64,000 nucleotides of DNA from Candidatus Saccharimonadales bacterium (GTDB lineage: Bacteria; Patescibacteriota; Saccharimonadia; Saccharimonadales; JAGPDM01). The position numbers and the translations under genes are program-made. Of this stretch, positions 1 through 64,000 are shown piece by piece (positions within the stretch are counted from its first letter, which is position 1; every line of letters starts with the position of its first letter). Where the stretch lies: assembly GCA_044227985.1 (NCBI GenBank), contig JBGAVT010000003.1, forward strand, positions 20,250-84,249, given 5' to 3'. The notes under the pieces were generated by a model that had not been told where the DNA came from, made no database searches, and saw only the letters and a program-made list of their open reading frames with translations.

Positions 1-644
1 ACATTACTCTCCCCTGACAATGTAATGTCGTCGAGCCCGTCGCAGCCATGCACTACTATGACTCGATTTTTGCCGAGTTCTCGAGAAGTCTCAGCAACTA
101 GCTGTACGTGATCAGGGTTGCTGACTCCGATCATCTGTCGATCAGCATTCACAGGGCTTAGCAGTGGCCCGAGGGTATTCATGAAAGTTGGCTGGCCGAG
201 CTGCGCTCGTGCTTGTGCGAAAAAGCGCATACTTGGATGAAATTGTTTCGCATAAAGAAATGCTAGGTTGAATCTTCGAAAACGGGCCTGCAATTCATTG
301 ACATCAAGCTGTGTAGGCACTCCGAGCGCTTCTAGCAAATCAAAACCTCCAAATCGTCCTGATGAAGCGTTGTTACCGTGTTTAGCAATCGGCACACCCA
401 TCGAAGCCAACAAAAAGACTGTAATTGTTGAGGTATTTAGGCGTGCTAGTCCAGAACCACCGGTACCGCATATGTCGATTGCATTCTCGAGCTTAGGTGT
501 TTCAGGCATGCGTTTTTGCAAGAATCGGACAACTTCAGCCAATTCCTTTGGATCATCGATTTTCGTCGATCTCAAAAAGTCTATCTGTTTTTCAAGTGTC
601 AGACTTTGCTCGATACTATCCTGCAAAAAGTCAATCACACTCAT
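1..644 (-). CDS. trpD: anthranilate phosphoribosyltransferase, N-terminal ~214 codons (gene runs off the window start)
   Basis: My minus-strand translation from ATG 644 reads MSVIDFLQDSIEQ...DICGTGGSGLARLNTSTITVFLLASMGVPIAKHGNNASSGRFGGFDLLEALG...LGPLLSPVNA. This matches the TrpD glycine loop and KHGN motifs. It has an ATGA overlap with the trpG stop (641-644). It is absent from the ORF track because the window edge truncates it. Confidence 0.85.
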   Translation of the reverse strand, partial: MSVIDFLQDSIEQSLTLEKQIDFLRSTKIDDPKELAEVVRFLQKRMPETPKLENAIDICGTGGSGLARLNTSTITVFLLASMGVPIAKHGNNASSGRFGGFDLLEALGVPTQLDVNELQARFRRFNLAFLYAKQFHPSMRFFAQARAQLGQPTFMNTLGPLLSPVNADRQMIGVSNPDHVQLVAETSRELGKNRVIVVHGCDGLDDITLSGESN

Positions 645-1267
645 GGCTTACTCTCCTTTATTATCTCAATAAAATTCTGGGCGATTTGTGTGCCATATTC
701 ACTGGCAAAGCTCTCGGGATGAAACTGGACCCCGTAGTGGGCTTTGTCCTTGATTTTTAATGCCATAATTTCACGACCATTTTCACTAAATGACGGATCA
801 GCATGAGAGACTTCCCCAATTATCTCAATATTATCTGGAATATTATGATCAGCGTCGATCATGAGGCTGTGATAGCGCATAATATTAAATTCATCGGGGC
901 AATCGCTAAAAATCAAATCTTTTGAGTGTGAGAAAATGCTAGTTTTACCGTGTTTTGGCTCCGCTGCTTTTTTCAAACTTGCTCCGTAGACTGTTGCCAT
1001 ACCTTGGAAGCCGAGGCAAATCCCAAGTAGTGGCAGTTGAGTAGTACGAATGATATCTGCATTTTTTCCGAAGTATTCTGGATCAGTTGGATCGCCCGGA
1101 CCAGGGCCGATGATTATACCATCGAAGTCTTCTGCGTCTGCCATTAATTCTAGCTTTTCATTATCATTACGAATGACAACTACTTCAACATCAGATAGCG
1201 CCGCAAATAGATGCACGATGTTATATGTGAAACTATCGTAGTTATCAATTAATAAAATTTTCATCAA
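641..1267 (-). CDS. trpG: anthranilate synthase component II / glutamine amidotransferase
   Basis: 208 aa class-I amidotransferase: KILLIDNYDSFTYN, nucleophile Cys in GICLGFQ, His/Glu in VQFHPES. It overlaps the trpE stop by 4 nt and the trpD start by 4 nt. Confidence 0.9.
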   Translation of the reverse strand: MMKILLIDNYDSFTYNIVHLFAALSDVEVVVIRNDNEKLELMADAEDFDGIIIGPGPGDPTDPEYFGKNADIIRTTQLPLLGICLGFQGMATVYGASLKKAAEPKHGKTSIFSHSKDLIFSDCPDEFNIMRYHSLMIDADHNIPDNIEIIGEVSHADPSFSENGREIMALKIKDKAHYGVQFHPESFASEYGTQIAQNFIEIIKESKP

Positions 1268-2598
1268 CTCAACTCCTCAATAACCTGTTCCATAGCGGCA
1301 AGTTTTTTTATTACTTCATTATATTCATCATCGCTGTTTGAATCGAGCACTACACCGCTTGAAGTTTGTGCGAAACACTCGTCTCCATCACAGAACAAAC
1401 TACGAATCGGCATAGTGAAAACACAGTCACCGTTGAAGCTGAACCGACCAACCGCCCCTCCGTATGGGCCACGAGGCTCAGGCTCGTTGTGTTCGATTAT
1501 CTTAATAGTTTCAATTTTTGGAGCTCCGGTTAAAACACCGCATGGTGTCATAGCGGCGAGAATATCATAACTAATTTTGTCGTCGGCTAGCTCACCAGTT
1601 ATATCACTCAACATATGCTGAACATGGCTGAAACTGGCTATGTACTTTTGTCGAGGTACTTTTACGCTACCAAATTTACTAACTTTTCCAATGTCATTTC
1701 TATGTAAATCGATAAGCATGTTGTGCTCTGCGATTTCTTTCGGATCGTTCGAGAGTTTTTTCGCAAGTTTTTCATCTTCATGCTTGTCGGAGCTACGACC
1801 AACCGTACCAGCTGCAACAGTGGTGATTAAGTGCCCATCACTGTTGCGAACTACTATTTCCGGGCTACTACCAAACATCTCTCGATTATTAAATTTGAAA
1901 TAATACATATATGGACTTGGGTTGACTTCACGGAGCCTCGAATAAATCGCTAACTTGTCACCTTTGATCGTATACTTCGTTTTGAACCCGATCTCAACTT
2001 GAAAACTGTTGCCATCACGAATTTGTTGCAGTGAATAATCAACAGCTTCTTCGTGTTGCTGTTTTGTTTGGTTGTGACCGTGGTTTTGAACCGAAGAAAT
2101 TACGCCTATAGACAATGGTTTGGACATAGCTGCTGTAACAATTTCGCTGCGGTCAGTCTCGTAAAAATAATATTCAAGCTCACCGGATTTCAAATCATAG
2201 ACCAAGCCATCTTGATAGTATCCGAGTTCAAAAGTCGGAAAGTCTGGATGCTCGCTTAAACTGAGGCTTGGTTCAAAGTAATTCACGGCTTCATATGTGA
2301 AGTTTCCGACTAACCCACCTTGATGTGCGGTTCCTTTTCCAACAAGGGGAAAACGTGAAGCTAGCTCTAGATATGGATTGTTAACTTCGAAAATTTCGTC
2401 ATCGATTGTTAGCTGGTTGCCTTTCGCAGATATATGATGCTTTGGATCAAAGCCAAAAGTAACTTTACTGTCGCCATGCTGATCGTCCATTTTACTCTCA
2501 AGAAGATAGCAAATCTGGCTTTGTTCGCGGAGGTTCGAAAAAACCCCGAAATAATCATCGACTTTGCCAAGTTTTACAATAATTGGTCTAGACGTCAT
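1264..2598 (-). CDS. trpE: anthranilate synthase component I
   Basis: Chorismate-binding enzyme C-terminus (GAPKIETIKIIEHNEPEPRGPYGGAVG). I chose ATG 2598 as the start because GGAGGTG lies 7 nt upstream. The ORF-track start at 2676 would bury it inside the upstream regulator gene. Confidence 0.9.
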   Translation of the reverse strand: MTSRPIIVKLGKVDDYFGVFSNLREQSQICYLLESKMDDQHGDSKVTFGFDPKHHISAKGNQLTIDDEIFEVNNPYLELASRFPLVGKGTAHQGGLVGNFTYEAVNYFEPSLSLSEHPDFPTFELGYYQDGLVYDLKSGELEYYFYETDRSEIVTAAMSKPLSIGVISSVQNHGHNQTKQQHEEAVDYSLQQIRDGNSFQVEIGFKTKYTIKGDKLAIYSRLREVNPSPYMYYFKFNNREMFGSSPEIVVRNSDGHLITTVAAGTVGRSSDKHEDEKLAKKLSNDPKEIAEHNMLIDLHRNDIGKVSKFGSVKVPRQKYIASFSHVQHMLSDITGELADDKISYDILAAMTPCGVLTGAPKIETIKIIEHNEPEPRGPYGGAVGRFSFNGDCVFTMPIRSLFCDGDECFAQTSSGVVLDSNSDDEYNEVIKKLAAMEQVIEELS

Positions 2599-2860
2599 TA
2601 TCCAACACCTCCGAAATACCTTTCTCTCCGTACTGAAGTTCGCGACTTCCGCGACTGATTGTGCCGAGACTAACACCTAGTCGATCGGCTAATTCACGTT
2701 GATTCTGTCCTGCTTTGAGACCTTTGATAATTTGCACACGCAGCGCTACCTCTTCGATTTCTTGTGGTGTTAGAAGATTTGATAACACGCGGCTCATCAA
2801 TGCTACATCTGATACATTTGTTAGTATTTCAACTAGCTCTTTGCTGTATTTATTAATCAT
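2588..2860 (-). CDS. TrpR-family (YerC/YecD-like) transcriptional regulator
   Basis: 90 aa with LLTPQEIEEVALRVQIIKGLKAGQNQRELADRLGVSLGTISRGSRELQYG, the Trp-repressor-family helix-turn-helix pattern. It is the first gene of the trpEGD operon and overlaps the trpE start by 11 nt. Confidence 0.75.
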   Translation of the reverse strand: MINKYSKELVEILTNVSDVALMSRVLSNLLTPQEIEEVALRVQIIKGLKAGQNQRELADRLGVSLGTISRGSRELQYGEKGISEVLDNDV

Positions 2861-2867
2861 ACTTTCG

Positions 2868-2902
2868 ATTATACTTGTTCTATTGTTCTATTGCAATAGA
2901 AC
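2868..2902 (-). promoter_or_regulatory. promoter plus candidate operator of the trpR-like/trpEGD operon
   Basis: Read on the minus strand: -35 TTGCAA (2896-2891), a 17-nt spacer, -10 TATAAT (2873-2868), then ATG at 2860 only 7 nt further on. A perfect 18-bp palindrome GTTCTATTGCAATAGAAC (2885-2902) is centred on the -35. An extra direct half-site GTTCTATT lies at 2877-2884. Confidence 0.6.
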
Positions 2903-2953
2903 ACACTAAAATAATAACATTGACAAAAAATTACATAAGTTTATTGTACAAAT

Positions 2954-3349
2954 ATGAATGATGAGTTTGGATTCAAGGAATTACCAAAAGATCCCGATGG
3001 TCCGTTAATTGATGAAAACCAAGGTCTAGATTCTGAGAGAGTTCTTGTTCAGCCAGAAAATCTGCCACCAATTATTGCAATGACTGGATATGGCGCGACT
3101 CTTTTAGGTGCAATCGGTGCTGTTTGGAGAAATGCACCTGCCAACATTCCATCTGGAGAGGGGCTGGGTCTTTCCCCTGACACACTTGCAACGAAAGGTT
3201 TGTACAGTGCTGGTGCTGTTCTCGCCGTAGCAACGGTTGCAGCCGGTTTTGCCCATATCAGAAATACTTTCCACAATAGGCGCGCTCAACAAGAGGCCGA
3301 TCAACTGGAATCACAAAAGCGCCTTGAAAAAGCAGCCCTCAGGCAATAA
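2954..3349 (+). CDS. hypothetical membrane protein (two predicted TM helices, acidic N-terminus)
   Basis: 131-aa ORF with hydrophobic stretches PPIIAMTGYGATLLGAIGAVW and LYSAGAVLAVATVAAGFA. TTGACA (2921-2926) lies upstream. I recognised no homology. Confidence 0.55.
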   Translation: MNDEFGFKELPKDPDGPLIDENQGLDSERVLVQPENLPPIIAMTGYGATLLGAIGAVWRNAPANIPSGEGLGLSPDTLATKGLYSAGAVLAVATVAAGFAHIRNTFHNRRAQQEADQLESQKRLEKAALRQ

Positions 3350-3483
3350 CATGTTACGTGTCGTTATTTTATAAAAACTCTCAAGATCGGATCGCACCAT
3401 TAAGCAAATCACTTAAAATAATGCGCACTTTGTCTTTACTTAATAGATACCTAACAACATTTATGTATAGTGGAAGATAAGTT

Positions 3484-3897
3484 ATGCCTGAGCAGCCACC
3501 AATAAAGAGATATTTTCTAGACGTTGAAGTCATTTCCGATGATCCTAATGAGACTGGAATTCCTGAATTCGGTGTTACTGGTTCTTGTGATGTTGCTGGT
3601 CGCGAAGTTTCTGAAACAGTTGTACCTGACGACAATCATGAGAAAGTAACATGGGAAGATGTTAGTAGCCATGAAGAACAAGTAAAGGCTACGATTTGCG
3701 ATGACTGTGACGGTTGCGCGATACAATTAGTCACTTTGTCGAGAAAAAGATTTCCAGCGAGTGATGACATTGAAACCGTAGAAGATGCAATCGTAGAGTT
3801 GCTTGAAGCAAAAACCGACAGTGACATGAGTGAGTCTGCACGAGCCGTAGCGGGCAGCTTGCTGCTTGAGATTTTGGGCCTTTTCGATTCTGATTAA
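3484..3897 (+). CDS. hypothetical acidic protein with CDDCDGC motif
   Basis: 137-aa ORF that is strongly acidic. I recognised no family. The overlapping antisense ORFs are shorter and low-complexity. Confidence 0.5.
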   Translation: MPEQPPIKRYFLDVEVISDDPNETGIPEFGVTGSCDVAGREVSETVVPDDNHEKVTWEDVSSHEEQVKATICDDCDGCAIQLVTLSRKRFPASDDIETVEDAIVELLEAKTDSDMSESARAVAGSLLLEILGLFDSD

Positions 3898-4121
3898 GAC
3901 AGTATCTGGCTTTATCTATTACACCTCTTTCAACTCGAGCGTTGAATGTTTTGAAAATACAGTCAGTTATCTTCATATTCTGTCTGGCATTATCATAAAT
4001 ATTTTATCTACATGGCCGATTCACCATCTTATTCGTAGTAATGGCACGTATTCTAGCTGGCACACTGATGATAATTTGTAGTATGAAAACCTAACTATTT
4101 TTTTTGGAGATGAATAGTTGT

Positions 4122-4907
4122 CTAGACTTCAATACTTACTGGGCAGTGGTCGGAACCAAGTAGGTCTTGGTGGATTTCAGCGAATTTTATGTCTGATTTC
4201 TCTGGTGCAAGCCAGTAGTCGATGCGCCAGCCGACGTTTCGTTCTCGTGCTTTGCCCCAGTTGCTCCACCAACTGTAGGCGTCAATAGTGTCAGGATGAA
4301 GTGTTCGGAAAGTATCGACAAAGCCTTTGTCTAGAATGCCATCAAAGCCACTTCTTTCCTCTAACGTAAAACCTTTTTTGCCTTTGTTCTCTTTCGGTCT
4401 CGCCAAGTCTATCGGTTTATGGGCAACATTGAAATCACCACTGGAATAAACTGGTTTATCACCACTAAGCGAACTAATAAATTCCGCAAAAGCAGGGTCC
4501 CATTTTTGGCGTAAGGGGATTCTGGTTAAATCGTCTTTCGAGTTAGGTGTATAAACCGTCACCACCCAGAAATCAGAAAACTCAGCGGCTAATACCCTGC
4601 CCTCAGTATTTGGATCGCCGTAGCCATCATCAGTTATATTATATTTTTTGGCTAGTTTCTCAGAAAAGTTGCTGATAGTTTGTATCGGTTTCTCTCGGCT
4701 CAAAATCGCTGTGCCGGAATAACCCTTTTTCTCAGCACTATTAATTATAAGGTTGAATCCTGGAATATTGAGTTCGATTTGGTCAGGTTGAGCTTTGGTT
4801 TCCTGAAAGCAAAGAATATCTGGATTTAGCTGATCAAACACTGGTTGCAAGGCTTCTTTTCGCAAAACGGCACGTATTCCGTTGACATTCCAAGATACTA
4901 ATTTCAT
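4122..4907 (-). CDS. xth: exodeoxyribonuclease III (AP endonuclease)
   Basis: 261 aa: MKLVSWNVNGIRA...CFQETK...GDFNVAH...WRIDY...SDHCPV, the ExoIII/EEP family motifs. Confidence 0.92.
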   Translation of the reverse strand: MKLVSWNVNGIRAVLRKEALQPVFDQLNPDILCFQETKAQPDQIELNIPGFNLIINSAEKKGYSGTAILSREKPIQTISNFSEKLAKKYNITDDGYGDPNTEGRVLAAEFSDFWVVTVYTPNSKDDLTRIPLRQKWDPAFAEFISSLSGDKPVYSSGDFNVAHKPIDLARPKENKGKKGFTLEERSGFDGILDKGFVDTFRTLHPDTIDAYSWWSNWGKARERNVGWRIDYWLAPEKSDIKFAEIHQDLLGSDHCPVSIEV

Positions 4908-4913
4908 AACTGT

Positions 4914-4922
4914 AGTATAACA
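4914..4922 (-). promoter_or_regulatory. extended -10 box 6 nt upstream of the xth ATG (leaderless-type promoter)
   Basis: The minus strand reads TGtTATACT-acagtt-ATG. There is no Shine-Dalgarno sequence. Confidence 0.5.
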
Positions 4923-5024
4923 TGCACTTGACGTAAATATATTACGTGGCGTATAAGTTAGATTGTAAGCACTAATAGTTATATAAAAATATATAGTACC
5001 CTAAATAATAAAAAAGAAGAGAGT

Positions 5025-6128
5025 ATGAGAACTTTCGATTTACCAGATTTAGCTTTGTGCGTTGCTGCGCGAACGATCGATAGGCTTACTAGAAGACCTG
5101 AAATAAATCTTGAGGATCTTGAGGGAATCCCAGAATTTGAACCACATCCAGACGTTCAAGACGTTTTAGGTGTACTCACCAATCGACTAACTGGACAAAG
5201 TGATATCGATTATGAAACAAAAAGGTTGGCTACGCTTTATGACTTTGATGGTATGGACGTCTCTGTTCACGGAAAAGGTCCTAAAGAAGATGCAGAGTCA
5301 ACACTGCTTGTGTTTAACGGTACTTTGGAAGGCCTCAATGCAAGATCAGATATCTTTGGACAACTCGCTTTGATGACCGCCGGAGTTGAGAGAGTGATAA
5401 CCATCCCCGGACCTTCGGAAATATCAAACGTAAAAATGCCATTTTTAGATTCGCTCAAAACTATATTCGACGGAGACCCAGAAAGAATTGCAGAATTTAT
5501 CTACACGAAATTGGAATCAAATGTAGCTTCTTTAGGCAGATTAAAAGCCTCAGGACATTCGATGGGAGGTCACCTAGAGCTCTCAGTTATAGATTTGGCG
5601 ATAAAAAGAGGCGCGCAAGTTGATTCTGTGATCATCCAGTCCGCCGCCTCGGTAGCTCGACAAGGTTTTGACCAGCTGGGCGCACATATCATTTTTTCTC
5701 CTGATAATTATGGTGCTAGGCAAAGAGATAGTCAGTTGGCACCTGCGCTTGAACGTTTCCATCTAGAACCGAGTGAGCTCGAAGCCAGAAAGCGAGGGCT
5801 TGGAGGGTTTGTAGTAAAAGCAGTAGCACATCCTTTAGCTAATGCTAGCATGCTGAGGCTAGATGCAACCGATACCGTCCCCGAGACAATGCGACGAATT
5901 TTAGAAGCTGGAGTCCACGTGACAGATATTTTTTCACCTGAAGATAAGATAACATCGCCGTCTGAGCACGTGAAAATGATACAAGCTCTTCTGCAGACTT
6001 ACGGGCCGTTACTTAATTGTTCGTGGACACCAGGTGGTCACTCAGCAACTAATACACCTGAAGTTGCTGCTGGCTTGTATATGAATGATAATGTTCATCG
6101 TAATTATGTTACAAAGGTGGCTGCTTAG
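5025..6128 (+). CDS. alpha/beta-hydrolase-like protein (GHSMGG nucleophile elbow)
   Basis: 367-aa ORF with a G-x-S-x-G motif (SGHSMGGH) and a late His (PGGHSATN) in the expected fold order. Otherwise it is an orphan. An SD-like AGAAGAGAG lies upstream. Confidence 0.6.
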   Translation: MRTFDLPDLALCVAARTIDRLTRRPEINLEDLEGIPEFEPHPDVQDVLGVLTNRLTGQSDIDYETKRLATLYDFDGMDVSVHGKGPKEDAESTLLVFNGTLEGLNARSDIFGQLALMTAGVERVITIPGPSEISNVKMPFLDSLKTIFDGDPERIAEFIYTKLESNVASLGRLKASGHSMGGHLELSVIDLAIKRGAQVDSVIIQSAASVARQGFDQLGAHIIFSPDNYGARQRDSQLAPALERFHLEPSELEARKRGLGGFVVKAVAHPLANASMLRLDATDTVPETMRRILEAGVHVTDIFSPEDKITSPSEHVKMIQALLQTYGPLLNCSWTPGGHSATNTPEVAAGLYMNDNVHRNYVTKVAA

Positions 6129-6146
6129 TAGATTTGGCAAAAAGTT

Positions 6147-6155
6147 TGCTATACT
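6147..6155 (+). promoter_or_regulatory. extended -10 box 8 nt upstream of the pyrH ATG
   Basis: TGcTATACT-gataacca-ATG(6164). No SD. Confidence 0.5.
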
Positions 6156-6163
6156 GATAACCA

Positions 6164-6868
6164 ATGTATAAACGAATTGTTTTGAAACTCTCAGGCGAAC
6201 AATTTCAAGGTTCGCGCGAAAATGGAATTGACCCAGAGTTCTTGCACTGGTTAGCCGATGAAATTAAAAAAGTTCAGGATATTGGCACGCAAATTGTAAT
6301 CATCGTCGGCGGCGGTAATCTTGTACGTGGCGAGAGTTTCTCCAAAAATGGAATCGAGCGAACTAATGCCGATTACATGGGCATGCTGGCAACAATCATG
6401 AATGGCATGGCATTGACTGATGTCTTGGAGCAAAAAGGCCTACAAGCCCGTCTAATGACTCGCCTGCAGGCGAATGAAGTGGCTGAGCCATATATTCGAC
6501 GTCGAGCATTACGACACCTTGAGAAAGATCGAATTGTTATACTTGCTGGTGGAACTGGAAACCCGTACGTAACGACCGACTCTGCTTCAGTGCTAGCTGC
6601 TGCTGAGCTATCATGCGATGCAGTTCTAAAGGCAACAAAAGTTGATGGTGTTTACGACAAAGACCCAGTCACCAATCCTGATGCAGTAAAATTCGACACA
6701 CTCACGCTTCAAGAAACTTTGGAAAATCCAGAAATTCGAGTTATGGATAAATCTGCCATGGCCATGGCAATGGATCAAAATGAGACAATAATTGTCTTTG
6801 ATTTACTCAAAGAAGGCAACATTGCTCGAGTTGCTCAAGGTGAGTCAATTGGCACCACTGTCAAATAA
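6164..6868 (+). CDS. pyrH: UMP kinase
   Basis: 234 aa: YKRIVLKLSGE...IVIIVGGGNLVRG...ILAGGTGNPYVTTDSA...KATKVDGVYDKDP, the amino-acid-kinase-fold UMP kinase motifs. Confidence 0.92.
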   Translation: MYKRIVLKLSGEQFQGSRENGIDPEFLHWLADEIKKVQDIGTQIVIIVGGGNLVRGESFSKNGIERTNADYMGMLATIMNGMALTDVLEQKGLQARLMTRLQANEVAEPYIRRRALRHLEKDRIVILAGGTGNPYVTTDSASVLAAAELSCDAVLKATKVDGVYDKDPVTNPDAVKFDTLTLQETLENPEIRVMDKSAMAMAMDQNETIIVFDLLKEGNIARVAQGESIGTTVK

Positions 6869-6917
6869 TTGTTATATATTTGTATTTAGTTAGTATTTCT
6901 GATATAATAGTAAGATT

Positions 6918-8054
6918 ATGTCTAAAAGACCAGAACAGCTGTGGCTACCCGATCAGCAGGGTCGTTTCCTAGAAAGCGACCCTGCTACTGATGTTATTAT
7001 GGAGCTTAGCGAGAAAATACAAAAGATATTAGACAAAGAGTCCTTATTGTACGATGAAGATTCGACAGAAGTAGAGATCCGTGAGACCGAAGTTACTGAT
7101 GAGCGTGGCGAAAAAGTTAATATGAAGGTTCTGGTTGTACAAGGTGAAGATGACTTAGATGGTTCAGGCATGACATTGATTCAGCCACCCGCATGGACGG
7201 ATGGACCTGACACGAAAGGGGCCTTACGTAGTGCGGTAACATTATCGGTGATGACGGGCTGTACTATCATGATTCCACTATTACCAGGAATGGGCGCAGT
7301 TGGAGCCGACAAAAACGATGGTACGAGGCTAACCAGCCTTCAAAATCAATCACTAGGAAAAGGCTCATACGCTGAGGTTGCAAAGATGCAGTGGCTTGCA
7401 ATGAAACGAGTTGCTTCTGAAGAACTCGGTACAGGTAAACACTCCAACCAAGAAGTTGCATTTTTTGGTTACTCACTTGGAAATCCACAAAATGCAGCTT
7501 TGTTGGCAGAAATCAGCGAAAATATTGATGTCGTCGGAGCAATTTGGGCAGAGAATCCTGACATCGGGTTATCACGAATTCCAGCTCTTGAACTTGGTGA
7601 TTTAGCATTACGCTTAAAGAAAAGCGAGAAAAGTCCTGACCTCTATGGACAGATCAATAACATTGCTAACAGTTGCGATCCAATTCAATATCCGAAACTG
7701 GATTGGAAACGAAATTCAGAGCGTGAATTCTATGAAATGTTATTGCGGGACAAACAAACGTTAAGAAAAGGTCCGGAAGCAGTCGCCAGAAAGTCGGTCG
7801 AACACGATTTAAATACTGCTCGAGAAAGAGAGATTTTAAAGCAATTTGGTCATCTAATAATTAGCGCTGGCAACAGAAGCACTACTCTAAATGGAAGCCG
7901 TATCCTATCAACAATGGTGGGTGAAAGAAATATAATTGGTCGTGTTAAATATCGAGGAGAAGATCACGCAATGAACGATAGTCTTGCTATGAAGGTCATT
8001 ATGGTCCGAGAGTTTTTAAAGCGCACTGGCACTAATCAAGCAACCATTAGTTAA
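6918..8054 (+). CDS. alpha/beta-hydrolase-like protein (GYSLGN nucleophile elbow)
   Basis: 378-aa ORF with G-x-S-x-G (FFGYSLGN) and a late His (GEDHAMND). TGaTATAAT (6900-6908) lies 9 nt upstream of the ATG. Confidence 0.55.
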   Translation: MSKRPEQLWLPDQQGRFLESDPATDVIMELSEKIQKILDKESLLYDEDSTEVEIRETEVTDERGEKVNMKVLVVQGEDDLDGSGMTLIQPPAWTDGPDTKGALRSAVTLSVMTGCTIMIPLLPGMGAVGADKNDGTRLTSLQNQSLGKGSYAEVAKMQWLAMKRVASEELGTGKHSNQEVAFFGYSLGNPQNAALLAEISENIDVVGAIWAENPDIGLSRIPALELGDLALRLKKSEKSPDLYGQINNIANSCDPIQYPKLDWKRNSEREFYEMLLRDKQTLRKGPEAVARKSVEHDLNTAREREILKQFGHLIISAGNRSTTLNGSRILSTMVGERNIIGRVKYRGEDHAMNDSLAMKVIMVREFLKRTGTNQATIS

Positions 8055-8058
8055 AAAA

Positions 8059-9045
8059 CTAAGCAAGGATGTCTTTATAAATAGAAATAAGTTTTTTTGT
8101 TGATTTTTCAGTATCGAATCTATTGGCAATAATCTTCGATTTCTTGGTTGCTTCTGCTTGGAAATCATTATCTTTGAGTACTTTATCTACTAATGGCAGG
8201 AAGTCATCATCGCTCTTAGCTGAAGGAAGTTCAGGGAATGTTTTCTCATAGGCTGGGATGTCTCTTAAGATTATCGGTAATCCAATAGCTGCAGCTTCAA
8301 GCACTGAAACCGGATGGTTTTCTTGCTCTGATGGCATAACAAAGACATCTGCATCAGCAAGCATTTTAATTACTTTTTCACGTTCTATAACACCTGTTAC
8401 TGTTAGGTTTTTCGGTGCGTCAGCAATAAGTAGATTCATCTCTCTTCGATTGCTTGCAATGCTCTTAAAATTAATACCGCCAATCCACAAAAAATCATAT
8501 TCTGGTCGTTGCTTTGCCCAGTCTACGAACAAGTCAAATCGTTTTCTGGGCTGGACCTGTCCGGATGAGACTATCATAGGCCGCTTGTTTACTGTGGTGC
8601 TCTTTTTGACGGTTGAATATTTTGCTAGGTTTATACTATTCGGAACATATTCAATTTTATTACGAAAGTTATGCTCGTAGAGGTAGGTCTCAACCAAAGG
8701 GCTTACAGCTACTAAGGTGTCGGCACGAGCGTAGACAAAGTGCAGATAACCAGTAGCAATCCATTTCCAATATTTGGCAAGAATAAATGAGCCAACCAAC
8801 GAGTCTGGCACAACATGCACCGACATAACCGATTTACCTGGAACAAAAAGCATATGAAAAAGTGAGTACAATCCCACGGTGTGATAGTGATTGATATCAT
8901 GTCGTTTCCAAGAATTAACAGATACTATACTAAATATTTTGTTTGTTTTATATGAGTCAACCATATCAGTAAAGGCGCTATGTACACCATGACCTTGAAC
9001 AGTAAATGCTGACTCAGAAACAATATTAATTGTAATTTTTTTCAC
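8059..9045 (-). CDS. glycosyltransferase family 4 (GT-B, Glycos_transf_1-like)
   Basis: 328 aa. The C-terminal half reads PSEQENHPVSVLEAAAIGLPIILRDIP, the typical E-x7-E region of GT4 enzymes. GTG start with TGcTATACT 6 nt upstream. Confidence 0.75.
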   Translation of the reverse strand: MKKITINIVSESAFTVQGHGVHSAFTDMVDSYKTNKIFSIVSVNSWKRHDINHYHTVGLYSLFHMLFVPGKSVMSVHVVPDSLVGSFILAKYWKWIATGYLHFVYARADTLVAVSPLVETYLYEHNFRNKIEYVPNSINLAKYSTVKKSTTVNKRPMIVSSGQVQPRKRFDLFVDWAKQRPEYDFLWIGGINFKSIASNRREMNLLIADAPKNLTVTGVIEREKVIKMLADADVFVMPSEQENHPVSVLEAAAIGLPIILRDIPAYEKTFPELPSAKSDDDFLPLVDKVLKDNDFQAEATKKSKIIANRFDTEKSTKKLISIYKDILA

Positions 9046-9134
9046 CTAGTGAGTATAGCAAAATTATCAATAGTTATATTTTCAAGGCTGAAATTTCAAG
9101 TGAATCAGCAATTTTTACGCTATAATAAAGAATA

Positions 9135-10388
9135 ATGAAAATTGGCTTGTTTACGGATACATATCACCCGGCGGTGAACGGCATTTGCTTCGTGATTGAT
9201 ATAACGCGTAAGCAGCTCGAAGCACTTGGACACGAAGTCTTTATCTTTGCACCTAAGCCCTCAATCCGCTACAAAGAAATAGACGATCATATTCGTCGCT
9301 ATCCTTCGATTCGTGGTGTTGATTGGGAGGAAGATATGACTAGCATATTCTTTCCTCCTCGCGAGGTTCGATATATTCGCAATCTAAACCTCGATATTAT
9401 CCACTTTTTCACCCCAGACCAGGTCGGTCTTCTCGGCGCATATGCAAGTATCAGAAAAGATATCCCCTTAGTTGCTCAGCATAGCACCGACATCATTAAT
9501 TATGCTGATTATTACTCAGGTTACATGAAAGCGCTACTTGCGCTACCGCTGGTAGTTCCAGTCGCACTTCGTGAAATTGCCAAAGATTGGCGGAAGTTAT
9601 TGCCTCGTCTGGAAGAGAAGCGCTTCAGTAAACAGCGAAAGCGAATTACTCAGCAATATCTTGCTGCTCTGTATGGTCGTTGTGACGGAGTAATAGCTTT
9701 ATCTCCACGGATGGATAAGCAGCTGAAGAGCTGGCATGGGAATTTAAGTATGACAATGATTCCAACTGGTGTTGATCCTCTACCGTTTGAAAAAGGTGAC
9801 GTTGAATCGATGAGAAAAGAATTCCAGTTGAGTCCGAAGAATAAAGTAGTTTTGTATGTTGGCCGAATCGTTCAAGAGAAGAACCTTGAAATGCTAATAG
9901 AAGCATTCGCCTTTTTAGTTCAAAAGATTCCAGATGCGAAACTGATGTTCGTTGGCAATGGAGATTATCTTGAAGCCACAAAAGATTTTGCTAGTCAGTT
10001 TTTAGATGAAGATCAGTTTATCTTCACTGGAAATCTTGATCATAATAAACTTGGTGCTATCTATGAGCTAGGGGATGTCTTCGCCTTCCCTTCTTTGACT
10101 GACACGCAAGGACTCGTGTTAAACGAAGCTGCTAATGCTGGTCTTCCCCTCGTGACAGCAGTTGATGATATGAATGAGGTTATCAGCAATAATGAAAATG
10201 GTATGGTCGTGGGAGATTCAGCGAGAGAGTTTTCAAAAGCCTTGTTTGAGATCCTTTCAAGCAAGACGCTATATAAAAAAATGTCTGATAAAAGTCGAGA
10301 CCTAGCTAGTAACTACAGCGCGCTTGAACAGACTAAGATCCTAGTTGATTATTACCACGAAGTTATTGAGCGACACCAGAAGAAATAA
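9135..10388 (+). CDS. glycosyltransferase family 4
   Basis: 417 aa: MKIGLFTDTYHPAVNGI...VGRIVQEKN...FPSLTDTQGLVLNEAANAGLPLV, the GT4 signature. Divergent from the other GT4 gene. Confidence 0.8.
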   Translation: MKIGLFTDTYHPAVNGICFVIDITRKQLEALGHEVFIFAPKPSIRYKEIDDHIRRYPSIRGVDWEEDMTSIFFPPREVRYIRNLNLDIIHFFTPDQVGLLGAYASIRKDIPLVAQHSTDIINYADYYSGYMKALLALPLVVPVALREIAKDWRKLLPRLEEKRFSKQRKRITQQYLAALYGRCDGVIALSPRMDKQLKSWHGNLSMTMIPTGVDPLPFEKGDVESMRKEFQLSPKNKVVLYVGRIVQEKNLEMLIEAFAFLVQKIPDAKLMFVGNGDYLEATKDFASQFLDEDQFIFTGNLDHNKLGAIYELGDVFAFPSLTDTQGLVLNEAANAGLPLVTAVDDMNEVISNNENGMVVGDSAREFSKALFEILSSKTLYKKMSDKSRDLASNYSALEQTKILVDYYHEVIERHQKK

Positions 10389-10944
10389 AACCATTATCGG
10401 TGGTTATCTCGCAACCGCCCCACAGGCCACGATTATTCTCTCGTGCGCTTTTCTCAGCCTGTCTAAATTCATCACTTTTTCCAAACGGAAATGAAGTGTA
10501 GGCAAAACCGTAGCCATCGGCAACTAGCTTTTGATTCCAAAGTGTTCCGTCTTCAAGGTATACATAGCGCAGTAAACGGCTATAGCGATCGATATTGTCG
10601 CCGATCGGATCAGACTCAAGACGAACTTTCTTGCCAAGGAGATTTTTCGTCGTATAGTCGCTGGCGGCTTGGCCGAAACATTGAACCGGTTTTTTCGGAT
10701 GATGCGTTTCAGGTGTATCTACACCGATTAGCCTAACCTTCTCGATTTTTGTGTTGATCTGGACACCGATTGTGTCGCCGTCATAGACTTTGGCGACCTC
10801 AAATTGTCCAGGTGTCGGCATCGGAAGATTTTTCGTAACTGCATTTTCGGGATAATAAGCATCAAGGCCAAAAAACCCAGCGATTACAACTATTAGTAAG
10901 CTGAAAATAAGTTGTTTCTGTTTCTTTGTAAGCTTGAATTTCAT
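10363..10944 (-). CDS. membrane-anchored thermonuclease (staphylococcal nuclease homolog)
   Basis: 193 aa with an N-terminal TM helix, then DGDTIGV...VRLIGVDTPETHHPKKPVQCFGQAASDYT...DRYSRLLRYVY, the SNase-fold motifs. Its 3' end overlaps the convergent GT4 gene by 26 nt. Confidence 0.85.
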   Translation of the reverse strand: MKFKLTKKQKQLIFSLLIVVIAGFFGLDAYYPENAVTKNLPMPTPGQFEVAKVYDGDTIGVQINTKIEKVRLIGVDTPETHHPKKPVQCFGQAASDYTTKNLLGKKVRLESDPIGDNIDRYSRLLRYVYLEDGTLWNQKLVADGYGFAYTSFPFGKSDEFRQAEKSARENNRGLWGGCEITTDNGFISSGVAQ

Positions 10945-11064
10945 TGTTCTAATTTTACACTAGCCTGTTGATATATATAAATCTAGCCTGCGCAACAAAA
11001 CCCTTATGCTTGTAAAACTTCAAGAGAGTAGTATCATAACTAATATAGAGGAGCCTGAAAAGTA

Positions 11065-11565
11065 ATGTCCAACGGTATAGAGTTAGATGATGCAGGGGTA
11101 CACATCCAATCGTTTGCGTTTTCTCGTGATGATCAGTGCTTTTTTCCGCAAATGGTTACTGAAGCTCGTAGTACAAACCCAACGATAGGCGAAAAGCGGA
11201 TACTTTTGATTGAACCCTCCAATCGCGGATTTTTGCGACGAATGTTTGATAGTGCACTTGAATTAGTGTCTGACAGAGAGGCTAACAAACGTAGCAAGAC
11301 AGGTGCTCTCGCAGTAAGTGTTGTGTCAAATCAAGTACTTTTTGACGCACTAGCTGGGCAAAATCTCAATCCGCTGTCTGACCCACCTAGCTTGGTGGGC
11401 AGTAGTGGATTGAACGAAGAAGCGACTTTAGCCATAGTTAGCGCTGAATCGTTTGATGAGTTCGCAGGTGGGTTGGTTGCAGACAACCAGCGAAGGGTTG
11501 ACTTAATGGCTGACGCAGCTGCAATTATTGATGATGGTGCACGAATACTTGAAGAAAACGAATAG
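11065..11565 (+). CDS. hypothetical acidic protein
   Basis: 166-aa ORF with GAGGAG upstream of the ATG. I recognised no family. Confidence 0.55.
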   Translation: MSNGIELDDAGVHIQSFAFSRDDQCFFPQMVTEARSTNPTIGEKRILLIEPSNRGFLRRMFDSALELVSDREANKRSKTGALAVSVVSNQVLFDALAGQNLNPLSDPPSLVGSSGLNEEATLAIVSAESFDEFAGGLVADNQRRVDLMADAAAIIDDGARILEENE

Positions 11566-11685
11566 TAAAAATTAGTAATTAGTCACTGGTTCAAAATGAA
11601 GTTTTACACGGATGCTTGTCTGTAAACAAGTGACTTTTAGAACTATGGGGTCTGGGCATAAAAGAGCCAAAGCCTGAGAGTGAAT

Positions 11686-11760
11686 GTTATTGAAACAATA
11701 ACGACACAGACAGTGTTTGAATAGCGAGGCTACGAGTTCTGTTTGTGGTTGTTTCAATAA
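11686..11760. other. long imperfect hairpin / alternative-fold element in a 286-bp convergent intergenic region
   Basis: TTATTGAAACAA (11687-11698) is perfectly complementary to TTGTTTCAATAA (11749-11760). CACAGACAG (11705-11713) pairs with CTGTTTGTG (11739-11747, one G-U). A competing local hairpin GTTATTG-aaa-CAATAAC lies at 11686-11702. Confidence 0.45.
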
Positions 11761-11851
11761 TAATGAACGCATCAAGCGGCGTGATAAGCCCAGGAGTTTG
11801 CTCAACTCTGCGATTCAAAGTTGAATTAATAAAAGAAAATTATGTTATTAG

Positions 11852-13576
11852 CTAACTTGTAGTCGCTCCTTTATCGGCAGTATTAACTAGTCGTCGGAAT
11901 TTTTCCTGAACACCGCGCGCTGGATTGTTTGGTGAATTTGGCTTATGTGCTGCTTTACGTATTTTCATCTCATCTTCATCGACTAACATTTCAAGACTTT
12001 CATTAGCTGGATCAATAACGATTTTATCACCATCCTCCAAGAGACCTATTGGCCCACCATCATAAGCTTCTGGTGCAACATGACCTATCGCTAGACCTCT
12101 TGTACCGCCGCTGAAGCGACCATCGGTGATAAGTGCAACCTTGTCGTCAATTCCAGTTCCTTTGATGGCGCTCGTCGGCGCGAGCATCTCGCGCATACCT
12201 GGGCCACCCTTTGGTCCTTCGTTTCGTATAATCACTGCATCATATTCTTTGATTTCGCCAGCCAAAATGGCTTTCATGGCGTGCTCTTCGCTTTCAAATA
12301 CGCGAGCGGTACCTTCGAATTTCTTAACTTCATCAACGCCAGCAATTTTGAAGACTGCACCAAGTGGGGCAAGACTTCCCTTCAGTATTGTTAAACCACC
12401 CTCGTCATGAACTGGGTCAGAAAACGGATGGATGACTTCACCATCAGGTTTTGGCGGCTTAATTGCAGCTAAGTTTTCGGCCATAGTTTTACCATTGTAG
12501 GTCAAACAATCACCATGTAGTAAACCTTCGTCAAGCAACATTTGTAGTACGACAGGAATCCCGCCAACCCGGTCAATATCGATCATATGATACTTTCCAT
12601 TTGGTCGAGTATCGGCAATTTGCGGAACTTTTTTCCGGATTTCGTTGAATTTCATGATATCAATATCGATCTCAGCTTCATGCGCAATCGCCATGATGTG
12701 AAGTACAGCATTCGTTGAACCTCCAAGTGCATTGGCCATCATGATGGCATTTTCGATTGATTTCGGTGTGATGATATCCCGAACTGTCATACCACGTTTG
12801 AGTTGCTCGATAACAGCTACTGCTGCTTCACGAGCATAGCCTTCTCGACGATTATCTACAGCGGCAGGGCTAGCACTGCCTAGTACAGAAATACCGAGTG
12901 CTTCGCCAATACTGGCCATTGTGTTGGCGGTAAACATACCACCACAGCTACCATCACCTGGACAGGCATTGCATTCGATTGCTTTGAGCTCATCATCCGT
13001 CATCTTGTCGGCGGCACGTTTGCCGACTGCTTCGAAGACGTTAACAATATCAATATTTTTACCATCTAATTTTCCAGGCAATGTTGAACCGCCGTAGAGC
13101 ATGACGCCAGCGATATTAAGTCGTGCAGGAGCCATGATCATAGCCGGGATTGATTTGTCGCAACCAGCAATCGTGATCAAGCCATCCATTTTTTCTGCTC
13201 GAGCAATTGTCTCAACACTATCGGTAATAACCTCACGGCTGATTAGACTATTTTTCATACCATCGGTGCCCATGCTGATACCATCACTGACGGCGATCGT
13301 GCTAGCGTAGAAACCAAAGCCACCTGCTGCTGTTACACCTTGTCTAGCTGCTACATTGAGTCGTCCACCGCTAATATTGCATGGTGTTACGTTGTTGTCG
13401 GTGTCGATGACAAGAATTTGAGGTTTTTTGAAATCATCATCCTGCATTCCGACTGCTCGGAGCATAGCCCTGGCTGGTGCTCTCTCAAATCCATCAACTA
13501 GTTCGGCACTATTTGGTCGCGCATTTTCTAAATTATCATCACATCCACTACATTTTCCACTTCCATCACACGCCAT
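11852..13576 (-). CDS. ilvD: dihydroxy-acid dehydratase
   Basis: 574 aa: [13 protein letters not shown]...GISMGT...CDKSIPAM...[16 protein letters not shown]...[12 protein letters not shown], the IlvD/Edd family motifs. Its leader is SD-led (GTGGAG). Confidence 0.93.
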
Positions 13577-13611
13577 TTCGTTTCTCCACTTATGTAATGA
13601 CTATTATATCA

Positions 13612-14166
13612 TTAATTTTGAAGCTCTTCGGCCTTAAGCTTATACAAGCTCAAGGCCGCGATAGTTTCACTGTCGGTAATTTCTCCATTCTTTATCATTT
13701 CAAAAATATTTTTGACTGAGGCTTTCTGAATTCCATAAATCCCTTCTTCTGCTTGTTCGATATTCCCAGTTTGTGCTAAATTTCGGGCAAGAAAAATATC
13801 ACCCTGACCACGAATGATGTTATTTGCGCTATGGATAGTGCCAAGAAAATCCCACGTTTTGGCGGTTAGACCTGTTTCTTCTAGTAATTCTCGCTTCGCC
13901 GCATCAACTGAGCATTGCCCATCAGAAGATCCAGCCGGAACCTCAATCGAAATAATATCGTTCGGGTAACGATGAGTTTTAATCAAAATAATATTTTCAT
14001 CTACATCGACAGCAACGATGTAGACAGAAACCTCATTCTCAACTACATAATACTCCCCATTACTACCATCCGGCTTAATAACATCTTCTTTTTTAACCAA
14101 GTAGAACGGGTTTTTGTGAATTATCTTTGAAGAAAGTTTTCTCCATTTTCTCTGTTTATTAGTCAT
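13612..14166 (-). CDS. NUDIX hydrolase (ADP-ribose pyrophosphatase-like)
   Basis: 184 aa with a Nudix box GSSDGQCSVDAAKRELLEETG. Confidence 0.85.
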   Translation of the reverse strand: MTNKQRKWRKLSSKIIHKNPFYLVKKEDVIKPDGSNGEYYVVENEVSVYIVAVDVDENIILIKTHRYPNDIISIEVPAGSSDGQCSVDAAKRELLEETGLTAKTWDFLGTIHSANNIIRGQGDIFLARNLAQTGNIEQAEEGIYGIQKASVKNIFEMIKNGEITDSETIAALSLYKLKAEELQN

Positions 14167-14173
14167 ATTTCTG

Positions 14174-14182
14174 ATTATAACA
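14174..14182 (-). promoter_or_regulatory. extended -10 box 7 nt upstream of the NUDIX ATG
   Basis: The minus strand reads TGtTATAAT-cagaaat-ATG(14166). Confidence 0.5.
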
Positions 14183-14222
14183 AATCAATAGCCCGCAAAA
14201 ATATTAGAGTTTTATAGATAAA

Positions 14223-15635
14223 TTATTTTACTTCTATTACAAGTGGTAAAAGGTTATCTCGATAGCTAACTACCGATTCACCGATGCTCTGATCCACGGC
14301 TACCTGATCTATGTTCTTAAAAACTGGTGTTTTATTGGCGTCAAGATTTTCGGTATCAAAAGTCCAAACCCCAAGATTATATTTTTCTCCCATCTCTACT
14401 GTTTGCATAATGAAATGTTTGCCATCAACCGTATTAATTTTTATGGCATAAATATTTCCAGCCAGTGTAATTGGAAACTCTACTTCATTATTTGGATTGC
14501 TCGTGTCAATTACCATAATTTTTCTCAAGCTTTGGTTTCCCTCGGCAGTTACCTCATATTTCCCGAATGTCAGTAACTTTTCGTTAACACCTAATAATTT
14601 GGCTTTTAGTTTCGGAGCGGTCTGAGCGACTGATTCTTCGGCTTTTTTAGTTGGCTCTGTTTTCTTGTCACTTGCCTCTTTGTTAGCTTTGTAGATATTC
14701 CTACTTGTAACGGACCCATTTTTATACGTTAGAAGGTCAATAGGATTTTGATCACTTGTTTTTGTCTCTGGTGAGTCAAGCGATTCAGATAACACGAATT
14801 GTCTTGCATTGCTTGTAGCAACAAAATTATAACCAGCGTTCTGGCCAGCATCGTCAAGTGTAAATACCTTTTTTAGTTCGCGGCTATTTGTATCTAGCTC
14901 ATAGATGATTGGTAAAAGTGGTGCGTCGCATCCTAGACATGAGATTTGCTGGAATAAAGCCCGTTTACTTTCTTGATCATAAAATAAAGGCAAGCCAAGA
15001 ATTGTAGCATCATCAACTAACGTGACTGGTTTACCTCCACGGACAATTGGCGCTCTGACGAAATTGGTTTTTTCGTTGTTAAAACCTTCCGATATAAGTA
15101 GCACTTCGTTGTCAGTAGAGATTGTTGTGCTTAGTAGCTCTGCACCATTTTTTGATTGCCAGATCTCATATGGTTCGTTGGTGTCAACCTTAGCAAATAT
15201 CTTTTCTGGTACCTGAACATTGTTTTGGCTATCGAATCGAGCTTCAGTATTAAATATAATCTGAACTTTGTTGTCACGCATGCTGGTATCGATAATATTA
15301 GCTTCTGCCGGTAGACTATCAACAAGATCTTTATAAATTCCTGTATCTAGGTTAAAACCAACCAGTTTTGCTCCTAAATTGTAGGGCTGATATGTCTCGG
15401 TTTTAATAATCTTTTCATCTGTTTTGGTTTGTTCGACTTGCTCTTGTGGTTTAATTTGCAAGAACATATAAATCCCTGCACCAATGAGAGCGATGATAAC
15501 GACTATAATCATCGCCCAAAGCGCCTTATGCGATTTTTTAGGTTGTGGTGCACCAGGAAGATTGGCATTTCCGCCAGGCTGTATTTGTTGTAACGGTTGA
15601 TAATTCTGTTGCGGTCCGTCTTGTTGCTCGGGCAT
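14223..15635 (-). CDS. membrane-anchored hypothetical protein (Q/P-rich N-terminus, one TM helix, large extracytoplasmic domain)
   Basis: ORF-track ORF 14223-15644. I prefer ATG 15635 as the start because AAGGAG (15649-15644) lies 8 nt upstream. TM helix ALWAMIIVVIIALIGAGIYMFL. No family recognised. Confidence 0.65.
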   Translation of the reverse strand: MPEQQDGPQQNYQPLQQIQPGGNANLPGAPQPKKSHKALWAMIIVVIIALIGAGIYMFLQIKPQEQVEQTKTDEKIIKTETYQPYNLGAKLVGFNLDTGIYKDLVDSLPAEANIIDTSMRDNKVQIIFNTEARFDSQNNVQVPEKIFAKVDTNEPYEIWQSKNGAELLSTTISTDNEVLLISEGFNNEKTNFVRAPIVRGGKPVTLVDDATILGLPLFYDQESKRALFQQISCLGCDAPLLPIIYELDTNSRELKKVFTLDDAGQNAGYNFVATSNARQFVLSESLDSPETKTSDQNPIDLLTYKNGSVTSRNIYKANKEASDKKTEPTKKAEESVAQTAPKLKAKLLGVNEKLLTFGKYEVTAEGNQSLRKIMVIDTSNPNNEVEFPITLAGNIYAIKINTVDGKHFIMQTVEMGEKYNLGVWTFDTENLDANKTPVFKNIDQVAVDQSIGESVVSYRDNLLPLVIEVK

Positions 15636-15692
15636 AGTTTCCACTCCTTAGACTATAATTAGCCTAAGCATAACAAATATGAGTATGTGAAA

Positions 15693-16070
15693 TCAATCAC
15701 TTTTACGTGGCTTTACTACTGTTTTAATTGGTTGAATAATCAACGTAGCACAGTTATATCTTCCAGCAGTTAGCGGATTACCAAGCCACCGTTCAATTTG
15801 TTTTAAATCTATAGTTTCAATTTCAGATATTGGCTTGCCTATGAGATGCTCGATAATTTCGTCTGTCGCAACAAGACTAACCATGCAACCGTCGCCATAA
15901 AAACTAGCATCTTGGACGATGTCCTTTTCGTCAATCTTCAAATCTATAGTTAGAGAATCACCACAGCTTGGATTGTGGCTTGGTACGCTGTAATCTGCAC
16001 TATCAAGAGTACCTTTATGACGAAGATTCTTGTATCTTTCCAATAAAACTTGGCGGTATAGACTGCTCAT
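15693..16070 (-). CDS. sufU: Fe-S cluster assembly sulfur-transfer/scaffold protein SufU
   Basis: 125 aa with conserved Cys contexts NPSCGDS, GDGCMVS and RYNCATL. Overlaps the sufS stop by 4 nt. Confidence 0.88.
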   Translation of the reverse strand: MSSLYRQVLLERYKNLRHKGTLDSADYSVPSHNPSCGDSLTIDLKIDEKDIVQDASFYGDGCMVSLVATDEIIEHLIGKPISEIETIDLKQIERWLGNPLTAGRYNCATLIIQPIKTVVKPRKSD

Positions 16071-17239
16071 GATAATTCCTCAATTGCTTGCTTCAGAATT
16101 CTCACAGCTGTATCGACATCTTCTTTTGTCGTGTAGCCACCACAGCTAAGCCGAATGCTGGCGGGTATGTCTAGTCGCTCATGAAGTGGCATTGTGCAGT
16201 GATGACCAGCGCGGCTAGCAACATTATTTTCACCTAAGAATCCAGCCAAGTCGTGCGCATGAACATTAGTGTCAGAAAAACTTACTAGCGCAGCTCGATT
16301 GCTACCTTCACCAATTATTTTGACGGGTAGTTCAGAAATTTTTTCATAAAGGTATTGTGCAAGTTCTGATTCATCTGGCCTGTTCTCTTCCAGGAACTTA
16401 CAAGCAGTAGCCATGCCGATAGCTTCCGCTATCGGAGGTGTTCCAGCCTCAAACTTCTCCGGTGATTCTAGAAATTCGACCCGATCATCTGAAACGGTCA
16501 AAACACTCCCACCGCCAACGATAAATGGTGGGATGTTCTCTAAGATCTTTGATTTTGCCCAGAGCACACCGATACCTTTTGGTCCATACATTTTATGCCC
16601 TGAAAAAGCGTAGGCGTCAACATCAAGCTCACGAACATTAACCGGTGTGTGTGCGATCGCCTGTGCACCGTCAACGATTATAATTGCATTCTCACAGTTT
16701 TTGCGCACAAGTTCAGCGATTTTTTTAATATTACTTATTTGTCCTGTCACGTTACTGATATGAGTTATTGCGAGAATAATATTTTTTTCAGTTATTTGCG
16801 ATGAAAACTCCTGCCAATCAGTCTCGAAATTATCGTCAAGTGGCAGGAGCGATACTTTTCGGTTTTGATGTACTGCTTCTTTTCGCCACGGCAGAATATT
16901 GGCATGATGGGCAGTTGGATCGATAAAAACTTCATGCCCTGGAGATGATTGAGCTAATCCGTAGGCAATCGTATTCAGTGATTCAGTTGTGCCGCGAGTA
17001 AAAACTAGTTCATCTTTTGCTCCACCGATGAACTCAGCGACGGTTTTTCGAGCTGTTTCGTACTGCTCGGTGGCTTCTTCTGCCAGCGGATATAAACCGC
17101 GGTGAATATTACTGCCATTGTTCAAATAGTAATTATTCATGGCTTGGAGCGCGGGTCCGCAGATTGGTGTAGTCGCCGCCGCATCGAGATAGATTAGATC
17201 AGGATTATTTACGAGACTTGGAAAATCAGATTTATTCAT
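16067..17239 (-). CDS. sufS: cysteine desulfurase
   Basis: 390 aa class-V aminotransferase: SGHKMYGPKGIGVLW (PLP Lys) and RAGHHCTMPLH (active-site Cys loop). Confidence 0.92.
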   Translation of the reverse strand: MNKSDFPSLVNNPDLIYLDAAATTPICGPALQAMNNYYLNNGSNIHRGLYPLAEEATEQYETARKTVAEFIGGAKDELVFTRGTTESLNTIAYGLAQSSPGHEVFIDPTAHHANILPWRKEAVHQNRKVSLLPLDDNFETDWQEFSSQITEKNIILAITHISNVTGQISNIKKIAELVRKNCENAIIIVDGAQAIAHTPVNVRELDVDAYAFSGHKMYGPKGIGVLWAKSKILENIPPFIVGGGSVLTVSDDRVEFLESPEKFEAGTPPIAEAIGMATACKFLEENRPDESELAQYLYEKISELPVKIIGEGSNRAALVSFSDTNVHAHDLAGFLGENNVASRAGHHCTMPLHERLDIPASIRLSCGGYTTKEDVDTAVRILKQAIEELS

Positions 17240-17735
17240 CGAAAACTTGCTCGAACAACATTTCTAAACGTTTTTTAAGAATTGCTTGCTTGGCATCATC
17301 AAGACTGATCATGACGTCGTCGACAAAGGCCTGAATAAGCAATCGTGTTGCCTGCTGCTGATTAAAGCCACGTCGCATCAGGTATTCAACCAGTTTCTTG
17401 TCGAGCTGTCCAACGCTTGCAGCGTGGTTAGCTTTGACCTCGTTATTTTCAATTTCGAGTTCAGGTATCGCAGTCGCGTGCGCGTCTCTACCGAGTAGCA
17501 ATACTTTTTGGGTAAGGTCAGCTCGACCGAGCTCGGCTTTATCGGTCATCTTGATCAAACCACGCATCTCGAGTGTTCCGCCAGGGGCAACAATTGCTTT
17601 GTTGATAATCGTGGCGTTTGTCTCGGCGGCATCAAGCACAACTTCAAGAGCGTATTTTTCATCATCACCATCGAGGATAATCAGCAAATCTGAAAATTCA
17701 TAATGTTGGGATTTCTTACTTAAAACTGTGTTCAT
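17232..17735 (-). CDS. sufD: short SufD-like protein (C-terminal SufB/D domain only)
   Basis: 167 aa ending ...ANHAASVGQLDKKLVEYLMRRGFNQQQATRLLIQAFV, the SufB/SufD C-terminal signature. Only 63 nt of non-coding sequence lies upstream, so no N-terminal remnant exists. TATACT lies 7 nt before the ATG. Confidence 0.7.
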   Translation of the reverse strand: MNTVLSKKSQHYEFSDLLIILDGDDEKYALEVVLDAAETNATIINKAIVAPGGTLEMRGLIKMTDKAELGRADLTQKVLLLGRDAHATAIPELEIENNEVKANHAASVGQLDKKLVEYLMRRGFNQQQATRLLIQAFVDDVMISLDDAKQAILKKRLEMLFEQVFDE

Positions 17736-17798
17736 AGTATCTAGTATAAACCAGCAAGCTGCTACCTGCTAGAAGTATATAGTTCTAGAGATTGTAGA

Positions 17799-18344
17799 CT
17801 AGCCCAGGGTTGTTGTGGTTGCACCAGCTTGATCATCTCCAAAGATATCTTTTAAGTCTTCCTCGCTAATTTTGAAGTCGTCACAGACAGGACCTTCAAT
17901 TGACAATTCTGCGACTCCGTAGCCTGTCCCACTGCCACCGCCTCCTACTCTTCTGGTTGAAAATGGAAAATTCTCTACACAACCTACAATAACTGGAACT
18001 GAGGGTATTACTTCGTTTGGCAAATCTATTTTATCATCTGGATTATCTATCCACGTAATAAGCGCTTGACCGCCCTTGATTTCAATACTAGGGACCAAGA
18101 AAGGTTCTGTCGCCTCTTTGGCTGCGGCTGTATCTTTTTCTTGCTGTTGTCTTTTGGCTATAGAATTTTCCGTCGAAGTTGCAGTTACAATGCTTTCATC
18201 TGTTTGTTCAGCAGTTAGTTCAGTGGAACCCGAGCACCCGGCCAAGCCAGCAATGAAGCCAAGCGCAATCAACACTGCTTTACTTCGTAGAAAACTTGGC
18301 TTTCTGTCAATTAATCCGCTTATAATTGCGCTTGATTCAACCAT
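17799..18344 (-). CDS. lipoprotein, hypothetical
   Basis: 181 aa with signal peptide plus lipobox LAGC (…LIALGFIAGLAGCSG). AAGGAAA SD upstream. Confidence 0.65.
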   Translation of the reverse strand: MVESSAIISGLIDRKPSFLRSKAVLIALGFIAGLAGCSGSTELTAEQTDESIVTATSTENSIAKRQQQEKDTAAAKEATEPFLVPSIEIKGGQALITWIDNPDDKIDLPNEVIPSVPVIVGCVENFPFSTRRVGGGGSGTGYGVAELSIEGPVCDDFKISEEDLKDIFGDDQAGATTTTLG

Positions 18345-18438
18345 AATTTTCCTTGATTATATATTAATTCAAAAATAACAGAGAGAGAGTAGATTTGCAA
18401 GCAATAGCATTTTAGTTTATAGAAACACTTCCTAAATA

Positions 18439-19107
18439 CTAACTATTTAAGCCTTTGTCATTTCGCTTAAGGATGTACGCTTCTTCGCCTTCTTCTTTAT
18501 ATTCAACATCAAAGTAATCACTTCCTGCCAGAAAGTCTATCGCTGAAAGAGTATCACCAAGCCCGAATACTGCTGATCCTGGAGGCAAACGAACCAGTTC
18601 TGCAACGAGCTGTTTTTGTTTATCATCATTTAGAGATGCAGCATCAATAGCATTTAAAAACACACTAATCGGTTTCTTTTCACTCCATTCATCTAAAAAA
18701 ATACCCATAAACGAAACCATATCGTTATGAAACACCGTCGCATTTGGTGGTCTAAAATCTATCTCATGCGTTGACCAATAGGTCATTTTTGGCGGAATTG
18801 TTTCTTTGACTGTAACTAGTGCCGCTTGAGACAGATTATTAAGGTCAAGATTTCTCTCTACCCCAAGATATTTTGAATTCCAATTATCTGCAAGTAGCTC
18901 AAAGCTAAGTTCGGGAAACCGCCCACATCCTAGATCGAGTATTGGCATGTCGTCGATTGATTTTCTTACTCTTTCATAAAAATTAAACGGCAAATCTCCA
19001 AGCCATGAACTTTGACCTGGCATAAAAACATATTCACCCCACGAGGCTGGAGGTGGAAGTTCACTATGTTCAGGTCGGATTACTTCGGATTCAATTGGGC
19101 TAGACAT
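18439..19107 (-). CDS. class I SAM-dependent methyltransferase-like protein
   Basis: 222 aa with motif I ILDLGCG followed by an acidic post-I strand (YLGVERN). The assignment rests on motifs only. Confidence 0.5.
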   Translation of the reverse strand: MSSPIESEVIRPEHSELPPPASWGEYVFMPGQSSWLGDLPFNFYERVRKSIDDMPILDLGCGRFPELSFELLADNWNSKYLGVERNLDLNNLSQAALVTVKETIPPKMTYWSTHEIDFRPPNATVFHNDMVSFMGIFLDEWSEKKPISVFLNAIDAASLNDDKQKQLVAELVRLPPGSAVFGLGDTLSAIDFLAGSDYFDVEYKEEGEEAYILKRNDKGLNS

Positions 19108-19379
19108 CTATATACAATAACATAAATATATATATAAATCAATAAATTAGTAACCAACAAAAATCAAATACTCAACTAATATTTTATAAATAATCGGTTA
19201 AAAAACTCACAGACGTCGATTCTGCTACAAATATTTTATACTTTTTAGTCCCTCTAAAGTACTTGCTTGTTTCATGCGGAATATTGATTAGTTAATTGAG
19301 CTCGGTATGCATGAACTTAGTGTGGTGTATATCTCAGATATATGATATAACAATTTGTATGAGAACTTTAGAGGTTACG

Positions 19380-20068
19380 GTGCCAGAGTTGATTGTTGTG
19401 AGACATGGTCAGTTGTAAATGATGCTAGGTTAGAATTTGGCGTTGAGTCAGCTGAGGCTGAAACGTTAACTGCTTATTATGAGGGTGGCATGGAGCCTTT
19501 GTCGGAGTATGGTCAAGCTCAAAGTGAGATAGCAAATCAGGTGATGGCCAACATGATTTCTGCTGGCGAGATGAGCCCATCCGTTGGCTTGGTCTCAGAA
19601 CTTCCACGTGCGGTTCAAACAAGTGGATTTATTGGACCAGCAAATGTTAATTATCAAACATTTTCTGACTTGAGAGAATTTGATGGAGGCCACAACAACA
19701 AGGCAAGAGAAACTGCTGATTCAGTAGCAGAAAGAGTCTATGAAGTATTGACTCGCGCGATGGAAGAGCATAGAGATAGTGGACTCATTGTAGTTTCGCA
19801 TAGCGGTGTTATGACCGTTGTGTTGGGTATGATACTGGGCGGAGTAAGTGATAAAGATGAGTTGCAGAAAATAAGGACGGAAGCGGTGGGTAGAAAAAAA
19901 CAAGATAATTGTGAAATGGATCATTATTTAAGAGAAGATAGCGGAGACCTCGACTATCGATCAGTAAGAACCTGGTCAGGCAAAAGTGTTGAAAATATAA
20001 AAATTAAAGAAAGTCCTGCTTCTAGATGGGTTCGCGTTGGTCATCACGCACTACATCAATTCGATTAG
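19380..20068 (+). pseudogene. histidine phosphatase (phosphoglycerate-mutase-like) with its RHG catalytic motif out of frame
   Basis: After AGAGG, GTG 19380 opens VPELIVVRHGQL then TAA (19416-19418). The long ORF (frame of 19355) continues ...SVVNDARLEFG...PLSEYGQAQSE...LIVVSHSGVM. One missing base near 19412 would fuse RHGQ to VVNDARLEFG. Confidence 0.6.
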
Positions 20069-20096
20069 AATATGTTTGAAGTAATTCTTATTGTTT

Positions 20097-21569
20097 TTAA
20101 CCGACTGATCCAGCCATTTGCAGCTCGACTAGACGGTTTAGTTCAGCAGCGTACTCGAGTGGAATCTCACGAACGATTGGCTCGATAAAACCGTTGACTA
20201 TCATCGCTTGGGCTTCTGATTCGCTGAAACCGCGACTCATAAGATAAAAAAGCTGTCTTTCACCGATTTTACTGACGGTGGCTTCGTGCTCAAGCGTGAC
20301 ATCGCTTTCGCCGATATCATTTTTGGGATAAGTGTCGGTGCGACTTTCTGGATCCAAAATAAGTGCATCGCAGACGACGTGGCTACGACTTCCCCAACGT
20401 CCTTCGGGGATTTTGACGAGACCACGATAACTGGTGCGGCCACCTTCAAAACTAATACTTTTACTGACAATTTTACTGGTTGTTTCTGGTGCGAGATGGA
20501 TAACCTTGCCGCCGGCATCTTGGACTTGATCTTTGCCAGCTACGGCGACACTGAGAACTTCACCGTGGGCTTTTCGGCCATTGAGAATAATACTTGGATA
20601 TTTCATAGTCAGCTTACTGCCGAGATTCCCATCAATCCATTCCATGACAGATTCTTCTTCGGCGATAGCACGCTTTGTCACGAGATTGTAGACGTTTTTG
20701 CTCCAGTTTTGGATGGTTGTGTAACGACAACGGGCGCGTGGTTTGACAAAGATTTCCACCACAGCTGAGTGCAAACTATCTTTGCGGTAAATCGGTGCGG
20801 TACAACCTTCAACATAATGAACATAGGCGTCTTCGTCGACGATAATCATCGTGCGTTCGAACTGTCCCATCTGCGCGATATTAATTCGGAAGTAGGCTTG
20901 TAGTGGCAGGTTGATATGAACCTGGGGCGGTACGTAAATGAAACTTCCACCACTCCAGACGGCGGTGTTGAGAGCGGCGAATTTGTTGTCATTGGCTGGA
21001 ATCAATGTGCCGAAGTATTCTTTGACTAGTTCCGGGTGCTCGACCAAAGCTTCGTCCATTCCCATAAACTGTACACCCTGTTGAGCCAGTTCTTCTTTCA
21101 GACTGCCATACACCACCTCTGATTCATACTGAGCCTTTACGCCTCCCAGGTGTTCCTTTTCAGCTTCAGGAATACCGAGCAAGTCATAGGTGTCTTTGAT
21201 ACCTTGTGGCACATCGTTCCAGTCGGCAGCTTGGCTTTCGCTCGGCTTAACGTAGTAACGGAATTCATCAAAATTGATTTGAGACAAATCGCCACCCCAC
21301 GTCGGCATTGGTTTTTCTAAGAAAATTTTATATGCTTCGAGTCGTTTCTCCAGCATCCACTCTGGTTCATTCTTCATGCTCGAGATGGTTCGGATAACCT
21401 CTTCATTTATACCTAGATCACTTTTATAGATAGATTCGTCCGGCATCGAGAAGCCGTATTTATAGTCTTTTAGGCCAACACTACCAGCAGTTTTTTTCGC
21501 CTCTTGAAAGTTCTCCGCAATGTCTGCTGTGTCTAAACTCGTTTTATCGTCTATTTTACTATCTGCCAT
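20097..21569 (-). CDS. sufB: Fe-S cluster assembly protein SufB
   Basis: 490 aa with high-identity SufB blocks ([48 protein letters not shown]). TGtTAAAAT (21584-21576) lies 6 nt upstream of the ATG. Confidence 0.93.
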
Positions 21570-21599
21570 ACATCTATTTTAACAGATAAAACAAGTAAT

Positions 21600-22955
21600 T
21601 TATTCTCCTGATACAGTTTTCACTGGCAAACTTTTTGCTCCGTCAATAAATGCGGAAGTATTTCTGACTAAGTCACCGTTTGGCTCGAAACGTATTCCGC
21701 GCTCGACCATTCTTGTGAACAAAATAGTCATCATGTGTCTGGCGAGGTTATTACCGGGACAAAAATGTTCATTTTTCCCAAAAGCTAAATGTTCATTTGC
21801 GTTTGGTCGTTCGATATCAAATTCGTGTGGATTCGGGAACTGGTTGGGGTCGTGGTTGGCAGCTGGAAACCACACTATTGCTTGTTCGCCAGGCTTAATC
21901 TCTTGACCACCAACAATCACACTGTCTTTAGCGTCCTTGCTTAGGGTTCGACGAAAAGCCATCACAGGACTGGTGTGTCTTATGATTTCTTCAACAGTAT
22001 TCTTGAGCAGCTCCAAGTCATCGTACATCTTGTTTGCTTGCTCGGCGTTTTCCATAAGGAGTTTTTCGCCTAGTGTGGTTGCGTTCTTTGTTGTGTCCGT
22101 ACCAGCTACGCCGAGAAGCAGTATATAGCTCCCTATTTTCATACCTAAATCTGCTTGTTGTTCGTCGGATAGGCTTTGCATTCTGTCTAGGAGTTTAGCT
22201 TCTTTTTCAGGCTCACCAACCATCTCATTGATATACATATTGACCATGCCTTCCAGTAGGCTTCCTTCAGTATGGTTCTCCGCACCCATTCTTGTGATCG
22301 CATATAAGAAAATATCTCCAGCTGCTTTCTTTGCCTCTGAGTCTTCTTCTGTGGTTTGGTCTTCAGCTCCGAAGTTACCTATTTTATCAAGGGCGTTGGC
22401 TAACATCTCTCGTTGATCTTGAGGCGCATCTATGAGAGCGAAAGTAACTTCATACGGAGCACGGCTTGCAATATCAACAAAATCAATCTCACCATTTTCT
22501 ACAGCTTCAGTAAGAACCTCATCTACCCAATCTGTCACCATTTGGTAGTGCTCATTAGTCTTAATTTTTCCTGGAGTCATGGCTTTTGATACTTCCGAAC
22601 GATGACGTTGGTGCACCCTTCCATCCTGATTCAGGATCATATCTTTGACGACTTCTATTCCTTCTTTTGGTACGTCGAAAGGGAATGCCGTATTAGGACT
22701 TGTGATAAAGTTTGAATTACTCAAGATATCACGCGCTGCCTCATATCCGATAGCGTGATGAACGGATTGTTCTGGATCTCCATATGCTCCACGTTTCTGC
22801 TCAATAACATCGCCGAAAGGTCTTAGTTGATCGAATAATTCATGAGGAAAGCCATCTTTTTCAAAAGTTTCTGGATCGAAGAGACTCTCCATGCATATTT
22901 GTAAGCTATTTTGTACCTCAATTTCTTCTGGACTAAAAGTTTCAACAGCACTCAT
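21600..22955 (-). CDS. cytochrome P450
   Basis: 451 aa: I-helix LGVAGTDTTKN, ExxR (EEIIRH) and heme-thiolate loop FGKNEHFCPGNNLARH. SD-led (TGGAGA). No ferredoxin or reductase is adjacent. Confidence 0.88.
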   Translation of the reverse strand: MSAVETFSPEEIEVQNSLQICMESLFDPETFEKDGFPHELFDQLRPFGDVIEQKRGAYGDPEQSVHHAIGYEAARDILSNSNFITSPNTAFPFDVPKEGIEVVKDMILNQDGRVHQRHRSEVSKAMTPGKIKTNEHYQMVTDWVDEVLTEAVENGEIDFVDIASRAPYEVTFALIDAPQDQREMLANALDKIGNFGAEDQTTEEDSEAKKAAGDIFLYAITRMGAENHTEGSLLEGMVNMYINEMVGEPEKEAKLLDRMQSLSDEQQADLGMKIGSYILLLGVAGTDTTKNATTLGEKLLMENAEQANKMYDDLELLKNTVEEIIRHTSPVMAFRRTLSKDAKDSVIVGGQEIKPGEQAIVWFPAANHDPNQFPNPHEFDIERPNANEHLAFGKNEHFCPGNNLARHMMTILFTRMVERGIRFEPNGDLVRNTSAFIDGAKSLPVKTVSGE

Positions 22956-23025
22956 ATTGTATCTCCATTATTTATATCTGGAGCGTATAGACTTGACTAT
23001 ATTCTTGTCAAGCATGAGCTTGATT

Positions 23026-23057
23026 AAATTTATATAATATTTTTTTTATATAAATTT
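23026..23057. repeat. AT-only perfect inverted repeat (11-10-11) between sufC and the P450 gene
   Basis: AAATTTATATA (23026-23036) and TATATAAATTT (23047-23057) are exact reverse complements. A second inverted repeat CTTGAC-N9-GTCAAG lies at 22992-23012. Confidence 0.6.
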
Positions 23058-23104
23058 CTGTTATATTCTATGACGAATCGAGATGGTTCAATAGTTTGAG
23101 TCGA

Positions 23105-23821
23105 TTAGTAACCGTTAGCTTCGATGTCAGCAACGAGGGTTTTGTCGCCACTTCGGGTGACTTTGCCGCGCTTCATAACGTGGACGCTGTCAGCGTTGAG
23201 GTGTTCGAGGATTCGGGTGTAGTGAGTGATAACTATCGCGCTCGCCCCGCTTTCTTTTTGATATTGCGACACGGCTTTGGTGACATGTTTTAAGGCATCA
23301 ATATCCAAGCCTGAATCGATTTCATCGAGAATAATCAGTTTCGGTTTAACGATGAGAAGCTGGATAATTTCCATTTTTTTGCGTTCGCCACCACTGAAAT
23401 CATCGTTTAATCCTCGTTCAAGCAGTTCAATATCTAGCTCTAGATCAGCTGCAGTTTTGCGAAGCCAATTCTGGAATTCATCAAGTTTTCGCACTCCTGG
23501 GTGATGAAGCTGTTCAAGCTGCCATAAAAAAGTTTCAGAGATTAATCCTTCAATAGCTAATGGGCTTTGGTGGGCCAAGAAAATCCCTTTTTTTGCGCGC
23601 TCATCGGCACCCATCTTGTTGATATTTTCACCATCAAGCAGCATCTCGCCGTCAGTAATTTCATATCGTGGGTCGCCGGCAATACATGAGGAAAGCGTAC
23701 TTTTGCCACTACCGTTTGGACCCATGATAACAACGGTTTTACCGTCGTCTACTTTGAGATCAATTCCACGTAAAATCCGTGTATCTTCAACTTTAGCTTT
23801 AAGATTTTTAACTTCTAACAT
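23105..23821 (-). CDS. sufC: Fe-S cluster assembly ATPase SufC
   Basis: 238 aa ABC ATPase: Walker A GPNGSGKST, signature FSGGERKK, Walker B LIILDEIDSGLD. Confidence 0.93.
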   Translation of the reverse strand: MLEVKNLKAKVEDTRILRGIDLKVDDGKTVVIMGPNGSGKSTLSSCIAGDPRYEITDGEMLLDGENINKMGADERAKKGIFLAHQSPLAIEGLISETFLWQLEQLHHPGVRKLDEFQNWLRKTAADLELDIELLERGLNDDFSGGERKKMEIIQLLIVKPKLIILDEIDSGLDIDALKHVTKAVSQYQKESGASAIVITHYTRILEHLNADSVHVMKRGKVTRSGDKTLVADIEANGY

Positions 23822-23827
23822 CTGTAA

Positions 23828-23836
23828 ATTGTATCA
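23828..23836 (-). promoter_or_regulatory. extended -10 box 6 nt upstream of the sufC ATG
   Basis: The minus strand reads TGaTACAAT-ttacag-ATG(23821). Confidence 0.5.
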
Positions 23837-23852
23837 AATATGATTAAGATAT

Positions 23853-24824
23853 TCAAAGGAGCTCGATGATGTCATCGGTGGTTCCACTGGTTGTTTCGTG
23901 ATCTTTGCTGTCTCGAAAAATCGTGATGGCATTACGAATCTCTTCGGCTTTTTTAGTTTCACCAAAATGCTCGAGCATCATGACGGCACTCAAGATTGTC
24001 GCGATTGGGTTGGCTTTGTTCTGACCGGCAATATCAGGGGCGCTGCCGTGAGCTGGCTCAAACATGCTAACTCCATTCGGGTTGATATTGGCGCTTGCTG
24101 CTAGACCGATGCCACCACTAATTGCGCCACCGAGATCAGTGATGATGTCGCCAAATAGATTATCGGTTACGATAACGCTGTAACGCTCTGGTCGCTCGAC
24201 GAAATGAATACATGCGGCGTCGATGTGATCATAGCTGGTTTCGACTTCCGGATACTCTTTAGCGACTTCATTGACCGTTCGCCGCCAGAGGTCACCAGAG
24301 TATGCGAGAACATTGGTTTTGTGGACCAGTGTTAATCGTTTGTTTTTACGGTTTTTAGCCACTTCAAAACCGTAGCGGACTAAACGTTCAACGCCAAAGC
24401 GTGTGTTGATTGAGCCCTGTGTTGCGACTTCGTGTGGTGTGCCTTTTCGCGCGACACCGCCTTCGTTCAGATATACTCCCTCAGTATTTTCACGGATAAC
24501 TTCGATATCGACGCCTTCAGCCTTAAATGGTCGATGATTAACGTAGAGATCGAGCTCAAAACGCATTTTAAGTAGTAGTCCTCGTTCGATAATTCCAGGT
24601 GTGACGTCAGGATGTCCGACTGCTCCGAGCAAAATTGCGTCTAAACTTTTCCACTCCGCAATCGTTTCGTCTGGCAAAATAGTCTCATCTTGTAAGTATC
24701 GCTGCCCACCCAAATCATAATCTGTATAGTCGGCTTCAAATCCAACAGCTTGTAGAACTTTTAATGCCGAATCGACAATCTCTTTGCCAATTCCATCTCC
24801 ACGAATAATTCCAATTTTTTTCAT
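23853..24824 (-). CDS. leuB: 3-isopropylmalate dehydrogenase (isocitrate/isopropylmalate dehydrogenase family)
   Basis: 323 aa: IRGDGIGKEI...RENTEGVY...TDNLFGDIITDLGG...EPAHGSAPDIAG. The leuB call rests on the family plus leuC/leuD context. Confidence 0.8.
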   Translation of the reverse strand: MKKIGIIRGDGIGKEIVDSALKVLQAVGFEADYTDYDLGGQRYLQDETILPDETIAEWKSLDAILLGAVGHPDVTPGIIERGLLLKMRFELDLYVNHRPFKAEGVDIEVIRENTEGVYLNEGGVARKGTPHEVATQGSINTRFGVERLVRYGFEVAKNRKNKRLTLVHKTNVLAYSGDLWRRTVNEVAKEYPEVETSYDHIDAACIHFVERPERYSVIVTDNLFGDIITDLGGAISGGIGLAASANINPNGVSMFEPAHGSAPDIAGQNKANPIATILSAVMMLEHFGETKKAEEIRNAITIFRDSKDHETTSGTTDDIIELL

Positions 24825-24830
24825 ACTGAT

Positions 24831-24839
24831 ATTCTACCA
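24831..24839 (-). promoter_or_regulatory. extended -10 box 6 nt upstream of the leuB ATG
   Basis: The minus strand reads TGgTAGAAT-atcagt-ATG(24824). Confidence 0.5.
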
Positions 24840-24846
24840 GATTACA

Positions 24847-25626
24847 CTAGAAAGGATGAGTTTCTGCTTTGCTAGGTACTGTCAGGTCTCGATATTCACT
24901 GATTTGGCTGACTAATACGAAACGAGAATTATCTGATTCTGGCTCAATCTCTAAACCTGCATGTATTTTGGGGGGAAATTTTTGCTCTAATGCAGAGCCC
25001 CTAGTCATAAGGCCACCGAATAGAATTGCTCTATCTCTTGCAAAGTCGATAGGTGGGCCGTGCGTTCTATCTTCTTCAAAGAAAACTAATCCAGGTCGAG
25101 TAGAGTCGGCATGAAAAGTGACTACCGATGTGTCAAAATGAGGTCTTGCTAAATGGTCATTGGCTGAAACAGAGTTAGGAGGTGCATATTTGAGTAATCT
25201 CAAATTTCCGTTCGCCATAACGCCGTTTTCATCAACAGTTTTTTCCAGAAACCAATCAAGACCATCAGGTGTACTTCGCTCTACCCCTCGAATAATTGAT
25301 TCGTGAACCTGAGCAATTCTATCATCTAAGTACGTCACTAGGTCTATAACTCTATCGTCTAGATCCGGTGAGTTTCTTTCTAGCCAACGCTTTGTGCCAG
25401 GCACAACTACAAATCTCCATTTATCCGGATCATGTCCTTCTGCCAATGCAGCTTCTGTCTCGCCTTTCCATACCAATCCTCGGTTTTGAGCGCGTTCCGT
25501 TCGGTCTTCATGATAAGTTTCCTGGATACCTCCTGGTTGACCAAAAGTTCTGATAGCTTCTTTGTAAATATCGTAGAGCTCGTCGCACTCCTCGACTCTT
25601 AGTGGTCTTTCTGTCTCAACGGACAT
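24847..25626 (-). CDS. 2-oxoglutarate/Fe(II)-dependent oxygenase-like protein
   Basis: 259 aa: LRLLKYAPP...RPHFDTSVVTFHADSTRPGLVFF...ILFGGLM...KIHAG...SRFVLV. This fits the H-x-D...H...R pattern and strand order of the 2OG-Fe(II) oxygenase fold. Motif-level call only. Confidence 0.55.
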   Translation of the reverse strand: MSVETERPLRVEECDELYDIYKEAIRTFGQPGGIQETYHEDRTERAQNRGLVWKGETEAALAEGHDPDKWRFVVVPGTKRWLERNSPDLDDRVIDLVTYLDDRIAQVHESIIRGVERSTPDGLDWFLEKTVDENGVMANGNLRLLKYAPPNSVSANDHLARPHFDTSVVTFHADSTRPGLVFFEEDRTHGPPIDFARDRAILFGGLMTRGSALEQKFPPKIHAGLEIEPESDNSRFVLVSQISEYRDLTVPSKAETHPF

Positions 25627-25704
25627 TTTTCTCCAATACCTTATTGATAGTTAATCAAATATATTAAACAATTATATGATGCTTGTCAATAGTGTTAAAA
25701 AGAA

Positions 25705-25713
25705 TGGTATAAT
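25705..25713 (+). promoter_or_regulatory. extended -10 box 8 nt upstream of the leuC ATG
   Basis: TGgTATAAT-aataaaat-ATG(25722). No SD. Confidence 0.5.
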
Positions 25714-25721
25714 AATAAAAT

Positions 25722-27125
<1,404 letters not shown>

Positions 27126-27132
27126 ATTGTTC

Positions 27133-27792
27133 CTATAAATAAAATCCTGTATCTGGCAACCCGGTCTCTAGCACTGTCGCAGACTGTATAGCTAAGTGGG
27201 TTGACACTTCGATATCTTCAGTATGTGGTCCTGGTAGATCGTAAGGAGCTGGCAGCGTATGGGTTTCGTTAAAACTATGTATATTCCATGCTACGAGTAC
27301 GAGCCTGCCATTGCCTTCGACAAAGTCTTGATCCCACGGATATTCTGGTCTTTCACCTGTAAGTCTTACTTGACCTGATTCAACTATATATCCCTCTAAA
27401 ACCGCTATCGAAGCAATTGATCCATCTCGAGAAAGCTTATGTGCCAACTCTCCAAGATCCCTGTCTATGGTGGAATCACTGACAAAAGGATCTAGGCCTT
27501 CTAGGCTCGTACCTCTTGGTCCATGAAGACCTTCAAGCGATAGGCCATTCCTGACATTATGTAACGCTAAAAAGCCAACCCTACTCAAAGTTTCTGCAAA
27601 ATTTTCTGGCTCTGAATTTACTTTTTGTATTTCTTTTCCACGCGGATTGGTTGCTACGCGCTCTGGAACAAGTAGCCTACCAACGGTACTCGTATCTCTA
27701 TCGCTATGCTGGCGACAAAATGCTGTTCGCCTATTACCTGAAGAATTCGAGAGATCAATTAAGTCTAATTCTGTTCGTTCTGAGCTTGGCAT
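27133..27792 (-). CDS. hypothetical protein
   Basis: 219-aa ORF convergent on leuC with a 7-nt gap. I recognised no family. Confidence 0.5.
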   Translation of the reverse strand: MPSSERTELDLIDLSNSSGNRRTAFCRQHSDRDTSTVGRLLVPERVATNPRGKEIQKVNSEPENFAETLSRVGFLALHNVRNGLSLEGLHGPRGTSLEGLDPFVSDSTIDRDLGELAHKLSRDGSIASIAVLEGYIVESGQVRLTGERPEYPWDQDFVEGNGRLVLVAWNIHSFNETHTLPAPYDLPGPHTEDIEVSTHLAIQSATVLETGLPDTGFYL

Positions 27793-27860
27793 TTTTGTTT
27801 TCGCTTGTTTAACTACCTTTGTAATACCATAAGCATAATATCAAAGTCAAGCATTATCTT

Positions 27861-28406
27861 TTAATCATCAGTGCAATTGATGCAATAACCAGGATGATTG
27901 TCTGGTTTATCTGGGTGAGCTTTACACCTGCCTTCAATGCAATAGTACATCGAGCTATTGATATCAAAGTTATTTGCCCAATCTTCATTTGGGAATCTAC
28001 AAGTATTTGGTTTATTTGCCTCGCAGAAGCGAATACTGATTTGATATGTGTCAACGCCACCATTTACGTACGCGTCGTAGTCGTAAATACTGCCAGGATA
28101 CGGCGCTGCCGGCCAACTCTTGTTACTCAGAAATTCTTCAAGACCTGGTGGTAGCCCGCGAGTCACATCAGCTGGAAATCCAGCATATTTATTTTGATAT
28201 AGGTAGAGCGCAGTAGAAATAGAACGTAGCTCCGCTTTGCTGCGGCTATTGTAAGCTTTTTCACGGACGTTTCCGATACCGATTAAAACTAGACTCGCAA
28301 GAATACCAATCACAACAATTACGACGAGTAATTCAATAATGGTAAAGCCTCGTAAAACTTCTTTTATTCTTTTAATTGGTTTTTGTATGTGTTGAAGCAC
28401 TAGCAT
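27861..28406 (-). CDS. type IV pilin-like protein (class III signal peptide), Cys-rich C-terminus
   Basis: Prepilin motif [22 protein letters not shown] prefer start ATG 28406, which gives a 20-aa leader; the ORF-track TTG start is 28454. There are six Cys in the C-terminal 60 residues, and it ends [21 protein letters not shown]. Confidence 0.75.
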
Positions 28407-28726
28407 TATTGTAATCTGTTTTTTGTCACCTGCAACTGTATTGGCTTGGACCAAAATAATGACAAATAGTTGAAATTAAATCATAAAGATAATTTAATAA
28501 CATAAATGAATGAAGCTAAGCTGAATAGTGAAGATGGTGATTCTAATGCTGGAGTGCTTACTAGCTGTGAGGACAAACCAGACTCTCTAGACCACTTGGT
28601 TCTGGCTGGTGCTAGTGAGCTTGTAGAAAATGGTATGGGAAGGTTTCCGGTAGAAAGAATTGCCATTGCCGGCCTAGCATTATTGGTCACATTCACATCA
28701 TTCAGACACTTAAGAAAACAGTAATC

Positions 28727-28735
28727 TGGTATAAT
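28727..28735 (+). promoter_or_regulatory. extended -10 box 7 nt upstream of the leuD ATG
   Basis: TGgTATAAT-ttctact-ATG(28743). Confidence 0.5.
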
Positions 28736-28742
28736 TTCTACT

Positions 28743-29345
28743 ATGAAAGCAGTTAAAATAATTAAAGGTACAGCCGCACCGCTCGACCGTAGTGACGTTG
28801 ATACTGATCAAATCATCCCAAGCGATTATCTAAAAAGTATTTCTAAGACTGGCTTTGAAGCTGGTTTGTTCGCACAGTGGCGCGAAAACGAGCCAAATTT
28901 TGTGTTAAATCAGGATCGGTTCAAAAATGCTAAAATTCTGGTTGCTGGTTCAAACTTTGGGACTGGTTCGTCTCGCGAACACGCCGTATGGGCAATTATG
29001 CAATACGGTTTTGCAGCTGTGATTGCTCCGAGTTTTGGTGATATTTTTCGAAATAACTCACATAAAAATGGTTTGTTGCCAGTTGTTTTGCCTGACGAAT
29101 CCGTGGATGCTCTCCTCGAAGCTGTTGAGAATCGTCCAGAACTTGAATTTTATATAGATATTTCGAAGCGAACGATGCTTGTAAATGAGCTTGGTTTTGA
29201 AGCAAACTTCCCCCTCGACGATGAAGTCATGAAGCGCTTTTTAGAAGGTCTCGATGATATTTCCCTGACTTTGAAGCTTGAAGACGATATTAAATTTTAT
29301 GAGAAGTCTCGTCCTAACTTTAAACCTCGAATTCGTCATGTTTAA
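28743..29345 (+). CDS. leuD: 3-isopropylmalate dehydratase small subunit
   Basis: 200 aa: DVDTDQIIPSDYLK...LVAGSNFGTGSSREHAVWA, the aconitase swivel domain. Confidence 0.92.
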   Translation: MKAVKIIKGTAAPLDRSDVDTDQIIPSDYLKSISKTGFEAGLFAQWRENEPNFVLNQDRFKNAKILVAGSNFGTGSSREHAVWAIMQYGFAAVIAPSFGDIFRNNSHKNGLLPVVLPDESVDALLEAVENRPELEFYIDISKRTMLVNELGFEANFPLDDEVMKRFLEGLDDISLTLKLEDDIKFYEKSRPNFKPRIRHV

Positions 29346-29366
29346 ACGATGTGAGTCGTTCAAGTG

Positions 29367-30146
29367 CTATGAACTGTTTTTATTGAGGTAATTAAGCGTC
29401 ATCTGAGTGCGTTCTTTAGCATATGGACAATAGCCGCATTCTTTGCCGACCTCTGGAATTTGGTCCGACTCCAGGCACGCTTTGATTTTCGGTAAAATTG
29501 GTTCAATCCAACTGTCATCTCCCGGATGTTCGATTAAACGCTGGTCAAATTTCAACATACCATCAAAGCGCTCAGACTTTTTCTTAGCCGTTGCATACAG
29601 CCAATATCCAGTATTGCTGACCCTTAATCCATTTTGTCGCAAGAGCCATTGATATACCTCGAGTTGACGGCGATAACCATCGTGATAAAACGCATCACCA
29701 AGCTGTGTAACGGGCTGGGTACGTGCTGTGGCCTTATAGTCGACCACAATGTATTCGTTTTTTTTATTAATCCATAAATCATCGAGCGCACCAAAGATTT
29801 CTAGATTAGTGTCTTTGTGGACGGTCCGGATGCCCTTAAAGTTTTCGCGCCAAATATCGAGCATTTCGTGTTCTGCGGGAATAGCATCAAGTTTATATTT
29901 TACTTGTATGGAATGCTGCTTTTTTTCTTTTCGTAGCTCATCAAATTCGCGTTTATATAGTTCGTCAACGGTTGAATTCAGAGTAAAAGGAGGTGTACGA
30001 GGTTGTTTTATTCCGAGACGACGGTCTAGGTAGAAACATCGTGGACACTGAATAAACTGTTCGATTTTGCTACGGCTAAGAGCGAATGGCTGAGCCTGTC
30101 CAGGCTGGTACGTCGGATTGTAGTTATATGATTTTTGATATGCCAC
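29367..30146 (-). CDS. PD-(D/E)XK nuclease family protein with Cys cluster (Cas4/AddB-nuclease-like)
   Basis: 259 aa: N-terminal QCPRCFYLD, core VVDYKAT, C-terminal ECGYCPYA, the layout of Fe-S-containing RecB-like nucleases. GTG start. Confidence 0.6.
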   Translation of the reverse strand: MAYQKSYNYNPTYQPGQAQPFALSRSKIEQFIQCPRCFYLDRRLGIKQPRTPPFTLNSTVDELYKREFDELRKEKKQHSIQVKYKLDAIPAEHEMLDIWRENFKGIRTVHKDTNLEIFGALDDLWINKKNEYIVVDYKATARTQPVTQLGDAFYHDGYRRQLEVYQWLLRQNGLRVSNTGYWLYATAKKKSERFDGMLKFDQRLIEHPGDDSWIEPILPKIKACLESDQIPEVGKECGYCPYAKERTQMTLNYLNKNSS

Positions 30147-30206
30147 AATCCTAGTATACAGTGCCTGCTTCGAGTTGTTGTATGTATATGATACAAATTA
30201 TATATA

Positions 30207-30746
30207 TTAAAAAAGCCACAAAGCGGCGGCGGTAATAAGACCGAGCATTAAAACGTCAGTGACGGAAGTTACGATTGGGATTAGGACATCATCTGGGTTC
30301 GCTGTTTTAGTCTCGAGTAATTTGTCGACAGTTTTAGTTATTATCAGCATAGCTACGACCACACCAATGATACTTGCAAACACAAAGACGATGAACTTAC
30401 TTAGAAAAACAGCAGAAAGTCCATAATTACGTGAAATTGCGACGCCTAGGCTAACGATACTAACTGCGCTGGCGTTGAGTAATATGCTTGGTGCTAAGTC
30501 ACGAGCCAGTTCTAGCTGAGGATGCTTTCGGGTCTTGCCATCAGTTGCACGTGCAGCAATTACTGAAGCGTAATCACCAACCATTGTATTTAGGGGCGGT
30601 GTGGCTATCAGTAGCGGAATTATCGGCAAGAGTTTTTCGGAAATAGCTTCGAGCCCAATACCACCAATCAAACTGACACTACTGGCTGCAGCCACCATAA
30701 GGCAAGTATAGAAGAATGATTGTTTTAGACGTTCTTTTTTAATCAT
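30207..30746 (-). CDS. MgtE-type divalent cation transporter membrane domain protein
   Basis: 179 aa, all TM helices, ending ...PIVTSVTDVLMLGLI, typical of the MgtE TM domain. Overlaps the upstream paralog by 4 nt. Confidence 0.65.
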   Translation of the reverse strand: MIKKERLKQSFFYTCLMVAAASSVSLIGGIGLEAISEKLLPIIPLLIATPPLNTMVGDYASVIAARATDGKTRKHPQLELARDLAPSILLNASAVSIVSLGVAISRNYGLSAVFLSKFIVFVFASIIGVVVAMLIITKTVDKLLETKTANPDDVLIPIVTSVTDVLMLGLITAAALWLF

Positions 30747-31351
30747 ACAATTACCCCAATCACTAAGGAGATAATAATCACCACCAACATATCGACAACT
30801 GATGTTTCTATCGGCCCGACGATGTTATCAGGGTTGAGCTTGAGCTTACGAACAACGATTACACCTATGATTATCAAAGGAAAAGCCAGAACACCAACAC
30901 CGAGAGACGTAATCATACTGATAGCAATTATTTTTAGAGGATCAACCTCGAAAAAAAGCATTCCGACGATGACCGTGAAAAGGCTGAGGATAAGGGTTGA
31001 TACCATCAAGATAGCTAGTGAATAAAGTGCATCGTGCACAGCGATGATGCTCTTTTTAAAGTCGGTATTCTTTATGTGATGATTAATTTTTACTGACAAA
31101 CTAGCAGTTACTGATGCTATAACATCGATCAAACCCGGCAGCAATAGTAGTGTTCCGGGAATGAGTATGAATTTCTCTTTGGCTGAATCGAGAAATATTC
31201 CTGCTACTAGCGATAATGAGACTCCAACAATCTGTCCGAATAGGATTTGTTTGGCCCCGGCTGATTTGTTGCGATTGATTCGATGATAGTAATATGGCCA
31301 GTAGTGTTTTGGTCTTTGATTGATCTGTTTTAACTGTGAAATAAAAGGCAT
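30743..31351 (-). CDS. MgtE-type divalent cation transporter membrane domain protein
   Basis: 202 aa, paralogous layout (…GPIETSVVDMLVVIIISLVIG). Starts 8 nt after the tgt stop. Confidence 0.65.
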   Translation of the reverse strand: MPFISQLKQINQRPKHYWPYYYHRINRNKSAGAKQILFGQIVGVSLSLVAGIFLDSAKEKFILIPGTLLLLPGLIDVIASVTASLSVKINHHIKNTDFKKSIIAVHDALYSLAILMVSTLILSLFTVIVGMLFFEVDPLKIIAISMITSLGVGVLAFPLIIIGVIVVRKLKLNPDNIVGPIETSVVDMLVVIIISLVIGVIV

Positions 31352-31359
31352 AAGTAATA

Positions 31360-32556
31360 CTATGATACTTTGCTACGGTAGTTTGCAAGCCAATCTTCGC
31401 TAAATTGTCGGAACCTTTGTTCAATGATGGCAGTTCTGATATCCTCCATGAATCGTGCGAAGAAATGTAAATTATGGACAGTTAGCAGGCTGTTACTGGC
31501 AAGTTCACTTGATTTATATAGGTGTCGTAGATAGTGTTTGCCGTGGTGTTGACAGGTGTAACAATTGCAGTTTTGTTCGATTGGAGATTCGTCAAATTCA
31601 AAATCTTTTCTGCCTATATTAAAGCGACCATCATAGGTGTATAGCGAGCCATTTCGAGCATTACGGGTGGGCGTAACGCAGTCGAATGTGTCGATACCAA
31701 CAGCGACCGCAGCTAGAATATCTTCCGGTGTGCCGATGCCGAGCAAGTGTCGTGGTTTTTCGTCTGGAAGTTCGTCTGTCACCCAGCCAACTGCTTCTCC
31801 GAGATCATGCTTGTTAAAAGCCCCACCGATACCAAATCCATCGAAATTCATCGTAGCAAGTGTTCGGGCGGACTCTCGACGGAGGTCTTCATGCCGTCCG
31901 CCTTGTACAACTCCAAACAGAGCTTGCTTCTCATCAGTATCAAGCTTGTCGTGGGCGTCAACGCTTCTTTGCGCCCAACTATGAGTTCTTTCCATTGCTA
32001 TACGCTGGTAATTTTTCGGCGCAGTCGGCGCGGTGCATTCATCGAAAGCGAAGATTATATCAGCGCCGAGATCATACTGAATTTGCATAGATTTTTCTGG
32101 ATCAAGGTATATTTTACTTCCATCAAGGTGGCTTTTGAAGGTTACTCCGTCGTCGTTTATTTTAAAACGGGCATTATTCTTTGGAATCCCCTCTCGACTT
32201 TCGCCCTCCTCCGCAACTTTGGTAATTCCACTGTCAAAGGCTACACCGAGACTAAAGACTTGGAAACCACCACTATCAGTAAATAGTGGCTTTCTGTAAT
32301 TCATAAACTTGTGAAGACCACCAGCTCTCTTCACAACGTCGCTGCCAGGTCGTAACATTAAGTGGTATGTGTTAGCGAGTGCCGCTTGCATACCGGTGCC
32401 GTCGAGCTGCTCGTTACTGAGACTTTTTACGGTAGCTTTGGTCCCAACGACAATGAAGGCTGGAGTCTTGATTTGTCCGTGGGGCGTCGATATGATGCCA
32501 GTTCTTGCTCGATCATCATTATGGATTATTGAATATGAAAATTTCTCATTTGGCAT
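31360..32556 (-). CDS. tgt: tRNA-guanine transglycosylase (queuine tRNA-ribosyltransferase)
   Basis: 398 aa: TPHGQIKTPAFIVVGT...FTDSGGFQV...LFGVVQGG...GIGG...CNCYTCQHH zinc site. Confidence 0.92.
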   Translation of the reverse strand: MPNEKFSYSIIHNDDRARTGIISTPHGQIKTPAFIVVGTKATVKSLSNEQLDGTGMQAALANTYHLMLRPGSDVVKRAGGLHKFMNYRKPLFTDSGGFQVFSLGVAFDSGITKVAEEGESREGIPKNNARFKINDDGVTFKSHLDGSKIYLDPEKSMQIQYDLGADIIFAFDECTAPTAPKNYQRIAMERTHSWAQRSVDAHDKLDTDEKQALFGVVQGGRHEDLRRESARTLATMNFDGFGIGGAFNKHDLGEAVGWVTDELPDEKPRHLLGIGTPEDILAAVAVGIDTFDCVTPTRNARNGSLYTYDGRFNIGRKDFEFDESPIEQNCNCYTCQHHGKHYLRHLYKSSELASNSLLTVHNLHFFARFMEDIRTAIIEQRFRQFSEDWLANYRSKVS

Positions 32557-32562
32557 CAGTCT

Positions 32563-32571
32563 AGTATAGCA
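32563..32571 (-). promoter_or_regulatory. extended -10 box 6 nt upstream of the tgt ATG
   Basis: The minus strand reads TGcTATACT-agactg-ATG(32556). Confidence 0.5.
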
Positions 32572-32596
32572 ATTATCTAGGAGAGAATTTTACCTA

Positions 32597-33316
32597 CTAT
32601 TTTATATTTTTATATTTTGTCTTTTTTAACTTATAAATTGAAATAAATTCAGAAAAAGTAGCAAATGAATCACGAACTATTTGTTTGTTAAAACTTCCAC
32701 CAGGCTGATTTCTCCAGTCAGATATCTCAATCTCTTCAGTTTTTAGCGAGTGATAGTCAGCTGCAACAAGAACCTCCATATCAAATAGCCATTTCTTTGA
32801 CTCAAGGTCTGCAAAAATTAGTTTACTTGCATGTTTTGAAAAAAGCTTGAAACCACACTGTGTGTCGGTAGTAGTTAGACCGAGAAAACTCTTGGCTAGA
32901 AGGTTCCAACCAAATGATAGGTATTTACGCGGACCTTTATGAATCGTCATAAGTGGCCTTACACCAATTATTATATCGGTTTTTTTGTCTAATCGATTAA
33001 TCATTTTTTTAAAATATTTTAACGGCGTTGCAAGGTCTGCATCCATGAAGACATGAAAATCTCCCTTTGCTACCTTCATACCAACAGCAACATCCCTACC
33101 TTTTCCAACCGGATCTCCGGGCTTAATAAGCCTAATATTATCTCTATTTTTCAAGTATTTTTCGACAACCTCGATGGTCCTGTCCGTTCCTTTTGCCGCA
33201 ACAACGATTATCTCTACATCCAATCTTTGTTTTTTTATAAATGCGACTAGATCATCTAAAGTTGAAAGTATGCGCATCTCTTCATTGAGTGCAGGAATTA
33301 TTATTGAATATTTCAT
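32597..33316 (-). CDS. GT2 polyprenyl-phosphate glycosyltransferase (GtrB/DPM1-like)
   Basis: 239 aa: YSIIIPALNEE...VVAAKGTDRT...FMDADL, the GT-A DxD family. Downstream of GtrA and the GT-C gene in one operon. Confidence 0.8.
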   Translation of the reverse strand: MKYSIIIPALNEEMRILSTLDDLVAFIKKQRLDVEIIVVAAKGTDRTIEVVEKYLKNRDNIRLIKPGDPVGKGRDVAVGMKVAKGDFHVFMDADLATPLKYFKKMINRLDKKTDIIIGVRPLMTIHKGPRKYLSFGWNLLAKSFLGLTTTDTQCGFKLFSKHASKLIFADLESKKWLFDMEVLVAADYHSLKTEEIEISDWRNQPGGSFNKQIVRDSFATFSEFISIYKLKKTKYKNIK

Positions 33317-33813
33317 CGCTTGAAAACCACGAACTTATAAAGCGAAAAATTCCAAACCATTGCAAATCCAACTGCCAGTACTTTAGAAAAATTTGCATTA
33401 AAAATAACTGAATTTATGGTTGAGCTGGTTACATTTTCAATGAATTTGAGAGTCATTTTTGCAGGGTGAATCCATAAATCACTAAACAGGTATATGATGA
33501 AATTCTGTATGACGTAAATACCAATTGCTGTTATAAAAAAGAATAGTAGGAACTGTTTTATTGATTTTCTACTCTGTTGGTTTGAGAAGGTAAAATAACT
33601 ATTAAGCACGTAGCTTACAAGCATTGCGATCGAAACAGATATAATATTTGACATAATCAATGGAAAAGCTACGACGAATGATAAAAAGTTGAAAATTGCG
33701 AAGTCTAATGCAGTGTTGAAAACACCAATGACTCCAAAGGTGAGTATTTGAATCAGACTGGTTCGTTTTGATCCAGCTAAATTTTCAGTATCTACACTGG
33801 GACTAGTTACCAT
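33313..33813 (-). CDS. GtrA-family membrane protein (putative lipid-linked sugar flippase)
   Basis: 166 aa, 4 TM helices, with FGVIGVFNTALDFAIFNFL, the typical GtrA N-terminus. Has 4-nt and 1-nt overlaps with its neighbours. Confidence 0.75.
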   Translation of the reverse strand: MVTSPSVDTENLAGSKRTSLIQILTFGVIGVFNTALDFAIFNFLSFVVAFPLIMSNIISVSIAMLVSYVLNSYFTFSNQQSRKSIKQFLLFFFITAIGIYVIQNFIIYLFSDLWIHPAKMTLKFIENVTSSTINSVIFNANFSKVLAVGFAMVWNFSLYKFVVFKR

Positions 33814-34838
33814 TAACCGGCCCAGTAGCCATTACTGAAAAGCATGATGTACCAAGCAAGAAGAAATCCACTACTAGCAAAATAGACTGCCTGAGTGGTT
33901 TTATTGGATTTTTGCAAGAAAATAGCAGCCCCTATAAATAATGGAAACGCGACAAGTACATACCGATTGAAGCTATCCCAGCTTCCACTTGCTACTGGGA
34001 CAAACAATAGTGCCAGTGAGTATGCGATTAAAGAATAGCGTGCTGCTTTATCGGGTACTGTCGTCAGCCCTTTTATGCCTATTGCTATAAAGGCAGTAAA
34101 CCAAAGATAGAACGGTCGAAAGCTTGTGATTAACTCCATAAAGTAGTTGTCACTGAGTCGGCCCCAATACTTTTGAGCTTCAATGAAATATAATGGATCA
34201 CCATATTCTTTCGCAAGAAATGCCATATAGATGAACAATCCGAAGATTCCAAGAAAAGGTACAGTGTCACGTAGTTTGAACTTCAACCCTTTGTCAATTA
34301 GAACTTTTAATCCAAAATAACCAATCAGCATAACTCCCTGAACTTTTATCAAACAAGCTAAGCCGGTAAAAAAAGCAGATAGCCAATATTTGTCACGCTG
34401 ATGTGCAAGTAGAGCTGCGCCGCTGATTACTAGAAACAACGATTCAGAATAAACAATTGGTAAGAAGAAGCTTGTCGGGAAACAAGCAAAAACGATAAGC
34501 AGAAAATAGATGTTAGGTTTTAGCTTTTTATCTAATAATCTTTCACTATAAGCCTTTAAGATAAACACAAAACCGATGAGTGAAAGTGCCGATACTAAAA
34601 ATCCAGAGTATTTAGTTGGGATAGCTGTTAAGTTGCTTGTCCCGCGGATAAAAACTGAATAAAGTGGGAAGCGAGCTGGCTCGGCTTTCCCCTTGTATCC
34701 TTGATCGGCTATACGCTGGAATCCGTAACTATCCCATTCAAACAAGCTGGCATAGATGTTTAACTGTCGACGGTCTGATTCCCCACCGTTAAAACCAAGG
34801 TCATGAATGTGGGAATTAGAAAAAACCATGATTCCCAT
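33813..34838 (-). CDS. GT-C-type integral membrane glycosyltransferase (mannosyl/glucosyltransferase-like), probably 5'-truncated as called
   Basis: 341 aa polytopic membrane protein. The same frame stays open 40 codons further upstream (to 34958) and encodes a TM helix, but it has no in-frame start. An ATG at 34959 is 1 nt out of frame next to a G4 run. Confidence 0.65.
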   Translation of the reverse strand: MGIMVFSNSHIHDLGFNGGESDRRQLNIYASLFEWDSYGFQRIADQGYKGKAEPARFPLYSVFIRGTSNLTAIPTKYSGFLVSALSLIGFVFILKAYSERLLDKKLKPNIYFLLIVFACFPTSFFLPIVYSESLFLVISGAALLAHQRDKYWLSAFFTGLACLIKVQGVMLIGYFGLKVLIDKGLKFKLRDTVPFLGIFGLFIYMAFLAKEYGDPLYFIEAQKYWGRLSDNYFMELITSFRPFYLWFTAFIAIGIKGLTTVPDKAARYSLIAYSLALLFVPVASGSWDSFNRYVLVAFPLFIGAAIFLQKSNKTTQAVYFASSGFLLAWYIMLFSNGYWAG

Positions 34839-35043
34839 AGTTAAGAGAATAAAACTAGTCGTGGATAAAATTAGAATAACAGCATGTTCCTGTCTGGCTA
34901 ATTCTGCAAATTTATCACGGCACTTCTTGATCCAAGCTAATGCGTTAATAATTCCCCATTTCTACATAATATCTGACAAAATTATAGCATATACCTTTCA
35001 CAAATTAGCGTATTTGGCTGTGCATTGATGTATCATCGAAGTG

Positions 35044-35712
35044 ATGAATTACACTGATTTTGAAGATAGTTGGCGCGATCAACTTAAAGACTTTCTGGCT
35101 ACGCCCTATTGGAAGAAATTTATTGAAAATATACATGAAGAATATCAAACTTCTACAGTTTTTCCAGAAATAGACAACATCTTTAACGCATTTAAGCTCA
35201 CTCCATTTGATCAAGTAAAAGTAGTGATTCTTGGTCAAGATCCATACCACGGCCCTAATCAAGCGATGGGTCTAAGCTTCTCTGTGCCGGATGAAGTGAA
35301 GTTGCCACCGAGTTTACAAAATATTAAGAAGGAAATTGAATCGGATCTTGGAGTAAAATCGAAAATTAAAAATGGCGATTTAACGCCGTGGGCAAAACAA
35401 GGAGTACTGCTTCTTAACTCGGTATTGACAGTTCGATCTAACGAACCAGCTTCGCACCGAGATATAGGATGGCAAGAGTTTACTGATTTCGTTATAACCC
35501 AATTATCCGAAAAAAAAGAAAATGCAGTTTTCATCCTCTGGGGTTCGTTTGCGAGAAGTAAAAAAAAGCTGATTGACCAATCTAAACATTTAGTTATTGA
35601 GAGCTCACACCCTTCCCCTCTCTCAGCCTATCGAGGCTTTTTTTGCACTAAGCCATTCTCACAATCTAGTAGTTATTTATCTCAGCATGATCAAAAACCA
35701 ATAGTTTGGTGA
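35044..35712 (+). CDS. ung: uracil-DNA glycosylase (family 1)
   Basis: VILGQDPYHGPNQAMGLSFSV...LLLNSVLTV...HPSPLSA, the UDG motifs. ATG 35044 lies 7 nt after TATCAT; the ORF track starts at GTG 35041. Confidence 0.92.
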   Translation: MNYTDFEDSWRDQLKDFLATPYWKKFIENIHEEYQTSTVFPEIDNIFNAFKLTPFDQVKVVILGQDPYHGPNQAMGLSFSVPDEVKLPPSLQNIKKEIESDLGVKSKIKNGDLTPWAKQGVLLLNSVLTVRSNEPASHRDIGWQEFTDFVITQLSEKKENAVFILWGSFARSKKKLIDQSKHLVIESSHPSPLSAYRGFFCTKPFSQSSSYLSQHDQKPIVW

Positions 35713-35802
35713 ATGTAATTTTTATCACATAAAGAAACAATACTTGCGAAGATGTATTATAAGATATACAATTAGTTTTTATTAAAAAGAAGAAAGTAAT
35801 GA

Positions 35803-36465
35803 ATGAGTGGACTAGAAACACCTGAACTTAGCGAACTCATGGTCTATGCAAATCTTGGAGTACAACTAGTAGAGTTAAACCATGTTCATCCCTCTCAACT
35901 TTTATCTGAGGCGGCAGTTGAGGTCGGTTTTGGTCGTATTATCGTTCAAGAAGATAAAGAATCTGAGATACCAACAAAACCGGTGATAGCTGTATTCCGA
36001 AAAGATTTATTTGGTACTGCAGTTGGTGGAAGTGATGACATTTCGCACCTCATGGGTCAGTTTGTTAGTAAATTTGCAGGAGGTGACACTGTTTTTCCTA
36101 ATGAGGGAACTAAACCTAATGATGCGAAGGCCGAAGAGATTGGGGTAGACGGTGTAGTTACAGTTCTTGGAGGTGTGGAATGGCCAACATTTCGAGGCTC
36201 ACATATGAAAAAAACAATTGGATTCGGATTTAGCAGTGGTCTAGAACGAAATTCCATCAGTGCTATGGGGGCACTACTGCGTTTAGCAAGGCTGGTCCGT
36301 ACACCTACAGAAATTTCGTTAGATTCAGATAATAATGAGAATCGTATTCGTTGGTCGGGTGAAGTAATTGAAGCCAGTTTTCCTCCGAATACACCACGGG
36401 CAAGATTTGGTTTGGTGAGATCATTAGGAGTTATAGCTGGGATAAATGCAAGTGCTAATAGATAA
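35803..36465 (+). CDS. hypothetical protein
   Basis: 220-aa ORF. I recognised no family. It begins MSGLETPELSEL. Confidence 0.5.
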   Translation: MSGLETPELSELMVYANLGVQLVELNHVHPSQLLSEAAVEVGFGRIIVQEDKESEIPTKPVIAVFRKDLFGTAVGGSDDISHLMGQFVSKFAGGDTVFPNEGTKPNDAKAEEIGVDGVVTVLGGVEWPTFRGSHMKKTIGFGFSSGLERNSISAMGALLRLARLVRTPTEISLDSDNNENRIRWSGEVIEASFPPNTPRARFGLVRSLGVIAGINASANR

Positions 36466-36485
36466 TTAAATCAGCAAGCAATAGT

Positions 36486-39044
36486 CTAAAAAACTACTTG
36501 GTTGTTTTCTGACTTGGCAGTTATTGTATCCCCGTCAGTGATTTTATTATCGATGATTTCGAGAGCAAGTGGATCGAGAATTTTGGTTTGAATCAATCGC
36601 TTGAGCGGTCGGGCGCCAAAGCTTGGGTCATAGCCCTGCTCTGCTAACATGGTTTTAACATCATCTGAAAAATTGATTGTAATGTCTTTACTGTCTTTAA
36701 TCTGGGCAGCAAATTCACGCAAGCGAATGTCGACAATATCACCCATTCGTTTTTGATCAAGTCGATTAAAGACGACTATATCATCGATTCGGTTGAGAAA
36801 TTCGGGTCGGAATTCTTTGCGCAACATTTGCTGAATCGTATCCTCCAAAGCTTCGTCCTCTTCTGGTTTTGCTTCGAGAATCTCGTGAGAGCCGATATTA
36901 CTAGTCATAACAATAATAGTATTGGTGAAGTTTACGGTTCTTCCCTGTCCGTCAGTCATGCGACCATCATCGAGAACTTGTAACAAGATATTAAAGACAT
37001 CACGGTGGGCTTTTTCTATCTCATCAAACAAGATAACTGTGTAGGGTCGTCGTCGGACGGCTTCGGTCAGCTGACCACCCGCTTCGTAACCGACGTAGCC
37101 TGGAGGCGAACCGATTAGACGGGCAACGGCATGCTGTTCCATGTATTCGCTCATATCAATCCGAACCATGGCGTGTTCGTCATCAAACAGCTGCTCAGCC
37201 AATGCCTTCGTTAATTCAGTCTTACCAACACCAGTTGGTCCGAGAAAAAGAAAGCTTCCAATCGGTTTTTGCTGATCACTAATCCCTGCACGACTACGTC
37301 GAATCGCGTTGGCGACAGCAGTGACTGCTTTGTCCTGACCAATAACTCGTTTTTCTAGCTCACCTTCGAGGTGGCTAAGTTTGTTGGATTCACTTTCCAA
37401 GAGGCGGGAAACTGGAATTCCGGTCCAACGCCCAACAACACTCGCAATATCTTCGCTGGTTACTTCTTCACGTAATAATCTCTGGTCGCTTGGAATTTTA
37501 TCCAGCTCTGACTGAGTCGCAGCAATTGCTTCCTTTAGCTTCGGAATCTCACCATACTGAATTTCAGCAGCACGGTTTAAGTCATTCTCACGCTCGGCTT
37601 GCTCTTGCTCGCTTTTAAGATGGTCTATTTTTTCACTAGCTTGATTGATCTCATCAATTAGCTTTTTTTCGCGACTCCATTGCTGGTCGAGACCGCTTGA
37701 GTCTTCTTTGAGATTAGCGATTTCTTGCTCAATTTCGCTGACTCGTTCTTTAGCATTTTTATCTTTTTTGAGCGATGCTTTCTCGATTTCGAGCTGTGTA
37801 ATTTTTCGCTTAACGCGGTCAAGTTCCGTCGGCATTGACTCGATTTCAATCTTAAGACTCGAGGTTGCTTCATCAATCAGGTCAACCGCTTTGTCTGGCA
37901 AGAAACGATCTGCGATGTAGCGACTGCTAAGTTTAGCGGCAGCAACTACTGCATCGTCAGTAATTTTTACACCATGGTGGACTTCGTATTTTTCTTGAAG
38001 TCCGCGAAGGATTGTAATTGTGTCATCAACTGATGGTTCGTCGACGAAGACTGGCTGGAAGCGCCTCTCTAGGGCTGCGTCCTTTTCTATATTTTCTCGA
38101 TATTCGTCAAGTGTGGTTGCACCTATCATATGTAATTTACCGCGAGCCAGAAGAGGCTTCAGCATATTGCCGGCATCCATTGCACCTTCGCTTTTGCCAG
38201 CACCGACAATCGTGTGGAGTTCATCGACGAATAAAATAATTTCACCATCAGATTTTTCGACTTCATCAAGCACGGCTTTCAAACGTTCTTCAAATTCTCC
38301 ACGGTATTTCGCACCAGCCAAAAGACTTCCCATCCCGAGCTCAATCAATCGTCGATTCTTCAAGCTATTTGGTACATCACCGGCTACAATTCGGCTAGCA
38401 AGTCCTTCGACTATGGCTGTCTTACCAACGCCCGGCTCACCGATTAAAACAGGGTTATTCTTAGTTCGGCGACTCAAAACCTGCATGACACGTCGAATCT
38501 CTTCGTCGCGGCCAATGACTGGATCGAGCTTGCCTTCTCTAGCAAGGCCAGTGAAGTCTTGACCGTATTTTTCGAGCACATTCATTTTGTTTTCGGGTGT
38601 TTGATCTTTTACGTTCTGTCCTCCGCGTACATCGTTAAGCTTAGTTTTCAAGTCATTATAGTTAAGTTCAATTGGAAGTAGTTTTTCTTTGGAGGCAGAC
38701 AGCAAGATATGTTCAGTTGAGAGGTGCGTGTCCCCTAGACTTTTCATCTGTTTCTTTGCAGTTGCCAACATACGACTAAACTTGCTACTTGGACGAATGT
38801 CAGATTCAGATGAAACATCAGTCGTAGTCGGTAAAGCATCAACGGCTTCGTGGAGTTTGCCTTCAAAATCAGCCTCAGAGACTCCGCTTGCACCGACCAG
38901 TCCGCTGAATGCTGTGTCGGTCTGTGCGGCTAATTTCGAGAGTAAATGCTCCGGTTCAAGCATCGGATTGTGGCGCTCGGTTGCTGTCTCGATTGCAGCT
39001 TGAAGTGCTTCGACAAGTTTCTGCGTCATTTCATTTGGGTTCAT
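36486..39044 (-). CDS. clpB: ATP-dependent chaperone ClpB
   Basis: 852 aa with two AAA+ modules ([18 protein letters not shown]) separated by a long coiled-coil middle domain. AAAGGAG SD upstream. Confidence 0.95.
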
Positions 39045-39075
39045 AAGTTCTCCTTTTGCTAAAGATAGTACTTTG

Positions 39076-39104
39076 ATTATAGTAAACTGGCACTCTCATG
39101 TCAA
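39076..39104 (-). promoter_or_regulatory. clpB promoter
   Basis: Minus strand: TTGACA (39104-39099), a 17-nt spacer, TATAAT (39081-39076). Both hexamers match consensus. Confidence 0.65.
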
Positions 39105-39113
39105 GAGTGCTAA
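39087..39113. promoter_or_regulatory. CIRCE-like inverted repeat (HrcA operator) overlapping the clpB -35
   Basis: CTGGCACTC-N9-GAGTGCTAA versus the CIRCE consensus TTAGCACTC-N9-GAGTGCTAA. The right arm is perfect and the left arm matches 7/9. Confidence 0.65.
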
Positions 39114-39174
39114 TTCGTTTATGGTTGTTTCAGTTTCCTGATAGCGTATACTAGGCTTAAGCGTAAGCAAAATC

Positions 39175-39810
39175 ATGAAACATAAAAATACATCTCTTGG
39201 ATTCACTATAGTCGAGTTACTTGTGGTTATACTTGTTATCGGCATTTTAGCTGGACTCGTTTACACCGGTTATGGTCAGTATCAAAGAAAAGCAAAGAAT
39301 TCATTGAAGAACGATGCTGCTAAATCGTTGACCGTTGGATTGAAAACGTACATAGGAAAGTACAATCAGTACCCTCTACCTGATTCAGCAGTAAGCATCA
39401 TCTATGGCGTTTGCTTAGGAAAGGGCCCAGAATTACGTGATGGTAAGTGCACAAACGCTTCGTGGAGCGAGGTTAGCAGTAACTTTAATGTAGAATTAGA
39501 AAAAGTTACTAAATTATCTAATTTTGAATATGATACTAGCCGAATTCAACTTAGTGGTGGAGAATTTTACGAAGGAATCGTTTTTGTCCAAAGAGGTGGG
39601 GCAAAAGTTAACTCAAAGAATAATAAATTCTTCCTCGAATACGCTCTTGCGGGCGACGATGCTACATGCGGTAAACAAGGTGCGGTAAAAAGAAATAATC
39701 CGAATAGCTATGAAAGCACAACTTTAGACTATAGCCTCCGTGCTAATGGCAATACGCTCTGCGTTATTCCGTTACTTGACCCTGATAATCCTGAGTCATT
39801 ATTACCATGA
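39175..39810 (+). CDS. type IV pilin-like protein
   Basis: 211 aa with prepilin motif LG/FTIVELLVVILVIGILAGL and four Cys. Ends NTLCVIPLLDPDNPESLLP. Confidence 0.8.
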   Translation: MKHKNTSLGFTIVELLVVILVIGILAGLVYTGYGQYQRKAKNSLKNDAAKSLTVGLKTYIGKYNQYPLPDSAVSIIYGVCLGKGPELRDGKCTNASWSEVSSNFNVELEKVTKLSNFEYDTSRIQLSGGEFYEGIVFVQRGGAKVNSKNNKFFLEYALAGDDATCGKQGAVKRNNPNSYESTTLDYSLRANGNTLCVIPLLDPDNPESLLP

Positions 39811-40496
39811 CGAAAAAACAAAACGGTTTCACAATTGTTGAATTGCTGATTGTGATTGTCGTGATTGGAATTTTGGCTGCTTTGACTACTATCGGTACTG
39901 GTCGATATCAACGTAACGCTCGGAATCAATCAAAGATAGTCGCCGCACAAGGCCTTTCGACCTCACTCCGTACGTATCTTGGAGAGTTTAATAAGTATCC
40001 AATGAAAAGACACACTTGCCTTGGTTATGGTGATGATTATTCTGCCGATGGCGATTATTGTATGTTTTTCAGTCTTGATGGTGGCGTAACTCAATCTGCA
40101 AATGGAAACTTCCGGGTGAGAAATGAATTCAACAAAGAACTTGCCAAAGTAACAACCGAAGCACGACCAAAAATGAATACAGAACCAATCGGTGGTAATC
40201 TTGGTTCTGCTTATGTGCTTATGGGTGGGATCAATTTTAATTATAATGAACCAGTCTCAGGATATACTGGCGGGACAGTGAAAGACAGTGATAACGTTGT
40301 TTATGACCATTGGTATTTTATACAATATATACTAGAGGGCAACAATGAAGACTGCGGAGTTACGACAGTCAAGTACGAGGGTGATATAAATAATTTTACT
40401 ATTTCTGATGGTAAGAATTCGTTTAGCGACGGCACTAACACTCTGTGCATAAGTGCGCTTCCAGATCCAGAGCACCCAGACTCTCCGATTAACTAG
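39807..40496 (+). CDS. type IV pilin-like protein (tandem paralog)
   Basis: 229 aa with [21 protein letters not shown] and four Cys in equivalent positions. Ends NTLCISALPDPEHPDSPIN. ATGA overlap with the upstream pilin gene. Confidence 0.8.
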   Translation: MTKKQNGFTIVELLIVIVVIGILAALTTIGTGRYQRNARNQSKIVAAQGLSTSLRTYLGEFNKYPMKRHTCLGYGDDYSADGDYCMFFSLDGGVTQSANGNFRVRNEFNKELAKVTTEARPKMNTEPIGGNLGSAYVLMGGINFNYNEPVSGYTGGTVKDSDNVVYDHWYFIQYILEGNNEDCGVTTVKYEGDINNFTISDGKNSFSDGTNTLCISALPDPEHPDSPIN

Positions 40497-41063
40497 CTAG
40501 TAATCAATACCTTTATTTGCCATAAATTTATTATCGAAGTGATGTTTCAACTTAGTCATATTTGTAGCAATATCAACGTCGTTCAGTAAATCTTTGGGAA
40601 AATCACGACCGGTTAGACATAAACTAGTATCAGTATTTCTATTTTTTATCATATCTTTTACTTGCTCAGGCTTAATAAGCCCATCATGCATTGCATTGTT
40701 AATTTCATCACAGATTACCAGATCGAATTCACCACTTTGGGTGGCTTTGATCGCAAACTCGAGTGTTTCTTGAGCGGCTTGCTTGTGTTGATTATTACTA
40801 ATCCCAGCAGCACTCATTTCACCGGCATCATAAAATCCTTTGCCTCCGCGAAACATTTTCAAATTGTCTTGATAAATTGGTTCAATATCTTTGATGAACT
40901 GGTGTTCACCAACCTCCCAGTGTTTGATAAACTGCACGAAAGCTACGCGCCAGCCAGTCCCTAGCGCACGGACCAATAGGCCCAGTCCGGCGCTTGTTTT
41001 TCCTTTGCCCTCGCCTGTGTATACGATGACTACGGATGGTTTAGTTTCAAAATCTTCAAACAT
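40497..41063 (-). CDS. cob(I)yrinic acid a,c-diamide / cob(I)alamin adenosyltransferase (CobO/BtuR family)
   Basis: 188 aa: VIVYTGEGKGKTSAGLGLLVRALGTGWRVAFVQFIK...LVICDEIN, the P-loop CobA/CobO/BtuR pattern. Confidence 0.8.
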   Translation of the reverse strand: MFEDFETKPSVVIVYTGEGKGKTSAGLGLLVRALGTGWRVAFVQFIKHWEVGEHQFIKDIEPIYQDNLKMFRGGKGFYDAGEMSAAGISNNQHKQAAQETLEFAIKATQSGEFDLVICDEINNAMHDGLIKPEQVKDMIKNRNTDTSLCLTGRDFPKDLLNDVDIATNMTKLKHHFDNKFMANKGIDY

Positions 41064-41132
41064 ATACTTATTATAACGTAGCCCGAAGACGACCGAAAGT
41101 CGCTGGAGAATAAAGTGAGTTTTTTTGTAGTG

Positions 41133-41366
41133 TTAGACTATCCAAATAAATTCTGTATAAATTGTTAGAATATAACCGACGACTAATAACACAGCACCAC
41201 CCACAGCTAACTTTTGTTCTCTTTTCATGGCTGAAAAAACATTCTCATCAACCTTGTGCTCGTTGAGAAACCGGTGGTGAACACGTAGTGCCGCATAAGC
41301 GACCATTAAACCACCGAAAAGCTCAGTGGTGGCAGCAAGGAGGCGTAGGAGTATATGGGTATCCAT
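41133..41366 (-). CDS. small membrane protein, hypothetical
   Basis: 77 aa with 2 TM helices. TATACT lies 8 nt upstream of the ATG. Confidence 0.45.
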   Translation of the reverse strand: MDTHILLRLLAATTELFGGLMVAYAALRVHHRFLNEHKVDENVFSAMKREQKLAVGGAVLLVVGYILTIYTEFIWIV

Positions 41367-41409
41367 GACGGCTAAGTATAACTATCGACGATAGTGCTGT
41401 CGAGTAAAC

Positions 41410-43431
41410 TTAAAGCCAAGTTTTAAGTTTTTCAGCGAAAGCTTCAGGAGTAAAACCGAACTTTTCGTCGAGTATTGTGTATGGTGCGCTGAAACCAAAG
41501 TGATTAAGACCATGAATACGGTCGATGTCACCAACTAACCCAAGAAGATTAACCGACAAGCCGGCAGTGATACCGGCGCGTGGAACTCTTTCTGGGAGTA
41601 CTTCGTTCTGGTACTCCTCTGGTTGTTCTCGAAATTTTCCTTCACTCGGAACACTTACGATTCGAATCATGCTATCAGGTAGCAGTTTTGCGGCGTCGAG
41701 TGCAGTACTAACTTCGCTACCATTGGCGATAACGACGAGTTCGGGTGCTTGGACTGGCTCTTGGACGATATATGCGCCTTGTTCAGCGTGCTTGGCATCC
41801 TCAAAGCGACTAATTCCTTTCATCGGCAGGTCTTTTACGTTTTGACGAGTTAAGATTAGTCCAGTTGGCGTGTCGGTATTTTCCATTGCCATTTTCCAAG
41901 CCACTGTTGTTTCAGCACTATCGGCAGGTCGAAGTGCTAGCAATCCTGGTTTGCCATCGTGATTATGTAGTTTTTCTAGGAGTCGTAACTGAGCTTCTTG
42001 TTCAATTGGCTGATGGGTCGGACCATCTTCTCCTACTCGGAAGGCATCATGTGTCCACATGAACTTGACCGGTTGTTGCATCAAAGCTGCCATCCGTAGT
42101 ACTGGTTTCATATAGTCAGAAAATGCAAAGAATGTTCCACAAACTGGGATAACGCCACCATGAAGACTCATGCCCACAGCAACTGCCGCCATAGTTAGCT
42201 CGCTAACGCCAGCTTGCATAAACTGTCCAGCGAAATTATCACGTGTAAATATTTGTGATTTTTTTAAAAAACCATCAGTTTTGTCGCTATTAGCTAGATC
42301 TGCACTCATGACAATCATGTTTGGAATGTTATCGGCAAAAGCTGCTAAAACATGGCTGCTACTAGCTCGTGTAGCAATATTTTCTTTTTGGGATGATGCA
42401 ATTTCTTCCCAATTAATTTCTGGCGTTTTACCGCTCAAAAAGCTGTCGAGTTCAGCTGCTTCATTCGGATTTTCTGCTCGCCATGACTTTTCACTAGCCT
42501 TTTTCTCACTAATTATCTTACGTTTTCGGTTAGTAGATTCTTCGTATAATTTCGCAACGTCTTCCGCTATTACAAAAGGATTACTTGGGTTTCCACCAAG
42601 TGCGGAAATAGTTTTATCAAAGTCTGCGCCAGCTGCACTCATTGGCTGACCGTGCATACTCACTTGTCCCTCAAATGGATCACCGTTTGCGTCGACTGCA
42701 CCTTTTCCCATGATTGTTTTGCCTATAATGAGATTTGGTTTGCTTGACGTTTGTGCTTGCTCGAGTGCACCTTCAATTTGCATAAAATCATTGCCGTCAA
42801 TTTCAACGACATTCCAACCCCAAGCACGGTATTTGGCTGCCGTGTCTTCAGATGTGACGTCTTTTGTTTTGCTGGAAAGTTGAACGTCGTTACTGTCGTA
42901 AAACATGATTAGGTTTCCGAGCCCTAAATGCCCTGCAAGTCGTCCAGCTCCTTGACTAATTTCTTCTTGAATTCCGCCGTCACTTATAAATAGATAGGTT
43001 TTATGCTCGGTCCATTTACCAAAACGTTCGCGCAAAAATCGCTCAGCAATAGCTGCGCCAACACCGTATGTGTGGCCTTGGCCGAGTGGACCCGAAGTGT
43101 TCTCGATGCCGTGGGCGTGGTCGATCTCTGGATGACCAGGTGTGTGGCTACCCCATTGTCGAAAGTTTTCTAGTTGTGATAGTTCGATCCGTCCTGATAA
43201 GGCTAAGATACTGTAAAGCATTGGAGACATGTGTCCAGCGTCGAGGAAGAACCTGTCACGCCATGGATATTCAGCATCATCTGGGTCGTCGTTAAGGAAT
43301 TTAGAGTAAAGTGTATGGATGTAGTCGGATGCGCCCATAGCCCCACCTGGGTGACCGCTTCCAGCTTTTTCAACCATCGCTCCGCTTAAGATTCTGACTG
43401 TATTTGCCGCTTTTAGATCAATTTCTGACAT
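41410..43431 (-). CDS. tkt: transketolase
   Basis: GSGHPGGAMG...HTPGHPE...GPLGQG...GEDGPTHQPIEQ motifs. I chose ATG 43431 because AGGAG lies 5 nt upstream; the ORF-track start is 43488. Confidence 0.93.
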   Translation of the reverse strand: MSEIDLKAANTVRILSGAMVEKAGSGHPGGAMGASDYIHTLYSKFLNDDPDDAEYPWRDRFFLDAGHMSPMLYSILALSGRIELSQLENFRQWGSHTPGHPEIDHAHGIENTSGPLGQGHTYGVGAAIAERFLRERFGKWTEHKTYLFISDGGIQEEISQGAGRLAGHLGLGNLIMFYDSNDVQLSSKTKDVTSEDTAAKYRAWGWNVVEIDGNDFMQIEGALEQAQTSSKPNLIIGKTIMGKGAVDANGDPFEGQVSMHGQPMSAAGADFDKTISALGGNPSNPFVIAEDVAKLYEESTNRKRKIISEKKASEKSWRAENPNEAAELDSFLSGKTPEINWEEIASSQKENIATRASSSHVLAAFADNIPNMIVMSADLANSDKTDGFLKKSQIFTRDNFAGQFMQAGVSELTMAAVAVGMSLHGGVIPVCGTFFAFSDYMKPVLRMAALMQQPVKFMWTHDAFRVGEDGPTHQPIEQEAQLRLLEKLHNHDGKPGLLALRPADSAETTVAWKMAMENTDTPTGLILTRQNVKDLPMKGISRFEDAKHAEQGAYIVQEPVQAPELVVIANGSEVSTALDAAKLLPDSMIRIVSVPSEGKFREQPEEYQNEVLPERVPRAGITAGLSVNLLGLVGDIDRIHGLNHFGFSAPYTILDEKFGFTPEAFAEKLKTWL

Positions 43432-43592
43432 ACTTGCTCCTGTTAACTTGCTACTCTTCAGTTTCGCAGACAATCTATACTCCGTCAATTATGGAGATGA
43501 GTGATGATAACACCTCTCTGTTACTAAGTTATCTGTAAAAATGAATAATTATGGTTGAATAGGTCGGTTGAATGCTAAAAAAACTAATACTT

Positions 43593-43847
43593 CTAATCCC
43601 ACCAAAAAAGATATGAAAAGAAACATATTATTACTGCAACAATAAAGAAAAACCATTCATACCATCGAACATGCTTATGTTTAGCTAGACGATAAACAAC
43701 GATAAATAAAATGCATAAAACAAAGGATGCTACGAAGATGTTTAACCAAACTGCAAAAAACAAATAATCCCAAGCCCAATTATCGATAGAATCTCTTAAA
43801 TCATTTAAGCGAAGTAATTTAATAGTATTCTCACGCCAGATTTGCAT
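43593..43847 (-). CDS. small membrane protein, hypothetical
   Basis: 84 aa with 2 TM helices. TATAGT lies 7 nt upstream of the ATG. Confidence 0.45.
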   Translation of the reverse strand: MQIWRENTIKLLRLNDLRDSIDNWAWDYLFFAVWLNIFVASFVLCILFIVVYRLAKHKHVRWYEWFFFIVAVIICFFSYLFWWD

Positions 43848-43963
43848 TAAATCAACTATACATTACCCAATACAACAATAAAAGATACCCGGATGGACAA
43901 CTTTTATTATTTAATACAGACTAATAGCAAATTAATATTCAGCCGTACTATCTGGCAGGATGA

Positions 43964-44218
43964 CTAGCCTTTGGCTTTGAGTAGTTTCTCGATTTTTGGT
44001 TTGTCAAAACCTACGATGATTTCACCATCGATATCGATAACTGGTACACCCATTTGCTGACTTTTTTCGATCATTTCTTTTTGTGCATCGAGGTCGACTG
44101 CTACGTCTTTTTGGGTAAAAGCAAAATTGTTTTTATCAAAGTAGTCTTTTGCCATGTGACAAAATCCACATGTTGGTGTGGTGTACATTGTTATTGTTGG
44201 TTGTGTTGCGTCGCTCAT
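43964..44218 (-). CDS. glutaredoxin-like / NrdH-type redoxin
   Basis: 84 aa thioredoxin fold with CGFC active site (TTPTCGFCHMAKDYF) and a GVPVI motif. Confidence 0.8.
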   Translation of the reverse strand: MSDATQPTITMYTTPTCGFCHMAKDYFDKNNFAFTQKDVAVDLDAQKEMIEKSQQMGVPVIDIDGEIIVGFDKPKIEKLLKAKG

Positions 44219-44219
44219 G

Positions 44220-44504
44220 TTAGCGCTCCTTCATTAATTTAATTACTTGTTGAACAGTTGTGTCTTCTTCGCGAATTCGGTAGCAAATCTTTTGCCCCAT
44301 TCGTTCCGGTTCAAGTATGCCGCTCTGCTCTAAAATCTTGAGCTGCTGGCTAGTACCCGCGGTAGAAATACCAAGCTCGGTGCTGAGCTCGCTTACGCAA
44401 ATGTCTTTTCGTGTACTCAAAAGCTCAACAATCCGATATCGGGTTTTGTCGCCAAGCGAGTTGAACATAGAAATTAGTTTGCGAGATAAATCCAAAGATT
44501 TCAC
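44220..44504 (-). CDS. ArsR/SmtB-family transcriptional regulator
   Basis: 94 aa winged HTH: LGDKTRYRIVELLS...ICVSELSTELGISTAGTSQQLKILEQSGIL. GTG start. One nt separates it from the redoxin gene. Confidence 0.82.
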   Translation of the reverse strand: MKSLDLSRKLISMFNSLGDKTRYRIVELLSTRKDICVSELSTELGISTAGTSQQLKILEQSGILEPERMGQKICYRIREEDTTVQQVIKLMKER

Positions 44505-44509
44505 TTTCT

Positions 44510-44579
44510 TTTGGTTAAAATTATGTTTAATTGTTTAACCAAACACTTAAATACTATTCCTTTCTAAGCTTATTGTCAA
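44510..44579 (-). promoter_or_regulatory. arsR-family operon promoter and candidate operator
   Basis: Minus strand: TTGACA (44579-44574), a 17-nt spacer, TAGTAT (44556-44551). A perfect 10-14-10 inverted repeat TTTGGTTAAA / TTTAACCAAA (44510-44519 / 44534-44543) follows, between the -10 and the GTG start. Confidence 0.6.
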
Positions 44580-44652
44580 TATGTTTTGTGTTTTTTACTC
44601 CAACTTGTCAACTTTTACATTTTGGTCTATAAATTATACTGGCAAGCAACGA

Positions 44653-45009
44653 ATGACAGAACGCAGCACAAATCAACCAAATGATGGAGATGGTAAAATA
44701 CCAGCTTTTAACTGTGATCATTGCACAGTTAGAATTAAATCTAATCAGATTCTACGAACTTCTGATGATGGCGACTCCCCGTATTCATTTCCAGAGCTAG
44801 ATGTTGATGTTGAATGTGGGCAGCCGTTAACTCGAACAAGACTTGCAGATTTTTTTCCATATCACAAAACGACAATTTCTGCTCCGGAAGGAATCTTTGA
44901 TACTTTTGATGCTGCAATCGATAGTATGATGGTCCTCGCGACCATGGCTCTTTGGGAGTCGTGCAGATTTAACCCAGATAATCTAGAGACGCCAGTTGAA
45001 TTAAACTAA
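44653..45009 (+). CDS. hypothetical protein
   Basis: The ORF-track ORF starts at 44581, but that codon abuts the divergent -35 box. ATG 44653 (MTERSTNQ...) is the more plausible start. No family recognised. Confidence 0.45.
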   Translation: MTERSTNQPNDGDGKIPAFNCDHCTVRIKSNQILRTSDDGDSPYSFPELDVDVECGQPLTRTRLADFFPYHKTTISAPEGIFDTFDAAIDSMMVLATMALWESCRFNPDNLETPVELN

Positions 45010-45015
45010 AATTTT

Positions 45016-45249
45016 TTAGGTGGTGGCCTTAGCGATTAAGAGAATACCGACTACGATTAAAAGCATCCCTGACATTCCTACTAATGAAGTTTTCTCATGG
45101 ATAAAAATTATTCCGAATGCGGTCGATAAAACAATGCTTGCGCCGAAAACCATCGGAGAAATTACTGACACCTCTCCTCCCTTTTGAAATATTTTTGCAA
45201 ATGATATTGCGAAGATTGCTAGCGAAATACTAGAAAATACTGCGAACAC
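45016..45249 (-). CDS. small 3-TM membrane protein (SMR/EamA-half-like)
   Basis: 77 aa with three hydrophobic helices. GTG start preceded by a strong GGAGGAG SD. Confidence 0.5.
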   Translation of the reverse strand: MFAVFSSISLAIFAISFAKIFQKGGEVSVISPMVFGASIVLSTAFGIIFIHEKTSLVGMSGMLLIVVGILLIAKATT

Positions 45250-45448
45250 AACTCCTCCTCTACTATTAAGCAGAAGATTAGTTTGTAGGTATTTTTATTT
45301 CAATAAAATAGAGTTAAAAATCGAAACAGGAAAGAGATTAGCTGCAGCACTCACTACTAAGTTATCTGTTTGACACCTGCTAGTTTTTTGTTAATTTGAA
45401 ATGATGCATAGCTGATTGTCGCTAAAATTATGAGAGATAATAGCTTGA

Positions 45449-46057
45449 TTATGTTTCAACAAACTCGATGCACCGAGCATGATGTGCTGCATCGATTTTG
45501 CCGAGCTCAAGCATGACATCTACCATTTCGCGAATTGTTGCGAAATGATGCAAGTTAACTCCTGCTTCTTGTAGTGCTATTTCTCCACCCTTGTTGTAAT
45601 CGAGTAGAACGGCTGCATCAGATATTCTTAGGTCGAATGACTGCAGTGCGGAAACAACCTCAAGCAGTGAAGTACCTTTAGTGGTAAGGTCTTCAATCAC
45701 TAATATTTCTTCTTGCTCATACCATTCACCTTCAAGCGCTTTCTGTAATCCATAGGCTTTTACGGCAGCCTCTTTGCGTAGAAAAATCCATGGTCGTTCC
45801 ATCTCGAGGCTGATTGCTCCTGCGATTGGGAGCGCCGCGTAGGCCACGCCGGCCAGCCGATCGAAGTGGATGTCTTTAATCATTTCTGAATAGACTTTAG
45901 CTACTTGTTTCATTAAAGCAGGATGGCTTATGAGTAGACGTAGGTCGATATACATAGGGCTTTCGATACCGCTTTTTAATGTAAAATCACCAAATTTGAG
46001 AGCTCCAATTTGGTTTAAAGCGATTGCTAGTTCATTTTTAGATATATTGTTCATCAT
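45449..46057 (-). CDS. pyrE: orotate phosphoribosyltransferase
   Basis: ALKFGDFTLKSGIESPMYIDLR...ILVIEDLTTKGTS PRPP-binding motif. I chose the start at the MMNNISK Met pair (46057/46054) after a GAGGGGG SD. It overlaps the pyrF 3' end. Confidence 0.88.
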   Translation of the reverse strand: MMNNISKNELAIALNQIGALKFGDFTLKSGIESPMYIDLRLLISHPALMKQVAKVYSEMIKDIHFDRLAGVAYAALPIAGAISLEMERPWIFLRKEAAVKAYGLQKALEGEWYEQEEILVIEDLTTKGTSLLEVVSALQSFDLRISDAAVLLDYNKGGEIALQEAGVNLHHFATIREMVDVMLELGKIDAAHHARCIEFVET

Positions 46058-46847
46058 TTGCCCCCTCTGTAATTTTTTGTATTGTTTTCTCGATATCCTG
46101 ATGAAGTTCAAGTGCTGCTTGGCGGGGATCTTCAGCGAATATGATGCTTCTGCTGGCAGATATTTGAACACCACCGAGTTGGTCATTTAATCCAGCGCGA
46201 AGTGATTGTTCAAGGTCACCGCCCTGAACCCCGATACCAGGGATTAATAGCGAGGTCTTGTTGCCAGCAAGGTTGCGTATGACTTCTAGCTCCTCGGGAT
46301 ATGTAGCGCCTGCAACCAAGCCTATTGTTGCGTTGACATCGAGCCCGCAAAAACTCTGTACTACACGCTTGTACACTTCTTCTCCTTCGACCACCTGTAA
46401 CTGCATTTCATCGCTACCAGGATTACTCGTACGAGCCAAGATGTATAGCGTCCGATCATATTCATAAAAAGGCGCTAATGCCTCAATCCCCATGTACGGT
46501 TGTAGCGTGACGGCATCAGCAGCTAAATAGTCGAAAACAAACGATGCATAGCCACGATTTGTGTTGCCGATGTCACCGCGCTTGGCGTCTATGATGATAT
46601 ATGTATCTGGGGCAACTTTACGAATGTAGTCACAGGTTTTTTTGAGATTCTCAATACCTCGAGCTCCATCAGCCTCATAAAATGCAGTATTCGGCTTGTA
46701 GCTGCCGGCAATGTCTTTTGTTTGATCAATTATTCGTTTATTGAATTCAAATTGATTAAGTGTTCCAATTTTCTCAATATCTGGGTCTAACCCAATAACT
46801 AGTGCATTTGTAGCAAGTTGTTTCCAGTCAAAATTCTGGGCATTCAT
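46038..46847 (-). CDS. pyrF: orotidine 5'-phosphate decarboxylase (type 2)
   Basis: 269 aa: LVIGLDP...IIIDAKRGDIGNT...LLIPGIGVQGG. TGcTATAGT lies 9 nt upstream of the ATG. Confidence 0.88.
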   Translation of the reverse strand: MNAQNFDWKQLATNALVIGLDPDIEKIGTLNQFEFNKRIIDQTKDIAGSYKPNTAFYEADGARGIENLKKTCDYIRKVAPDTYIIIDAKRGDIGNTNRGYASFVFDYLAADAVTLQPYMGIEALAPFYEYDRTLYILARTSNPGSDEMQLQVVEGEEVYKRVVQSFCGLDVNATIGLVAGATYPEELEVIRNLAGNKTSLLIPGIGVQGGDLEQSLRAGLNDQLGGVQISASRSIIFAEDPRQAALELHQDIEKTIQKITEGANDEQYI

Positions 46848-46922
46848 ATCTGTCTAACTATAGCATAATTGCGGATAGACTCTTCGCTGTTATATCAAAA
46901 TGATATTTGCTAAACTGATTGT

Positions 46923-48005
46923 ATGCAGGGTTTCTACGATCCAGATAAGACTTTTGATGACAATTTTGATAATGGTCCGTTTTTTGATGAAATTCCCGCG
47001 TTAGTTCGTGACGGAAAACCAGTTTTTAATTTTCTTGGACATCCAATTTATTTACCGTTTGGTATTGGGGCAGGTCCGCTGCCAACGAGCAAACACGTTG
47101 CCGCAGCTTTTAAATTTGGTTATGATGTAGTCCATTATAAAACCCAGCGTAGTTATAGCTTTGAGGCAAATGAGTTTCCGAATGTCATACCAGTTGAATC
47201 ATCACACGCTATAAGCCTCGAAGAAGCCGAATCAGGCTTAACAAAAGCTAATTCATATCCCGAAAATCTTTCTGAGCTCGTGATCACTAATTCATTTGGT
47301 AATCCTAGTCGTGGTCCGGACTTCTGGCAGGAAGACATGAAGAAGGCTGTTGAATCGGCCGGTGAAGGTCAAGTAATGGTTGCTAGCGCCGTCGGCTCAA
47401 TTAAAGATGGTTTTTCTGAAGAAGATTATTGGGACGATTTTGCTGCTACTGCTCTACTTTGCAAAGAAGCTGGCGCACCAATTATTGAACTCAATCTATC
47501 GTGCCCAAATGTCGCCAGCGAAGGCGTGGTTTGTTATAACCAAACTGCAGTTATGGAGATTGTGACGCGGGCAAAAGAAGAAATTGGCAATACACCGCTT
47601 TTGATAAAGCTTGGATATTTTGAGCCCAAACAACAAGAACTTCTAGAAAACATTGTTATGGCTGTAGAGCCATTTGTAGCTGGAATTGCCAGTATAAATA
47701 CATTATCGGCAGCAGTGCGCAATAGCGACGGTACACAGGCGCTACCTGGCGAAGGACGATTGAAGTCAGGCCTTTGTGGCGCCGGGATTAAATGGGCGGG
47801 TCTTGATATGGTCCGCCGATTGAGTGAAATTCGTGCCGACACCAGTCTGGAGTTTTCTATCATCGGTGTGGGCGGTGTTATGCAACCGTCTGATTATTTT
47901 GCATATCGCGAGCTAGGCGCTGACGTTGTTCAGTCATGCACTGCGCCGATGTGGAACCCAAATTTAGCACATGAGATACTGAGTGAAATTAGAAGTAATG
48001 TCTAA
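46923..48005 (+). CDS. pyrD: dihydroorotate dehydrogenase (class 1-like)
   Basis: 360 aa: NSFGNPS...IELNLSCPNV...LLIKLG...IIGVGGV TIM-barrel flavoenzyme motifs. TGcTAAACT lies 6 nt upstream of the ATG. Confidence 0.78.
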   Translation: MQGFYDPDKTFDDNFDNGPFFDEIPALVRDGKPVFNFLGHPIYLPFGIGAGPLPTSKHVAAAFKFGYDVVHYKTQRSYSFEANEFPNVIPVESSHAISLEEAESGLTKANSYPENLSELVITNSFGNPSRGPDFWQEDMKKAVESAGEGQVMVASAVGSIKDGFSEEDYWDDFAATALLCKEAGAPIIELNLSCPNVASEGVVCYNQTAVMEIVTRAKEEIGNTPLLIKLGYFEPKQQELLENIVMAVEPFVAGIASINTLSAAVRNSDGTQALPGEGRLKSGLCGAGIKWAGLDMVRRLSEIRADTSLEFSIIGVGGVMQPSDYFAYRELGADVVQSCTAPMWNPNLAHEILSEIRSNV

Positions 48006-48582
48006 TCCGATCGACCAAACTGATGAATCAAGCTTTAAGCCCATGGTGATTTTTGGTTCTGCAGCATCATTATTCCGTAGTTTTTTAATCTGGATTTTTG
48101 GCTTACCTGCCTACATGTTATTAACGATTGGCGTTGCAGGCGCACTTTTGATTACGCTCTTTCCGCTCAGCCAGAATCTTCAACCCGATTCAAGCGTTAG
48201 TGTTTCTGCACCACCTCCATCACTTTTGCTATCACCACCAACTTTCTCTGGAACGATTATGATGTGGATTGGACTGCTGATGATGCTGGCAGCATTCTCG
48301 ATTTTTATTCGTGCAATTCGCCGTTTTTTCGAAGCGAAGGTTTCTTTGTTTGAGCAGCATAGGCTGATTTTTCTTAACGCATTGAGTATTATTTCCTGGG
48401 GAGTTATATGGTTTAATCCAGTGGTGCGCCAATATGTTCCGACCTCAGTATTAAACGAGCTATATTTACTCGTTTTATTTGTGATTTTTATTAGTCTTGG
48501 TCTAGAAAGAATCTTTGAGCGCCGTCGTGAACATGTTGAAGAAACCGTATTTGGTAGCGAAATAGACGAGCAAGAGAAATAA
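47983..48582 (+). CDS. hypothetical membrane protein
   Basis: 199 aa with about 4 TM helices. Overlaps the pyrD 3' end by 23 nt. Confidence 0.5.
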   Translation: MKLEVMSNPIDQTDESSFKPMVIFGSAASLFRSFLIWIFGLPAYMLLTIGVAGALLITLFPLSQNLQPDSSVSVSAPPPSLLLSPPTFSGTIMMWIGLLMMLAAFSIFIRAIRRFFEAKVSLFEQHRLIFLNALSIISWGVIWFNPVVRQYVPTSVLNELYLLVLFVIFISLGLERIFERRREHVEETVFGSEIDEQEK

Positions 48583-48594
48583 TTCTGGCTAGGA

Positions 48595-49653
48595 TTACAG
48601 AACTCTTTTAGCGTTAACTGCTTTCTCGTGATCGATAACACCATCTTGCATAACAGACTCGCTGTTTAGAAAAACATTCTGTACACGACCGAAAACCCTC
48701 TTACCTTCGAATGGCGACCACTTGGCTTTACTCTGCGAGTTCTTTGCACTGTAGAAGTACGATTCCTCATTTATTTCAATATAGTTTGTATCGTCAAGTT
48801 TTAAGTTAAATAATCTTATAGGACAATTATGGGTAAGATCAAGTAGTTTTTCACGACTCAAGCGGTTCTCTTGTTCGGCTTGCAAGAGCAATGGCAAGGT
48901 CGACTCGAGTCCAGGAATACCAAATGCACCAGCTTTTTTGTCGGTTAACGTGTGTGGTGCGTGGTCGCTTTCTATTAAGTCAATTGCATCTAAATTATCC
49001 CAAAGGAACTGTACATCTTTTTTGCTTTTTAATGACGGTTTCATCTGAGCAAATTCACCAATCCGTACTCCATCTTCTTCATCTAAGAAAAGATGGTGAG
49101 GTGTCACACCGCATGTAACGTTTCGACCTTTGTTTTTAGCACGAATAATTTTTGTTAAAATTTCTTGGCTTGGCATATGGGCTACATGAATGTGACGGTC
49201 GGATGACTCTAACGATTGAATCGCTAAATCGATTGTTGACTCTTCGGTATGTAGTACTATCGGTTTATCTTTTGGCCAACGTTCATAAATCTCAGCCAGT
49301 TTATTGAGGTCTAGCACGTAGCCACCGGTTGTAATATTTAGGTATAGCTTTAAGGCCACCGCTTTTTTACTTGCTTCTTCAAATGTGTCGAGATTATCGC
49401 CAAGCGAGCCGTAGTAAAAGCCTATATTACTAAGTGCTTTTTGCTCACCAAGATTGCGTTTCTCATCAAGCCGTTCAATTGTTGTAATCGGCTTTGAAGT
49501 GTTCGGCATATCGAGCACCGTTGTGAAGCCACCAGCTAAAGCGGCTGCCGTGCCACTAGCTAAGTCTTCTTTTTCGTTTTGGCCTGGTTCTCGTAAGTGA
49601 ACGTGCACATCGATGAGTCCGGGTAATGTAATCATACTTCTATTATTGCACAC
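48595..49653 (-). CDS. pyrC: dihydroorotase
   Basis: LPGLIDVHVHLREPG...GGFTTVLDMPNT...DHAPH metal-dependent amidohydrolase motifs. GTG 49653 after GGGAGA; an alternative ATG lies at 49635. Confidence 0.88.
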   Translation of the reverse strand: MCNNRSMITLPGLIDVHVHLREPGQNEKEDLASGTAAALAGGFTTVLDMPNTSKPITTIERLDEKRNLGEQKALSNIGFYYGSLGDNLDTFEEASKKAVALKLYLNITTGGYVLDLNKLAEIYERWPKDKPIVLHTEESTIDLAIQSLESSDRHIHVAHMPSQEILTKIIRAKNKGRNVTCGVTPHHLFLDEEDGVRIGEFAQMKPSLKSKKDVQFLWDNLDAIDLIESDHAPHTLTDKKAGAFGIPGLESTLPLLLQAEQENRLSREKLLDLTHNCPIRLFNLKLDDTNYIEINEESYFYSAKNSQSKAKWSPFEGKRVFGRVQNVFLNSESVMQDGVIDHEKAVNAKRVL

Positions 49654-49712
49654 CTTGATGTCTCCCTGAGAAGAATTTCTGTTATAATTTATGGAAACGA
49701 AAGTGAGGTTCT

Positions 49713-50633
49713 ATGGCATTAGCAAATCGATCATTAGTGGCGATTAACGATTTTGGTAAAGATGAGTGGCTCGAGGTTTTGGATGAGGCTACGGTTATAA
49801 AGCAATCTGGATTAACCTCTCGATCTGATGTATTAAAAGGCAGAATAGTAGCTACCCTCTTCTTTGAAGCTTCAACAAGAACCCGAATGAGTTTCCAAGC
49901 GGCAATCCAAAGACTTGGTGGTGATGTAATCGGTTTTTCGAGCGCATCAATGACAAGCGTTAAAAAAGGCGAAAGCCTAGAAGATACGATTCGTATGGTC
50001 AATGGTTACGCCGATGCCATCGTCATTCGTCATCCTGAAATTGGAGCTGCAAGCCGCGCTCTTGCCGTTTCAGATGTCCCTGTCATCAATGCTGGCGATG
50101 GCGCAAATGAACACCCGACACAGACATTGCTCGATCTTTTCTCAATACAGGAAACTCAAGGCAAACTCGATAATCTGCACATTGGATTTGGTGGCGACAA
50201 TCGATACAGCCGAACTACGCATTCTCTCGTTAAAGCTTTGGCAGCTTTTGATAATAATACGATGGAGTTTATCTCGCCAGATGAGTTGACGCTGCCGCGA
50301 GAACTTCGAGAATTTTTACAAAATAATAGTGTACAATTTTCCGAAACTGATCAGCTTGAAATGGTTCTCGATGATCTTGATACGCTTTATCTTCCTCGAA
50401 TTCAAAAAGAACGCTTTGAGGACCAAGCGGTCTTTGAAAAAGTAAAAAATGTATACCGTTTTGGTCAGGCGCATCTTGATATGACAAAAGAGAACTTCAG
50501 ATTGTTCTCCCCTCTACCTCGTATCGACGAAATCGACACGGCGATTGATGACGATCCCAAGTCGTACTATTTCAAGCAAGCTGCAAACGGTGTGCCAGTT
50601 CGCATGGCTTTACTTCAAAAAATCCTCGGCTGA
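49713..50633 (+). CDS. pyrB: aspartate carbamoyltransferase catalytic subunit
   Basis: 306 aa: FFEASTRTRMSF...HPTQTLLD...LSPLPR. TGtTATAAT (49680-49688) is followed by a 24-nt leader with GTGAGG. Confidence 0.92.
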   Translation: MALANRSLVAINDFGKDEWLEVLDEATVIKQSGLTSRSDVLKGRIVATLFFEASTRTRMSFQAAIQRLGGDVIGFSSASMTSVKKGESLEDTIRMVNGYADAIVIRHPEIGAASRALAVSDVPVINAGDGANEHPTQTLLDLFSIQETQGKLDNLHIGFGGDNRYSRTTHSLVKALAAFDNNTMEFISPDELTLPRELREFLQNNSVQFSETDQLEMVLDDLDTLYLPRIQKERFEDQAVFEKVKNVYRFGQAHLDMTKENFRLFSPLPRIDEIDTAIDDDPKSYYFKQAANGVPVRMALLQKILG

Positions 50634-50650
50634 TTCATCTGTATAAAATA

Positions 50651-50679
50651 TTGACAAAATAGTTATAAAACTATATTAT
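50651..50679 (+). promoter_or_regulatory. promoter of orphan gene 50702
   Basis: TTGACA (50651-50656), a 17-nt spacer, TATTAT (50674-50679). GGAG lies at 50692-50695 before the ATG. Confidence 0.55.
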
Positions 50680-50701
50680 ATTTTTATAATTTGGAGAAAA
50701 T

Positions 50702-52249
50702 ATGTCTGATACCGAACATGACGTTTTAGAAATGCTTGTTGAAGCAAGGAATTTAGAAAGACAAAATTTCAATTTTTATCAGGAAGAAATTGAACCAGCA
50801 ACATCAATAAGTTCTGACGCTATTGATTTAGATAGTAGAGGTATACCTGTCGCGGATCGATTAACTCCTACGAATATGGCAGATTTTTACCGAAGAGCTG
50901 GCTCTTTCATAGAAACGGCTAGCGCATTTACAGGCGATAGTGATACTTTTCCACTAAGATCTGCACGTATAGATGGTGAAAGATTAGTTTATTCACCAGC
51001 AAGAGATAAAGCTCACCAACTCGATGTGTACTCTGAACAGATGGCGAACGTTTTGGCTAGTGGAGAGCTATATGTCGGCCAGTCGCCCGGAGAAACAACT
51101 AATGAGGTATTCGGCAGAAATTTTGGCGGAGATGAAAAGCTCCCACCAGTTACTTTCGTCGATGTGCTGGATACGTTACGCGGAGTTTATCGAGAACAAG
51201 GTGGCCGTGGTACTAAAATGGGTTCATTACTGAGGACACAACTCGAGCATGTTAAGGATGATGAATACTACCGGGCAAATCAACCCGAGCTCTACTCAAT
51301 GTTTGCGGACGGAATAATGGAGATAATCGACGATGGCGAAGCCGAGCTTGACCCTGAACGCGGAATCCAAAAGAGAGGACAACGTATTGAAGAAAGCGAT
51401 AAATCTCCTAATGTTTTGAGAATGCTGGCATATGCCGACGCAGTTGCCCCTCTCTTTGAAAGTGGCGATGAAGAAACTAGTGATGCTGTCTTTCTCCAAA
51501 TATTAGATACGGTTAAGCGGCACACCAAAGCGATGGACGAAATCGATAGAGTGGACGTTATTGATCGTTTATTTATTGATTTTACAGGAGCCAACAAACA
51601 ACGTAGAAATTTACTCCAGCCTGGAGCTAGAAAAGCACAAGAAGCAATCATGGCCGCGTTTATAACAATGGATATGAGGGATGCTAGTAAAAAATTAGAC
51701 TTGGATTGTCGGCAATTAGACCAAAAATTAATGACGTATGACAAAGTGGACTACATGCAGCACGCCAGTTCTGTAACTCGTCAATGGAGGAACGTTGAAA
51801 GATTTGTCGAATTTGCAGGGGCAGATAAATGCGATGAATTATTTCATAGAACTGATGGATTTGATGATCTTGATGAATTAGATATGAGTAAACCTTTGGA
51901 TGTTGTATTTTATGACTATACCACATCATTTAGTAATACAATCTTTAATCCGAAAGTAGACGAACTTGGATGGGCGGTACCTCGCTCATCTGCAAGCATT
52001 ATTATGACTCTCGAGCCACGAATAAGCCACGAAGATATCGACAGCTTAAAGGGTCTCCATAAAAAGTTATATCTTGATCCTCTCAATAGGCATCTCTCGC
52101 CACCCGCTCCTTATCCCCAAACTGTTCCTGGTGCTAGAAGCGAATATGTTCAAAGAATGACTAAGATTTTGAGTCGATTTAGTGTTAATCCAAGTGATGG
52201 ATATGATAGTGAGCAAAATTTTACTGGTTTACCAAATATCAAAAATTAG
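50702..52249 (+). CDS. large acidic hypothetical protein (515 aa)
   Basis: Long uninterrupted ORF with its own consensus-like promoter and SD. I recognised no family. Confidence 0.65.
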   Translation: MSDTEHDVLEMLVEARNLERQNFNFYQEEIEPATSISSDAIDLDSRGIPVADRLTPTNMADFYRRAGSFIETASAFTGDSDTFPLRSARIDGERLVYSPARDKAHQLDVYSEQMANVLASGELYVGQSPGETTNEVFGRNFGGDEKLPPVTFVDVLDTLRGVYREQGGRGTKMGSLLRTQLEHVKDDEYYRANQPELYSMFADGIMEIIDDGEAELDPERGIQKRGQRIEESDKSPNVLRMLAYADAVAPLFESGDEETSDAVFLQILDTVKRHTKAMDEIDRVDVIDRLFIDFTGANKQRRNLLQPGARKAQEAIMAAFITMDMRDASKKLDLDCRQLDQKLMTYDKVDYMQHASSVTRQWRNVERFVEFAGADKCDELFHRTDGFDDLDELDMSKPLDVVFYDYTTSFSNTIFNPKVDELGWAVPRSSASIIMTLEPRISHEDIDSLKGLHKKLYLDPLNRHLSPPAPYPQTVPGARSEYVQRMTKILSRFSVNPSDGYDSEQNFTGLPNIKN

Positions 52250-52764
52250 AAATTTTCCAAAAATATTTCAGCTTGTTTGTGCGACTTTAATATCACGGAA
52301 TCCGTAGAAGTTTCATGTAGCGCTGTTGTGATTCTGCTTTTATGAATTGTGTGCCAACGATAGATATATTTTAGAAATGTCCAATTAAGGGTTTCTTGCC
52401 ACTGCGGATGCATACCTGGCCGCGATTTTTTATGGTATTTAAATCTTCTTTTTAAGACTCCCCAGTAACAAATAACCAATGGGATATCTAGAAAAATCAC
52501 CAAGTCAGCAGCTTCAAACCGTTCAAGGATTACCGAACCGTCGTTGCCGTCGATGATCCATTTTTTTGGCTTGTTTAGTGTTAATGAAAACTCTTTCCAA
52601 GCCTCACGATTATGTAAATAGTCCTTTTCAGGATCAAGAAAGAAATAATCCGAATGAATCAATGGAAGATTAGTCTTTTTTTGGAGCTCAAAAGCAAAGG
52701 TCGTCTTGCCTGCTCCGGGCGAGCCTACAACTGCTATGCGGTTTATTTGCTTAGTCCGTGCCAT
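52246..52764 (-). CDS. P-loop NTPase, adenylate-kinase-like (topology modulation protein FlaR-like)
   Basis: 172 aa with Walker [12 protein letters not shown]. Overlaps the carB 3' end by 22 nt, so it is the last gene of the carAB transcription unit. Confidence 0.65.
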
Positions 52765-55700
52765 GATTGGAGGGAGCGGACACTAAATTTTTCATCTGCA
52801 TTCTCTATAGCATCAACTATTGCTTCGGCAGCGAAAATGGTTGTCGCTATCGGGACGTTGTTTTTGCGTGTTGCGATTCTGATGTAATCTCCATCAGCTT
52901 TTGCACCTCGTCCCATTGGCGTATTGATAACGAGTTTAATTAAACCACTATTGATAAGATTGGCTGCGTTGGTTCCATCGTGCGTTTCGCCGTCAGCTGT
53001 AACTTTGGCAACTTCAATTGCGACTTGGACAAATTGTTCTTTGAGATATTTAGATGTACCACCCGTAGCAGCAATTGTGAATCCGAGCTCGATGAATTTT
53101 CGAGCAATTGGCAACAGTGCTTCTTTGTCGCGATTGGCAACCGACAAGAAAACGGTACCAGCATGAGGGATATCATCCCCGCCTGCAACCAGTGCTTTGG
53201 CAAAACTTGTCGCAAAATTATCCGAAACACCCATAACTTCTCCGGTGCTACGCATCTCTGGACCTAGAATTGAATCAGCATCTGCAAAGCGGCTGAATGG
53301 GAAAACCGGTTGTTTGACTGCTACGAGTTTTGAATCGTGCACATTCTGGATTCGATTATGATCATCAATTTTAAATTTATAGACTTTACTCAAGTCTTTT
53401 AACGATTCGCCGAGCATAATTCGAGTAGCAATCTTTATCAGTGGAACACCGATAGCTTTAGCAACAAATGGAACAGTACGACTGGCACGTGGGTTGGCTT
53501 CGATGACATAGACTTCCTCATTTTTTATAGCAAACTGAACGTTTAGTAAACCCACCACTTCAAGGTTCTTAGCGAGCTTTTCAGTTACCTCGATAAGCTT
53601 ACGCGTGACTTTCTCAGATAGGAATTCGGCTGGTATCGCGCAAGCGCTGTCGCCACTGTGGATGCCGGCTTCTTCGACGTGTTGCATGATACCACCGATG
53701 TGAGTCATGCCCGTTTTGTCCCGCAAGGCATCGACATCCACTTCCGTGGCTGACTCTAGAAAATGATCGATTAGTACTGGACGGTTTTTACTCAACCCGC
53801 CTTCTCGACCAAGACTCCCGTCGGCTTTAATTTCCTTTAAGGCATTTTTAAGATCAGCATCATTATAGGCAATCTGCATAGCTCTACCACCGAGAACGTA
53901 ACTTGGCCGAACCAAGACGGGGTAGCCAACTTCTTCAGCGATCTTCAACGAATCTGTAGTATTGGTGGCTGTTCCACCTGCAGGCTGAGCAATTTTAAGT
54001 TTTTTACATAGCTTATTCCACTCGTCACGATCCTCGGCTAAGTCGATACTTTTGGGTGATGTTCCTAGAACTAGTTTTGGATCGATTTGATCAGCCAGCT
54101 TTAGTGGGGTTTGTCCGCCGAGGCTAACGATAACACCGTCAGGATTTTCAAGTTCGATGATATTCTGGGCATCTTCAAAAGTTAGTGGTTCGAAATAGAG
54201 TCGGTCACTGGTGTCATAGTCGGTGCTGACAGTTTCTGGGTTGCAATTAATCATTATTGATTCGTAGCCGGCCTCTTGCAGTGCAAAACTAGCATGGACA
54301 CAAGCATAGTCGAATTCAATTCCTTGCCCGATTCGATTCGGTCCACTACCTAGAATAATAACCTTCTTATTCTTTGACGGTTGGGCCTCATTCTCATCTT
54401 CCCAGGTTGAGTAAAAGTACGGTGTTTCAGCTGCGAACTCAGCGGCACAGGTGTCGACCGTCTTGTAGGTTGGTAATACATCTAGCTTTTGTCGGTATTC
54501 TTTAACCTTACTCATTGGTTCGCCAAGAATGTATCCGAGCTGAGCATCAGCAAAACCGAGTTGCTTCAGCTGTTTCATTTCTTGTTTTTTTACGTCTTCT
54601 AGATTTTTGCCTTTGAGGCTTTTTCTAGCTTCGGAAACTCGCGCCATCTGTACGAGAAACCATAGATCATAGCCGCAGCTTTTACTAATTTCGTCCAAAT
54701 CAACTCCACGACGAATCAATTCTTCTACTGCATATATCCGGTCAGGATTAGCGGTTGCCACATCCGCTAGTAGCTTATTAGTTTCAATTTTTTTGAACTC
54801 AGCCTCACCTTCATCAGAATTAAGCCCAAGCCGTCCCTGCTCAAGGCTTCGCAGAGCTTTCTGCAAGCTTTCAGGAAAAGTACGGCCTATTGCCATGACC
54901 TCACCAACCGATTGCATTTGCGTGCCAAGAATAGCTGGGATGTCTGGAAATTTCTCAAAGGTCCATCGTGGGACCTTGGTCACAACATAGTCTATGGCCG
55001 GTTCGAAACTGGCCGGTGTTTGTTTAGTTATATCGTTCTGAATTTCATCAAGTCGGTACCCTACTGCGAGAAGCGCAGCTATTTTAGCGATTGGAAAACC
55101 AGTAGCTTTACTAGCAAGTGCTGAACTGCGTGAAACACGCGGGTTCATCTCGATAACAACTTGCTCGCCATTTTCTGGATTAACTGCGAATTGGACATTG
55201 CTGCCACCAGTTTCGACGCCAACGCGGCGCAATACGGCAAATGATGCATCACGCATTTCTTGATATTCACGGTCACTTAACGTCTGTGCGGGAGCTACGG
55301 TAATTGAATCACCGGTGTGTACGCCCATTGCATCTACGTTCTCTATGGCGCAAATGATAACGCAGTTATCAGCATTATCGCGCATAACTTCCATTTCAAA
55401 TTCTTTCCAACCTTTTAGCGATTGTTCAACAAGAATCTCGCCGATTGGACTGGCTTTAATGCCAAATTCAACGAGTTTTTCAAATTCTTCTTCGGTGTTT
55501 GCGATTCCAGTACCCTTTCCACCAAGGATATAAGCTGGACGGATAATCATTGGCAGGCCGATTTTTTCTTTGATTGCCTGAGCTTCTAACGGGGTATGAG
55601 CAGTGCCAGATCGGGCTGACTTCAGGCCGATCTCGTCCATCGCTTCTTTGAATACTTGACGATTTTCGGCGGTATTGATCGATTCGGCAGTTGCGCCAAT

Positions 55701-56045
55701 CATTTCGACATTGTGTTTCTTCAGGATGCCCAACTGCTCGATTTCCATAGCTAGGTTGAGGGCAGTTTGTCCGCCGAGAGTTGGTAGAAGTGCATCAGGT
55801 TTCTCTAATTCTATGATGCTCTCCAAGACCGAAGCTGTCAGTGGTTCTATATACGTTGCGTCAGCAAAATCAGGGTCTGTCATAATCGTAGCCGGGTTAG
55901 AATTCGCCAAAATAATTCTATAGCCTTCTTCGCGTAAAATCTTACAAGCCTGTGTACCTGAATAGTCGAACTCACAGGCTTGACCGATCACGATTGGGCC
56001 ACTTCCAATTATCAAGATACTTTTAATGTCAGTTCGTTTAGGCAT
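52743..56045 (-). CDS. carB: carbamoyl-phosphate synthase large subunit
   Basis: 1100 aa with duplicated ATP-grasp modules and an MGS-like C-terminal domain. Long blocks are identical to the CarB consensus ([40 protein letters not shown]). Confidence 0.96.
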
Positions 56046-56181
56046 GATTATTCTCCATCATTTTCTTAAAATCAGTAAACAGATAATGCGCATCGTGCGG
56101 TCCCGGTCCAGCTTCGGGATGGTGCTGCACACTCATGGCGTTATATTTTTTACTTTTGATTCCCTCAACGACTTGGTCGTG
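56038..56181 (-). other. carA: carA 3' segment (47 codons), same frame, directly after the internal TAA
   Basis: Translates as [47 protein letters not shown], the conserved CarA C-terminus. Its stop overlaps the carB ATG (56045) by 8 nt. Confidence 0.85.
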
Positions 56182-57114
56182 TTATTTTAGATGATTAACA
56201 TCGACAACTTTAAGGCTTTTTTCATCAACTGCGAAGTTATGGTTTTGACTAGTTATTTCAACGATATTTGTTTGGTAGTTCATGACTGGATGATTGGCGC
56301 CGTGATGGCCAAACTCTAGTTTGTAAGTTTTAGCACCGAGAGCGCTACAAAGTAGTTGTTGCCCGAGGCAAATTCCAAAAATTTGAACTTTCCCGAGAAG
56401 CTTTTTAATCGTCTCGATTTGAAGTGCGAGAATGCTCGGATCTCCTGGGCCATTACTTAAAAAGATGCCGTCTGGTTTTAGTGCCAATATGTCGTCAGCT
56501 GTTGTCGATGCTGGCACGACGGTAACCTTTGCGAGGCTCGCCAGTTGTTCGACGATTGAAGTTTTCATACCGTAGTCGATAGCAACTATACGTAAGTCTC
56601 CTTTCCCGATTTTGTTGATTGATTCGTTAGTTACGAATTCAACAAAGTTAAATTCGCTTGTTGCTGGCTCCTCTTTGGCTGCCGCGAGGAGTTGATTGTA
56701 GCTGGCGCGTCCAAATGCAGCATTTTGTGAGCCATGGCTTCGTATATGTTTAGTAAGCGCGCGCGTGTCGATTCCACTCAAAACAGACAAATCGTTCGTT
56801 GTCAGATATCGATCAAGAGACGCTGTGCTTTTAAAGTTGCTTGGAACCAAAGAAAGGTCTCTGACAATAACGCCACGAGCATAGACCTCGTTTGATTCAT
56901 TATCGAGCTTATTCGTTCCGTAGTTACCTATATGTGGATAGGTAAAAGTTATAATTTGGCCAGCGTAGCTCGGATCACTGATAATTTCTTGGTAACCGCT
57001 CATAGAAGTATTGAATACGATCTCACCGCTACTTATGCGCTGCTCTGCTCCGTATAGCGTTCCTTCAAAGCTTCGCCCATCTGCCAACACTAATTGATCT
57101 ATTATCTCGTCCAT
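56182..57114 (-). CDS. carA: carbamoyl-phosphate synthase small subunit, first 310 codons up to an in-frame TAA
   Basis: LVLADGRSFEG...TFTYPHIGNYG...IFGICLGQQLL (nucleophile Cys). The ORF ends VDVNHLK-TAA at 56184-56182. Confidence 0.9.
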   Translation of the reverse strand: MDEIIDQLVLADGRSFEGTLYGAEQRISSGEIVFNTSMSGYQEIISDPSYAGQIITFTYPHIGNYGTNKLDNESNEVYARGVIVRDLSLVPSNFKSTASLDRYLTTNDLSVLSGIDTRALTKHIRSHGSQNAAFGRASYNQLLAAAKEEPATSEFNFVEFVTNESINKIGKGDLRIVAIDYGMKTSIVEQLASLAKVTVVPASTTADDILALKPDGIFLSNGPGDPSILALQIETIKKLLGKVQIFGICLGQQLLCSALGAKTYKLEFGHHGANHPVMNYQTNIVEITSQNHNFAVDEKSLKVVDVNHLK

Positions 57115-57138
57115 CGATTGCCTTTCTTATTTTCAGGC

Positions 57139-57169
57139 AAAAAAATAACACTTCCGCGAGTGAAGTGTT
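57139..57169 (-). terminator. intrinsic-terminator-like hairpin plus U-run inside the carA 5' leader (candidate attenuator)
   Basis: Minus strand: AACACTTC-actcgcg-GAAGTGTT followed by ATTTTTTTG, 24 nt before the carA ATG and downstream of the carA promoter. Confidence 0.6.
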
Positions 57170-57206
57170 TTTGAACCGTCCAATGTATTGTTACCATTGA
57201 GATTTT

Positions 57207-57235
57207 ATTATATTCCGAAAGCTCTATATACGCAA
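57207..57235 (-). promoter_or_regulatory. carA promoter
   Basis: Minus strand: TTGCGT (57235-57230), a 17-nt spacer, TATAAT (57212-57207). Confidence 0.6.
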
Positions 57236-57331
57236 ACGCTATTTTGTGGGAATAAAAGTTTAATCACTAATGCTTACTATGCAATAATACTTTATTGACT
57301 TAGTTATTATATTTATGTATAAATAATACAA

Positions 57332-58975
57332 ATGAGCGCAACTGTTGTAGATCAGCTAGACACAGAATTGACCGATAGGTTGGTGGAGTCTATCAAAAGC
57401 TCGAAAGCTGAAATACTAGACTCAGTCAACTCCCTCTTCGAATCAGATGGGTGTGAAGCTGTTGTTAGAATGCTCAATCCTGGCCTTGCCCTAGATCCTT
57501 TGGATATGGGTGAAGAACTTCCTGGAAGCCTTGTTGTGTTAGACCCAATAGATGACCTTGGAATAGAAGCAACTTTTGCTATTTTCAAGGCATCTGCTCA
57601 AACCACAGAGGAACAGACAAAAAAACCAAAGCGACGAATTTTCAATATAAAATCAAATGATTATGGTCCTGAAGGTAGTCGTAATGATTCTTTTACAGAG
57701 ATTGAAGAGAGCTCCACTTTTGGTGTTTTGATCAGGGGAAATGTATTCTTGCCATTGGTTATTTTCAGCGACGGCCAAACTCTCCCAGAAATTGAGATAA
57801 TAAAATTAGGTACTGACTCAGTCGATCTCGAAGCGGTAGGCGGATCTAGGTCAGTTGAATTACAGCGCGATAAGGTTCTCTTAAGTAAAATTGCAACAGT
57901 AGTTTCTCCAGACAGAAAATCTTTCGATGACAGAGCGGCTATGCTTGCAAATAATGCTGAGCTACGTAGATATGAACCAAATCCACTTTTACTTTCAAAA
58001 GGAAGAAACAATATAGATAGGATGCTCGAGCGAGCGACGTTTGATTTTGGAAACAACGAATTGGTTACAAGATGCCTAGACTTGCTGGAAGCTGAAGAAC
58101 AACTCATTATAGAGGAATCATCTGGTGATTATTGGGAGAGATATCAGGAGATGCTTGAACCACTTGCTTTAATGGCTTTGATATACGAATTTACAGATAC
58201 TGAGCCAACGCCACAACAAGCAGAAATCAACCAAAGAATTATCTCAGCTTATGAAACAATGTTAACAATCGATTTTTATAAAGAACAAATACGGTTTGCA
58301 GACAAGCAACTTAAAAATGATGAGCTTTTAAGAAAAGCAGATAAAAGATTGCGAGATCCGACAAAAGCACTTTTTGACAGATTAGAAGGTATACTACATA
58401 TAAAACAACGCACTCGATCTACACCCAAGATAACTACCGAAGATGTGGTTAAATTTCATGCAGAAAGAATAACTGCCGCAAACGATGAGCCAATAACTTT
58501 AACTGATATATTAAATGTTCTTGATGGAGATAAAAAGCCCGAAGACAGAGTGACGCCTAAAATCGTAAGAGATGCCTTTGTTAGTGAAGACTTCATAAGT
58601 AGTGAAGCTTTGGAGAGGCATGAGAGGATTATGTCTCTCTCAGCTTCGCTTGGGAGATTAGCTGGCGTAGATGGTAGGCCATTGGTTGTAGGAAAGTGGG
58701 AAGGTCATTTACCAGAAGATAACCCACAAGGGACACTTAATTTTCAGTTGTCTCTAAGGCAGTCTGCGGCTGGTTTTCTGGCTGTTTATCATAGTGGATA
58801 CAGTTCAAAAACTGATCCTAAACTAAGTGGTGATCCAGAAAGAGCACTTGAAGTTACACCACGAGGTGTTCGTGCTGGAGAGGTTATGATAAGTTGGTTG
58901 ACTGGAGATCAAGAACGAGAGCCAGGAATTCTGAGACTACTGGAAGAATTTTCGAAGCGTAGTGCTAAAAAATAA
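57332..58975 (+). CDS. large hypothetical protein (547 aa)
   Basis: Long uninterrupted ORF. TGTATAAAT ends 7 nt before the ATG. I recognised no family. Confidence 0.65.
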   Translation: MSATVVDQLDTELTDRLVESIKSSKAEILDSVNSLFESDGCEAVVRMLNPGLALDPLDMGEELPGSLVVLDPIDDLGIEATFAIFKASAQTTEEQTKKPKRRIFNIKSNDYGPEGSRNDSFTEIEESSTFGVLIRGNVFLPLVIFSDGQTLPEIEIIKLGTDSVDLEAVGGSRSVELQRDKVLLSKIATVVSPDRKSFDDRAAMLANNAELRRYEPNPLLLSKGRNNIDRMLERATFDFGNNELVTRCLDLLEAEEQLIIEESSGDYWERYQEMLEPLALMALIYEFTDTEPTPQQAEINQRIISAYETMLTIDFYKEQIRFADKQLKNDELLRKADKRLRDPTKALFDRLEGILHIKQRTRSTPKITTEDVVKFHAERITAANDEPITLTDILNVLDGDKKPEDRVTPKIVRDAFVSEDFISSEALERHERIMSLSASLGRLAGVDGRPLVVGKWEGHLPEDNPQGTLNFQLSLRQSAAGFLAVYHSGYSSKTDPKLSGDPERALEVTPRGVRAGEVMISWLTGDQEREPGILRLLEEFSKRSAKK

Positions 58976-59015
58976 TCTAGTATTAATTAAGCTAGTTTAA
59001 TTAATACAGAAATAT

Positions 59016-59555
59016 TTACTCGAGAATCCAATCTTGTTTAAATGGAGCTAAAGCAATGACTAATGCATCTCTATTGCTCGTGGTTCGAGTAATGTGATTA
59101 TTAGTTGACATGCCTGCGTAACCGTCTAACTTTCCTATATCTTTCTTATTGAGTTTTTCTTCAAGTACTGCGCTTAAATCAAAATCTGCCGTCACATGTT
59201 TGGCGAGATATTCTGGTACAAAATAGCGTGGTGTGCCTGCAGTCCCTTTTTCTCCATTTCTATCACGAACCACCACCCAGTCACTGACAAACCACATATC
59301 ATTAACAAAATACATGCCACCTTCCATGCCAATAGCAAAATCTGCGTCAGAATTGTCGAATACAAATTGAGCACGGTTGTTGGCGCCAAGAATAGATTCA
59401 GCTTCACTCATTGGTTGTTCGTTGACCCCGGACGGTGCGGCGATACCTGAAAAAACGAACTTATGATTAGGGAAAGCAATCGCAAATGCCTGTTGTGCTG
59501 CATCAATCTTAGTCGGATTCTCCGAGCCGACAGCAACTTTTTCTAATATATTCAT
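59016..59555 (-). CDS. inosine/xanthosine triphosphatase (YjjX/DUF84 family non-canonical NTPase)
   Basis: 179 aa: VAVGSENPTKIDAAQQAF...GVNEQPMSEAE...GMEGG. AGGAGA SD upstream. Confidence 0.75.
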   Translation of the reverse strand: MNILEKVAVGSENPTKIDAAQQAFAIAFPNHKFVFSGIAAPSGVNEQPMSEAESILGANNRAQFVFDNSDADFAIGMEGGMYFVNDMWFVSDWVVVRDRNGEKGTAGTPRYFVPEYLAKHVTADFDLSAVLEEKLNKKDIGKLDGYAGMSTNNHITRTTSNRDALVIALAPFKQDWILE

Positions 59556-59792
59556 TTTCTCTCCTGAAGTTAGTTGTTAAATTGTAGCAATTATCAACTT
59601 TGATCGAAAGTCTCCCAAAAATCAGAATATAAGCTATGAAAAAACTAAAAAATGTATTGCATGAATATGGCTCAACTGATAGAATATCTGCTGTTAGATG
59701 AACAAAATTACATGCAAACATGTTGGGGGTGGCGTATTGCTTCCTGTCGGTAGCCTATTTGTTGATGCATCTACAAAAAATCGAGAGTCGCT

Positions 59793-60674
59793 ATGAGTGC
59801 GGCTCTTTTTAATGTAGCTCGATTCTTCGCGAGTGAAGAAGGTCCCCACATCAGCTTAAAAGCTGAGCAGATTGGTAAATTTGGCCCGATTACTTATACC
59901 AATAGTATGCTTTACACGCTAGTTGTTGCTGCATTCATCTTGGTACTTGCCTGGTTTATTGGTCGTAAGGTTACTTTCAAGCCACAAAAAGGTATTGTTC
60001 AGCTTCTAGAAATCCCTGTTGAATTTGTTATAGACATGCTCGAAGGCATCTTCGGTAACCGCAAGCAGGCTGTTAAATTCGCGCCAATTTTCTCTGTTTA
60101 TTTCATCTTCATCATGGTCAGCAATCTTTCTGGGCTTATGCCGTTTGTCGGGCATGGCATCGTAGCAGGAGAGTTTCCTGCTTTTCGTCCTTTTACAGCC
60201 GATTTGAATGGTGTTATTGCAATGGCTATTTTTTCTATAGTCGCAGTACAAGTTCTATCAATTCGTGAGCAAGGTCTTAAGGGGCATATGCAGCATTTCT
60301 TCAGCGACAAACCGAAAAATCCAATTAATTTTTTTGTTGGAATTCTTGAGGTTCTTGGTGAGTTTACACGAATTATTAGTCTTAGCCTTCGACTATTTCT
60401 TAATACAGTTATCGGTGAGATTCTTATCTCTGTTTTCATTTTCATCAGCGGGAATGCTACGCCATTAACTTTAATTGTACTGTTTCTGTTTGAGGGATTA
60501 GTTGCATATATTCAGGCGTATATTTTTACCGTTTTGTCGGCTACCTATCTCGGCCTAGCTGTTGCCCATCATCACGATGAGGAGCACGAAAAGAGCATTA
60601 TCGGCTCTGAGACCGACCCATCACATTTTGTTCACCCAAGCACCGAACTACATGCTAGTAAGGCGCAGAAGTGA
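59793..60674 (+). CDS. atpB: F0F1 ATP synthase subunit a
   Basis: 293 aa polytopic: ...ISLSLRLFLNTVIGEIL (essential Arg helix)...AYIQAYIFTVLSATYL. Carries an unusual ~45-aa His/Glu-rich C-terminal tail. Confidence 0.9.
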   Translation: MSAALFNVARFFASEEGPHISLKAEQIGKFGPITYTNSMLYTLVVAAFILVLAWFIGRKVTFKPQKGIVQLLEIPVEFVIDMLEGIFGNRKQAVKFAPIFSVYFIFIMVSNLSGLMPFVGHGIVAGEFPAFRPFTADLNGVIAMAIFSIVAVQVLSIREQGLKGHMQHFFSDKPKNPINFFVGILEVLGEFTRIISLSLRLFLNTVIGEILISVFIFISGNATPLTLIVLFLFEGLVAYIQAYIFTVLSATYLGLAVAHHHDEEHEKSIIGSETDPSHFVHPSTELHASKAQK

Positions 60675-60714
60675 AGAAGCCAATAAAAGTAACCAAATTA
60701 GGGAAGGAGAAAAT

Positions 60715-60957
60715 ATGGTTTCATTATTAACAACTCTAGCAGCGGTCGAACTGACTGATGCTGGTTTTAAAATGCTCGGAGTAGCTCTCGTGATTTCTTG
60801 CGCATCATTGTCGCTTGGAATGATCGGTGCTAACTACATGAAAGCACTTGGACGAAATCCAGAAGCTGGTAAAGCTGCTGGTTCAATCGTGATCCTAGCT
60901 GCATTCGTAGAAGCGACTGCACTGTTCGCATTGATCGCTGGTGTAATAATCAGCTAG
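60715..60957 (+). CDS. atpE: F0F1 ATP synthase subunit c
   Basis: 80 aa hairpin with loop RNPE and a TM2 carboxylate in AAFVEATALFA. GGAAGGAG SD upstream. The ORF track extends it artificially to 60562. Confidence 0.9.
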   Translation: MVSLLTTLAAVELTDAGFKMLGVALVISCASLSLGMIGANYMKALGRNPEAGKAAGSIVILAAFVEATALFALIAGVIIS

Positions 60958-60978
60958 TACTGAATAATAGGAGAAAAC

Positions 60979-61545
60979 ATGAACGTACCGTTACAATTTT
61001 TACAATTTGCATCTGAAGCAGCTCAACACGGCGAAAAAGCCGAGGAAGCCGGTGGGTTAGCTACCTTTGGTATCGACCCTATCGCAATACTGCTTCAGGG
61101 CGGTGCGTTCGTGGTCCTATTTATTTTATTTCGAAAGTTTGCACTGAAGAAAGTTGTCGGCATTCTCGACGACCGTCACCAGACGATCGAGGAGAGTCTC
61201 GAAAACGCCAAGCAGATAGAAGCCTCATTGAAAAATGCTCAGAAACAACATGAAGAGATGTTGGCTGAATCTCGACGTGAGGCAGACAAAATCATTACTA
61301 GTGCTAAGAATGAAGGTCGTACACTTGTAACTGATAGTGGTAAAAAAGCTGTCGAAAATGCAACTCGCATGGTTCAAGAAGCTCATAACAAAATCGAACA
61401 AGACGTAGCTGATGCTCGTCGAGACCTGCAGAAAGAGGTTAAGACATTGGTTGCTGATGCAACTGAAGCAATTTTGCGTGAAAAGATTGATGATAAATCT
61501 GATAGTGCGCTGATCGATGCGGCCATTAAGGACGCTAGCAAATGA
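60979..61545 (+). CDS. atpF: F0F1 ATP synthase subunit b
   Basis: 188 aa: one N-terminal TM helix, then a long charged helix. Position in the operon supports the call. Confidence 0.85.
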   Translation: MNVPLQFLQFASEAAQHGEKAEEAGGLATFGIDPIAILLQGGAFVVLFILFRKFALKKVVGILDDRHQTIEESLENAKQIEASLKNAQKQHEEMLAESRREADKIITSAKNEGRTLVTDSGKKAVENATRMVQEAHNKIEQDVADARRDLQKEVKTLVADATEAILREKIDDKSDSALIDAAIKDASK

Positions 61546-61919
61546 CCAACAAAGCAATTGCCCGCGGTTTTGTCGCTCGCCTATCTCAGACTAATGAAGC
61601 TGAAGCTGTTAAAGAGCTAGCGGCGCTTGTTATTCTGAATAAGAAAACCAAAGGTATGCAATTTATTATCGAAGAAATCAGAAATGAAATTGATCGAGTT
61701 AATCGTCACGTGATAGCCGATGTCGGTAGTGTTAGAAAAATTTCTGATAAGCAATTGTTTGAAATTGAACAACTTGTCAAGAAAATGACTGAAGCTAAAA
61801 CAGTACAACTCGAAACCTATCTCAACCCGGAATTAATTGGAGGCTTCAAAATCTCTGCACCAAATTTCGAGTATGATGCATCGGTAGCAACTAAGATTAG
61901 ACAACTAAAAGGAGTATAA
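61542..61919 (+). CDS. atpH: F0F1 ATP synthase subunit delta (short, 125 aa)
   Basis: OSCP-like C-terminus ([29 protein letters not shown]). Operon position supports the call. It lacks about 50 N-terminal residues relative to typical delta subunits. Confidence 0.75.
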
Positions 61920-61920
61920 G

Positions 61921-63465
61921 ATGGCAGGAGTAGATATTTCCCTGAAAGACCTATCAAGTGAACTAAAGGCTGCGATTGATGATTTGCGCGATGCGCCCGA
62001 AGCGACTAAGAACGGAATTGTGACCCGAGTTGGCGACGGAATTGCCTGGATTTTTGGATTAAATGACGCTGGATATAACGAAATGATTGAGATTGAAACG
62101 ACTAAAGGCGACCGAGTTACTGCTTTCGCGCTTAACTTAATGGAAGACGAGATCGGAGCTGTTATTCTCGGCGATGACACTGATGTGGTTTCTGGTGCTA
62201 AAGTTCATATGACTGGTAAAGTTGTTGAAGTACCAGTTGGCCCAGAATTGATTGGTCGCGTGATTGACCCACTTGGTCGTCCACTTGATGGCAAAGGTCC
62301 GATCAAGACAAAGCAGACTGATTTTGTTGAGAAGCTTGCTCCTGGTGTCATGGATCGAAAATCAGTTCATGAACCTGTTATGACCGGTATTATGTCTATC
62401 GATGCCATGATTCCTATCGGTCGTGGTCAGCGTGAGTTGATTATTGGTGATCGTAAAACAGGAAAAACAGCCGTTGCAATCGATACTATGATTAACCAGG
62501 CTCGCCAAGATTCTGATATCGTCAGTATCTATGTAGCAATCGGACAGAAGAACGCTACGGTTGCTCGACTTGTTGAACGACTCCGAAAAGAAGGCGTTAT
62601 GGATAAAGCTATCGTTATCTCGACTTCAGCTTCTGACCCTGCTCCACTCCAGTTCCTCGCTCCGTACGCGGGTGCAACAATTGGTGAATATTTCCGCGAC
62701 AATAAACAGCACGCTTTGATTATTTACGATGATCTTTCAAAGCATGCTGTTGCATATCGTCAGATGTCACTATTACTCCGTCGTCCACCAGGACGTGAGG
62801 CTTACCCGGGTGACGTTTTCTACCTACACTCACGCTTGCTTGAACGTTCAGCCAAGATGAGCGATGAAAAAGGTGCAGGATCATTGACTGCCCTCCCAAT
62901 CATCGAAACTCAGGCTGATGATATCTCGGCTTTCGTTCCAACTAACGTCATCTCTATTACTGATGGACAGATTTTCTTGAAATCTGATCTATTCAACAAA
63001 GGTGTTCGTCCGGCTGTCGACGTTGGTCTATCGGTCTCCCGAGTTGGTGGTGCTGCTCAAAAACCAAACCTTAAGAAGGTTTCAGGGAATATGCGACTTG
63101 AATTGGCGCAGTTCCGTGAACTGGAAGCTTTTTCACAGTTCTCAAGCGATCTTGATGAAGATACCAAGTCAAAGATTGAGCGTGGTAAGCGACTTACTGA
63201 ACTGCTGAAGCAGCCGCAGTATTCACCGCTTAGCCTAGCTGAGCAAGTTGCTATCGTCGTAGCTGCAACTGGTGGAAATTTTGACACTATTCCAGTTGAT
63301 CACATGGTTGAAGCCAAGACGAAATTCGTCAAGCAACTACACAGTGAACACAAAAAACTTGTAACTACACTCAGTAAAGGCGATAAGCCGACACCTGAAG
63401 TAATGACTGAGATAAAATTATTAGCTGATTCAGTCGCAGCTCAATATGAGGACAAGAGCGAATAA
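61921..63465 (+). CDS. atpA: F0F1 ATP synthase subunit alpha
   Basis: 514 aa: GDRKTGKTA Walker [42 protein letters not shown]. Confidence 0.96.
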
Positions 63466-63476
63466 CATGGCTAATA

Positions 63477-64000
63477 CTCAGGCGATTCGTCGTCGTATCA
63501 CCAGTACTAAAAACACTCGTCAGATTACAAAGGCGATGGAGCTAGTTAGTGCCAGTAAAATGCGTCGTGCACAAGAATCAGCACTTAAGACTCGTGCCTA
63601 TCGTAATACTGCTCGCCAAATTTTGAAGCGACTTGAAAAACTCAACACTGCTGGAAATGTCTCTAGTAGCTCGCCACTTTTTGATGAGCGTCCAGTCTCT
63701 CAGCGGCTATACATTGTCATCACCAGCGATCGAGGATTGGCTGGTGCCTATAACAATAATGTAATTCGACTATTTAACTCTCAACTTCAGCGAGATGAGA
63801 AGAAAAAAATTTCTTCAAGTGCGATTGTAATTGGTAAAAAAGCAGCAAGCTTCGTCAGTAAGATTGAAAGTGTCAACCTACTCGGTGTCTATACTGACTT
63901 TTCCGATAGGCCAAACATCGAAGATATCAAGCCAATTCTGCAAACTGCAACGAAAGCATTTTTGCCAGATGACAGTTCTAACGACTTACCTCAGGTTGAG
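63477..64000 (+). CDS. atpG: F0F1 ATP synthase subunit gamma, N-terminal part (runs off the window end)
   Basis: My translation from ATG 63477 reads MANTQAIRRRITSTKNTRQITKAMELVSASKMRRAQE..., the canonical gamma N-terminus. Confidence 0.9.

Follow-up and report, generated by a model that had tools for sequence, protein, structure and literature searches.

Numerous genes in the 64,000 nucleotide stretch of DNA analysed here (the window), the source of which is a Saccharibacteria-like member of the CPR/Patescibacteria with a genomic G+C content of 42%, are preceded by an A/T-rich box lying a few nucleotides upstream of the start codon. This raises the question of whether the box represents a promoter whose transcripts would lack a leader, an RNA-level element recognized by ribosomes, or an artefact of base composition and start calling. 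The first-pass annotation of the window listed 22 boxes of the form (TGn)TAnnnT and proposed that leaderless transcription units exist alongside Shine-Dalgarno (SD)-led genes. All 22 boxes were found where it had placed them, with the proposed gap reaching an ATG in each case (a GTG in the minus-strand GT4 gene), and 21 of the 22 fit the pattern. The exception is ORF57332, for which the proposed register reads ATAAAT, while TATAAA, the alternative, does not end in T. At least four further box genes, with starts at 2954, 10944, 19107 and 30146, had been missed.

Enrichment and position of the box

Enrichment was determined for 62 longest-ORF starts of non-overlapping ORFs of at least 90 amino acids, using dinucleotide-shuffled versions of the preceding 70 nt as the null model, with binomial p-values calculated under a uniform distribution over gaps 0-60. 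TAnnnT occurs at gaps 6-9 in 24/62 genes (shuffles: 9.0±2.6; p = 2.8e-4), TATAAT with at most one mismatch in 19/62 (shuffles: 2.7±1.6; p = 3.7e-8) and TGnTAnnnT in 14/62 (shuffles: 0.63±0.79, maximum 4 in 1000; p = 6e-11), and about a third of the window genes (31-39%) are box-bearing. Nineteen of the 24 TAnnnT genes are TATAAT-like (at most one mismatch), and the TGn extension is found on 14/24 boxes. Unbiased 5-mer enrichment across positions -22 to -1 retrieved two families, ATAAT/TATAA (ATAAT: 18 vs. 2.5 expected) and GGAGA/AGGAG (GGAGA: 9 vs. 0.83 expected). TGnTAnnnT-N5-10-RTG strings number 33 across the two strands; 15 of them coincide with gene starts, all with a gap of 6-9. The histogram of distances between the box and the window starts peaks at gap 6.

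The pattern could, as an artefact, stem from A+T-rich intergenic DNA, from stop codons within TAnnnT defining the ORF starts, or from mis-called starts, given that loose TAnnnT is expected by chance at gaps 6-9 in ~9 of the 62 shuffled upstream regions and that a hexamer at gap 6 headed by TAA or TAG places this stop in the reading frame of the gene. Against this stand the excess of TGnTAnnnT over the 0.63 genes expected, the preservation of the arrangement in orthologues, and the absence of a peak at 1,491 spurious ORF starts obtained under an identical calling rule (flat, 0-4 TGnTAnnnT matches per gap) and in an E. coli control region, where the distance distribution is likewise flat. Furthermore, the start codons of the box genes are firm: in 17 of the 22 listed cases no other ATG, GTG or TTG lies between the start and the preceding in-frame stop, and the Pfam matches of pyrH, leuB, leuC, leuD and xth set in at residues 1-7. 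The known TAnnnT peak was recovered in actinobacterial control loci (58 at gap 6, 16 at gap 7), while the window and 20 CPR loci combined (368 real starts) contain 30, 9, 8 and 9 TGnTAnnnT matches at gaps 6, 7, 8 and 9, respectively. As such, an artefact is effectively refuted for the boxes taken together, for which we consider it extremely unlikely, and is possible for single weak boxes. Since ~9 loose matches are expected by chance, boxes that lack the TG and lie far from the consensus are individually less certain, and some TG-less boxes, such as those of ORF43847, the SufD-like ORF and the ORF in the carA leader, may be coincidental.

Box genes and their orthologues

The closest relative, a Candidatus Saccharibacteria metagenome-assembled genome (L001), is syntenic over 19 kb and shares 75-86% identity with the window (tgt: 86%). 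It retains the box and its spacing at seven orthologues, namely tgt, leuB, leuC, leuD, cobO, ORF41366 and the PD-(D/E)XK nuclease gene, around which the upstream DNA is diverged or rearranged.

On the plus strand, pyrH (amino-acid kinase family; 6147-6166) carries TGCTATACT at gap 8 from its ATG at 6164, 35 nt past the upstream co-directional gene, with AA_kinase profile position 1 at residue 3. A co-directional spacer of 49 nt lies between pyrH and ORF6918 (378 aa, no family; 6900-6920), which has TGATATAAT at gap 9 (ATG 6918). The plus-strand GT4 glycosyltransferase gene (9121-9137) has TATAAT without TG at gap 8 (ATG 9135). Both leuC (aconitase family; 25705-25724; gap 8; ATG 25722) and leuD (Aconitase_C; 28727-28745; gap 7; ATG 28743) carry TGGTATAAT, their Pfam profiles beginning at residues 7 and 1, respectively. 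In L001, both have TGATATAAT at gap 7, that of leuC in otherwise diverged DNA. The first-pass suggestion that genes inside operons possess promoters of their own does not extend to leuD, as two genes of the opposite orientation lie between it and leuC. With its upstream neighbours on the opposite strand, leuD forms a separate transcription unit, for which an own promoter is unavoidable and no surprise. The ung gene (UDG family; 35031-35046) has TATCAT at gap 7 from the ATG at 35044, the longest ORF starting from a GTG at 35041, and in its L001 counterpart TGGTAGTAT is followed, at gap 6, by an ATG. The pyrD gene (DHO_dh; 46908-46925; TGCTAAACT, gap 6, ATG 46923) is divergent from pyrF (OMPdecase; 46845-46865, minus strand; TGCTATAGT, gap 9, ATG 46847) across a 75 nt spacer. 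ORF57332 (547 aa, no family; 57316-57334), with TGTATAAAT at 57316-57324, is a weak case lacking a strict -10 at gaps 4-12. Among the additional cases, orf131 (2920-2956) has TTGACA-16-TATTGT at gap 6 (ATG 2954).

Minus-strand cases include the gene for a TrpR-like repressor (2588-2860; Pfam Trp_repressor, 4e-18), with TTGCAA-17-TATAAT at gap 7 (2858-2896; ATG 2860), xth (Exo_endo_phos; 4905-4922; TGTTATACT, gap 6, ATG 4907; Pfam profile position 1 at residue 4), a GT4 glycosyltransferase gene (9043-9060; TGCTATACT, gap 6, GTG 9045) and a NUDIX hydrolase gene following a co-directional spacer of 56 nt (14164-14182; TGTTATAAT, gap 7, ATG 14166). A palindromic operator candidate extends over the -35 element and spacer of the TrpR-like gene promoter. 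The gene previously read as sufD is a 167 aa ORF (17232-17735) for a SufD-like protein of which just the C-terminal half is encoded, with matches to sufD profile positions 124-268 of 275 alone; its box is TATACT at gap 7 (17733-17748; ATG 17735). A hairpin followed by a T-run (17751-17772) adjoins this box. The sufB gene (21567-21584; TGTTAAAAT, gap 6, ATG 21569; TIGR01980, 693 bits) lies 30 nt past the P450 gene; sufC (ABC ATPase; 23819-23836; TTGAAT-17-TG-A-TACAAT, gap 6, ATG 23821) lies 31 nt past leuB (Iso_dh; 24822-24839; TGGTAGAAT, gap 6, ATG 24824; Pfam profile position 1 at residue 3). The upstream neighbourhood of leuB differs in L001, yet the gene has TGCTACTAT at gap 7 there. None of 30 inspected sufB relatives in other metagenome contigs has the box, and several are SD-led with GAGGAGG.

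The tgt gene (32554-32571; TGCTATACT, gap 6, ATG 32556) has TGCTATAAT at gap 6 in L001, while orthologues in further CPR loci (L002 and L003, before a TTG as first start, L017, L031 and L033) have TGnTAnnnT at gaps 6-9. For the cobO-like adenosyltransferase gene (41061-41075; TATAAT, gap 6, ATG 41063) hexamer and gap are retained in L001, as they are for ORF41366 (77-aa membrane protein; 41364-41403; TCGACA-17-TATACT, gap 8, ATG 41366), although ~640 nt are inserted upstream of the latter in L001. ORF43847 (84-aa membrane protein, no family; 43845-43860; TATAGT, gap 7, ATG 43847) is without comparative support. A 31-codon ORF in the carA leader (57195-57212) has TATAAT at gap 9 (ATG 57197). 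This ORF spans a terminator-like hairpin (57147-57169) and the T-run after it and overlaps the start codon of carA (ATG 57114). The remaining additional cases are genes for an SNase-family nuclease (10942-10957; TAAAAT, gap 7, ATG 10944), orf222 (19105-19122; TGTTATTGT, gap 6, ATG 19107) and a PD-(D/E)XK nuclease (30144-30158; TATACT, gap 6, GTG 30146), the last of which is preceded in L001 by TATACT at an unchanged gap of 6, the start codon in the equivalent position being an ATG. The peak at gap 6 recurs in nineteen CPR loci besides L001.

Predicted promoter character and coexistence with SD-led genes

Scores for the -35 are at background level for sites with the extended -10 (2.43 vs. 2.51) but higher, at 3.27, for those lacking the TG, which supports the boxes as predicted sigma-70 extended -10 promoters independent of a -35 element. 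A classical two-hexamer promoter scan of the window showed no enrichment over shuffles, and the promoter call is therefore based on only the -10 and the TG. An SD core is absent from all 19 box-bearing genes (TATAAT, at most one mismatch). The box is in turn found at 0/12 tightly packed or overlapping gene pairs in the window, 4/12 of which have an SD.

The SDs claimed by the first-pass annotation for trpE, clpB, tkt, atpE, the P450 gene and ORF50702 are all present. On the minus strand, clpB (39042-39104) has TTGACA-17-TATAAT (12/12 match) 31 nt from its ATG with AAAGGAG in the leader, both hexamers and the SD being conserved in L001, and ilvD (13574-13611) has TGATATAAT 26 nt from its ATG with GGAG in the leader. 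On the plus strand, pyrB (49680-49715) has TGTTATAAT 24 nt from its ATG with GAGG in the leader. These three leadered genes share the promoter consensus of the box genes. GGAGGTG precedes the trpE ATG (2598) by 7 nt (2596-2612, minus strand), within the 3′-terminal part of the TrpR-like gene, AGGAG precedes that of tkt (43431) by 5 nt (43429-43441, minus strand) and GGAAGGAG at 60702 precedes that of atpE (60715) by 5 nt (60702-60717, plus strand), while the P450 gene and ORF50702 have GGAG. The longest-ORF TTG at 43488 was rejected as the tkt start, as the Transketolase_N match to the long ORF begins at residue 25. Given these canonical SD motifs, the host presumably possesses an anti-SD.

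It could be argued that the A/T-rich motif acts not as a promoter but in the RNA, as a non-SD ribosome-binding or enhancer element of the group B Bacteroidetes-like or S1-dependent kind. It lies where a ribosome-binding site would be, the anti-SD is absent in some CPR lineages (PMC9297842), and SD cores are scarce in other CPR loci (5-10% of genes). However, the motif corresponds to the sigma-70 extended -10 consensus, including the TG one base upstream and the near-identity to TATAAT in most TAnnnT genes, it drives the leadered genes from ~24-31 nt upstream, and promoters without TG match the -35 better. Furthermore, it is missing from the tight or overlapping pairs, where a ribosome-binding site is still needed, and canonical SD motifs are in use in the window, making such an element improbable.

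We consider it likely that the best explanation is provided by leaderless extended -10 promoters ending 6-9 nt before the start codon and coexisting with SD-led genes, a reading in line with each computational test of the first-pass proposal, although leaderlessness is here deduced from sequence. Approximately 25 of roughly 68 genes would be driven by housekeeping sigma-70-type promoters, essentially an extended -10 (TGnTAtAaT) with no usable -35, each ending 6-9 nt upstream of the start codon. As RNA polymerase normally starts ~7 nt after the -10, we infer that at the modal gap of 6 the transcript 5′ end would be the A of the AUG, and at gaps 7-9 would lie 1-3 nt upstream, so that box-gene mRNAs probably start at the AUG. 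There would be no room for an SD, and ribosomes would be expected to load directly on the 5′-terminal AUG (rarely GUG). In a second class, the same promoter consensus ~24-31 nt upstream would yield leaders of ~18-25 nt with GGAG, AGGAG or AAGGAG, and overlapping genes would be served by coupling or by an SD located in the gene ahead. The occurrence of leaderless promoters also in co-directional spacers of 22-63 nt suggests that most genes in the window constitute their own transcription unit. Some points speak against this reading. Co-directional spacers of 22-40 nt cannot accommodate terminators, and read-through transcripts would therefore also carry SD-less ORFs internally. At gaps 8-9 the transcript would keep a leader of 1-3 nt, and in the one Saccharibacteria transcription start set in the literature, that of N. 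lyticus (plain RNA-seq), -10-to-start-site distances were reported to be unusually variable.

Alternatively, the boxes may be real promoters but a minor route, with read-through transcripts translated by re-initiation, 70S scanning or non-SD initiation, and leaderless transcripts minor or conditional. The box occurs in 10/15 co-directional spacers of 20-99 nt, the box-bearing ones being too short (22-63 nt) for a terminator, and terminator-like hairpins are only modestly enriched in the window. In addition, gaps of 8-9 exceed the usual -10-to-start distance. Yet an SD is found in 0/19 box genes, whereas overlapping genes keep one in 4/12 cases, and the exact -10-to-ATG spacing is kept in L001, which is expected only if the transcript 5′ end matters for the AUG. 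We therefore regard a predominantly read-through route as unlikely.

Relationship to known leaderless systems

From its sequence, the window is an instance of the known TA-led/GeneMarkS-2 group C architecture. TA-led genes make up ~19% of genes in Actinobacteria and ~39% in Deinococcus-Thermus (Zheng et al. 2011, PMC3160421), and in group C a distance of 6-8 nt separates the Pribnow box and the start codon (Lomsadze et al. 2018, PMC6028130). Shared features are a TAnnnT box 6-8 nt before the start in a large share of genes (31-39% here), a spacer without an SD and SD-led genes in the same genome, and with the actinobacterial control also the modal gap of 6. The window differs in its 42% G+C and Saccharibacteria/CPR lineage, in boxes within 22-63 nt co-directional spacers and not only before first operon genes, and, compared to the actinobacterial loci (TGn on 0/80), in a near-consensus TATAAT with TGn on 14/24.

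The extended -10 (TGnTATAAT) promoters of E. coli and Gram-positives likewise have the TG one base upstream of the -10 and a dispensable -35, consistent with the background -35 scores here with TG and higher ones without. Classical examples drive leadered mRNAs, whereas the element here is placed so that the transcript would start at the AUG. Archaeal leaderless transcription (group D) also produces many mRNAs without a 5′ UTR, with SD-led internal genes, but from a TATA box ~26 nt from the start (PMC6028130) rather than a bacterial -10 at 6-9 nt. Genomes with non-SD ribosome-binding sites (group B, mostly Bacteroidetes/FCB) similarly contain many SD-less genes with an A/T-rich motif just upstream. 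Their motif also precedes operon-internal genes and so cannot be a promoter (PMC6028130), in contrast to the motif here, which is found in 0/12 tight pairs and matches the sigma-70 -10 plus TG. Saccharibacteria and CPR are not mentioned in the text of PMC3160421 or PMC6028130, and a literature search found no description of a leaderless TA-led architecture for them. The architecture itself is already known in Actinobacteria and Deinococcus.

Distribution of -10-like boxes upstream of start codons

All 22 boxes of the form (TGn)TAnnnT reported in the first-pass annotation are present in the window, which has a G+C content of 38-44%, and in each case the proposed gap (the number of nucleotides between box and start codon) leads to an ATG or, for the minus-strand GT4 gene, to a GTG. 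The motif itself holds at 21 of these sites, 20 before ATG and one before GTG, but not at ORF57332, where the hexamer of the box TGTATAAAT reads ATAAAT in the proposed register and falls outside TAnnnT. A TG dinucleotide at -15/-14, one base before TAnnnT, occurs at 13 of the 22 sites and at orf222. The latter is among at least four box-bearing genes that had been overlooked, together with orf131 (2954), an SNase-family gene (10944) and a PD-(D/E)XK nuclease gene (30146; orf222: 19107). In five boxes without the canonical TGn, namely those of ung (35028-35036), ORF43847 (43855-43862), the SNase-family gene (10952-10959), the PD-(D/E)XK gene (30153-30160) and ORF57332 (57316-57323), a TG directly abuts the hexamer (TG-TAnnnT), which may reflect a displaced form of the extended -10 element or chance. 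The gene names assigned earlier agree with Pfam and NCBIfam, except that "sufD" (17232-17735) comprises only the C-terminal half of a SufD-like protein.

Enrichment was evaluated over 62 non-overlapping ORFs of at least 90 amino acids, with the start set at the first ATG, GTG or TTG past an in-frame stop, a rule that is blind to promoters. The -10-to-start histogram suggested earlier as a genome-wide check, here built from the 62 window ORFs, peaks sharply at gap 6 and has a shoulder that reaches gap 9. Compared with dinucleotide shuffles of the 70 nt upstream, and with binomial p-values that assume uniformity over gaps 0-60, matches at gaps 6-9 were found in 24 genes for TAnnnT (shuffled: 9.0±2.6; p: 2.8e-4), 19 genes for TATAAT with at most one mismatch (shuffled: 2.7±1.6; p: 3.7e-8) and 14 genes for TGnTAnnnT (shuffled: 0.63±0.79, maximum 4 in 1000; p: 6e-11). 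Since about nine loose TAnnnT matches are expected by chance, the boxes of ORF43847, the carA-leader ORF and the SufD-like ORF, which have neither the TG nor comparative support, are individually uncertain. When all TGnTAnnnT-N5-10-(A/G)TG strings on both strands are considered, 15 of the 33 coincide with gene starts, every one at gaps 6-9, and none of the nine gap-5 strings does so. A mechanical bias, whereby the TAA or TAG within TAnnnT sets the ORF boundary, could create such a peak, but was rejected on account of the flat distribution of TGnTAnnnT at 1,491 spurious in-gene ORF starts pooled from the window and loci of other candidate phyla radiation (CPR) genomes; the 368 real starts in the same sequences show 30, 9, 8 and 9 matches at gaps 6, 7, 8 and 9, respectively. 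A start-anchored nucleotide profile without motif selection was uninformative, since the gap varies and Shine-Dalgarno (SD) signals are mixed in, and was replaced by an unbiased 5-mer enrichment over positions -22 to -1, which returned two families, ATAAT/TATAA/ATACT and GGAGA/AGGAG/AAGGA.

At most box sites, no possible start lies between the in-frame stop and the ATG, and the Pfam profiles of pyrH, xth, leuB, leuC and leuD open at residues 1-7, so that the start is fixed in both directions. The start codon is furthermore found at the identical position in the orthologs of L001, a syntenic Candidatus Saccharibacteria metagenome-assembled genome (MAG) and the closest relative, and the PD-(D/E)XK nuclease gene starts with GTG in the window and ATG at the equivalent position in L001. 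A scan for alternative in-frame starts altered only trpE (ATG at 2598), tkt (ATG at 43431) and ung (ATG at 35044), and the SD sequences previously read for the first two, GGAGGTG and AGGAG, precede these revised starts. The start of the ORF at 14223-15644 is ambiguous, the candidates being a GTG that TATAGT precedes at gap 7 and an ATG behind AAGGAG.

Proposed promoter character of the box, and SD-led genes

The box matches the sigma-70 extended -10 element. The -10 hexamer covers positions -12 to -7, and a 6-nt gap would thus set +1 on the A of the ATG, while gaps of 7-9 would give leaders of 0-3 nt. A distance of 7 bp between the -10 element and the transcription start site is the rule (PMC12641261). 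On the best explanation, transcription from these extended -10 promoters would accordingly yield leaderless mRNAs, translated from a 5′-terminal AUG, and sequence analysis, within its limits, supports this interpretation.

Scored from sequence only, the -35 region of TG-bearing sites (2.43) does not exceed background (2.51), while sites without TG score 3.27 and include orf131 (TTGACA-16), ORF41366 (TCGACA-17) and the TrpR-like gene (TTGCAA-17). With sigma-70 promoters, a better -35 element would be expected to compensate where TG is absent, and the scores are consistent with extended -10 sites that are independent of a -35 hexamer. A classical bipartite -35/-10 scan showed no enrichment over shuffles, and a standard bipartite promoter reading was dropped on these grounds; the result is in keeping with a genome in which most promoters dispense with the -35 element.

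Several features point to the box acting as a promoter at the DNA level rather than as a ribosome-binding site. Among genes that overlap, or lie less than 20 nt from, a co-directional upstream neighbor, none of 12 carries a box and four of 12 an SD sequence, while boxes precede ten of the 15 genes behind co-directional spacers of 20-99 nt. Absence from tight pairs favors a promoter, since a ribosome-binding site would be needed there too. In this the window differs from the group B genomes of the GeneMarkS-2 scheme, mostly Bacteroidetes/FCB with non-SD ribosome-binding sites, in which the motif also precedes operon-internal, tightly packed genes. An Rfam scan of the window returned no family, and the short spacers are thus not explained by a riboswitch or leader RNA; the window also has no tRNA genes. 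A promoter-per-gene layout is suggested, with predicted promoters also inside co-directional spacers of 22-63 nt, as observed for pyrH, ORF6918, NUDIX, sufB, sufC, leuB, tgt and the PD-(D/E)XK nuclease gene. These spacers are too short for terminators, and read-through transcripts must therefore exist as well.

The coexistence of SD-led genes with box-led genes, as proposed earlier, is borne out as a division into separate classes, with an SD core in none of 19 box-bearing genes and in 16 other genes of the window. For ilvD, pyrB and clpB, the same -10 consensus is placed at a distance of 24-31 nt, with the SD sequence inside their leaders of 18-25 nt. Both this placement and the mutual exclusion of box and SD core are further features in favor of a DNA-level promoter. 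For clpB, which had been named as SD-led, both the AAAGGAG in the leader and the promoter (TTGACA-17-TATAAT, 31 nt before the ATG) are conserved in L001. At ORF50702, the GGAG is overlapped by a TATAAT at gap 11, and a better promoter (TTGACA-17-TATTAT), the transcript of which would include the SD sequence, lies 22 nt upstream. Minimal leaders of about 18-25 nt at SD-led genes (13574-13611, 39042-39104 and 49680-49715) follow the same -10 consensus, and leader length looks bimodal, at either about 0 or about 20 nt, rather than broadly spread. Genes with a short SD-containing leader would thus form a second class beside the leaderless genes, and overlapping, coupled genes a third.

Gene order and putative regulatory sites

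Own promoters had been proposed for genes within apparent operons, leuD among them. leuD belongs to no operon, however, as the genes at 27133-27792 and 27861-28454, both on the opposite strand, lie between it and leuC (region 25722-29345). A type IV pilin N-methylation motif is carried by one of the two. The suf genes are mixed with unrelated genes, with leuB, sufC, P450, sufB and a convergent phosphatase-family gene followed by orf222, orf181, the SufD-like half, sufS and sufU. In the SufD-like region (17232-18344, minus strand), the 167-amino acid C-terminal half stands alone, and a 181-amino acid ORF without a family match lies upstream in the same frame, separated by a 63-nt spacer with two in-frame stops and a hairpin. 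The region may hold one gene that has been split, a pseudogene, or a pair of independent genes.

A perfect 20-bp palindrome (TGTTCTATTG/CAATAGAACA) is located at 2884-2903, with a third half-site at 2876-2885, and is unique in the window even at three mismatches. In the promoter of the TrpR-like gene, the palindromic region (2876-2903) overlaps both the -35 element and the spacer, and it faces the divergent orf131 promoter. This region is probably the operator by which the TrpR-like gene is autoregulated, and thereby also that of trpE/trpG, coupled to this gene downstream. The carA leader (57102-57212, minus strand) comprises a TATAAT promoter followed by a predicted leaderless 31-codon ORF (57197-57102), which spans a terminator-like hairpin (57169-57147) and a ATTTTTTTG run and overlaps the carA ATG (57114). 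Judged by this layout it looks like an attenuator, similar to pyrBI-type attenuation, where termination is tied to leader translation; taken as a whole, the leader does not exceed shuffled sequences in fold stability (z = -0.97). The start codons of pyrF and pyrD are only 75 nt apart (46848-46922). In this spacer, two extended -10 boxes stand back to back, with a short hairpin (46871-46887) between the boxes that may be a common regulatory site. The window is rich in biosynthetic genes (leuB/C/D, ilvD, trpE/G, pyrB, a pyrC-like gene, pyrD/E/F and carA/B), of which leuB, leuC and leuD are also present in L001, and encodes a suf system, cytochrome P450, transketolase and F-type ATP synthase. This wealth contrasts with the usual description of Saccharibacteria as auxotrophic.

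Conservation in relatives and relation to known leaderless systems

The best match of the tgt protein in a species-level genome collection is that of L001 (86% identity), followed by other CPR/Patescibacteria (47-58%) and Arthrobacter (about 50%); an exact-protein look-up returned no record. L001 is syntenic with the window over 23944-43490 at 75-86% nucleotide identity, and seven of its orthologs (tgt, leuC, leuD, leuB, cobO, ORF41366 and PD-(D/E)XK) keep the box together with its spacing from the start codon; its ung has TGGTAGTAT at gap 6. The upstream DNA around these boxes is substituted, gapped or even interrupted by insertions. About 640 nt are inserted between tkt and the ORF41366 ortholog in L001 (approximately 2090-2725) relative to the window, the upstream neighbor of leuB differs, and the genes downstream of these rearrangements each have their own -10 box at an unchanged distance.

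Extended -10 elements at gaps 6-9 also precede tgt orthologs in the further loci L002/L003, L017, L031 and L033. Across 289 genes in 19 other CPR loci (Saccharibacteria, Paceibacterota/Parcubacteria, Nomurabacteria and Taylorbacteria), TGnTAnnnT occurs 21 times at gap 6 versus 0-5 times outside gaps 6-10. Actinobacterial loci, serving as positive control, show their known TAnnnT peak, with 58 matches at gap 6 and 16 at gap 7 among 987 genes, without the TG extension, and 50 kb of E. coli (41 genes; negative control) shows no peak. Genes with TATAAT (at most one mismatch) at gaps 6-9 make up 31% in the window (19/62), 26% in Saccharibacteria-labelled loci (33/127) and 17% in Parcubacteria-type loci (20/120). 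The matches of a metagenome scan with sufB, at 61-71% identity, come from mixed phyla and include no close relative. They serve as a contrast, in that several are visibly SD-led and the box is absent from all 30 inspected. Several of the sufB matches (L082-L084, L095, L098, L099, L103, L108, L123 and L126) extend over 1.8-2.1 kb with about 455-475 residues aligned, which suggests an insertion, possibly an intein.

The closest non-CPR relatives of tgt are found in Arthrobacter and other Micrococcaceae (about 50% identity; loci L018-L080). The known hosts of cultured Saccharibacteria are Actinobacteria, which are themselves rich in leaderless genes, and gene exchange or a common expression style between the two groups is possible.

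The signature in the window is that of the TA-led genes of Zheng et al. (2011), in which the first T of TAnnnT lies about 12 bp before the start and which were read as leaderless, accounting for about 19% of genes in Actinobacteria and 39% in Deinococcus-Thermus, with a TG peak noted in low-G+C genomes (PMC3160421). It is likewise that of GeneMarkS-2 group C, with a Pribnow box 6-8 nt from the start and frequent in Actinobacteria and Deinococcus-Thermus (PMC6028130). The window presents a variant with extended -10 elements, low G+C content and gene-by-gene promoters. Neither TM7 nor candidate phyla are mentioned in the main texts of these two papers, and a literature search linking leaderless transcripts to Saccharibacteria, Patescibacteria, CPR or TM7 returned only incidental citations. 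A TM7x transcriptome preprint contains nothing on transcription start sites, UTRs or promoters, and a study of CPR ribosomes reports loss of the anti-SD sequence in part of the Parcubacteria and does not discuss leaderless mRNAs (PMC9297842). The mechanism is thus already known, while its assignment to this lineage appears new in the literature searched.

We tentatively put forward, with rather more doubt than confidence, that leaderless initiation from extended -10 promoters is a clade-wide, undescribed major mode of expression in Saccharibacteria and other CPR/Patescibacteria. If so, it would serve about 17-39% of genes, on a par with Deinococcus-Thermus, with promoters set gene by gene even in spacers of 20-60 nt. 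The trait may be common to the actinobacterial hosts and could ease the expression of exchanged genes. If leaderless expression of the kind seen in the window is confirmed, gene-start calling in CPR MAGs would need a leaderless (group C) model, as SD-based callers would misplace starts, and expression cassettes for the newly tractable Saccharibacteria could need little beyond TGnTATAAT, 6 nt and an ATG. A low-G+C, small-genome lineage would also join the distribution of leaderless expression, with a bearing on leaderless ancestry in Terrabacteria-side lineages. Such a mode would be a plausible functional counterpart to the reduced ribosomes of CPR and to anti-SD loss in some lineages, and would offer a concrete, testable answer to how translation is initiated in bacteria of this kind.

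Follow-up and report, generated by a model that had tools for sequence, protein, structure and literature searches.

The window analysed here, a 64,000-nucleotide stretch of a Candidatus Saccharimonadales contig, carries a gene for the small, glutamine-hydrolysing subunit of carbamoyl-phosphate synthase (carA) whose reading frame is interrupted by an in-frame TAA. The question is whether this codon marks a gene that has died, a gene whose stop is read through or recoded, or a fault in the deposited sequence. Read on the minus strand, the frame runs from 57114 to 56038 (1077 nt, 359 codons): 310 sense codons, the last of which encode ...VVDVNHLK, the TAA at 56184-56182, 47 further sense codons, and a second TAA at 56040-56038. 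The arrangement is thus present as the original prediction had described it. The features to which the argument refers are the following.

52743-56045, minus strand: carB, the large subunit (1100 aa), intact (NF003671, 1586.9 bits).
56038-57114, minus strand: conceptual full-length carA, glutamine-hydrolysing carbamoyl-phosphate synthase small subunit, 358 codons including the internal TAA, followed by the terminal TAA.
56041-56181, minus strand: C-terminal remnant of 47 codons, holding the triad residues His332 and Glu334 within a ten-residue block.
56181-56212, minus strand: dense patch of nine private transversions in 32 bp; every covering locus has the reference state.
56182-56184, minus strand: in-frame TAA, where the intact allele reads TTA (Leu311); the two differ by a single T>A at window position 56183.
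56182-57114, minus strand: N-terminal ORF of 310 aa as deposited, with the in-frame TAA; identical to the database protein P0122.
56359-56384, minus strand: two private transversions flanking the catalytic Cys; 56384 gives P244Q and 56359 gives H252Q (GICLGHQ to GICLGQQ).

Profile searches leave no doubt about what the gene is. The 310-aa piece contains the CPSase_sm_chain domain (Pfam, E=4e-49) and, of the GATase domain, the initial two thirds (positions 2-138 of the 190 in the profile). Positions 151-189 of the same GATase profile are matched by the 47-aa piece (E=2.5e-8), which also aligns to positions 319-360 of the 361 in TIGR01368 (E=9e-15), so that the joined product spans GATase positions 2-189 of 190. 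This formal match bears out the proposal that the codons 3' of the stop encode the CarA C terminus. TIGR01368 and NF009475 are the CarA equivalog models; on the former, with a curated cut-off of 307.35 bits, the 310-aa piece scores 368.8 bits over model positions 2-310 only, and an uninterrupted relative of the conceptual product (P0001, see below) scores 454.6 bits over positions 2-360 of 361. The relative is exactly 358 aa long, the normal CarA length that had been anticipated from the sum of 310, 1, and 47 codons. Also as reported, the end of carA overlaps the carB ATG (56045) by 8 nt; the two genes are co-oriented, and carB is identical across all sister contigs. The gene is therefore an ordinary carA, the intact allele having the equivalog score, the domain architecture, the nucleophile motif, and the coupling to carB that belong to that family.

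Against this family background (TIGR01368), the conceptual product agrees with CarA in domain order, in its length of 358 aa, in the aligned positions of its Cys-His-Glu triad, and in the 8-nt overlap with carB, and the deposited sequence departs from it in two respects. First, the stop splits the triad: Cys249 (codon 56370-56368) lies in the 310-aa ORF before the TAA and His332 and Glu334 lie after it, so that the three are not on one polypeptide, whereas in the intact allele of all sister contigs the triad is unsplit. Second, the PxFGICLGHQ nucleophile motif reads QIFGICLGQQ. The Cys had correctly been placed in GICLGQQ, but the motif itself is altered, GICLGHQ being the form in 119/121 homologs. 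The catalytic residues themselves, which align to C269, H353, and E355 of E. coli CarA, are unchanged. It is only because of a small group of substitutions, considered next, that the deposited sequence lacks a triad on one polypeptide and an intact GICLGHQ.

A protein search with the conceptual product returned P0001, which is 98% identical, uninterrupted, and encoded on at least 18 metagenome contigs. The carA DNA is identical in the first ten of these contigs that were fetched, and the window differs from each by the same 11 substitutions. Across the affected region the intact DNA is identical in all 13 fully covering independent samples, five from JGI (3300056625, 3300056626, 3300056759, 3300056789, and 3300027924) and eight from Logan (SRR26425191, SRR26424594, SRR26425194, SRR26424591, SRR28520274, SRR28892615, SRR28892617, and SRR26425193); one additional sample is partial and covers the last three of the 11 sites only. 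The stop is found in none of the sister assemblies, and every fully covering sample has the intact 358-aa carA. One of the Logan contigs (L047) ends inside the patch. This end was considered as a possible mark of a bubble in the assembly graph and was set aside as a coincidence, the contig having the reference allele up to its final base.

The disagreement is confined to carA over a considerable distance. An alignment of window positions 51038-62114 to one sister contig (L002) comprises 11,077 bases with 11 mismatches and no gaps, and all of the mismatches are in carA. We then compared the sister-strain contigs over window positions 1-62115, calling a difference private when all covering contigs disagree with the window. 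Outside carA, the private differences amount to three isolated transitions (19823 and 42151, both synonymous, and 32450, an Ala>Val change in tRNA-guanine transglycosylase) and one patch of five substitutions in a pilin-like ORF. Only one NCBI contig, of 89,508 bp and evidently the source of the window, is on record as encoding the 310-aa product (P0122), and exact look-up of the window's 310-aa CarA, pilin, and tRNA-guanine transglycosylase alleles found no record beyond that one contig. A scan of metagenome_contigs in which the nine dense-patch sites were wildcarded, using a pattern verified on the window and 14 loci, gave no match, yet it also missed the reference allele from the JGI samples, which this collection lacks.

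The pilin-like patch merits description in its own right. It lies at 40175-40188 within ORF 39807-40496 (plus strand) and consists of five substitutions in 14 bp, three transitions and two transversions, that yield I123M, S124N, V126E, and V128I. The eight sister contigs available there (8/8) agree with each other, and the window allele is on record from the same NCBI contig only. Either another local error or genuine pilin variation could account for this patch; as a second dense private patch, it fits a record with occasional local errors.

The carA substitutions fall in a patch of 204 bp (56181-56384), nine of them within 32 bp. Numbered from the start of the gene they are at positions 731, 756, 903, 908, 915, 918, 920, 926, 930, 932, and 934, corresponding to window positions 56384, 56359, 56212, 56207, 56200, 56197, 56195, 56189, 56185, 56183, and 56181. 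From the frequency of the other private differences, 0.03 substitutions would be expected in 204 bp, where 11 are observed (Poisson P ~5e-25). Their character is as unusual as their density. The patch has no transitions and 11 transversions, versus 198 transitions and 70 transversions in the natural polymorphism (Fisher P=7e-7), and two synonymous and nine non-synonymous changes, where the background has 193 and 67 (P=2e-4); natural variation among these contigs is thus 74% transitions and 74% synonymous. On the sense strand the changes are C>A (four), G>T (three), A>T (two), T>A (one), and A>C (one), or, by base pair, G:C>T:A (seven), A:T>T:A (three), and A:T>C:G (one). By way of comparison, carA of the nearest species-representative genome (CAZUNB010000007.1, locus L023; CarA 94% identical in amino acid sequence) differs from the reference at 196 sites, 141 of them transitions and 55 transversions, and with this genome as outgroup 10 of the 11 sites have the derived state in the window. 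What sets the patch apart is its restriction to a single record, its extreme density, and a mutation spectrum and coding effect that are both atypical.

The dense part of the patch produces D303V, E305D, T307N, R309L, N310K, L311*, and N312H, together with two synonymous changes. The severity of these replacements is apparent from an alignment of 121 homologs and E. coli CarA. Leu311, the residue at the stop, is invariant in the 121 homologs and corresponds to L332 of E. coli CarA; Pro244 and Asn312 are likewise invariant, Asn310 is kept in 120 and His252 in 119 homologs, and Thr307 in 113, the remainder having Ser. Five of the eight missense changes (P244Q, H252Q, T307N, N310K, and N312H) are thus at invariant or near-invariant residues of CarA, and at six of the nine altered positions the window's residue is absent from all 121 homologs. 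These data bear on several elements of the original prediction. Alignment of the conceptual 358-aa product to CarA profiles, one of the checks it had proposed, places both pieces in the family and gives Leu as the residue of homologs at the stop. The 3' piece had been called intact, which is accurate for 46 of its 47 residues; it is not fully so because its first codon differs from that of the intact allele (N312H). A very recent nonsense mutation, taken as a single event, is refuted by the eight missense changes that accompany the stop.

Read-through or recoding of the TAA, with production of a full-length 358-aa CarA, was another of the readings offered, and all that speaks for it is the preserved frame, the intact 3' piece, and the retained coupling to carB that had already been noted. 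A conserved frame is, however, to be expected in any case since all of the changes are substitutions. The stop occurs in none of the 13 fully covering same-strain samples and in none of the 121 homologs, all of which have Leu. TAA is also the commonest ordinary stop here, terminating 35 of the 76 long ORFs in the window, carA and carB among them, which excludes a global reassignment of the codon. Moreover, a read-through product would still bear P244Q, H252Q, T307N, N310K, and N312H, with H252Q beside the catalytic Cys. Programmed recoding (selenocysteine at UGA, pyrrolysine at UAG, or leaky readthrough) resembles the present case in that a conserved enzyme is interrupted by an in-frame stop and the frame beyond it is intact, but the codon here is UAA, it is conserved in no relative, and it stands amid other damaging substitutions. 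To our knowledge, recoding in bacteria involves UGA (selenocysteine) or UAG (pyrrolysine) and not UAA. A search of the 64-kb window for tRNA genes, among which a suppressor might have been found, detected none. We therefore regard functional recoding as extremely improbable. Expression as a two-piece enzyme by re-initiation was rejected as well: the first in-frame start is the ATG at codon 327 (56136), 15 codons past the stop, and therefore no restart would give such an enzyme.

Import of the patch by homologous recombination, whether from a diverged carA or by gene conversion from a paralogous GATase gene, is equally hard to credit. Tracts of clustered differences do occur in this population and serve as a natural control for the carA patch. 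They are found in sister contigs at 29267-31256 (L049 and L051, with differences often 3 nt apart), 52282-52669 and 58779-58804 (L003), and 49134-49859 (L018); they consist mostly of transitions and look like natural strain-level recombination. Such tracts, for example 29267-31256 and 52282-52669, are transition-rich and mostly synonymous, whereas the patch has 0/11 transitions, 9/11 non-synonymous changes, and residues that no homolog has. The next relative (L023, protein P0121) bears the reference residues, and the same variant string is found neither among 8000 scored homologs nor in the P0001 cluster. No donor for gene conversion or templated mutagenesis was found in the window, including the TrpG-like GATase gene at 641-1267; one 10-nt inverted match ~300 nt upstream (~56500) spans only two of the 11 sites and would arise by chance with a probability of ~0.03. 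A recombinational origin is accordingly about as remote as recoding.

A diversity-generating retroelement was also considered, as a source of dense substitutions. Mutagenesis by these elements is adenine-specific. The reference bases changed on the sense strand are C (four), G (three), A (three), and T (one), so that adenine accounts for 3/11 on the sense strand and 1/11 on the antisense strand; this lack of adenine specificity excludes such an element. Taken together, all explanations other than a technical artefact and a real multi-hit mutation appear very improbable.

The principal rival is that the patch is real and that one localized event introduced 11 transversions, killing the glutaminase subunit and leaving a very young carA pseudogene. 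Possible causes would be error-prone repair synthesis through heavily damaged DNA, or a short fragment of damaged DNA that this pilus-bearing bacterium took up and integrated. The stop is, after all, present in the deposited record, and the three natural-looking private transitions indicate that the record represents a distinct genotype. G:C>T:A and A:T>T:A, which together account for 10 of the 11 substitutions, are the classes that arise from 8-oxoguanine and from bypass of abasic sites, and the several changes at invariant residues would fit a gene freed from selection. However, the damage classes are split across the strands, with five purine>T changes on the sense strand and five on the antisense strand, which is a misfit to a single damaged strand. 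The allele is a singleton, the intact gene being present in 13 samples; neither the rest of carA nor the surrounding ~62 kb displays decay or similar changes; and the window offers no donor or template. The pattern is also not that of a pseudogene in evolution, given a singleton allele and 0/11 transitions against the 198/70 background (P=7e-7). We know of no established bacterial mechanism, diversity-generating retroelements excepted, that routinely gives nine substitutions in 32 bp. On balance we consider a real localized mutation unlikely, and the more specific version, a single hypermutation through an oxidised or depurinated fragment acquired via the type IV pilus or competence, or through error-prone gap filling, more doubtful still. 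Were it true, the CarA glutaminase would have been inactivated instantly, with carB and the pyrimidine pathway left intact.

The evidence favours a technical origin, which we infer from the comparison of assemblies: the patch and its TAA probably reflect a local artefact of assembly or sequencing rather than a gene that has died or been recoded. The stop is one of 11 clustered changes unique to one record and is therefore most likely due to a local error of this kind. Of the explanations that had been put forward, a base-call error comes closest, in that an error is the option best supported, but in place of a single miscalled base there is a patch of 11 private transversions. The TAA would then be no biological feature but part of a 204-bp patch private to this deposited contig of a metagenome-assembled genome, where the consensus may derive from reads that were in error or gave it little support; the patch-bearing carA would subsequently have been annotated by gene callers as a CarA truncated to 310 aa. 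Most likely, the gene that the organism really has is the uninterrupted carA of 358 aa present in every other assembly of the strain, translationally coupled to carB.

Errors of this type have precedent. Local assembly errors, short stretches that not a single read supports perfectly, have been documented in metagenome-assembled genomes; one CPR genome of 1.13 Mb contained 13, and the resulting wrong gene sequences propagate to databases (Chen, Anantharaman, Shaiber, Eren and Banfield, 2020; PMC7111523). The present case resembles these in being a short, gene-corrupting stretch within an otherwise correct contig and at odds with the population, all 11 mismatches to L002 lying within 204 bp and the remaining ~10.9 kb of the alignment having none. 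It differs in that no all-transversion signature is described in that study, and in that the error class is defined there by read support and here by comparison of assemblies. Many internal-stop pseudogenes in public genomes have likewise been identified as assembly artefacts, with links to low coverage and to the choice of assembler (Cooley and Wright, 2024; PMC11017572). An internal stop in one assembly that is absent from near-identical neighbours (>99.9% identity) is the situation found here, and such incongruence is that paper's criterion for artefacts, although the paper concerns isolate genomes and stops per genome and our case is a single locus with a stop plus 10 substitutions.

Some observations sit less easily with an error. 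There is no second all-transversion patch in 62 kb, so the assembly is not generally error-ridden. The three isolated private transitions make the record a slightly distinct genotype, which could in principle have a real mutation of its own. A low-quality read tail is an awkward source, as perfect identity resumes abruptly after gene position 934, beyond the densest errors, and perfect identity directly after such errors would be hard for a de Bruijn assembler to bridge. Oxidative or abasic-site damage in vivo, moreover, gives the same spectrum.

The sister contigs contain irregularities of their own. In three long JGI contigs (L001, L012, and L013, from samples 3300056625 and 3300056626) there are many private 1-bp indels, mostly of a single A or T, that split NTPase, ilvD, and ATP synthase genes, for example at window positions 4650, 8946, 12308, 59243, and 61341-61907. 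Indel errors of 1 bp are typical of long reads, and these private gene-splitting indels indicate that gene-breaking assembly errors are common among the records of this organism. In another JGI contig (Ga0268731_1002305; L021:9699-9825) the last 127 nt match window positions 28718-28844 in reversed orientation, skipping 28139-28717. No inverted repeat was found at the breakpoints, the nearest being a 24-nt, 83% complementary pair (28037-28060 and 28792-28815); this may be a chimeric contig end or an inversion of ~0.7 kb adjoining a pilin-like gene.

The remainder of the window provides the genomic setting. The carAB genes are flanked by two large plus-strand ORFs with no Pfam match recorded, 50702-52249 (515 aa) and 57332-58975 (547 aa); both are conserved in the sister contigs, and a 1-bp indel splits the 547-aa ORF in a few of them. 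By Pfam labels, the window holds a complete pyrB/C/D/F/E set in addition to carAB, trpE/G/D/C-F with a Trp-repressor-like gene, leuB/C/D, ilvD, and genes for Suf Fe-S assembly, a cytochrome P450, a transketolase, and the F-type ATPase, with the biosynthesis genes spanning 641-2676, 11852-13576, 20097-29345, 45449-57114, and 59793-63465. Such biosynthetic richness would be unusual for genomes of Saccharibacteria (CPR). A -10-like TAnWWT box (often TGnTATAAT) ends 3-10 nt before the start codon of 11 of 43 genes, versus 5% of random positions, with examples upstream of 6918, 9135, 13612, 25722, 28743, and 40497-41063 (minus strand); this sequence pattern suggests that many mRNAs are leaderless in this Saccharibacterium.

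What the locus says about the organism depends on which reading is adopted. The pyrimidine pathway had been described as otherwise intact, and pyrB, pyrC, pyrD, pyrF, pyrE, and carB are indeed intact within the window; the accompanying claim, that glutamine-dependent carbamoyl-phosphate synthesis is lost, holds only if the deposited sequence is real. The truncated 310-aa protein is already a separate sequence in public protein collections. The value of the case lies in caution and in method, since the spectrum and clustering of private differences relative to same-strain assemblies can sort spurious from real pseudogenes without recourse to reads. Taken at face value, the record would describe a Saccharibacterium without glutamine-dependent carbamoyl-phosphate synthesis, or one that reads through UAA; if the patch is an artefact, as is probable, both descriptions would be wrong.

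Follow-up and report, generated by a model that had tools for sequence, protein, structure and literature searches.

How is carAB, which encodes carbamoyl-phosphate synthetase, controlled in a bacterium whose operon-first genes mostly dispense with a Shine-Dalgarno sequence, and what is the role of the short, U-tailed hairpin that lies just upstream of carA? The DNA analyzed here, hereafter called the window, is a stretch of 64 kb from the genome of an uncultured Candidatus Saccharibacteria (TM7), and it holds a complete cluster for UMP synthesis, consisting of pyrE, pyrF, pyrD, pyrC, pyrB, and carAB. An earlier note, made from the letters of the window alone, had described a promoter, a leaderless leader ORF, and a terminator-like hairpin upstream of carA, and had compared their layout with that of the pyrBI attenuator of Escherichia coli. 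All these elements were found where that note had placed them (Table 1). As argued below, it is very probable that they form a conserved cis-regulatory leader composed of a translated short ORF and an RNA hairpin, and, judging from sequence comparisons, we assign a probability of about 0.62 to the reading that this leader is a ribosome-coupled transcription attenuator of carAB.

Table 1. Features of the carAB leader and its surroundings; positions are those of the 64-kb window.
Feature	Position	Strand	Details
-35 box of the leader/carAB promoter	57230..57235	-	TTGCGT; sequence read
-10 box	57207..57212	-	TATAAT; sequence read
9-nt spacer with presumed transcription start(s)	57198..57206	-	AAAATCTCA; start inferred
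Leaderless 31-codon leader ORF	57102..57197	-	MVTIHWTVQKHFTRGSVIFLPENKKGNRWTR; ATG 57197, TAA 57104-57102
Terminator hairpin, codons 10-17 of the leader ORF	57147..57169	-	AACACTTC / loop ACTCGCG / GAAGTGTT
Terminator tail, A then U7	57139..57146	-	T7 = 57145-57139, G next; frame ..GUU AUU UUU UUG
Weak second hairpin	57118..57140	-	UUGCCU / AGGCAA; MFE and centroid folds
Possible 5'-terminal hairpin enclosing the leader AUG	57180..57200	-	UCAAUG (57200-57195) / CAUUGG (57185-57180); RNAalifold; weak evidence
carA, glutamine amidotransferase subunit of carbamoyl-phosphate synthetase	56039..57114	-	TIGR01368, 2.6e-110; first gene after the leader
carB	52743..56045	-	NF003671, 1587 bits; start overlaps the end of carA
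Divergent promoter and start of a leaderless 547-aa gene	57295..57334	+	TTGACT-17-TATAAA, 8 nt, ATG 57332; sequence read

The boxes of the leader promoter are separated by 17 nt. Whereas the -10 box deserves the label of a consensus promoter that had been given to the whole, the -35 box does not, since it matches TTGACA at 3 of 6 positions; because of this limited match, the promoter is missing from the list obtained in a promoter scan. Transcription presumably starts within the spacer, in which a pyrimidine tract, TCTC, is followed by an A and then by the A of the ATG. As the ATG stands only 9 nt past the -10 box, no 5' UTR able to hold a Shine-Dalgarno sequence would be present. At its other end, the final sense codon of the leader ORF ends 10 nt inside carA, of which the ATG is at 57114. 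The hairpin lies between divergent genes, the promoter of the 547-aa gene standing back-to-back with that of the leader, which supports the earlier argument that it can act on the carA leader only. The 547-aa protein was found in two sister species only and, hence, was of no use for tracing relatives. The short ORF of the leader is unannotated in all records seen.

As RNA, the terminator hairpin consists of AACACUUC and GAAGUGUU, which form an 8-bp stem around the loop ACUCGCG. Its 5' arm begins 28 nt into the leader ORF, and ~59 nt separate the AUG from the predicted release point. In MFE and centroid folds of the leader, the terminator is accompanied only by the weak second hairpin downstream, which pairs part of the Shine-Dalgarno sequence of carA, AAGAAAGG (57128-57121); an antiterminator helix competing with the terminator was not present in these folds. 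In a second species (91% CarA identity), a C-to-T change preserves a pair of the second hairpin as G.U.

Taken alone, the features in the window do not go beyond chance, because the hairpin is weak and an open frame of 31 codons by itself is expected by chance in 8-23% of cases. The stem has 3 G-C pairs, and its folding energy, the computation of which had been proposed earlier as a check, amounts to about -8 to -10 kcal/mol, and comparison with shuffled sequences gives z = -1.2. The finding is lifted above chance by two other observations, i.e., the uniqueness of the hairpin in the window and the conservation of the arrangement, with covariation, in distant relatives. The scan that left out the promoter does list the hairpin as terminator-like, and, under strict criteria, it is the sole intergenic hairpin followed by a T-run in the 64 kb; canonical terminators at gene ends were not seen anywhere in the window.

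Translation of the leader ORF is made credible by the style of this genome, in which most operon-first genes are leaderless with the same geometry of -10 box and ATG. In at least 20 operon-first genes of the window, 6-9 nt separate the -10 box from the ATG, and a Shine-Dalgarno sequence is missing. A perfect TATAAT followed after 6-9 nt by an ATG occurs at nine sites in the window, and seven of the eight other than that of the leader start real-looking genes; thus, the view of the leader ORF as leaderless fits the genome. Together with the conservation of the frame, this genome-wide signature suggests that the leader ORF is translated.

The same layout was found in seven lineages, i.e., in the window and in the loci L016, L093, L026, L032/L038, L035, and L097. 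CarA of L016 is 91% identical to that of the window, and the identity is 57-60% for L093, L026, L032, L038, L035, and L097. In the latter five lineages, which comprise six distinct sequences, the architecture is kept while the sequence is largely different. The relatives share the order TTGnnn-17-TA(T/C)AAT, exactly 9 nt, ATG, and an ORF of 25-31 codons that spans the hairpin and the U-run. Each of the seven lineages has a -35 box of the form TTGNNN (among them TTGCGC, TTGCAA, TTGCCT, TTGCTC, and TTGTAC), placed 17 nt before the -10 box, the -10 box is invariant as TA(T/C)AAT in eight aligned leaders, and the 9-nt spacing between -10 box and ATG is kept in all leaders and also in the leaderless carA genes of relatives.

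The leader ORF is open in 7/7 lineages; the chance of this is 0.06-0.29 per lineage, with a product of about 5e-5. The leader ATG is located 83, 92, 74, 77, 77, 89, and 77 nt from carA, distances that are all 2 mod 3, and the stop codon overlaps the carA start in every lineage, in the form of ATGA, GTGA, or TTGA in the relatives. The clade of the window has TGG where the others have TGA, and so its ORF runs on into carA. The stretch between AUG and hairpin measures 28-39 nt across the leaders, and each lineage has a U-run behind the stem in an identical frame, GGR AGU NUU NUU UUU, with the 3' arm always being GGR-AGU. Thus, conservation of the ORF frame, the hairpin, and the U-run, which the earlier note had named as the test of its proposal, was indeed found in seven lineages, and it includes compensatory changes in the stem.

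These changes were quantified for six distinct lineages. In the stem, 87% of the cells are paired, and four of the nine pairs show double compensatory changes, a number that was reached in 0/500 shuffles, while controls with slid partners gave at most one. An alignment with a covariance model squeezed the 7-nt loop of the window into a 4-nt loop, thereby mis-registering the stem of the window; the counts given here come from a hand-registered alignment, in which the loop of the window was trimmed to NNNN. Since such an alignment is fitted to the structure and favors it, safeguarding against this bias falls to the slid-partner control. In the second species, all three substitutions in the hairpin (3/3) sit in the loop. 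The leader is identical in ten contigs of the same species, which are, therefore, uninformative. In the record of one close relative, a scaffold gap of 48 N is placed right at the U-run, and the sequence was taken from other contigs of that species.

The leader is not ubiquitous. It is absent from L021-L023, the first three distant relatives examined, and it has been lost in many close relatives, where carA itself is leaderless. In L032, L038, and L097, it precedes carAB genes that adjoin arginine genes. These arginine contexts and the losses indicate that the leader is neither tied to pyrimidine clusters nor indispensable. Among ~40 loci of other phyla, the region before carA contained no hairpin with a T-run of this kind, save for one unrelated match 131 nt upstream in L040, and the covariance model R1 had no match elsewhere in 500 kb.

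The copy of carA in the window is broken by an in-frame TAA at 56184-56182. The gene is intact, with 358 aa, in 18 contigs of the same species, and recoding was rejected as an account of the stop codon.

The events at the leader may be envisaged as follows. RNA polymerase would start at the sigma-70-type promoter TTGCGT-17-TATAAT, yielding a transcript that begins with the leader AUG or no more than about 3 nt away from it. No Shine-Dalgarno sequence would be needed for a 70S ribosome to enter at the nascent 5' end, the situation being that of most operon-first genes in this genome. If no ribosome is near when the polymerase reaches the U-tract, the hairpin would form and transcription would stop, with release of an RNA of ~60 nt. 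If, instead, the first ribosome follows the polymerase within about 30-40 nt, it would cover the 5' arm, so that the hairpin could not form and transcription would read through into carAB. The same ribosome would then melt the weak hairpin over the carA ribosome-binding site and end at the stop codon overlapping the carA start, by which carA translation would be coupled to that of the leader. It has been described that a ribosome closely following the polymerase suppresses terminators located within an ORF or shortly past its end (PMC4824070), and ribosome-dependent antitermination is, on balance, a likely mode of action of the leader. The small distance of ~59 nt between AUG and release point would demand very fast initiation on the nascent 5' end, and the hairpin of the window is weak (about -8 kcal/mol); both observations, like the lack of canonical terminators at gene ends in the window, run counter to the attenuator.

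The most likely input would be the supply of pyrimidine nucleotides. At low levels of UTP or CTP, the polymerase would move more slowly or begin elsewhere, the ribosome would catch up, and the first enzyme of the UMP pathway would rise. That the leader senses UTP/CTP is put forward tentatively, as something rather less than an even bet. Runs of at least three U residues between AUG and hairpin are absent in the window, and the other lineages have at most one UUU. The U-rich pause clusters by which ribosome and polymerase are synchronized in pyrL of E. coli are thus absent, which counts against UTP being read in the manner of pyrL.

In one refinement of the attenuator, the nucleotide signal would be read at initiation, such that a switch between start sites feeds the attenuator. 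In this refinement, starts at the pyrimidines (U, C) 7-8 nt past the -10 box would add two to three bases to the transcript, closing the UCAAUG/CAUUGG hairpin over the AUG; the ORF would then remain untranslated, the terminator would act, and carAB would be off. Starts at the A residues 9-10 nt past the -10 box would yield truly leaderless transcripts, leading to immediate translation, read-through, and expression of carAB. If the choice within the conserved Y-Y-A-A(UG) tract were set by the UTP/CTP versus ATP pools, the result would be a hitherto undescribed kind of nucleotide sensor that works in two stages, i.e., a hybrid of start selection as in pyrC and pyrD and attenuation as in pyrBI, which exploits the strict need of leaderless initiation for a defined 5' end.

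A pyrimidine tract followed by AAUG is indeed present at the equal place in all leaders, as TCTCAATG, CTTAATG, or TTTTAATG, and their spacing is fixed at 9 nt, as against 6-9 nt in the other leaderless genes of the window. RNAalifold applied to eight leaders predicts the 5' hairpin, with one compensatory change, from C-G to U-A, in L035. In six of seven lineages, the predicted 5' stability falls from -2.3 to -7.9 kcal/mol to about 0 to -3.5 kcal/mol when transcripts begin at the A residues; the hairpin of the window is worth -4.1 kcal/mol for transcripts beginning with the 7th nt past the -10 box, as against about 0 for those beginning with the A of the AUG. A precedent exists in the start selection at pyrC and pyrD of E. 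coli and Salmonella (PMC6524683). However, loss of bases trivially weakens any stem, and this one is short and A/U-rich. Moreover, it is predicted in 5-6 of the seven lineages, being absent in L026 and having a different partner in L097, just one compensatory change was seen, and shared ancestry of the leader 5' end could explain most of the conservation. Thus, start-site switching seems an unlikely refinement of the attenuator, and the two-stage sensor that would follow from it is to be regarded with the same reserve.

Alternatively, no metabolite may be sensed at all. The ORF would then mainly serve to supply carA with ribosomes, which would enter at the leaderless start and then terminate and reinitiate at the stop/start overlap, and the internal terminator would be a fail-safe that aborts untranslated transcripts, tying carAB to the general translational capacity or growth rate. 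The preservation of the stop/start overlap in every lineage would suit such a role, as would the presence of the leader in pyrimidine and arginine contexts alike, the lack of a U-rich pause cluster, and the reported action of terminators within ORFs on untranslated RNA (PMC4824070). The leader peptides point in the same direction, as they differ widely and, across lineages, have in common neither a codon run, as in attenuators of the trp/his type, nor a conserved residue suited for amino-acid sensing. A peptide that senses arginine was rejected: Arg codons vary in number from 0 to 3 and are not conserved, and R14C and R28Q distinguish sister species. However, in most lineages, carA is preceded by a Shine-Dalgarno sequence of its own (GGAG, AGGAG, or GAAAGG) and, hence, would not need ribosomes from the leader, and relatives do well with a directly leaderless carA. 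In addition, a hairpin and U-run that are maintained by compensation before a feedback-controlled pathway gene are typical of specific attenuators. A leader that solely delivers ribosomes is, therefore, considered improbable.

It may also be envisaged that a trans-acting RNA-binding factor, either a PyrR-like protein or a small RNA, decides on the formation of the terminator and that the ORF is incidental. In Gram-positive bacteria, pyr and carAB leaders are often under control of the PyrR type, and a short block, GGCAUUGAAA, is conserved in several of the leaders. However, as anticipated in the earlier note, which saw no PyrR-type loop, a search of Rfam over positions 56900-57500 at E <= 10 gave no match to a PyrR site, and a search of the whole window at the gathering threshold gave no family. 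PyrE is the sole phosphoribosyltransferase in the pyr cluster, as judged from the 64 kb of the genome seen. The lack of sequence conservation in loop and stem speaks against recognition of a specific sequence, the folds show no alternative antiterminator helix, and there would be no explanation for the conserved ORF frame and stop/start overlap. Control by such a factor is, thus, very unlikely.

The idea that the leader is a separate small unit, either a ~60-nt sRNA or a small protein gene, with carA being transcribed from a promoter, TGtTATTTT (57150-57142), in the 3' arm and T-run, or that the inverted repeat is the DNA operator of a repressor, deserves hardly any credence: TGnTAnnnT does resemble the extended -10 boxes common in this genome, and a small RNA from the carA 5' UTR is reported for Pseudomonas syringae (PMC4997734), but any stem with a T-run after an A mimics TAnnnT, the stop overlapping the carA start and the fixed frame in all lineages tie the ORF to carA, the terminated transcript would have no stop codon, so that the ORF is no ordinary small-protein gene, and the operator was rejected since the arms covary by compensatory substitution rather than staying conserved, a second copy of the palindrome was not found in the window, the other pyr promoters included, even at three mismatches, and the pyr promoters have no shared repeats.

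The ribosome-coupled attenuator would have several implications. Nearly all that has been established on ribosome-mediated attenuation comes from proteobacteria, supplemented by a few cases from Firmicutes and Actinobacteria (PMC2965389). As this mode of control needs the first ribosome directly behind RNA polymerase, a conserved, covarying unit of leader ORF and terminator would be evidence of such coupling in CPR bacteria, which are not amenable to study in pure culture; the two-stage sensor with start switching, if true, would be direct evidence for tight coupling of transcription and translation in these bacteria. It would also follow that a distance of only ~59 nt to the release point suffices for a leader peptide begun on a leaderless mRNA, and that synthesis of carAB is a point of regulation where Saccharibacteria have retained the de novo pyrimidine pathway. 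With ~100 nt and seven natural variants, the leader would be a portable test object for leaderless initiation, coupling, and termination in vitro. Finally, inclusion of the element would improve annotation, as the short ORF is missing from the records.

Among known systems, pyrBI (pyrL) and rph-pyrE of E. coli are similar. Like there, an intrinsic terminator, here a predicted one, is located inside a short ORF between the promoter and the first gene of the pyrimidine pathway, the U-run is read as Phe-rich codons, and the ORF ends at the start of the structural gene. Thus, the analogy with pyrBI drawn in the earlier note is supported by the conserved layout and by the pyrimidine gene context. 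In pyrL, the hairpin is formed by AGCCCCUC and GAGGGGCU around the loop AAUC and is followed by U8, and the stop codon is located 3 nt before the pyrB ATG. However, pyrL is led by a Shine-Dalgarno sequence (GGGAGG) and has 44 codons, whereas the leaders described here are leaderless and have 25-31 codons, and the distance from AUG to hairpin is ~89 nt in pyrL versus 28-39 nt here. Furthermore, pyrL contains U-rich, UTP-sensitive pause clusters, CAUUUUGUCUU and CCGUUUUUCUUCCCGUU, whereas the leader here has no U-cluster. The sequences are not homologous, carA takes the place of pyrB as the regulated gene, and the phylum is a different one, CPR/Saccharibacteria.

The regulated operon is the same in Pseudomonas aeruginosa, in which carAB is reported to be under leader peptide/attenuation control (Kwon et al., 1994, as cited in PMC4997734); the host is a proteobacterium with Shine-Dalgarno-led translation. 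P. syringae is reported to have no carAB leader ORF (PMC4997734). The carAB leaders of Pseudomonas and Saccharibacteria very likely arose independently. In Polynucleobacter, a conserved structured element, the carA motif RNA, is also located directly upstream of carA and was proposed to be a cis-regulatory riboswitch candidate (PMC8632094), but this element of beta-proteobacteria is an extended imperfect hairpin next to the ribosome-binding site, without an ORF or a terminator.

Mycobacteria offer a parallel for the leaderless short ORF. In their polycysteine sORFs, the first cistron of a leaderless mRNA is likewise an unannotated short ORF, the translation of which controls downstream genes (bioRxiv 10.1101/834739). 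These sORFs sense cysteine through consecutive Cys codons and affect translation, in that a ribosome-binding site is unmasked, whereas the leader described here has no conserved run of sensor codons and the controlled structure is a predicted intrinsic transcription terminator. As to start selection, pyrimidine and purine starts a few nucleotides apart could decide on a translation-blocking 5' hairpin here as they do in pyrC and pyrD of E. coli and Salmonella (PMC6524683). In pyrC and pyrD, however, the hairpin hides the Shine-Dalgarno sequence and the output is purely translational, whereas in the carAB leader it would hide a 5'-terminal AUG and act via the terminator. Compared with the known attenuators, the carAB leader of Saccharibacteria is new in being leaderless, in doing without an upstream U-rich pause cluster, and in belonging to the CPR.

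The region upstream of carA contains, on the minus strand, all the elements that the earlier note had described, and their observation is confirmed. Its 'consensus promoter' holds for the -10 box; the -35 box has just three of the six consensus bases, which is why the promoter scan omitted it. The hairpin was found in the terminator-like list of the sequence scan and, in a strict terminator scan of the 64 kb, is the sole intergenic hairpin followed by a T-run. As had been argued, it cannot terminate an upstream gene, because the neighbouring 547-aa gene is divergent. Its folding energy of -8 to -10 kcal/mol (z ~ -1.2 against shuffles) is thermodynamically modest, and the chance expectation for a 31-codon open frame is 8-23%. 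Judged from the window alone, the carA leader is suggestive, not compelling.

Elements of the carA leader and pyrimidine genes in the window
Feature	Position	Strand	Remark
Promoter -35, TTGCGT	57235-57230	minus	17-nt spacer to -10
-10, TATAAT	57212-57207	minus	ATG 9 nt downstream
Leader ORF, 31 codons, MVTIHWTVQKHFTRGSVIFLPENKKGNRWTR	ATG 57197, TAA 57104-57102	minus	
Hairpin, 8 bp, AACACTTC [ACTCGCG] GAAGTGTT	57169-57147	minus	inside leader ORF, then A-T7-G
carA start	57114	minus	preceded by AAGAAAGG
547-aa gene, divergent neighbour	start 57332	plus	
carB	52743-56045		start overlaps the end of carA
pyrB, aspartate carbamoyltransferase	49713-50633		
pyrC	48595-49653		
pyrD	46923-48005		
pyrF	46038-46847		
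pyrE	45449-46186		

The 'leaderless' reading of the ORF matches the gene starts of the organism, because the same -10/ATG geometry is widespread in the window. When the 60 nt upstream of every long ORF were listed, at least 20 operon-first genes lacked a Shine-Dalgarno (SD) sequence and had a -10 box, in many cases TGn-extended, of the form TATAAT, TATACT, or TAAAAT that ends 6-9 nt upstream of the ATG. Most operon-first genes are apparently leaderless (e.g., at 4907, 6164, 6918, 9135, 14166, 25722, 28743, 41063, 46847, 46923, and 57332), including pyrF, pyrD, and the divergent 547-aa gene (TTGACT-17-TATAAA-8-ATG); GGAG-type sites are used by operon-internal or longer-leader genes. A perfect TATAAT followed after 6-9 nt by ATG occurs nine times in 64 kb: at six long genes, a 90-codon intergenic ORF, one intragenic site, and the leader ORF. 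Hence, a 5'-terminal AUG at 57197 is likely translated. None of the papers searched described leaderless starts in Saccharibacteria. Two ORFs of 77-84 codons (starts 41366 and 43847, minus strand) show this signature too and could be small genes that lack annotation; gene-free gaps lie at 43489-44580 (1.09 kb) and 45010-45448 (0.44 kb).

The leader is identical in same-species contigs, and the sister species (CarA 91% identical; loci L016 and L018-L020) retains the promoter, the ORF, the stem, and U7. All three substitutions in its hairpin fall in the loop, and one further change leaves a predicted weak helix downstream, UUGCCU/AGGCAA, which covers the carA SD in the window, paired as G.U. In a sister-species MAG (GCA_964622235.1, contig CAZUNB010000007.1; L001/L017 2770-2817), 48 N stand exactly at the terminator U-tract; they represent a scaffold gap, not an insertion, since three other contigs of this species read through with T7. 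Compared with L016, window 53000-60100 shows mosaic identity, at 76-90% in the carA body (~78% along the greater part of it), 99% in parts of the 547-aa gene, and 95-100% in the intergenic regions 57115-57331 and 59556-59792, the last two being more conserved than the surrounding coding DNA.

Beyond the sister species, CarA identity falls to 57-60% in the next relatives. The first of these to be examined (loci L021-L024, L028, and L029) have carAB beside argJ/argC and no leader whatever; carA itself is leaderless there, 9 nt past TACAAT. Elsewhere in this CarA clade the leader is present, with a sequence largely different from that of the window.

Leaders upstream of carA in distant relatives
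Locus	GC and context	Promoter	ORF	Hairpin and tail	Overlap
L093	42%; synteny with window (atp operon, NTPase, carAB)	TTGCGC-17-TACAAT	31 codons	GAACUCUC[AUAU]GAGAGUUC, U7	ATGA
L026	45%	TTGCAA-17-TATAAT	25 codons	GACUCCC[AUUC]GGGAGUC, U7	ATGA
L032, L038	54-57%; divergent argC	TTGCCT-17-TACAAT	26 codons	AGCUCCC[AGUC]GGGAGUU, U-run	TTGA, GTGA
L035	50%	TTGCTC-17-TACAAT	30 codons	GGCUCCC[GUCG]GGGAGUU, U-run	ATGA
L097	45%; arg genes nearby	TTGTAC-17-TATAAT	26 codons	CUCCC[UUUA]GGGAG, U-run	GTGA

The conservation that the earlier note had proposed to look for is thus found in distant lineages. The ATG lies 9 nt past the -10 box in each leader-bearing locus, the distance from there to the carA start (83, 92, 74, 77, 77, 89, and 77 nt) is always 2 mod 3, and the codons across the 3' arm and tail are invariably GGR-AGU-NUU-NUU-UUU. 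The reading frame stays open in each lineage (chance 0.06-0.29 per lineage, product ~5e-5). The ORF of the window clade extends 10 nt into carA because the ancestral xxA-TGA has there become xxA-TGG. When the leaders were aligned on their invariant ACU/AGU core, with a fit to the structure and the window loop trimmed, 87% of stem cells are paired and four of the nine pairs changed on both sides (U-A to C-G; C-G to U-A; C-G/A-U/G-C; A-U to G-C); in this structure-fitted alignment, none of 500 shuffles reached that level of covariation, and sliding the partners by 1-3 columns gave at most one such pair. Across the window and 500 kb of fetched loci, a covariance model of the leader matches these eight sequences and no others. 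The strict terminator scan upstream of carA in ~40 loci of other phyla found none alike, the one match (131 nt upstream, L040, GC 71%) being unrelated. Together, we put the probability that the leader is a conserved functional element at roughly 85%.

In the CarA tree, leader-bearing lineages are basal, and L032/L038, as a pair, branch from within leaderless-carA lineages with the same promoter, which suggests an ancestral leader with repeated precise losses. L030 and L031 share the promoter cTTGCC...TACAAT with the closely related L032 and L038, and their carA ATG sits exactly where the leader ATG, followed by ORF and terminator, sits in the latter, consistent with a clean deletion of the leader.

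The carA gene of the window contains an in-frame TAA (56184-56182, minus strand), and the NCBI product is a truncated protein of 310 aa. Comparison with a same-species contig across 7,077 nt gave 11 differences, all in carA (56181-56384), nearly all transversions, and nine of them packed in 32 nt (56181-56212); the changes are P244Q, H252Q (GICLGHQ to GICLGQQ), D303V, E305D, T307N, R309L, N310K, L311stop, and N312H. In 18 metagenome contigs, CarA is encoded as an intact protein of 358 aa. The pattern resembles an error of assembly or consensus confined to this site, or else strain-specific decay, and does not resemble recoding.

Canonical G+C-rich hairpins with a T-run were found at no gene end in the 64 kb. 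Convergent genes are often <40 nt apart (3' ends, e.g., 58976-59015, 20069-20096, and 36466-36485), and the first of these gaps contains a perfect A/T-only hairpin, GTATTAATTAA[GCTAGT]TTAATTAATAC, without T-run. The 286-nt region 11566-11851 between convergent genes contains a long imperfect inverted repeat. The region has a fold much more stable than those of its shuffles (z = -2.66 on the plus and -4.56 on the minus strand) and no Rfam match, and may be an unrecognised structured RNA. No tRNA or tmRNA was found anywhere in the window.

The genome record nearest to the window is a MAG of an uncultured member of Candidatus Saccharibacteria (TM7). In the window, the full set of genes for de novo UMP synthesis occupies 12 kb (45449-57114). 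Saccharibacteria are, to our knowledge, usually said to lack nucleotide biosynthesis. Unlike this cluster, the nearest CarA relatives are found among arginine genes. The other pyr promoters of the window have intergenic regions of just 59-75 nt without comparable leader. As the earlier note had remarked for a PyrR-type loop, neither a PyrR gene nor a PyrR-binding RNA is detectable in the 64 kb.

The features that are conserved, i.e., a terminator within the ORF, an ORF start as near the transcript 5' end as possible, and an ORF stop overlapping the start of the structural gene, are the ones that characterise ribosome-mediated attenuators. Terminators inside ORFs are suppressed when a ribosome is close to the polymerase (PMC4824070), and the leader probably acts by such ribosome-dependent antitermination. 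In the window, the 5' arm occupies positions +29 to +36, counted from the AUG, and release would come near +59. To block the stem, the ribosomal P site would have to be at about codon 6 or beyond, which, given the known sizes of both machines, would leave ~30-40 nt at most between the ribosome and the active site of the polymerase. The predicted weak helix over the carA SD and the stop/start overlap argue for translational coupling to carA.

Pyrimidine nucleotides would be the most plausible input signal, given the gene context and the precedents of pyrBI, pyrE, and Pseudomonas carAB (PMC4997734). That the leader itself senses UTP/CTP is a more doubtful proposition. The leader peptides of the lineages compared have no conserved sensor codons, and in some lineages this leader precedes a carAB that lies in an arginine cluster. 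The sensing step might, speculatively, be a switch of start site, for which pyrC is a precedent (PMC6524683). This is suggested because the leaders start with a conserved pyrimidine tract followed by AAUG, and because a predicted 5' hairpin, UCAAUG/CAUUGG, with one compensatory change, is present only if transcription begins at the pyrimidines.

The analogy to pyrBI drawn in the earlier note is supported as to architecture. The E. coli pyrL ORF has the same core layout, with a hairpin AGCCCCUC[AAUC]GAGGGGCU and U8 in frame within 44 codons and a stop 3 nt before pyrB. The two share no sequence, and two features that define pyrL, SD-led initiation and upstream clusters of U-rich pause sites, are absent from the carA leader. 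The leaderless sORF attenuators of mycobacteria, which contain codon runs and act on translation, resemble it as well (10.1101/834739). No Rfam family covers the carA leader. It resembles the pyrBI and pyrE attenuators and the Pseudomonas carAB leader in its working but stands outside those families, and we classify it, from sequence comparison, as a putative transcription attenuator of the leader-peptide kind, leaderless and conserved within a Saccharibacteria clade.
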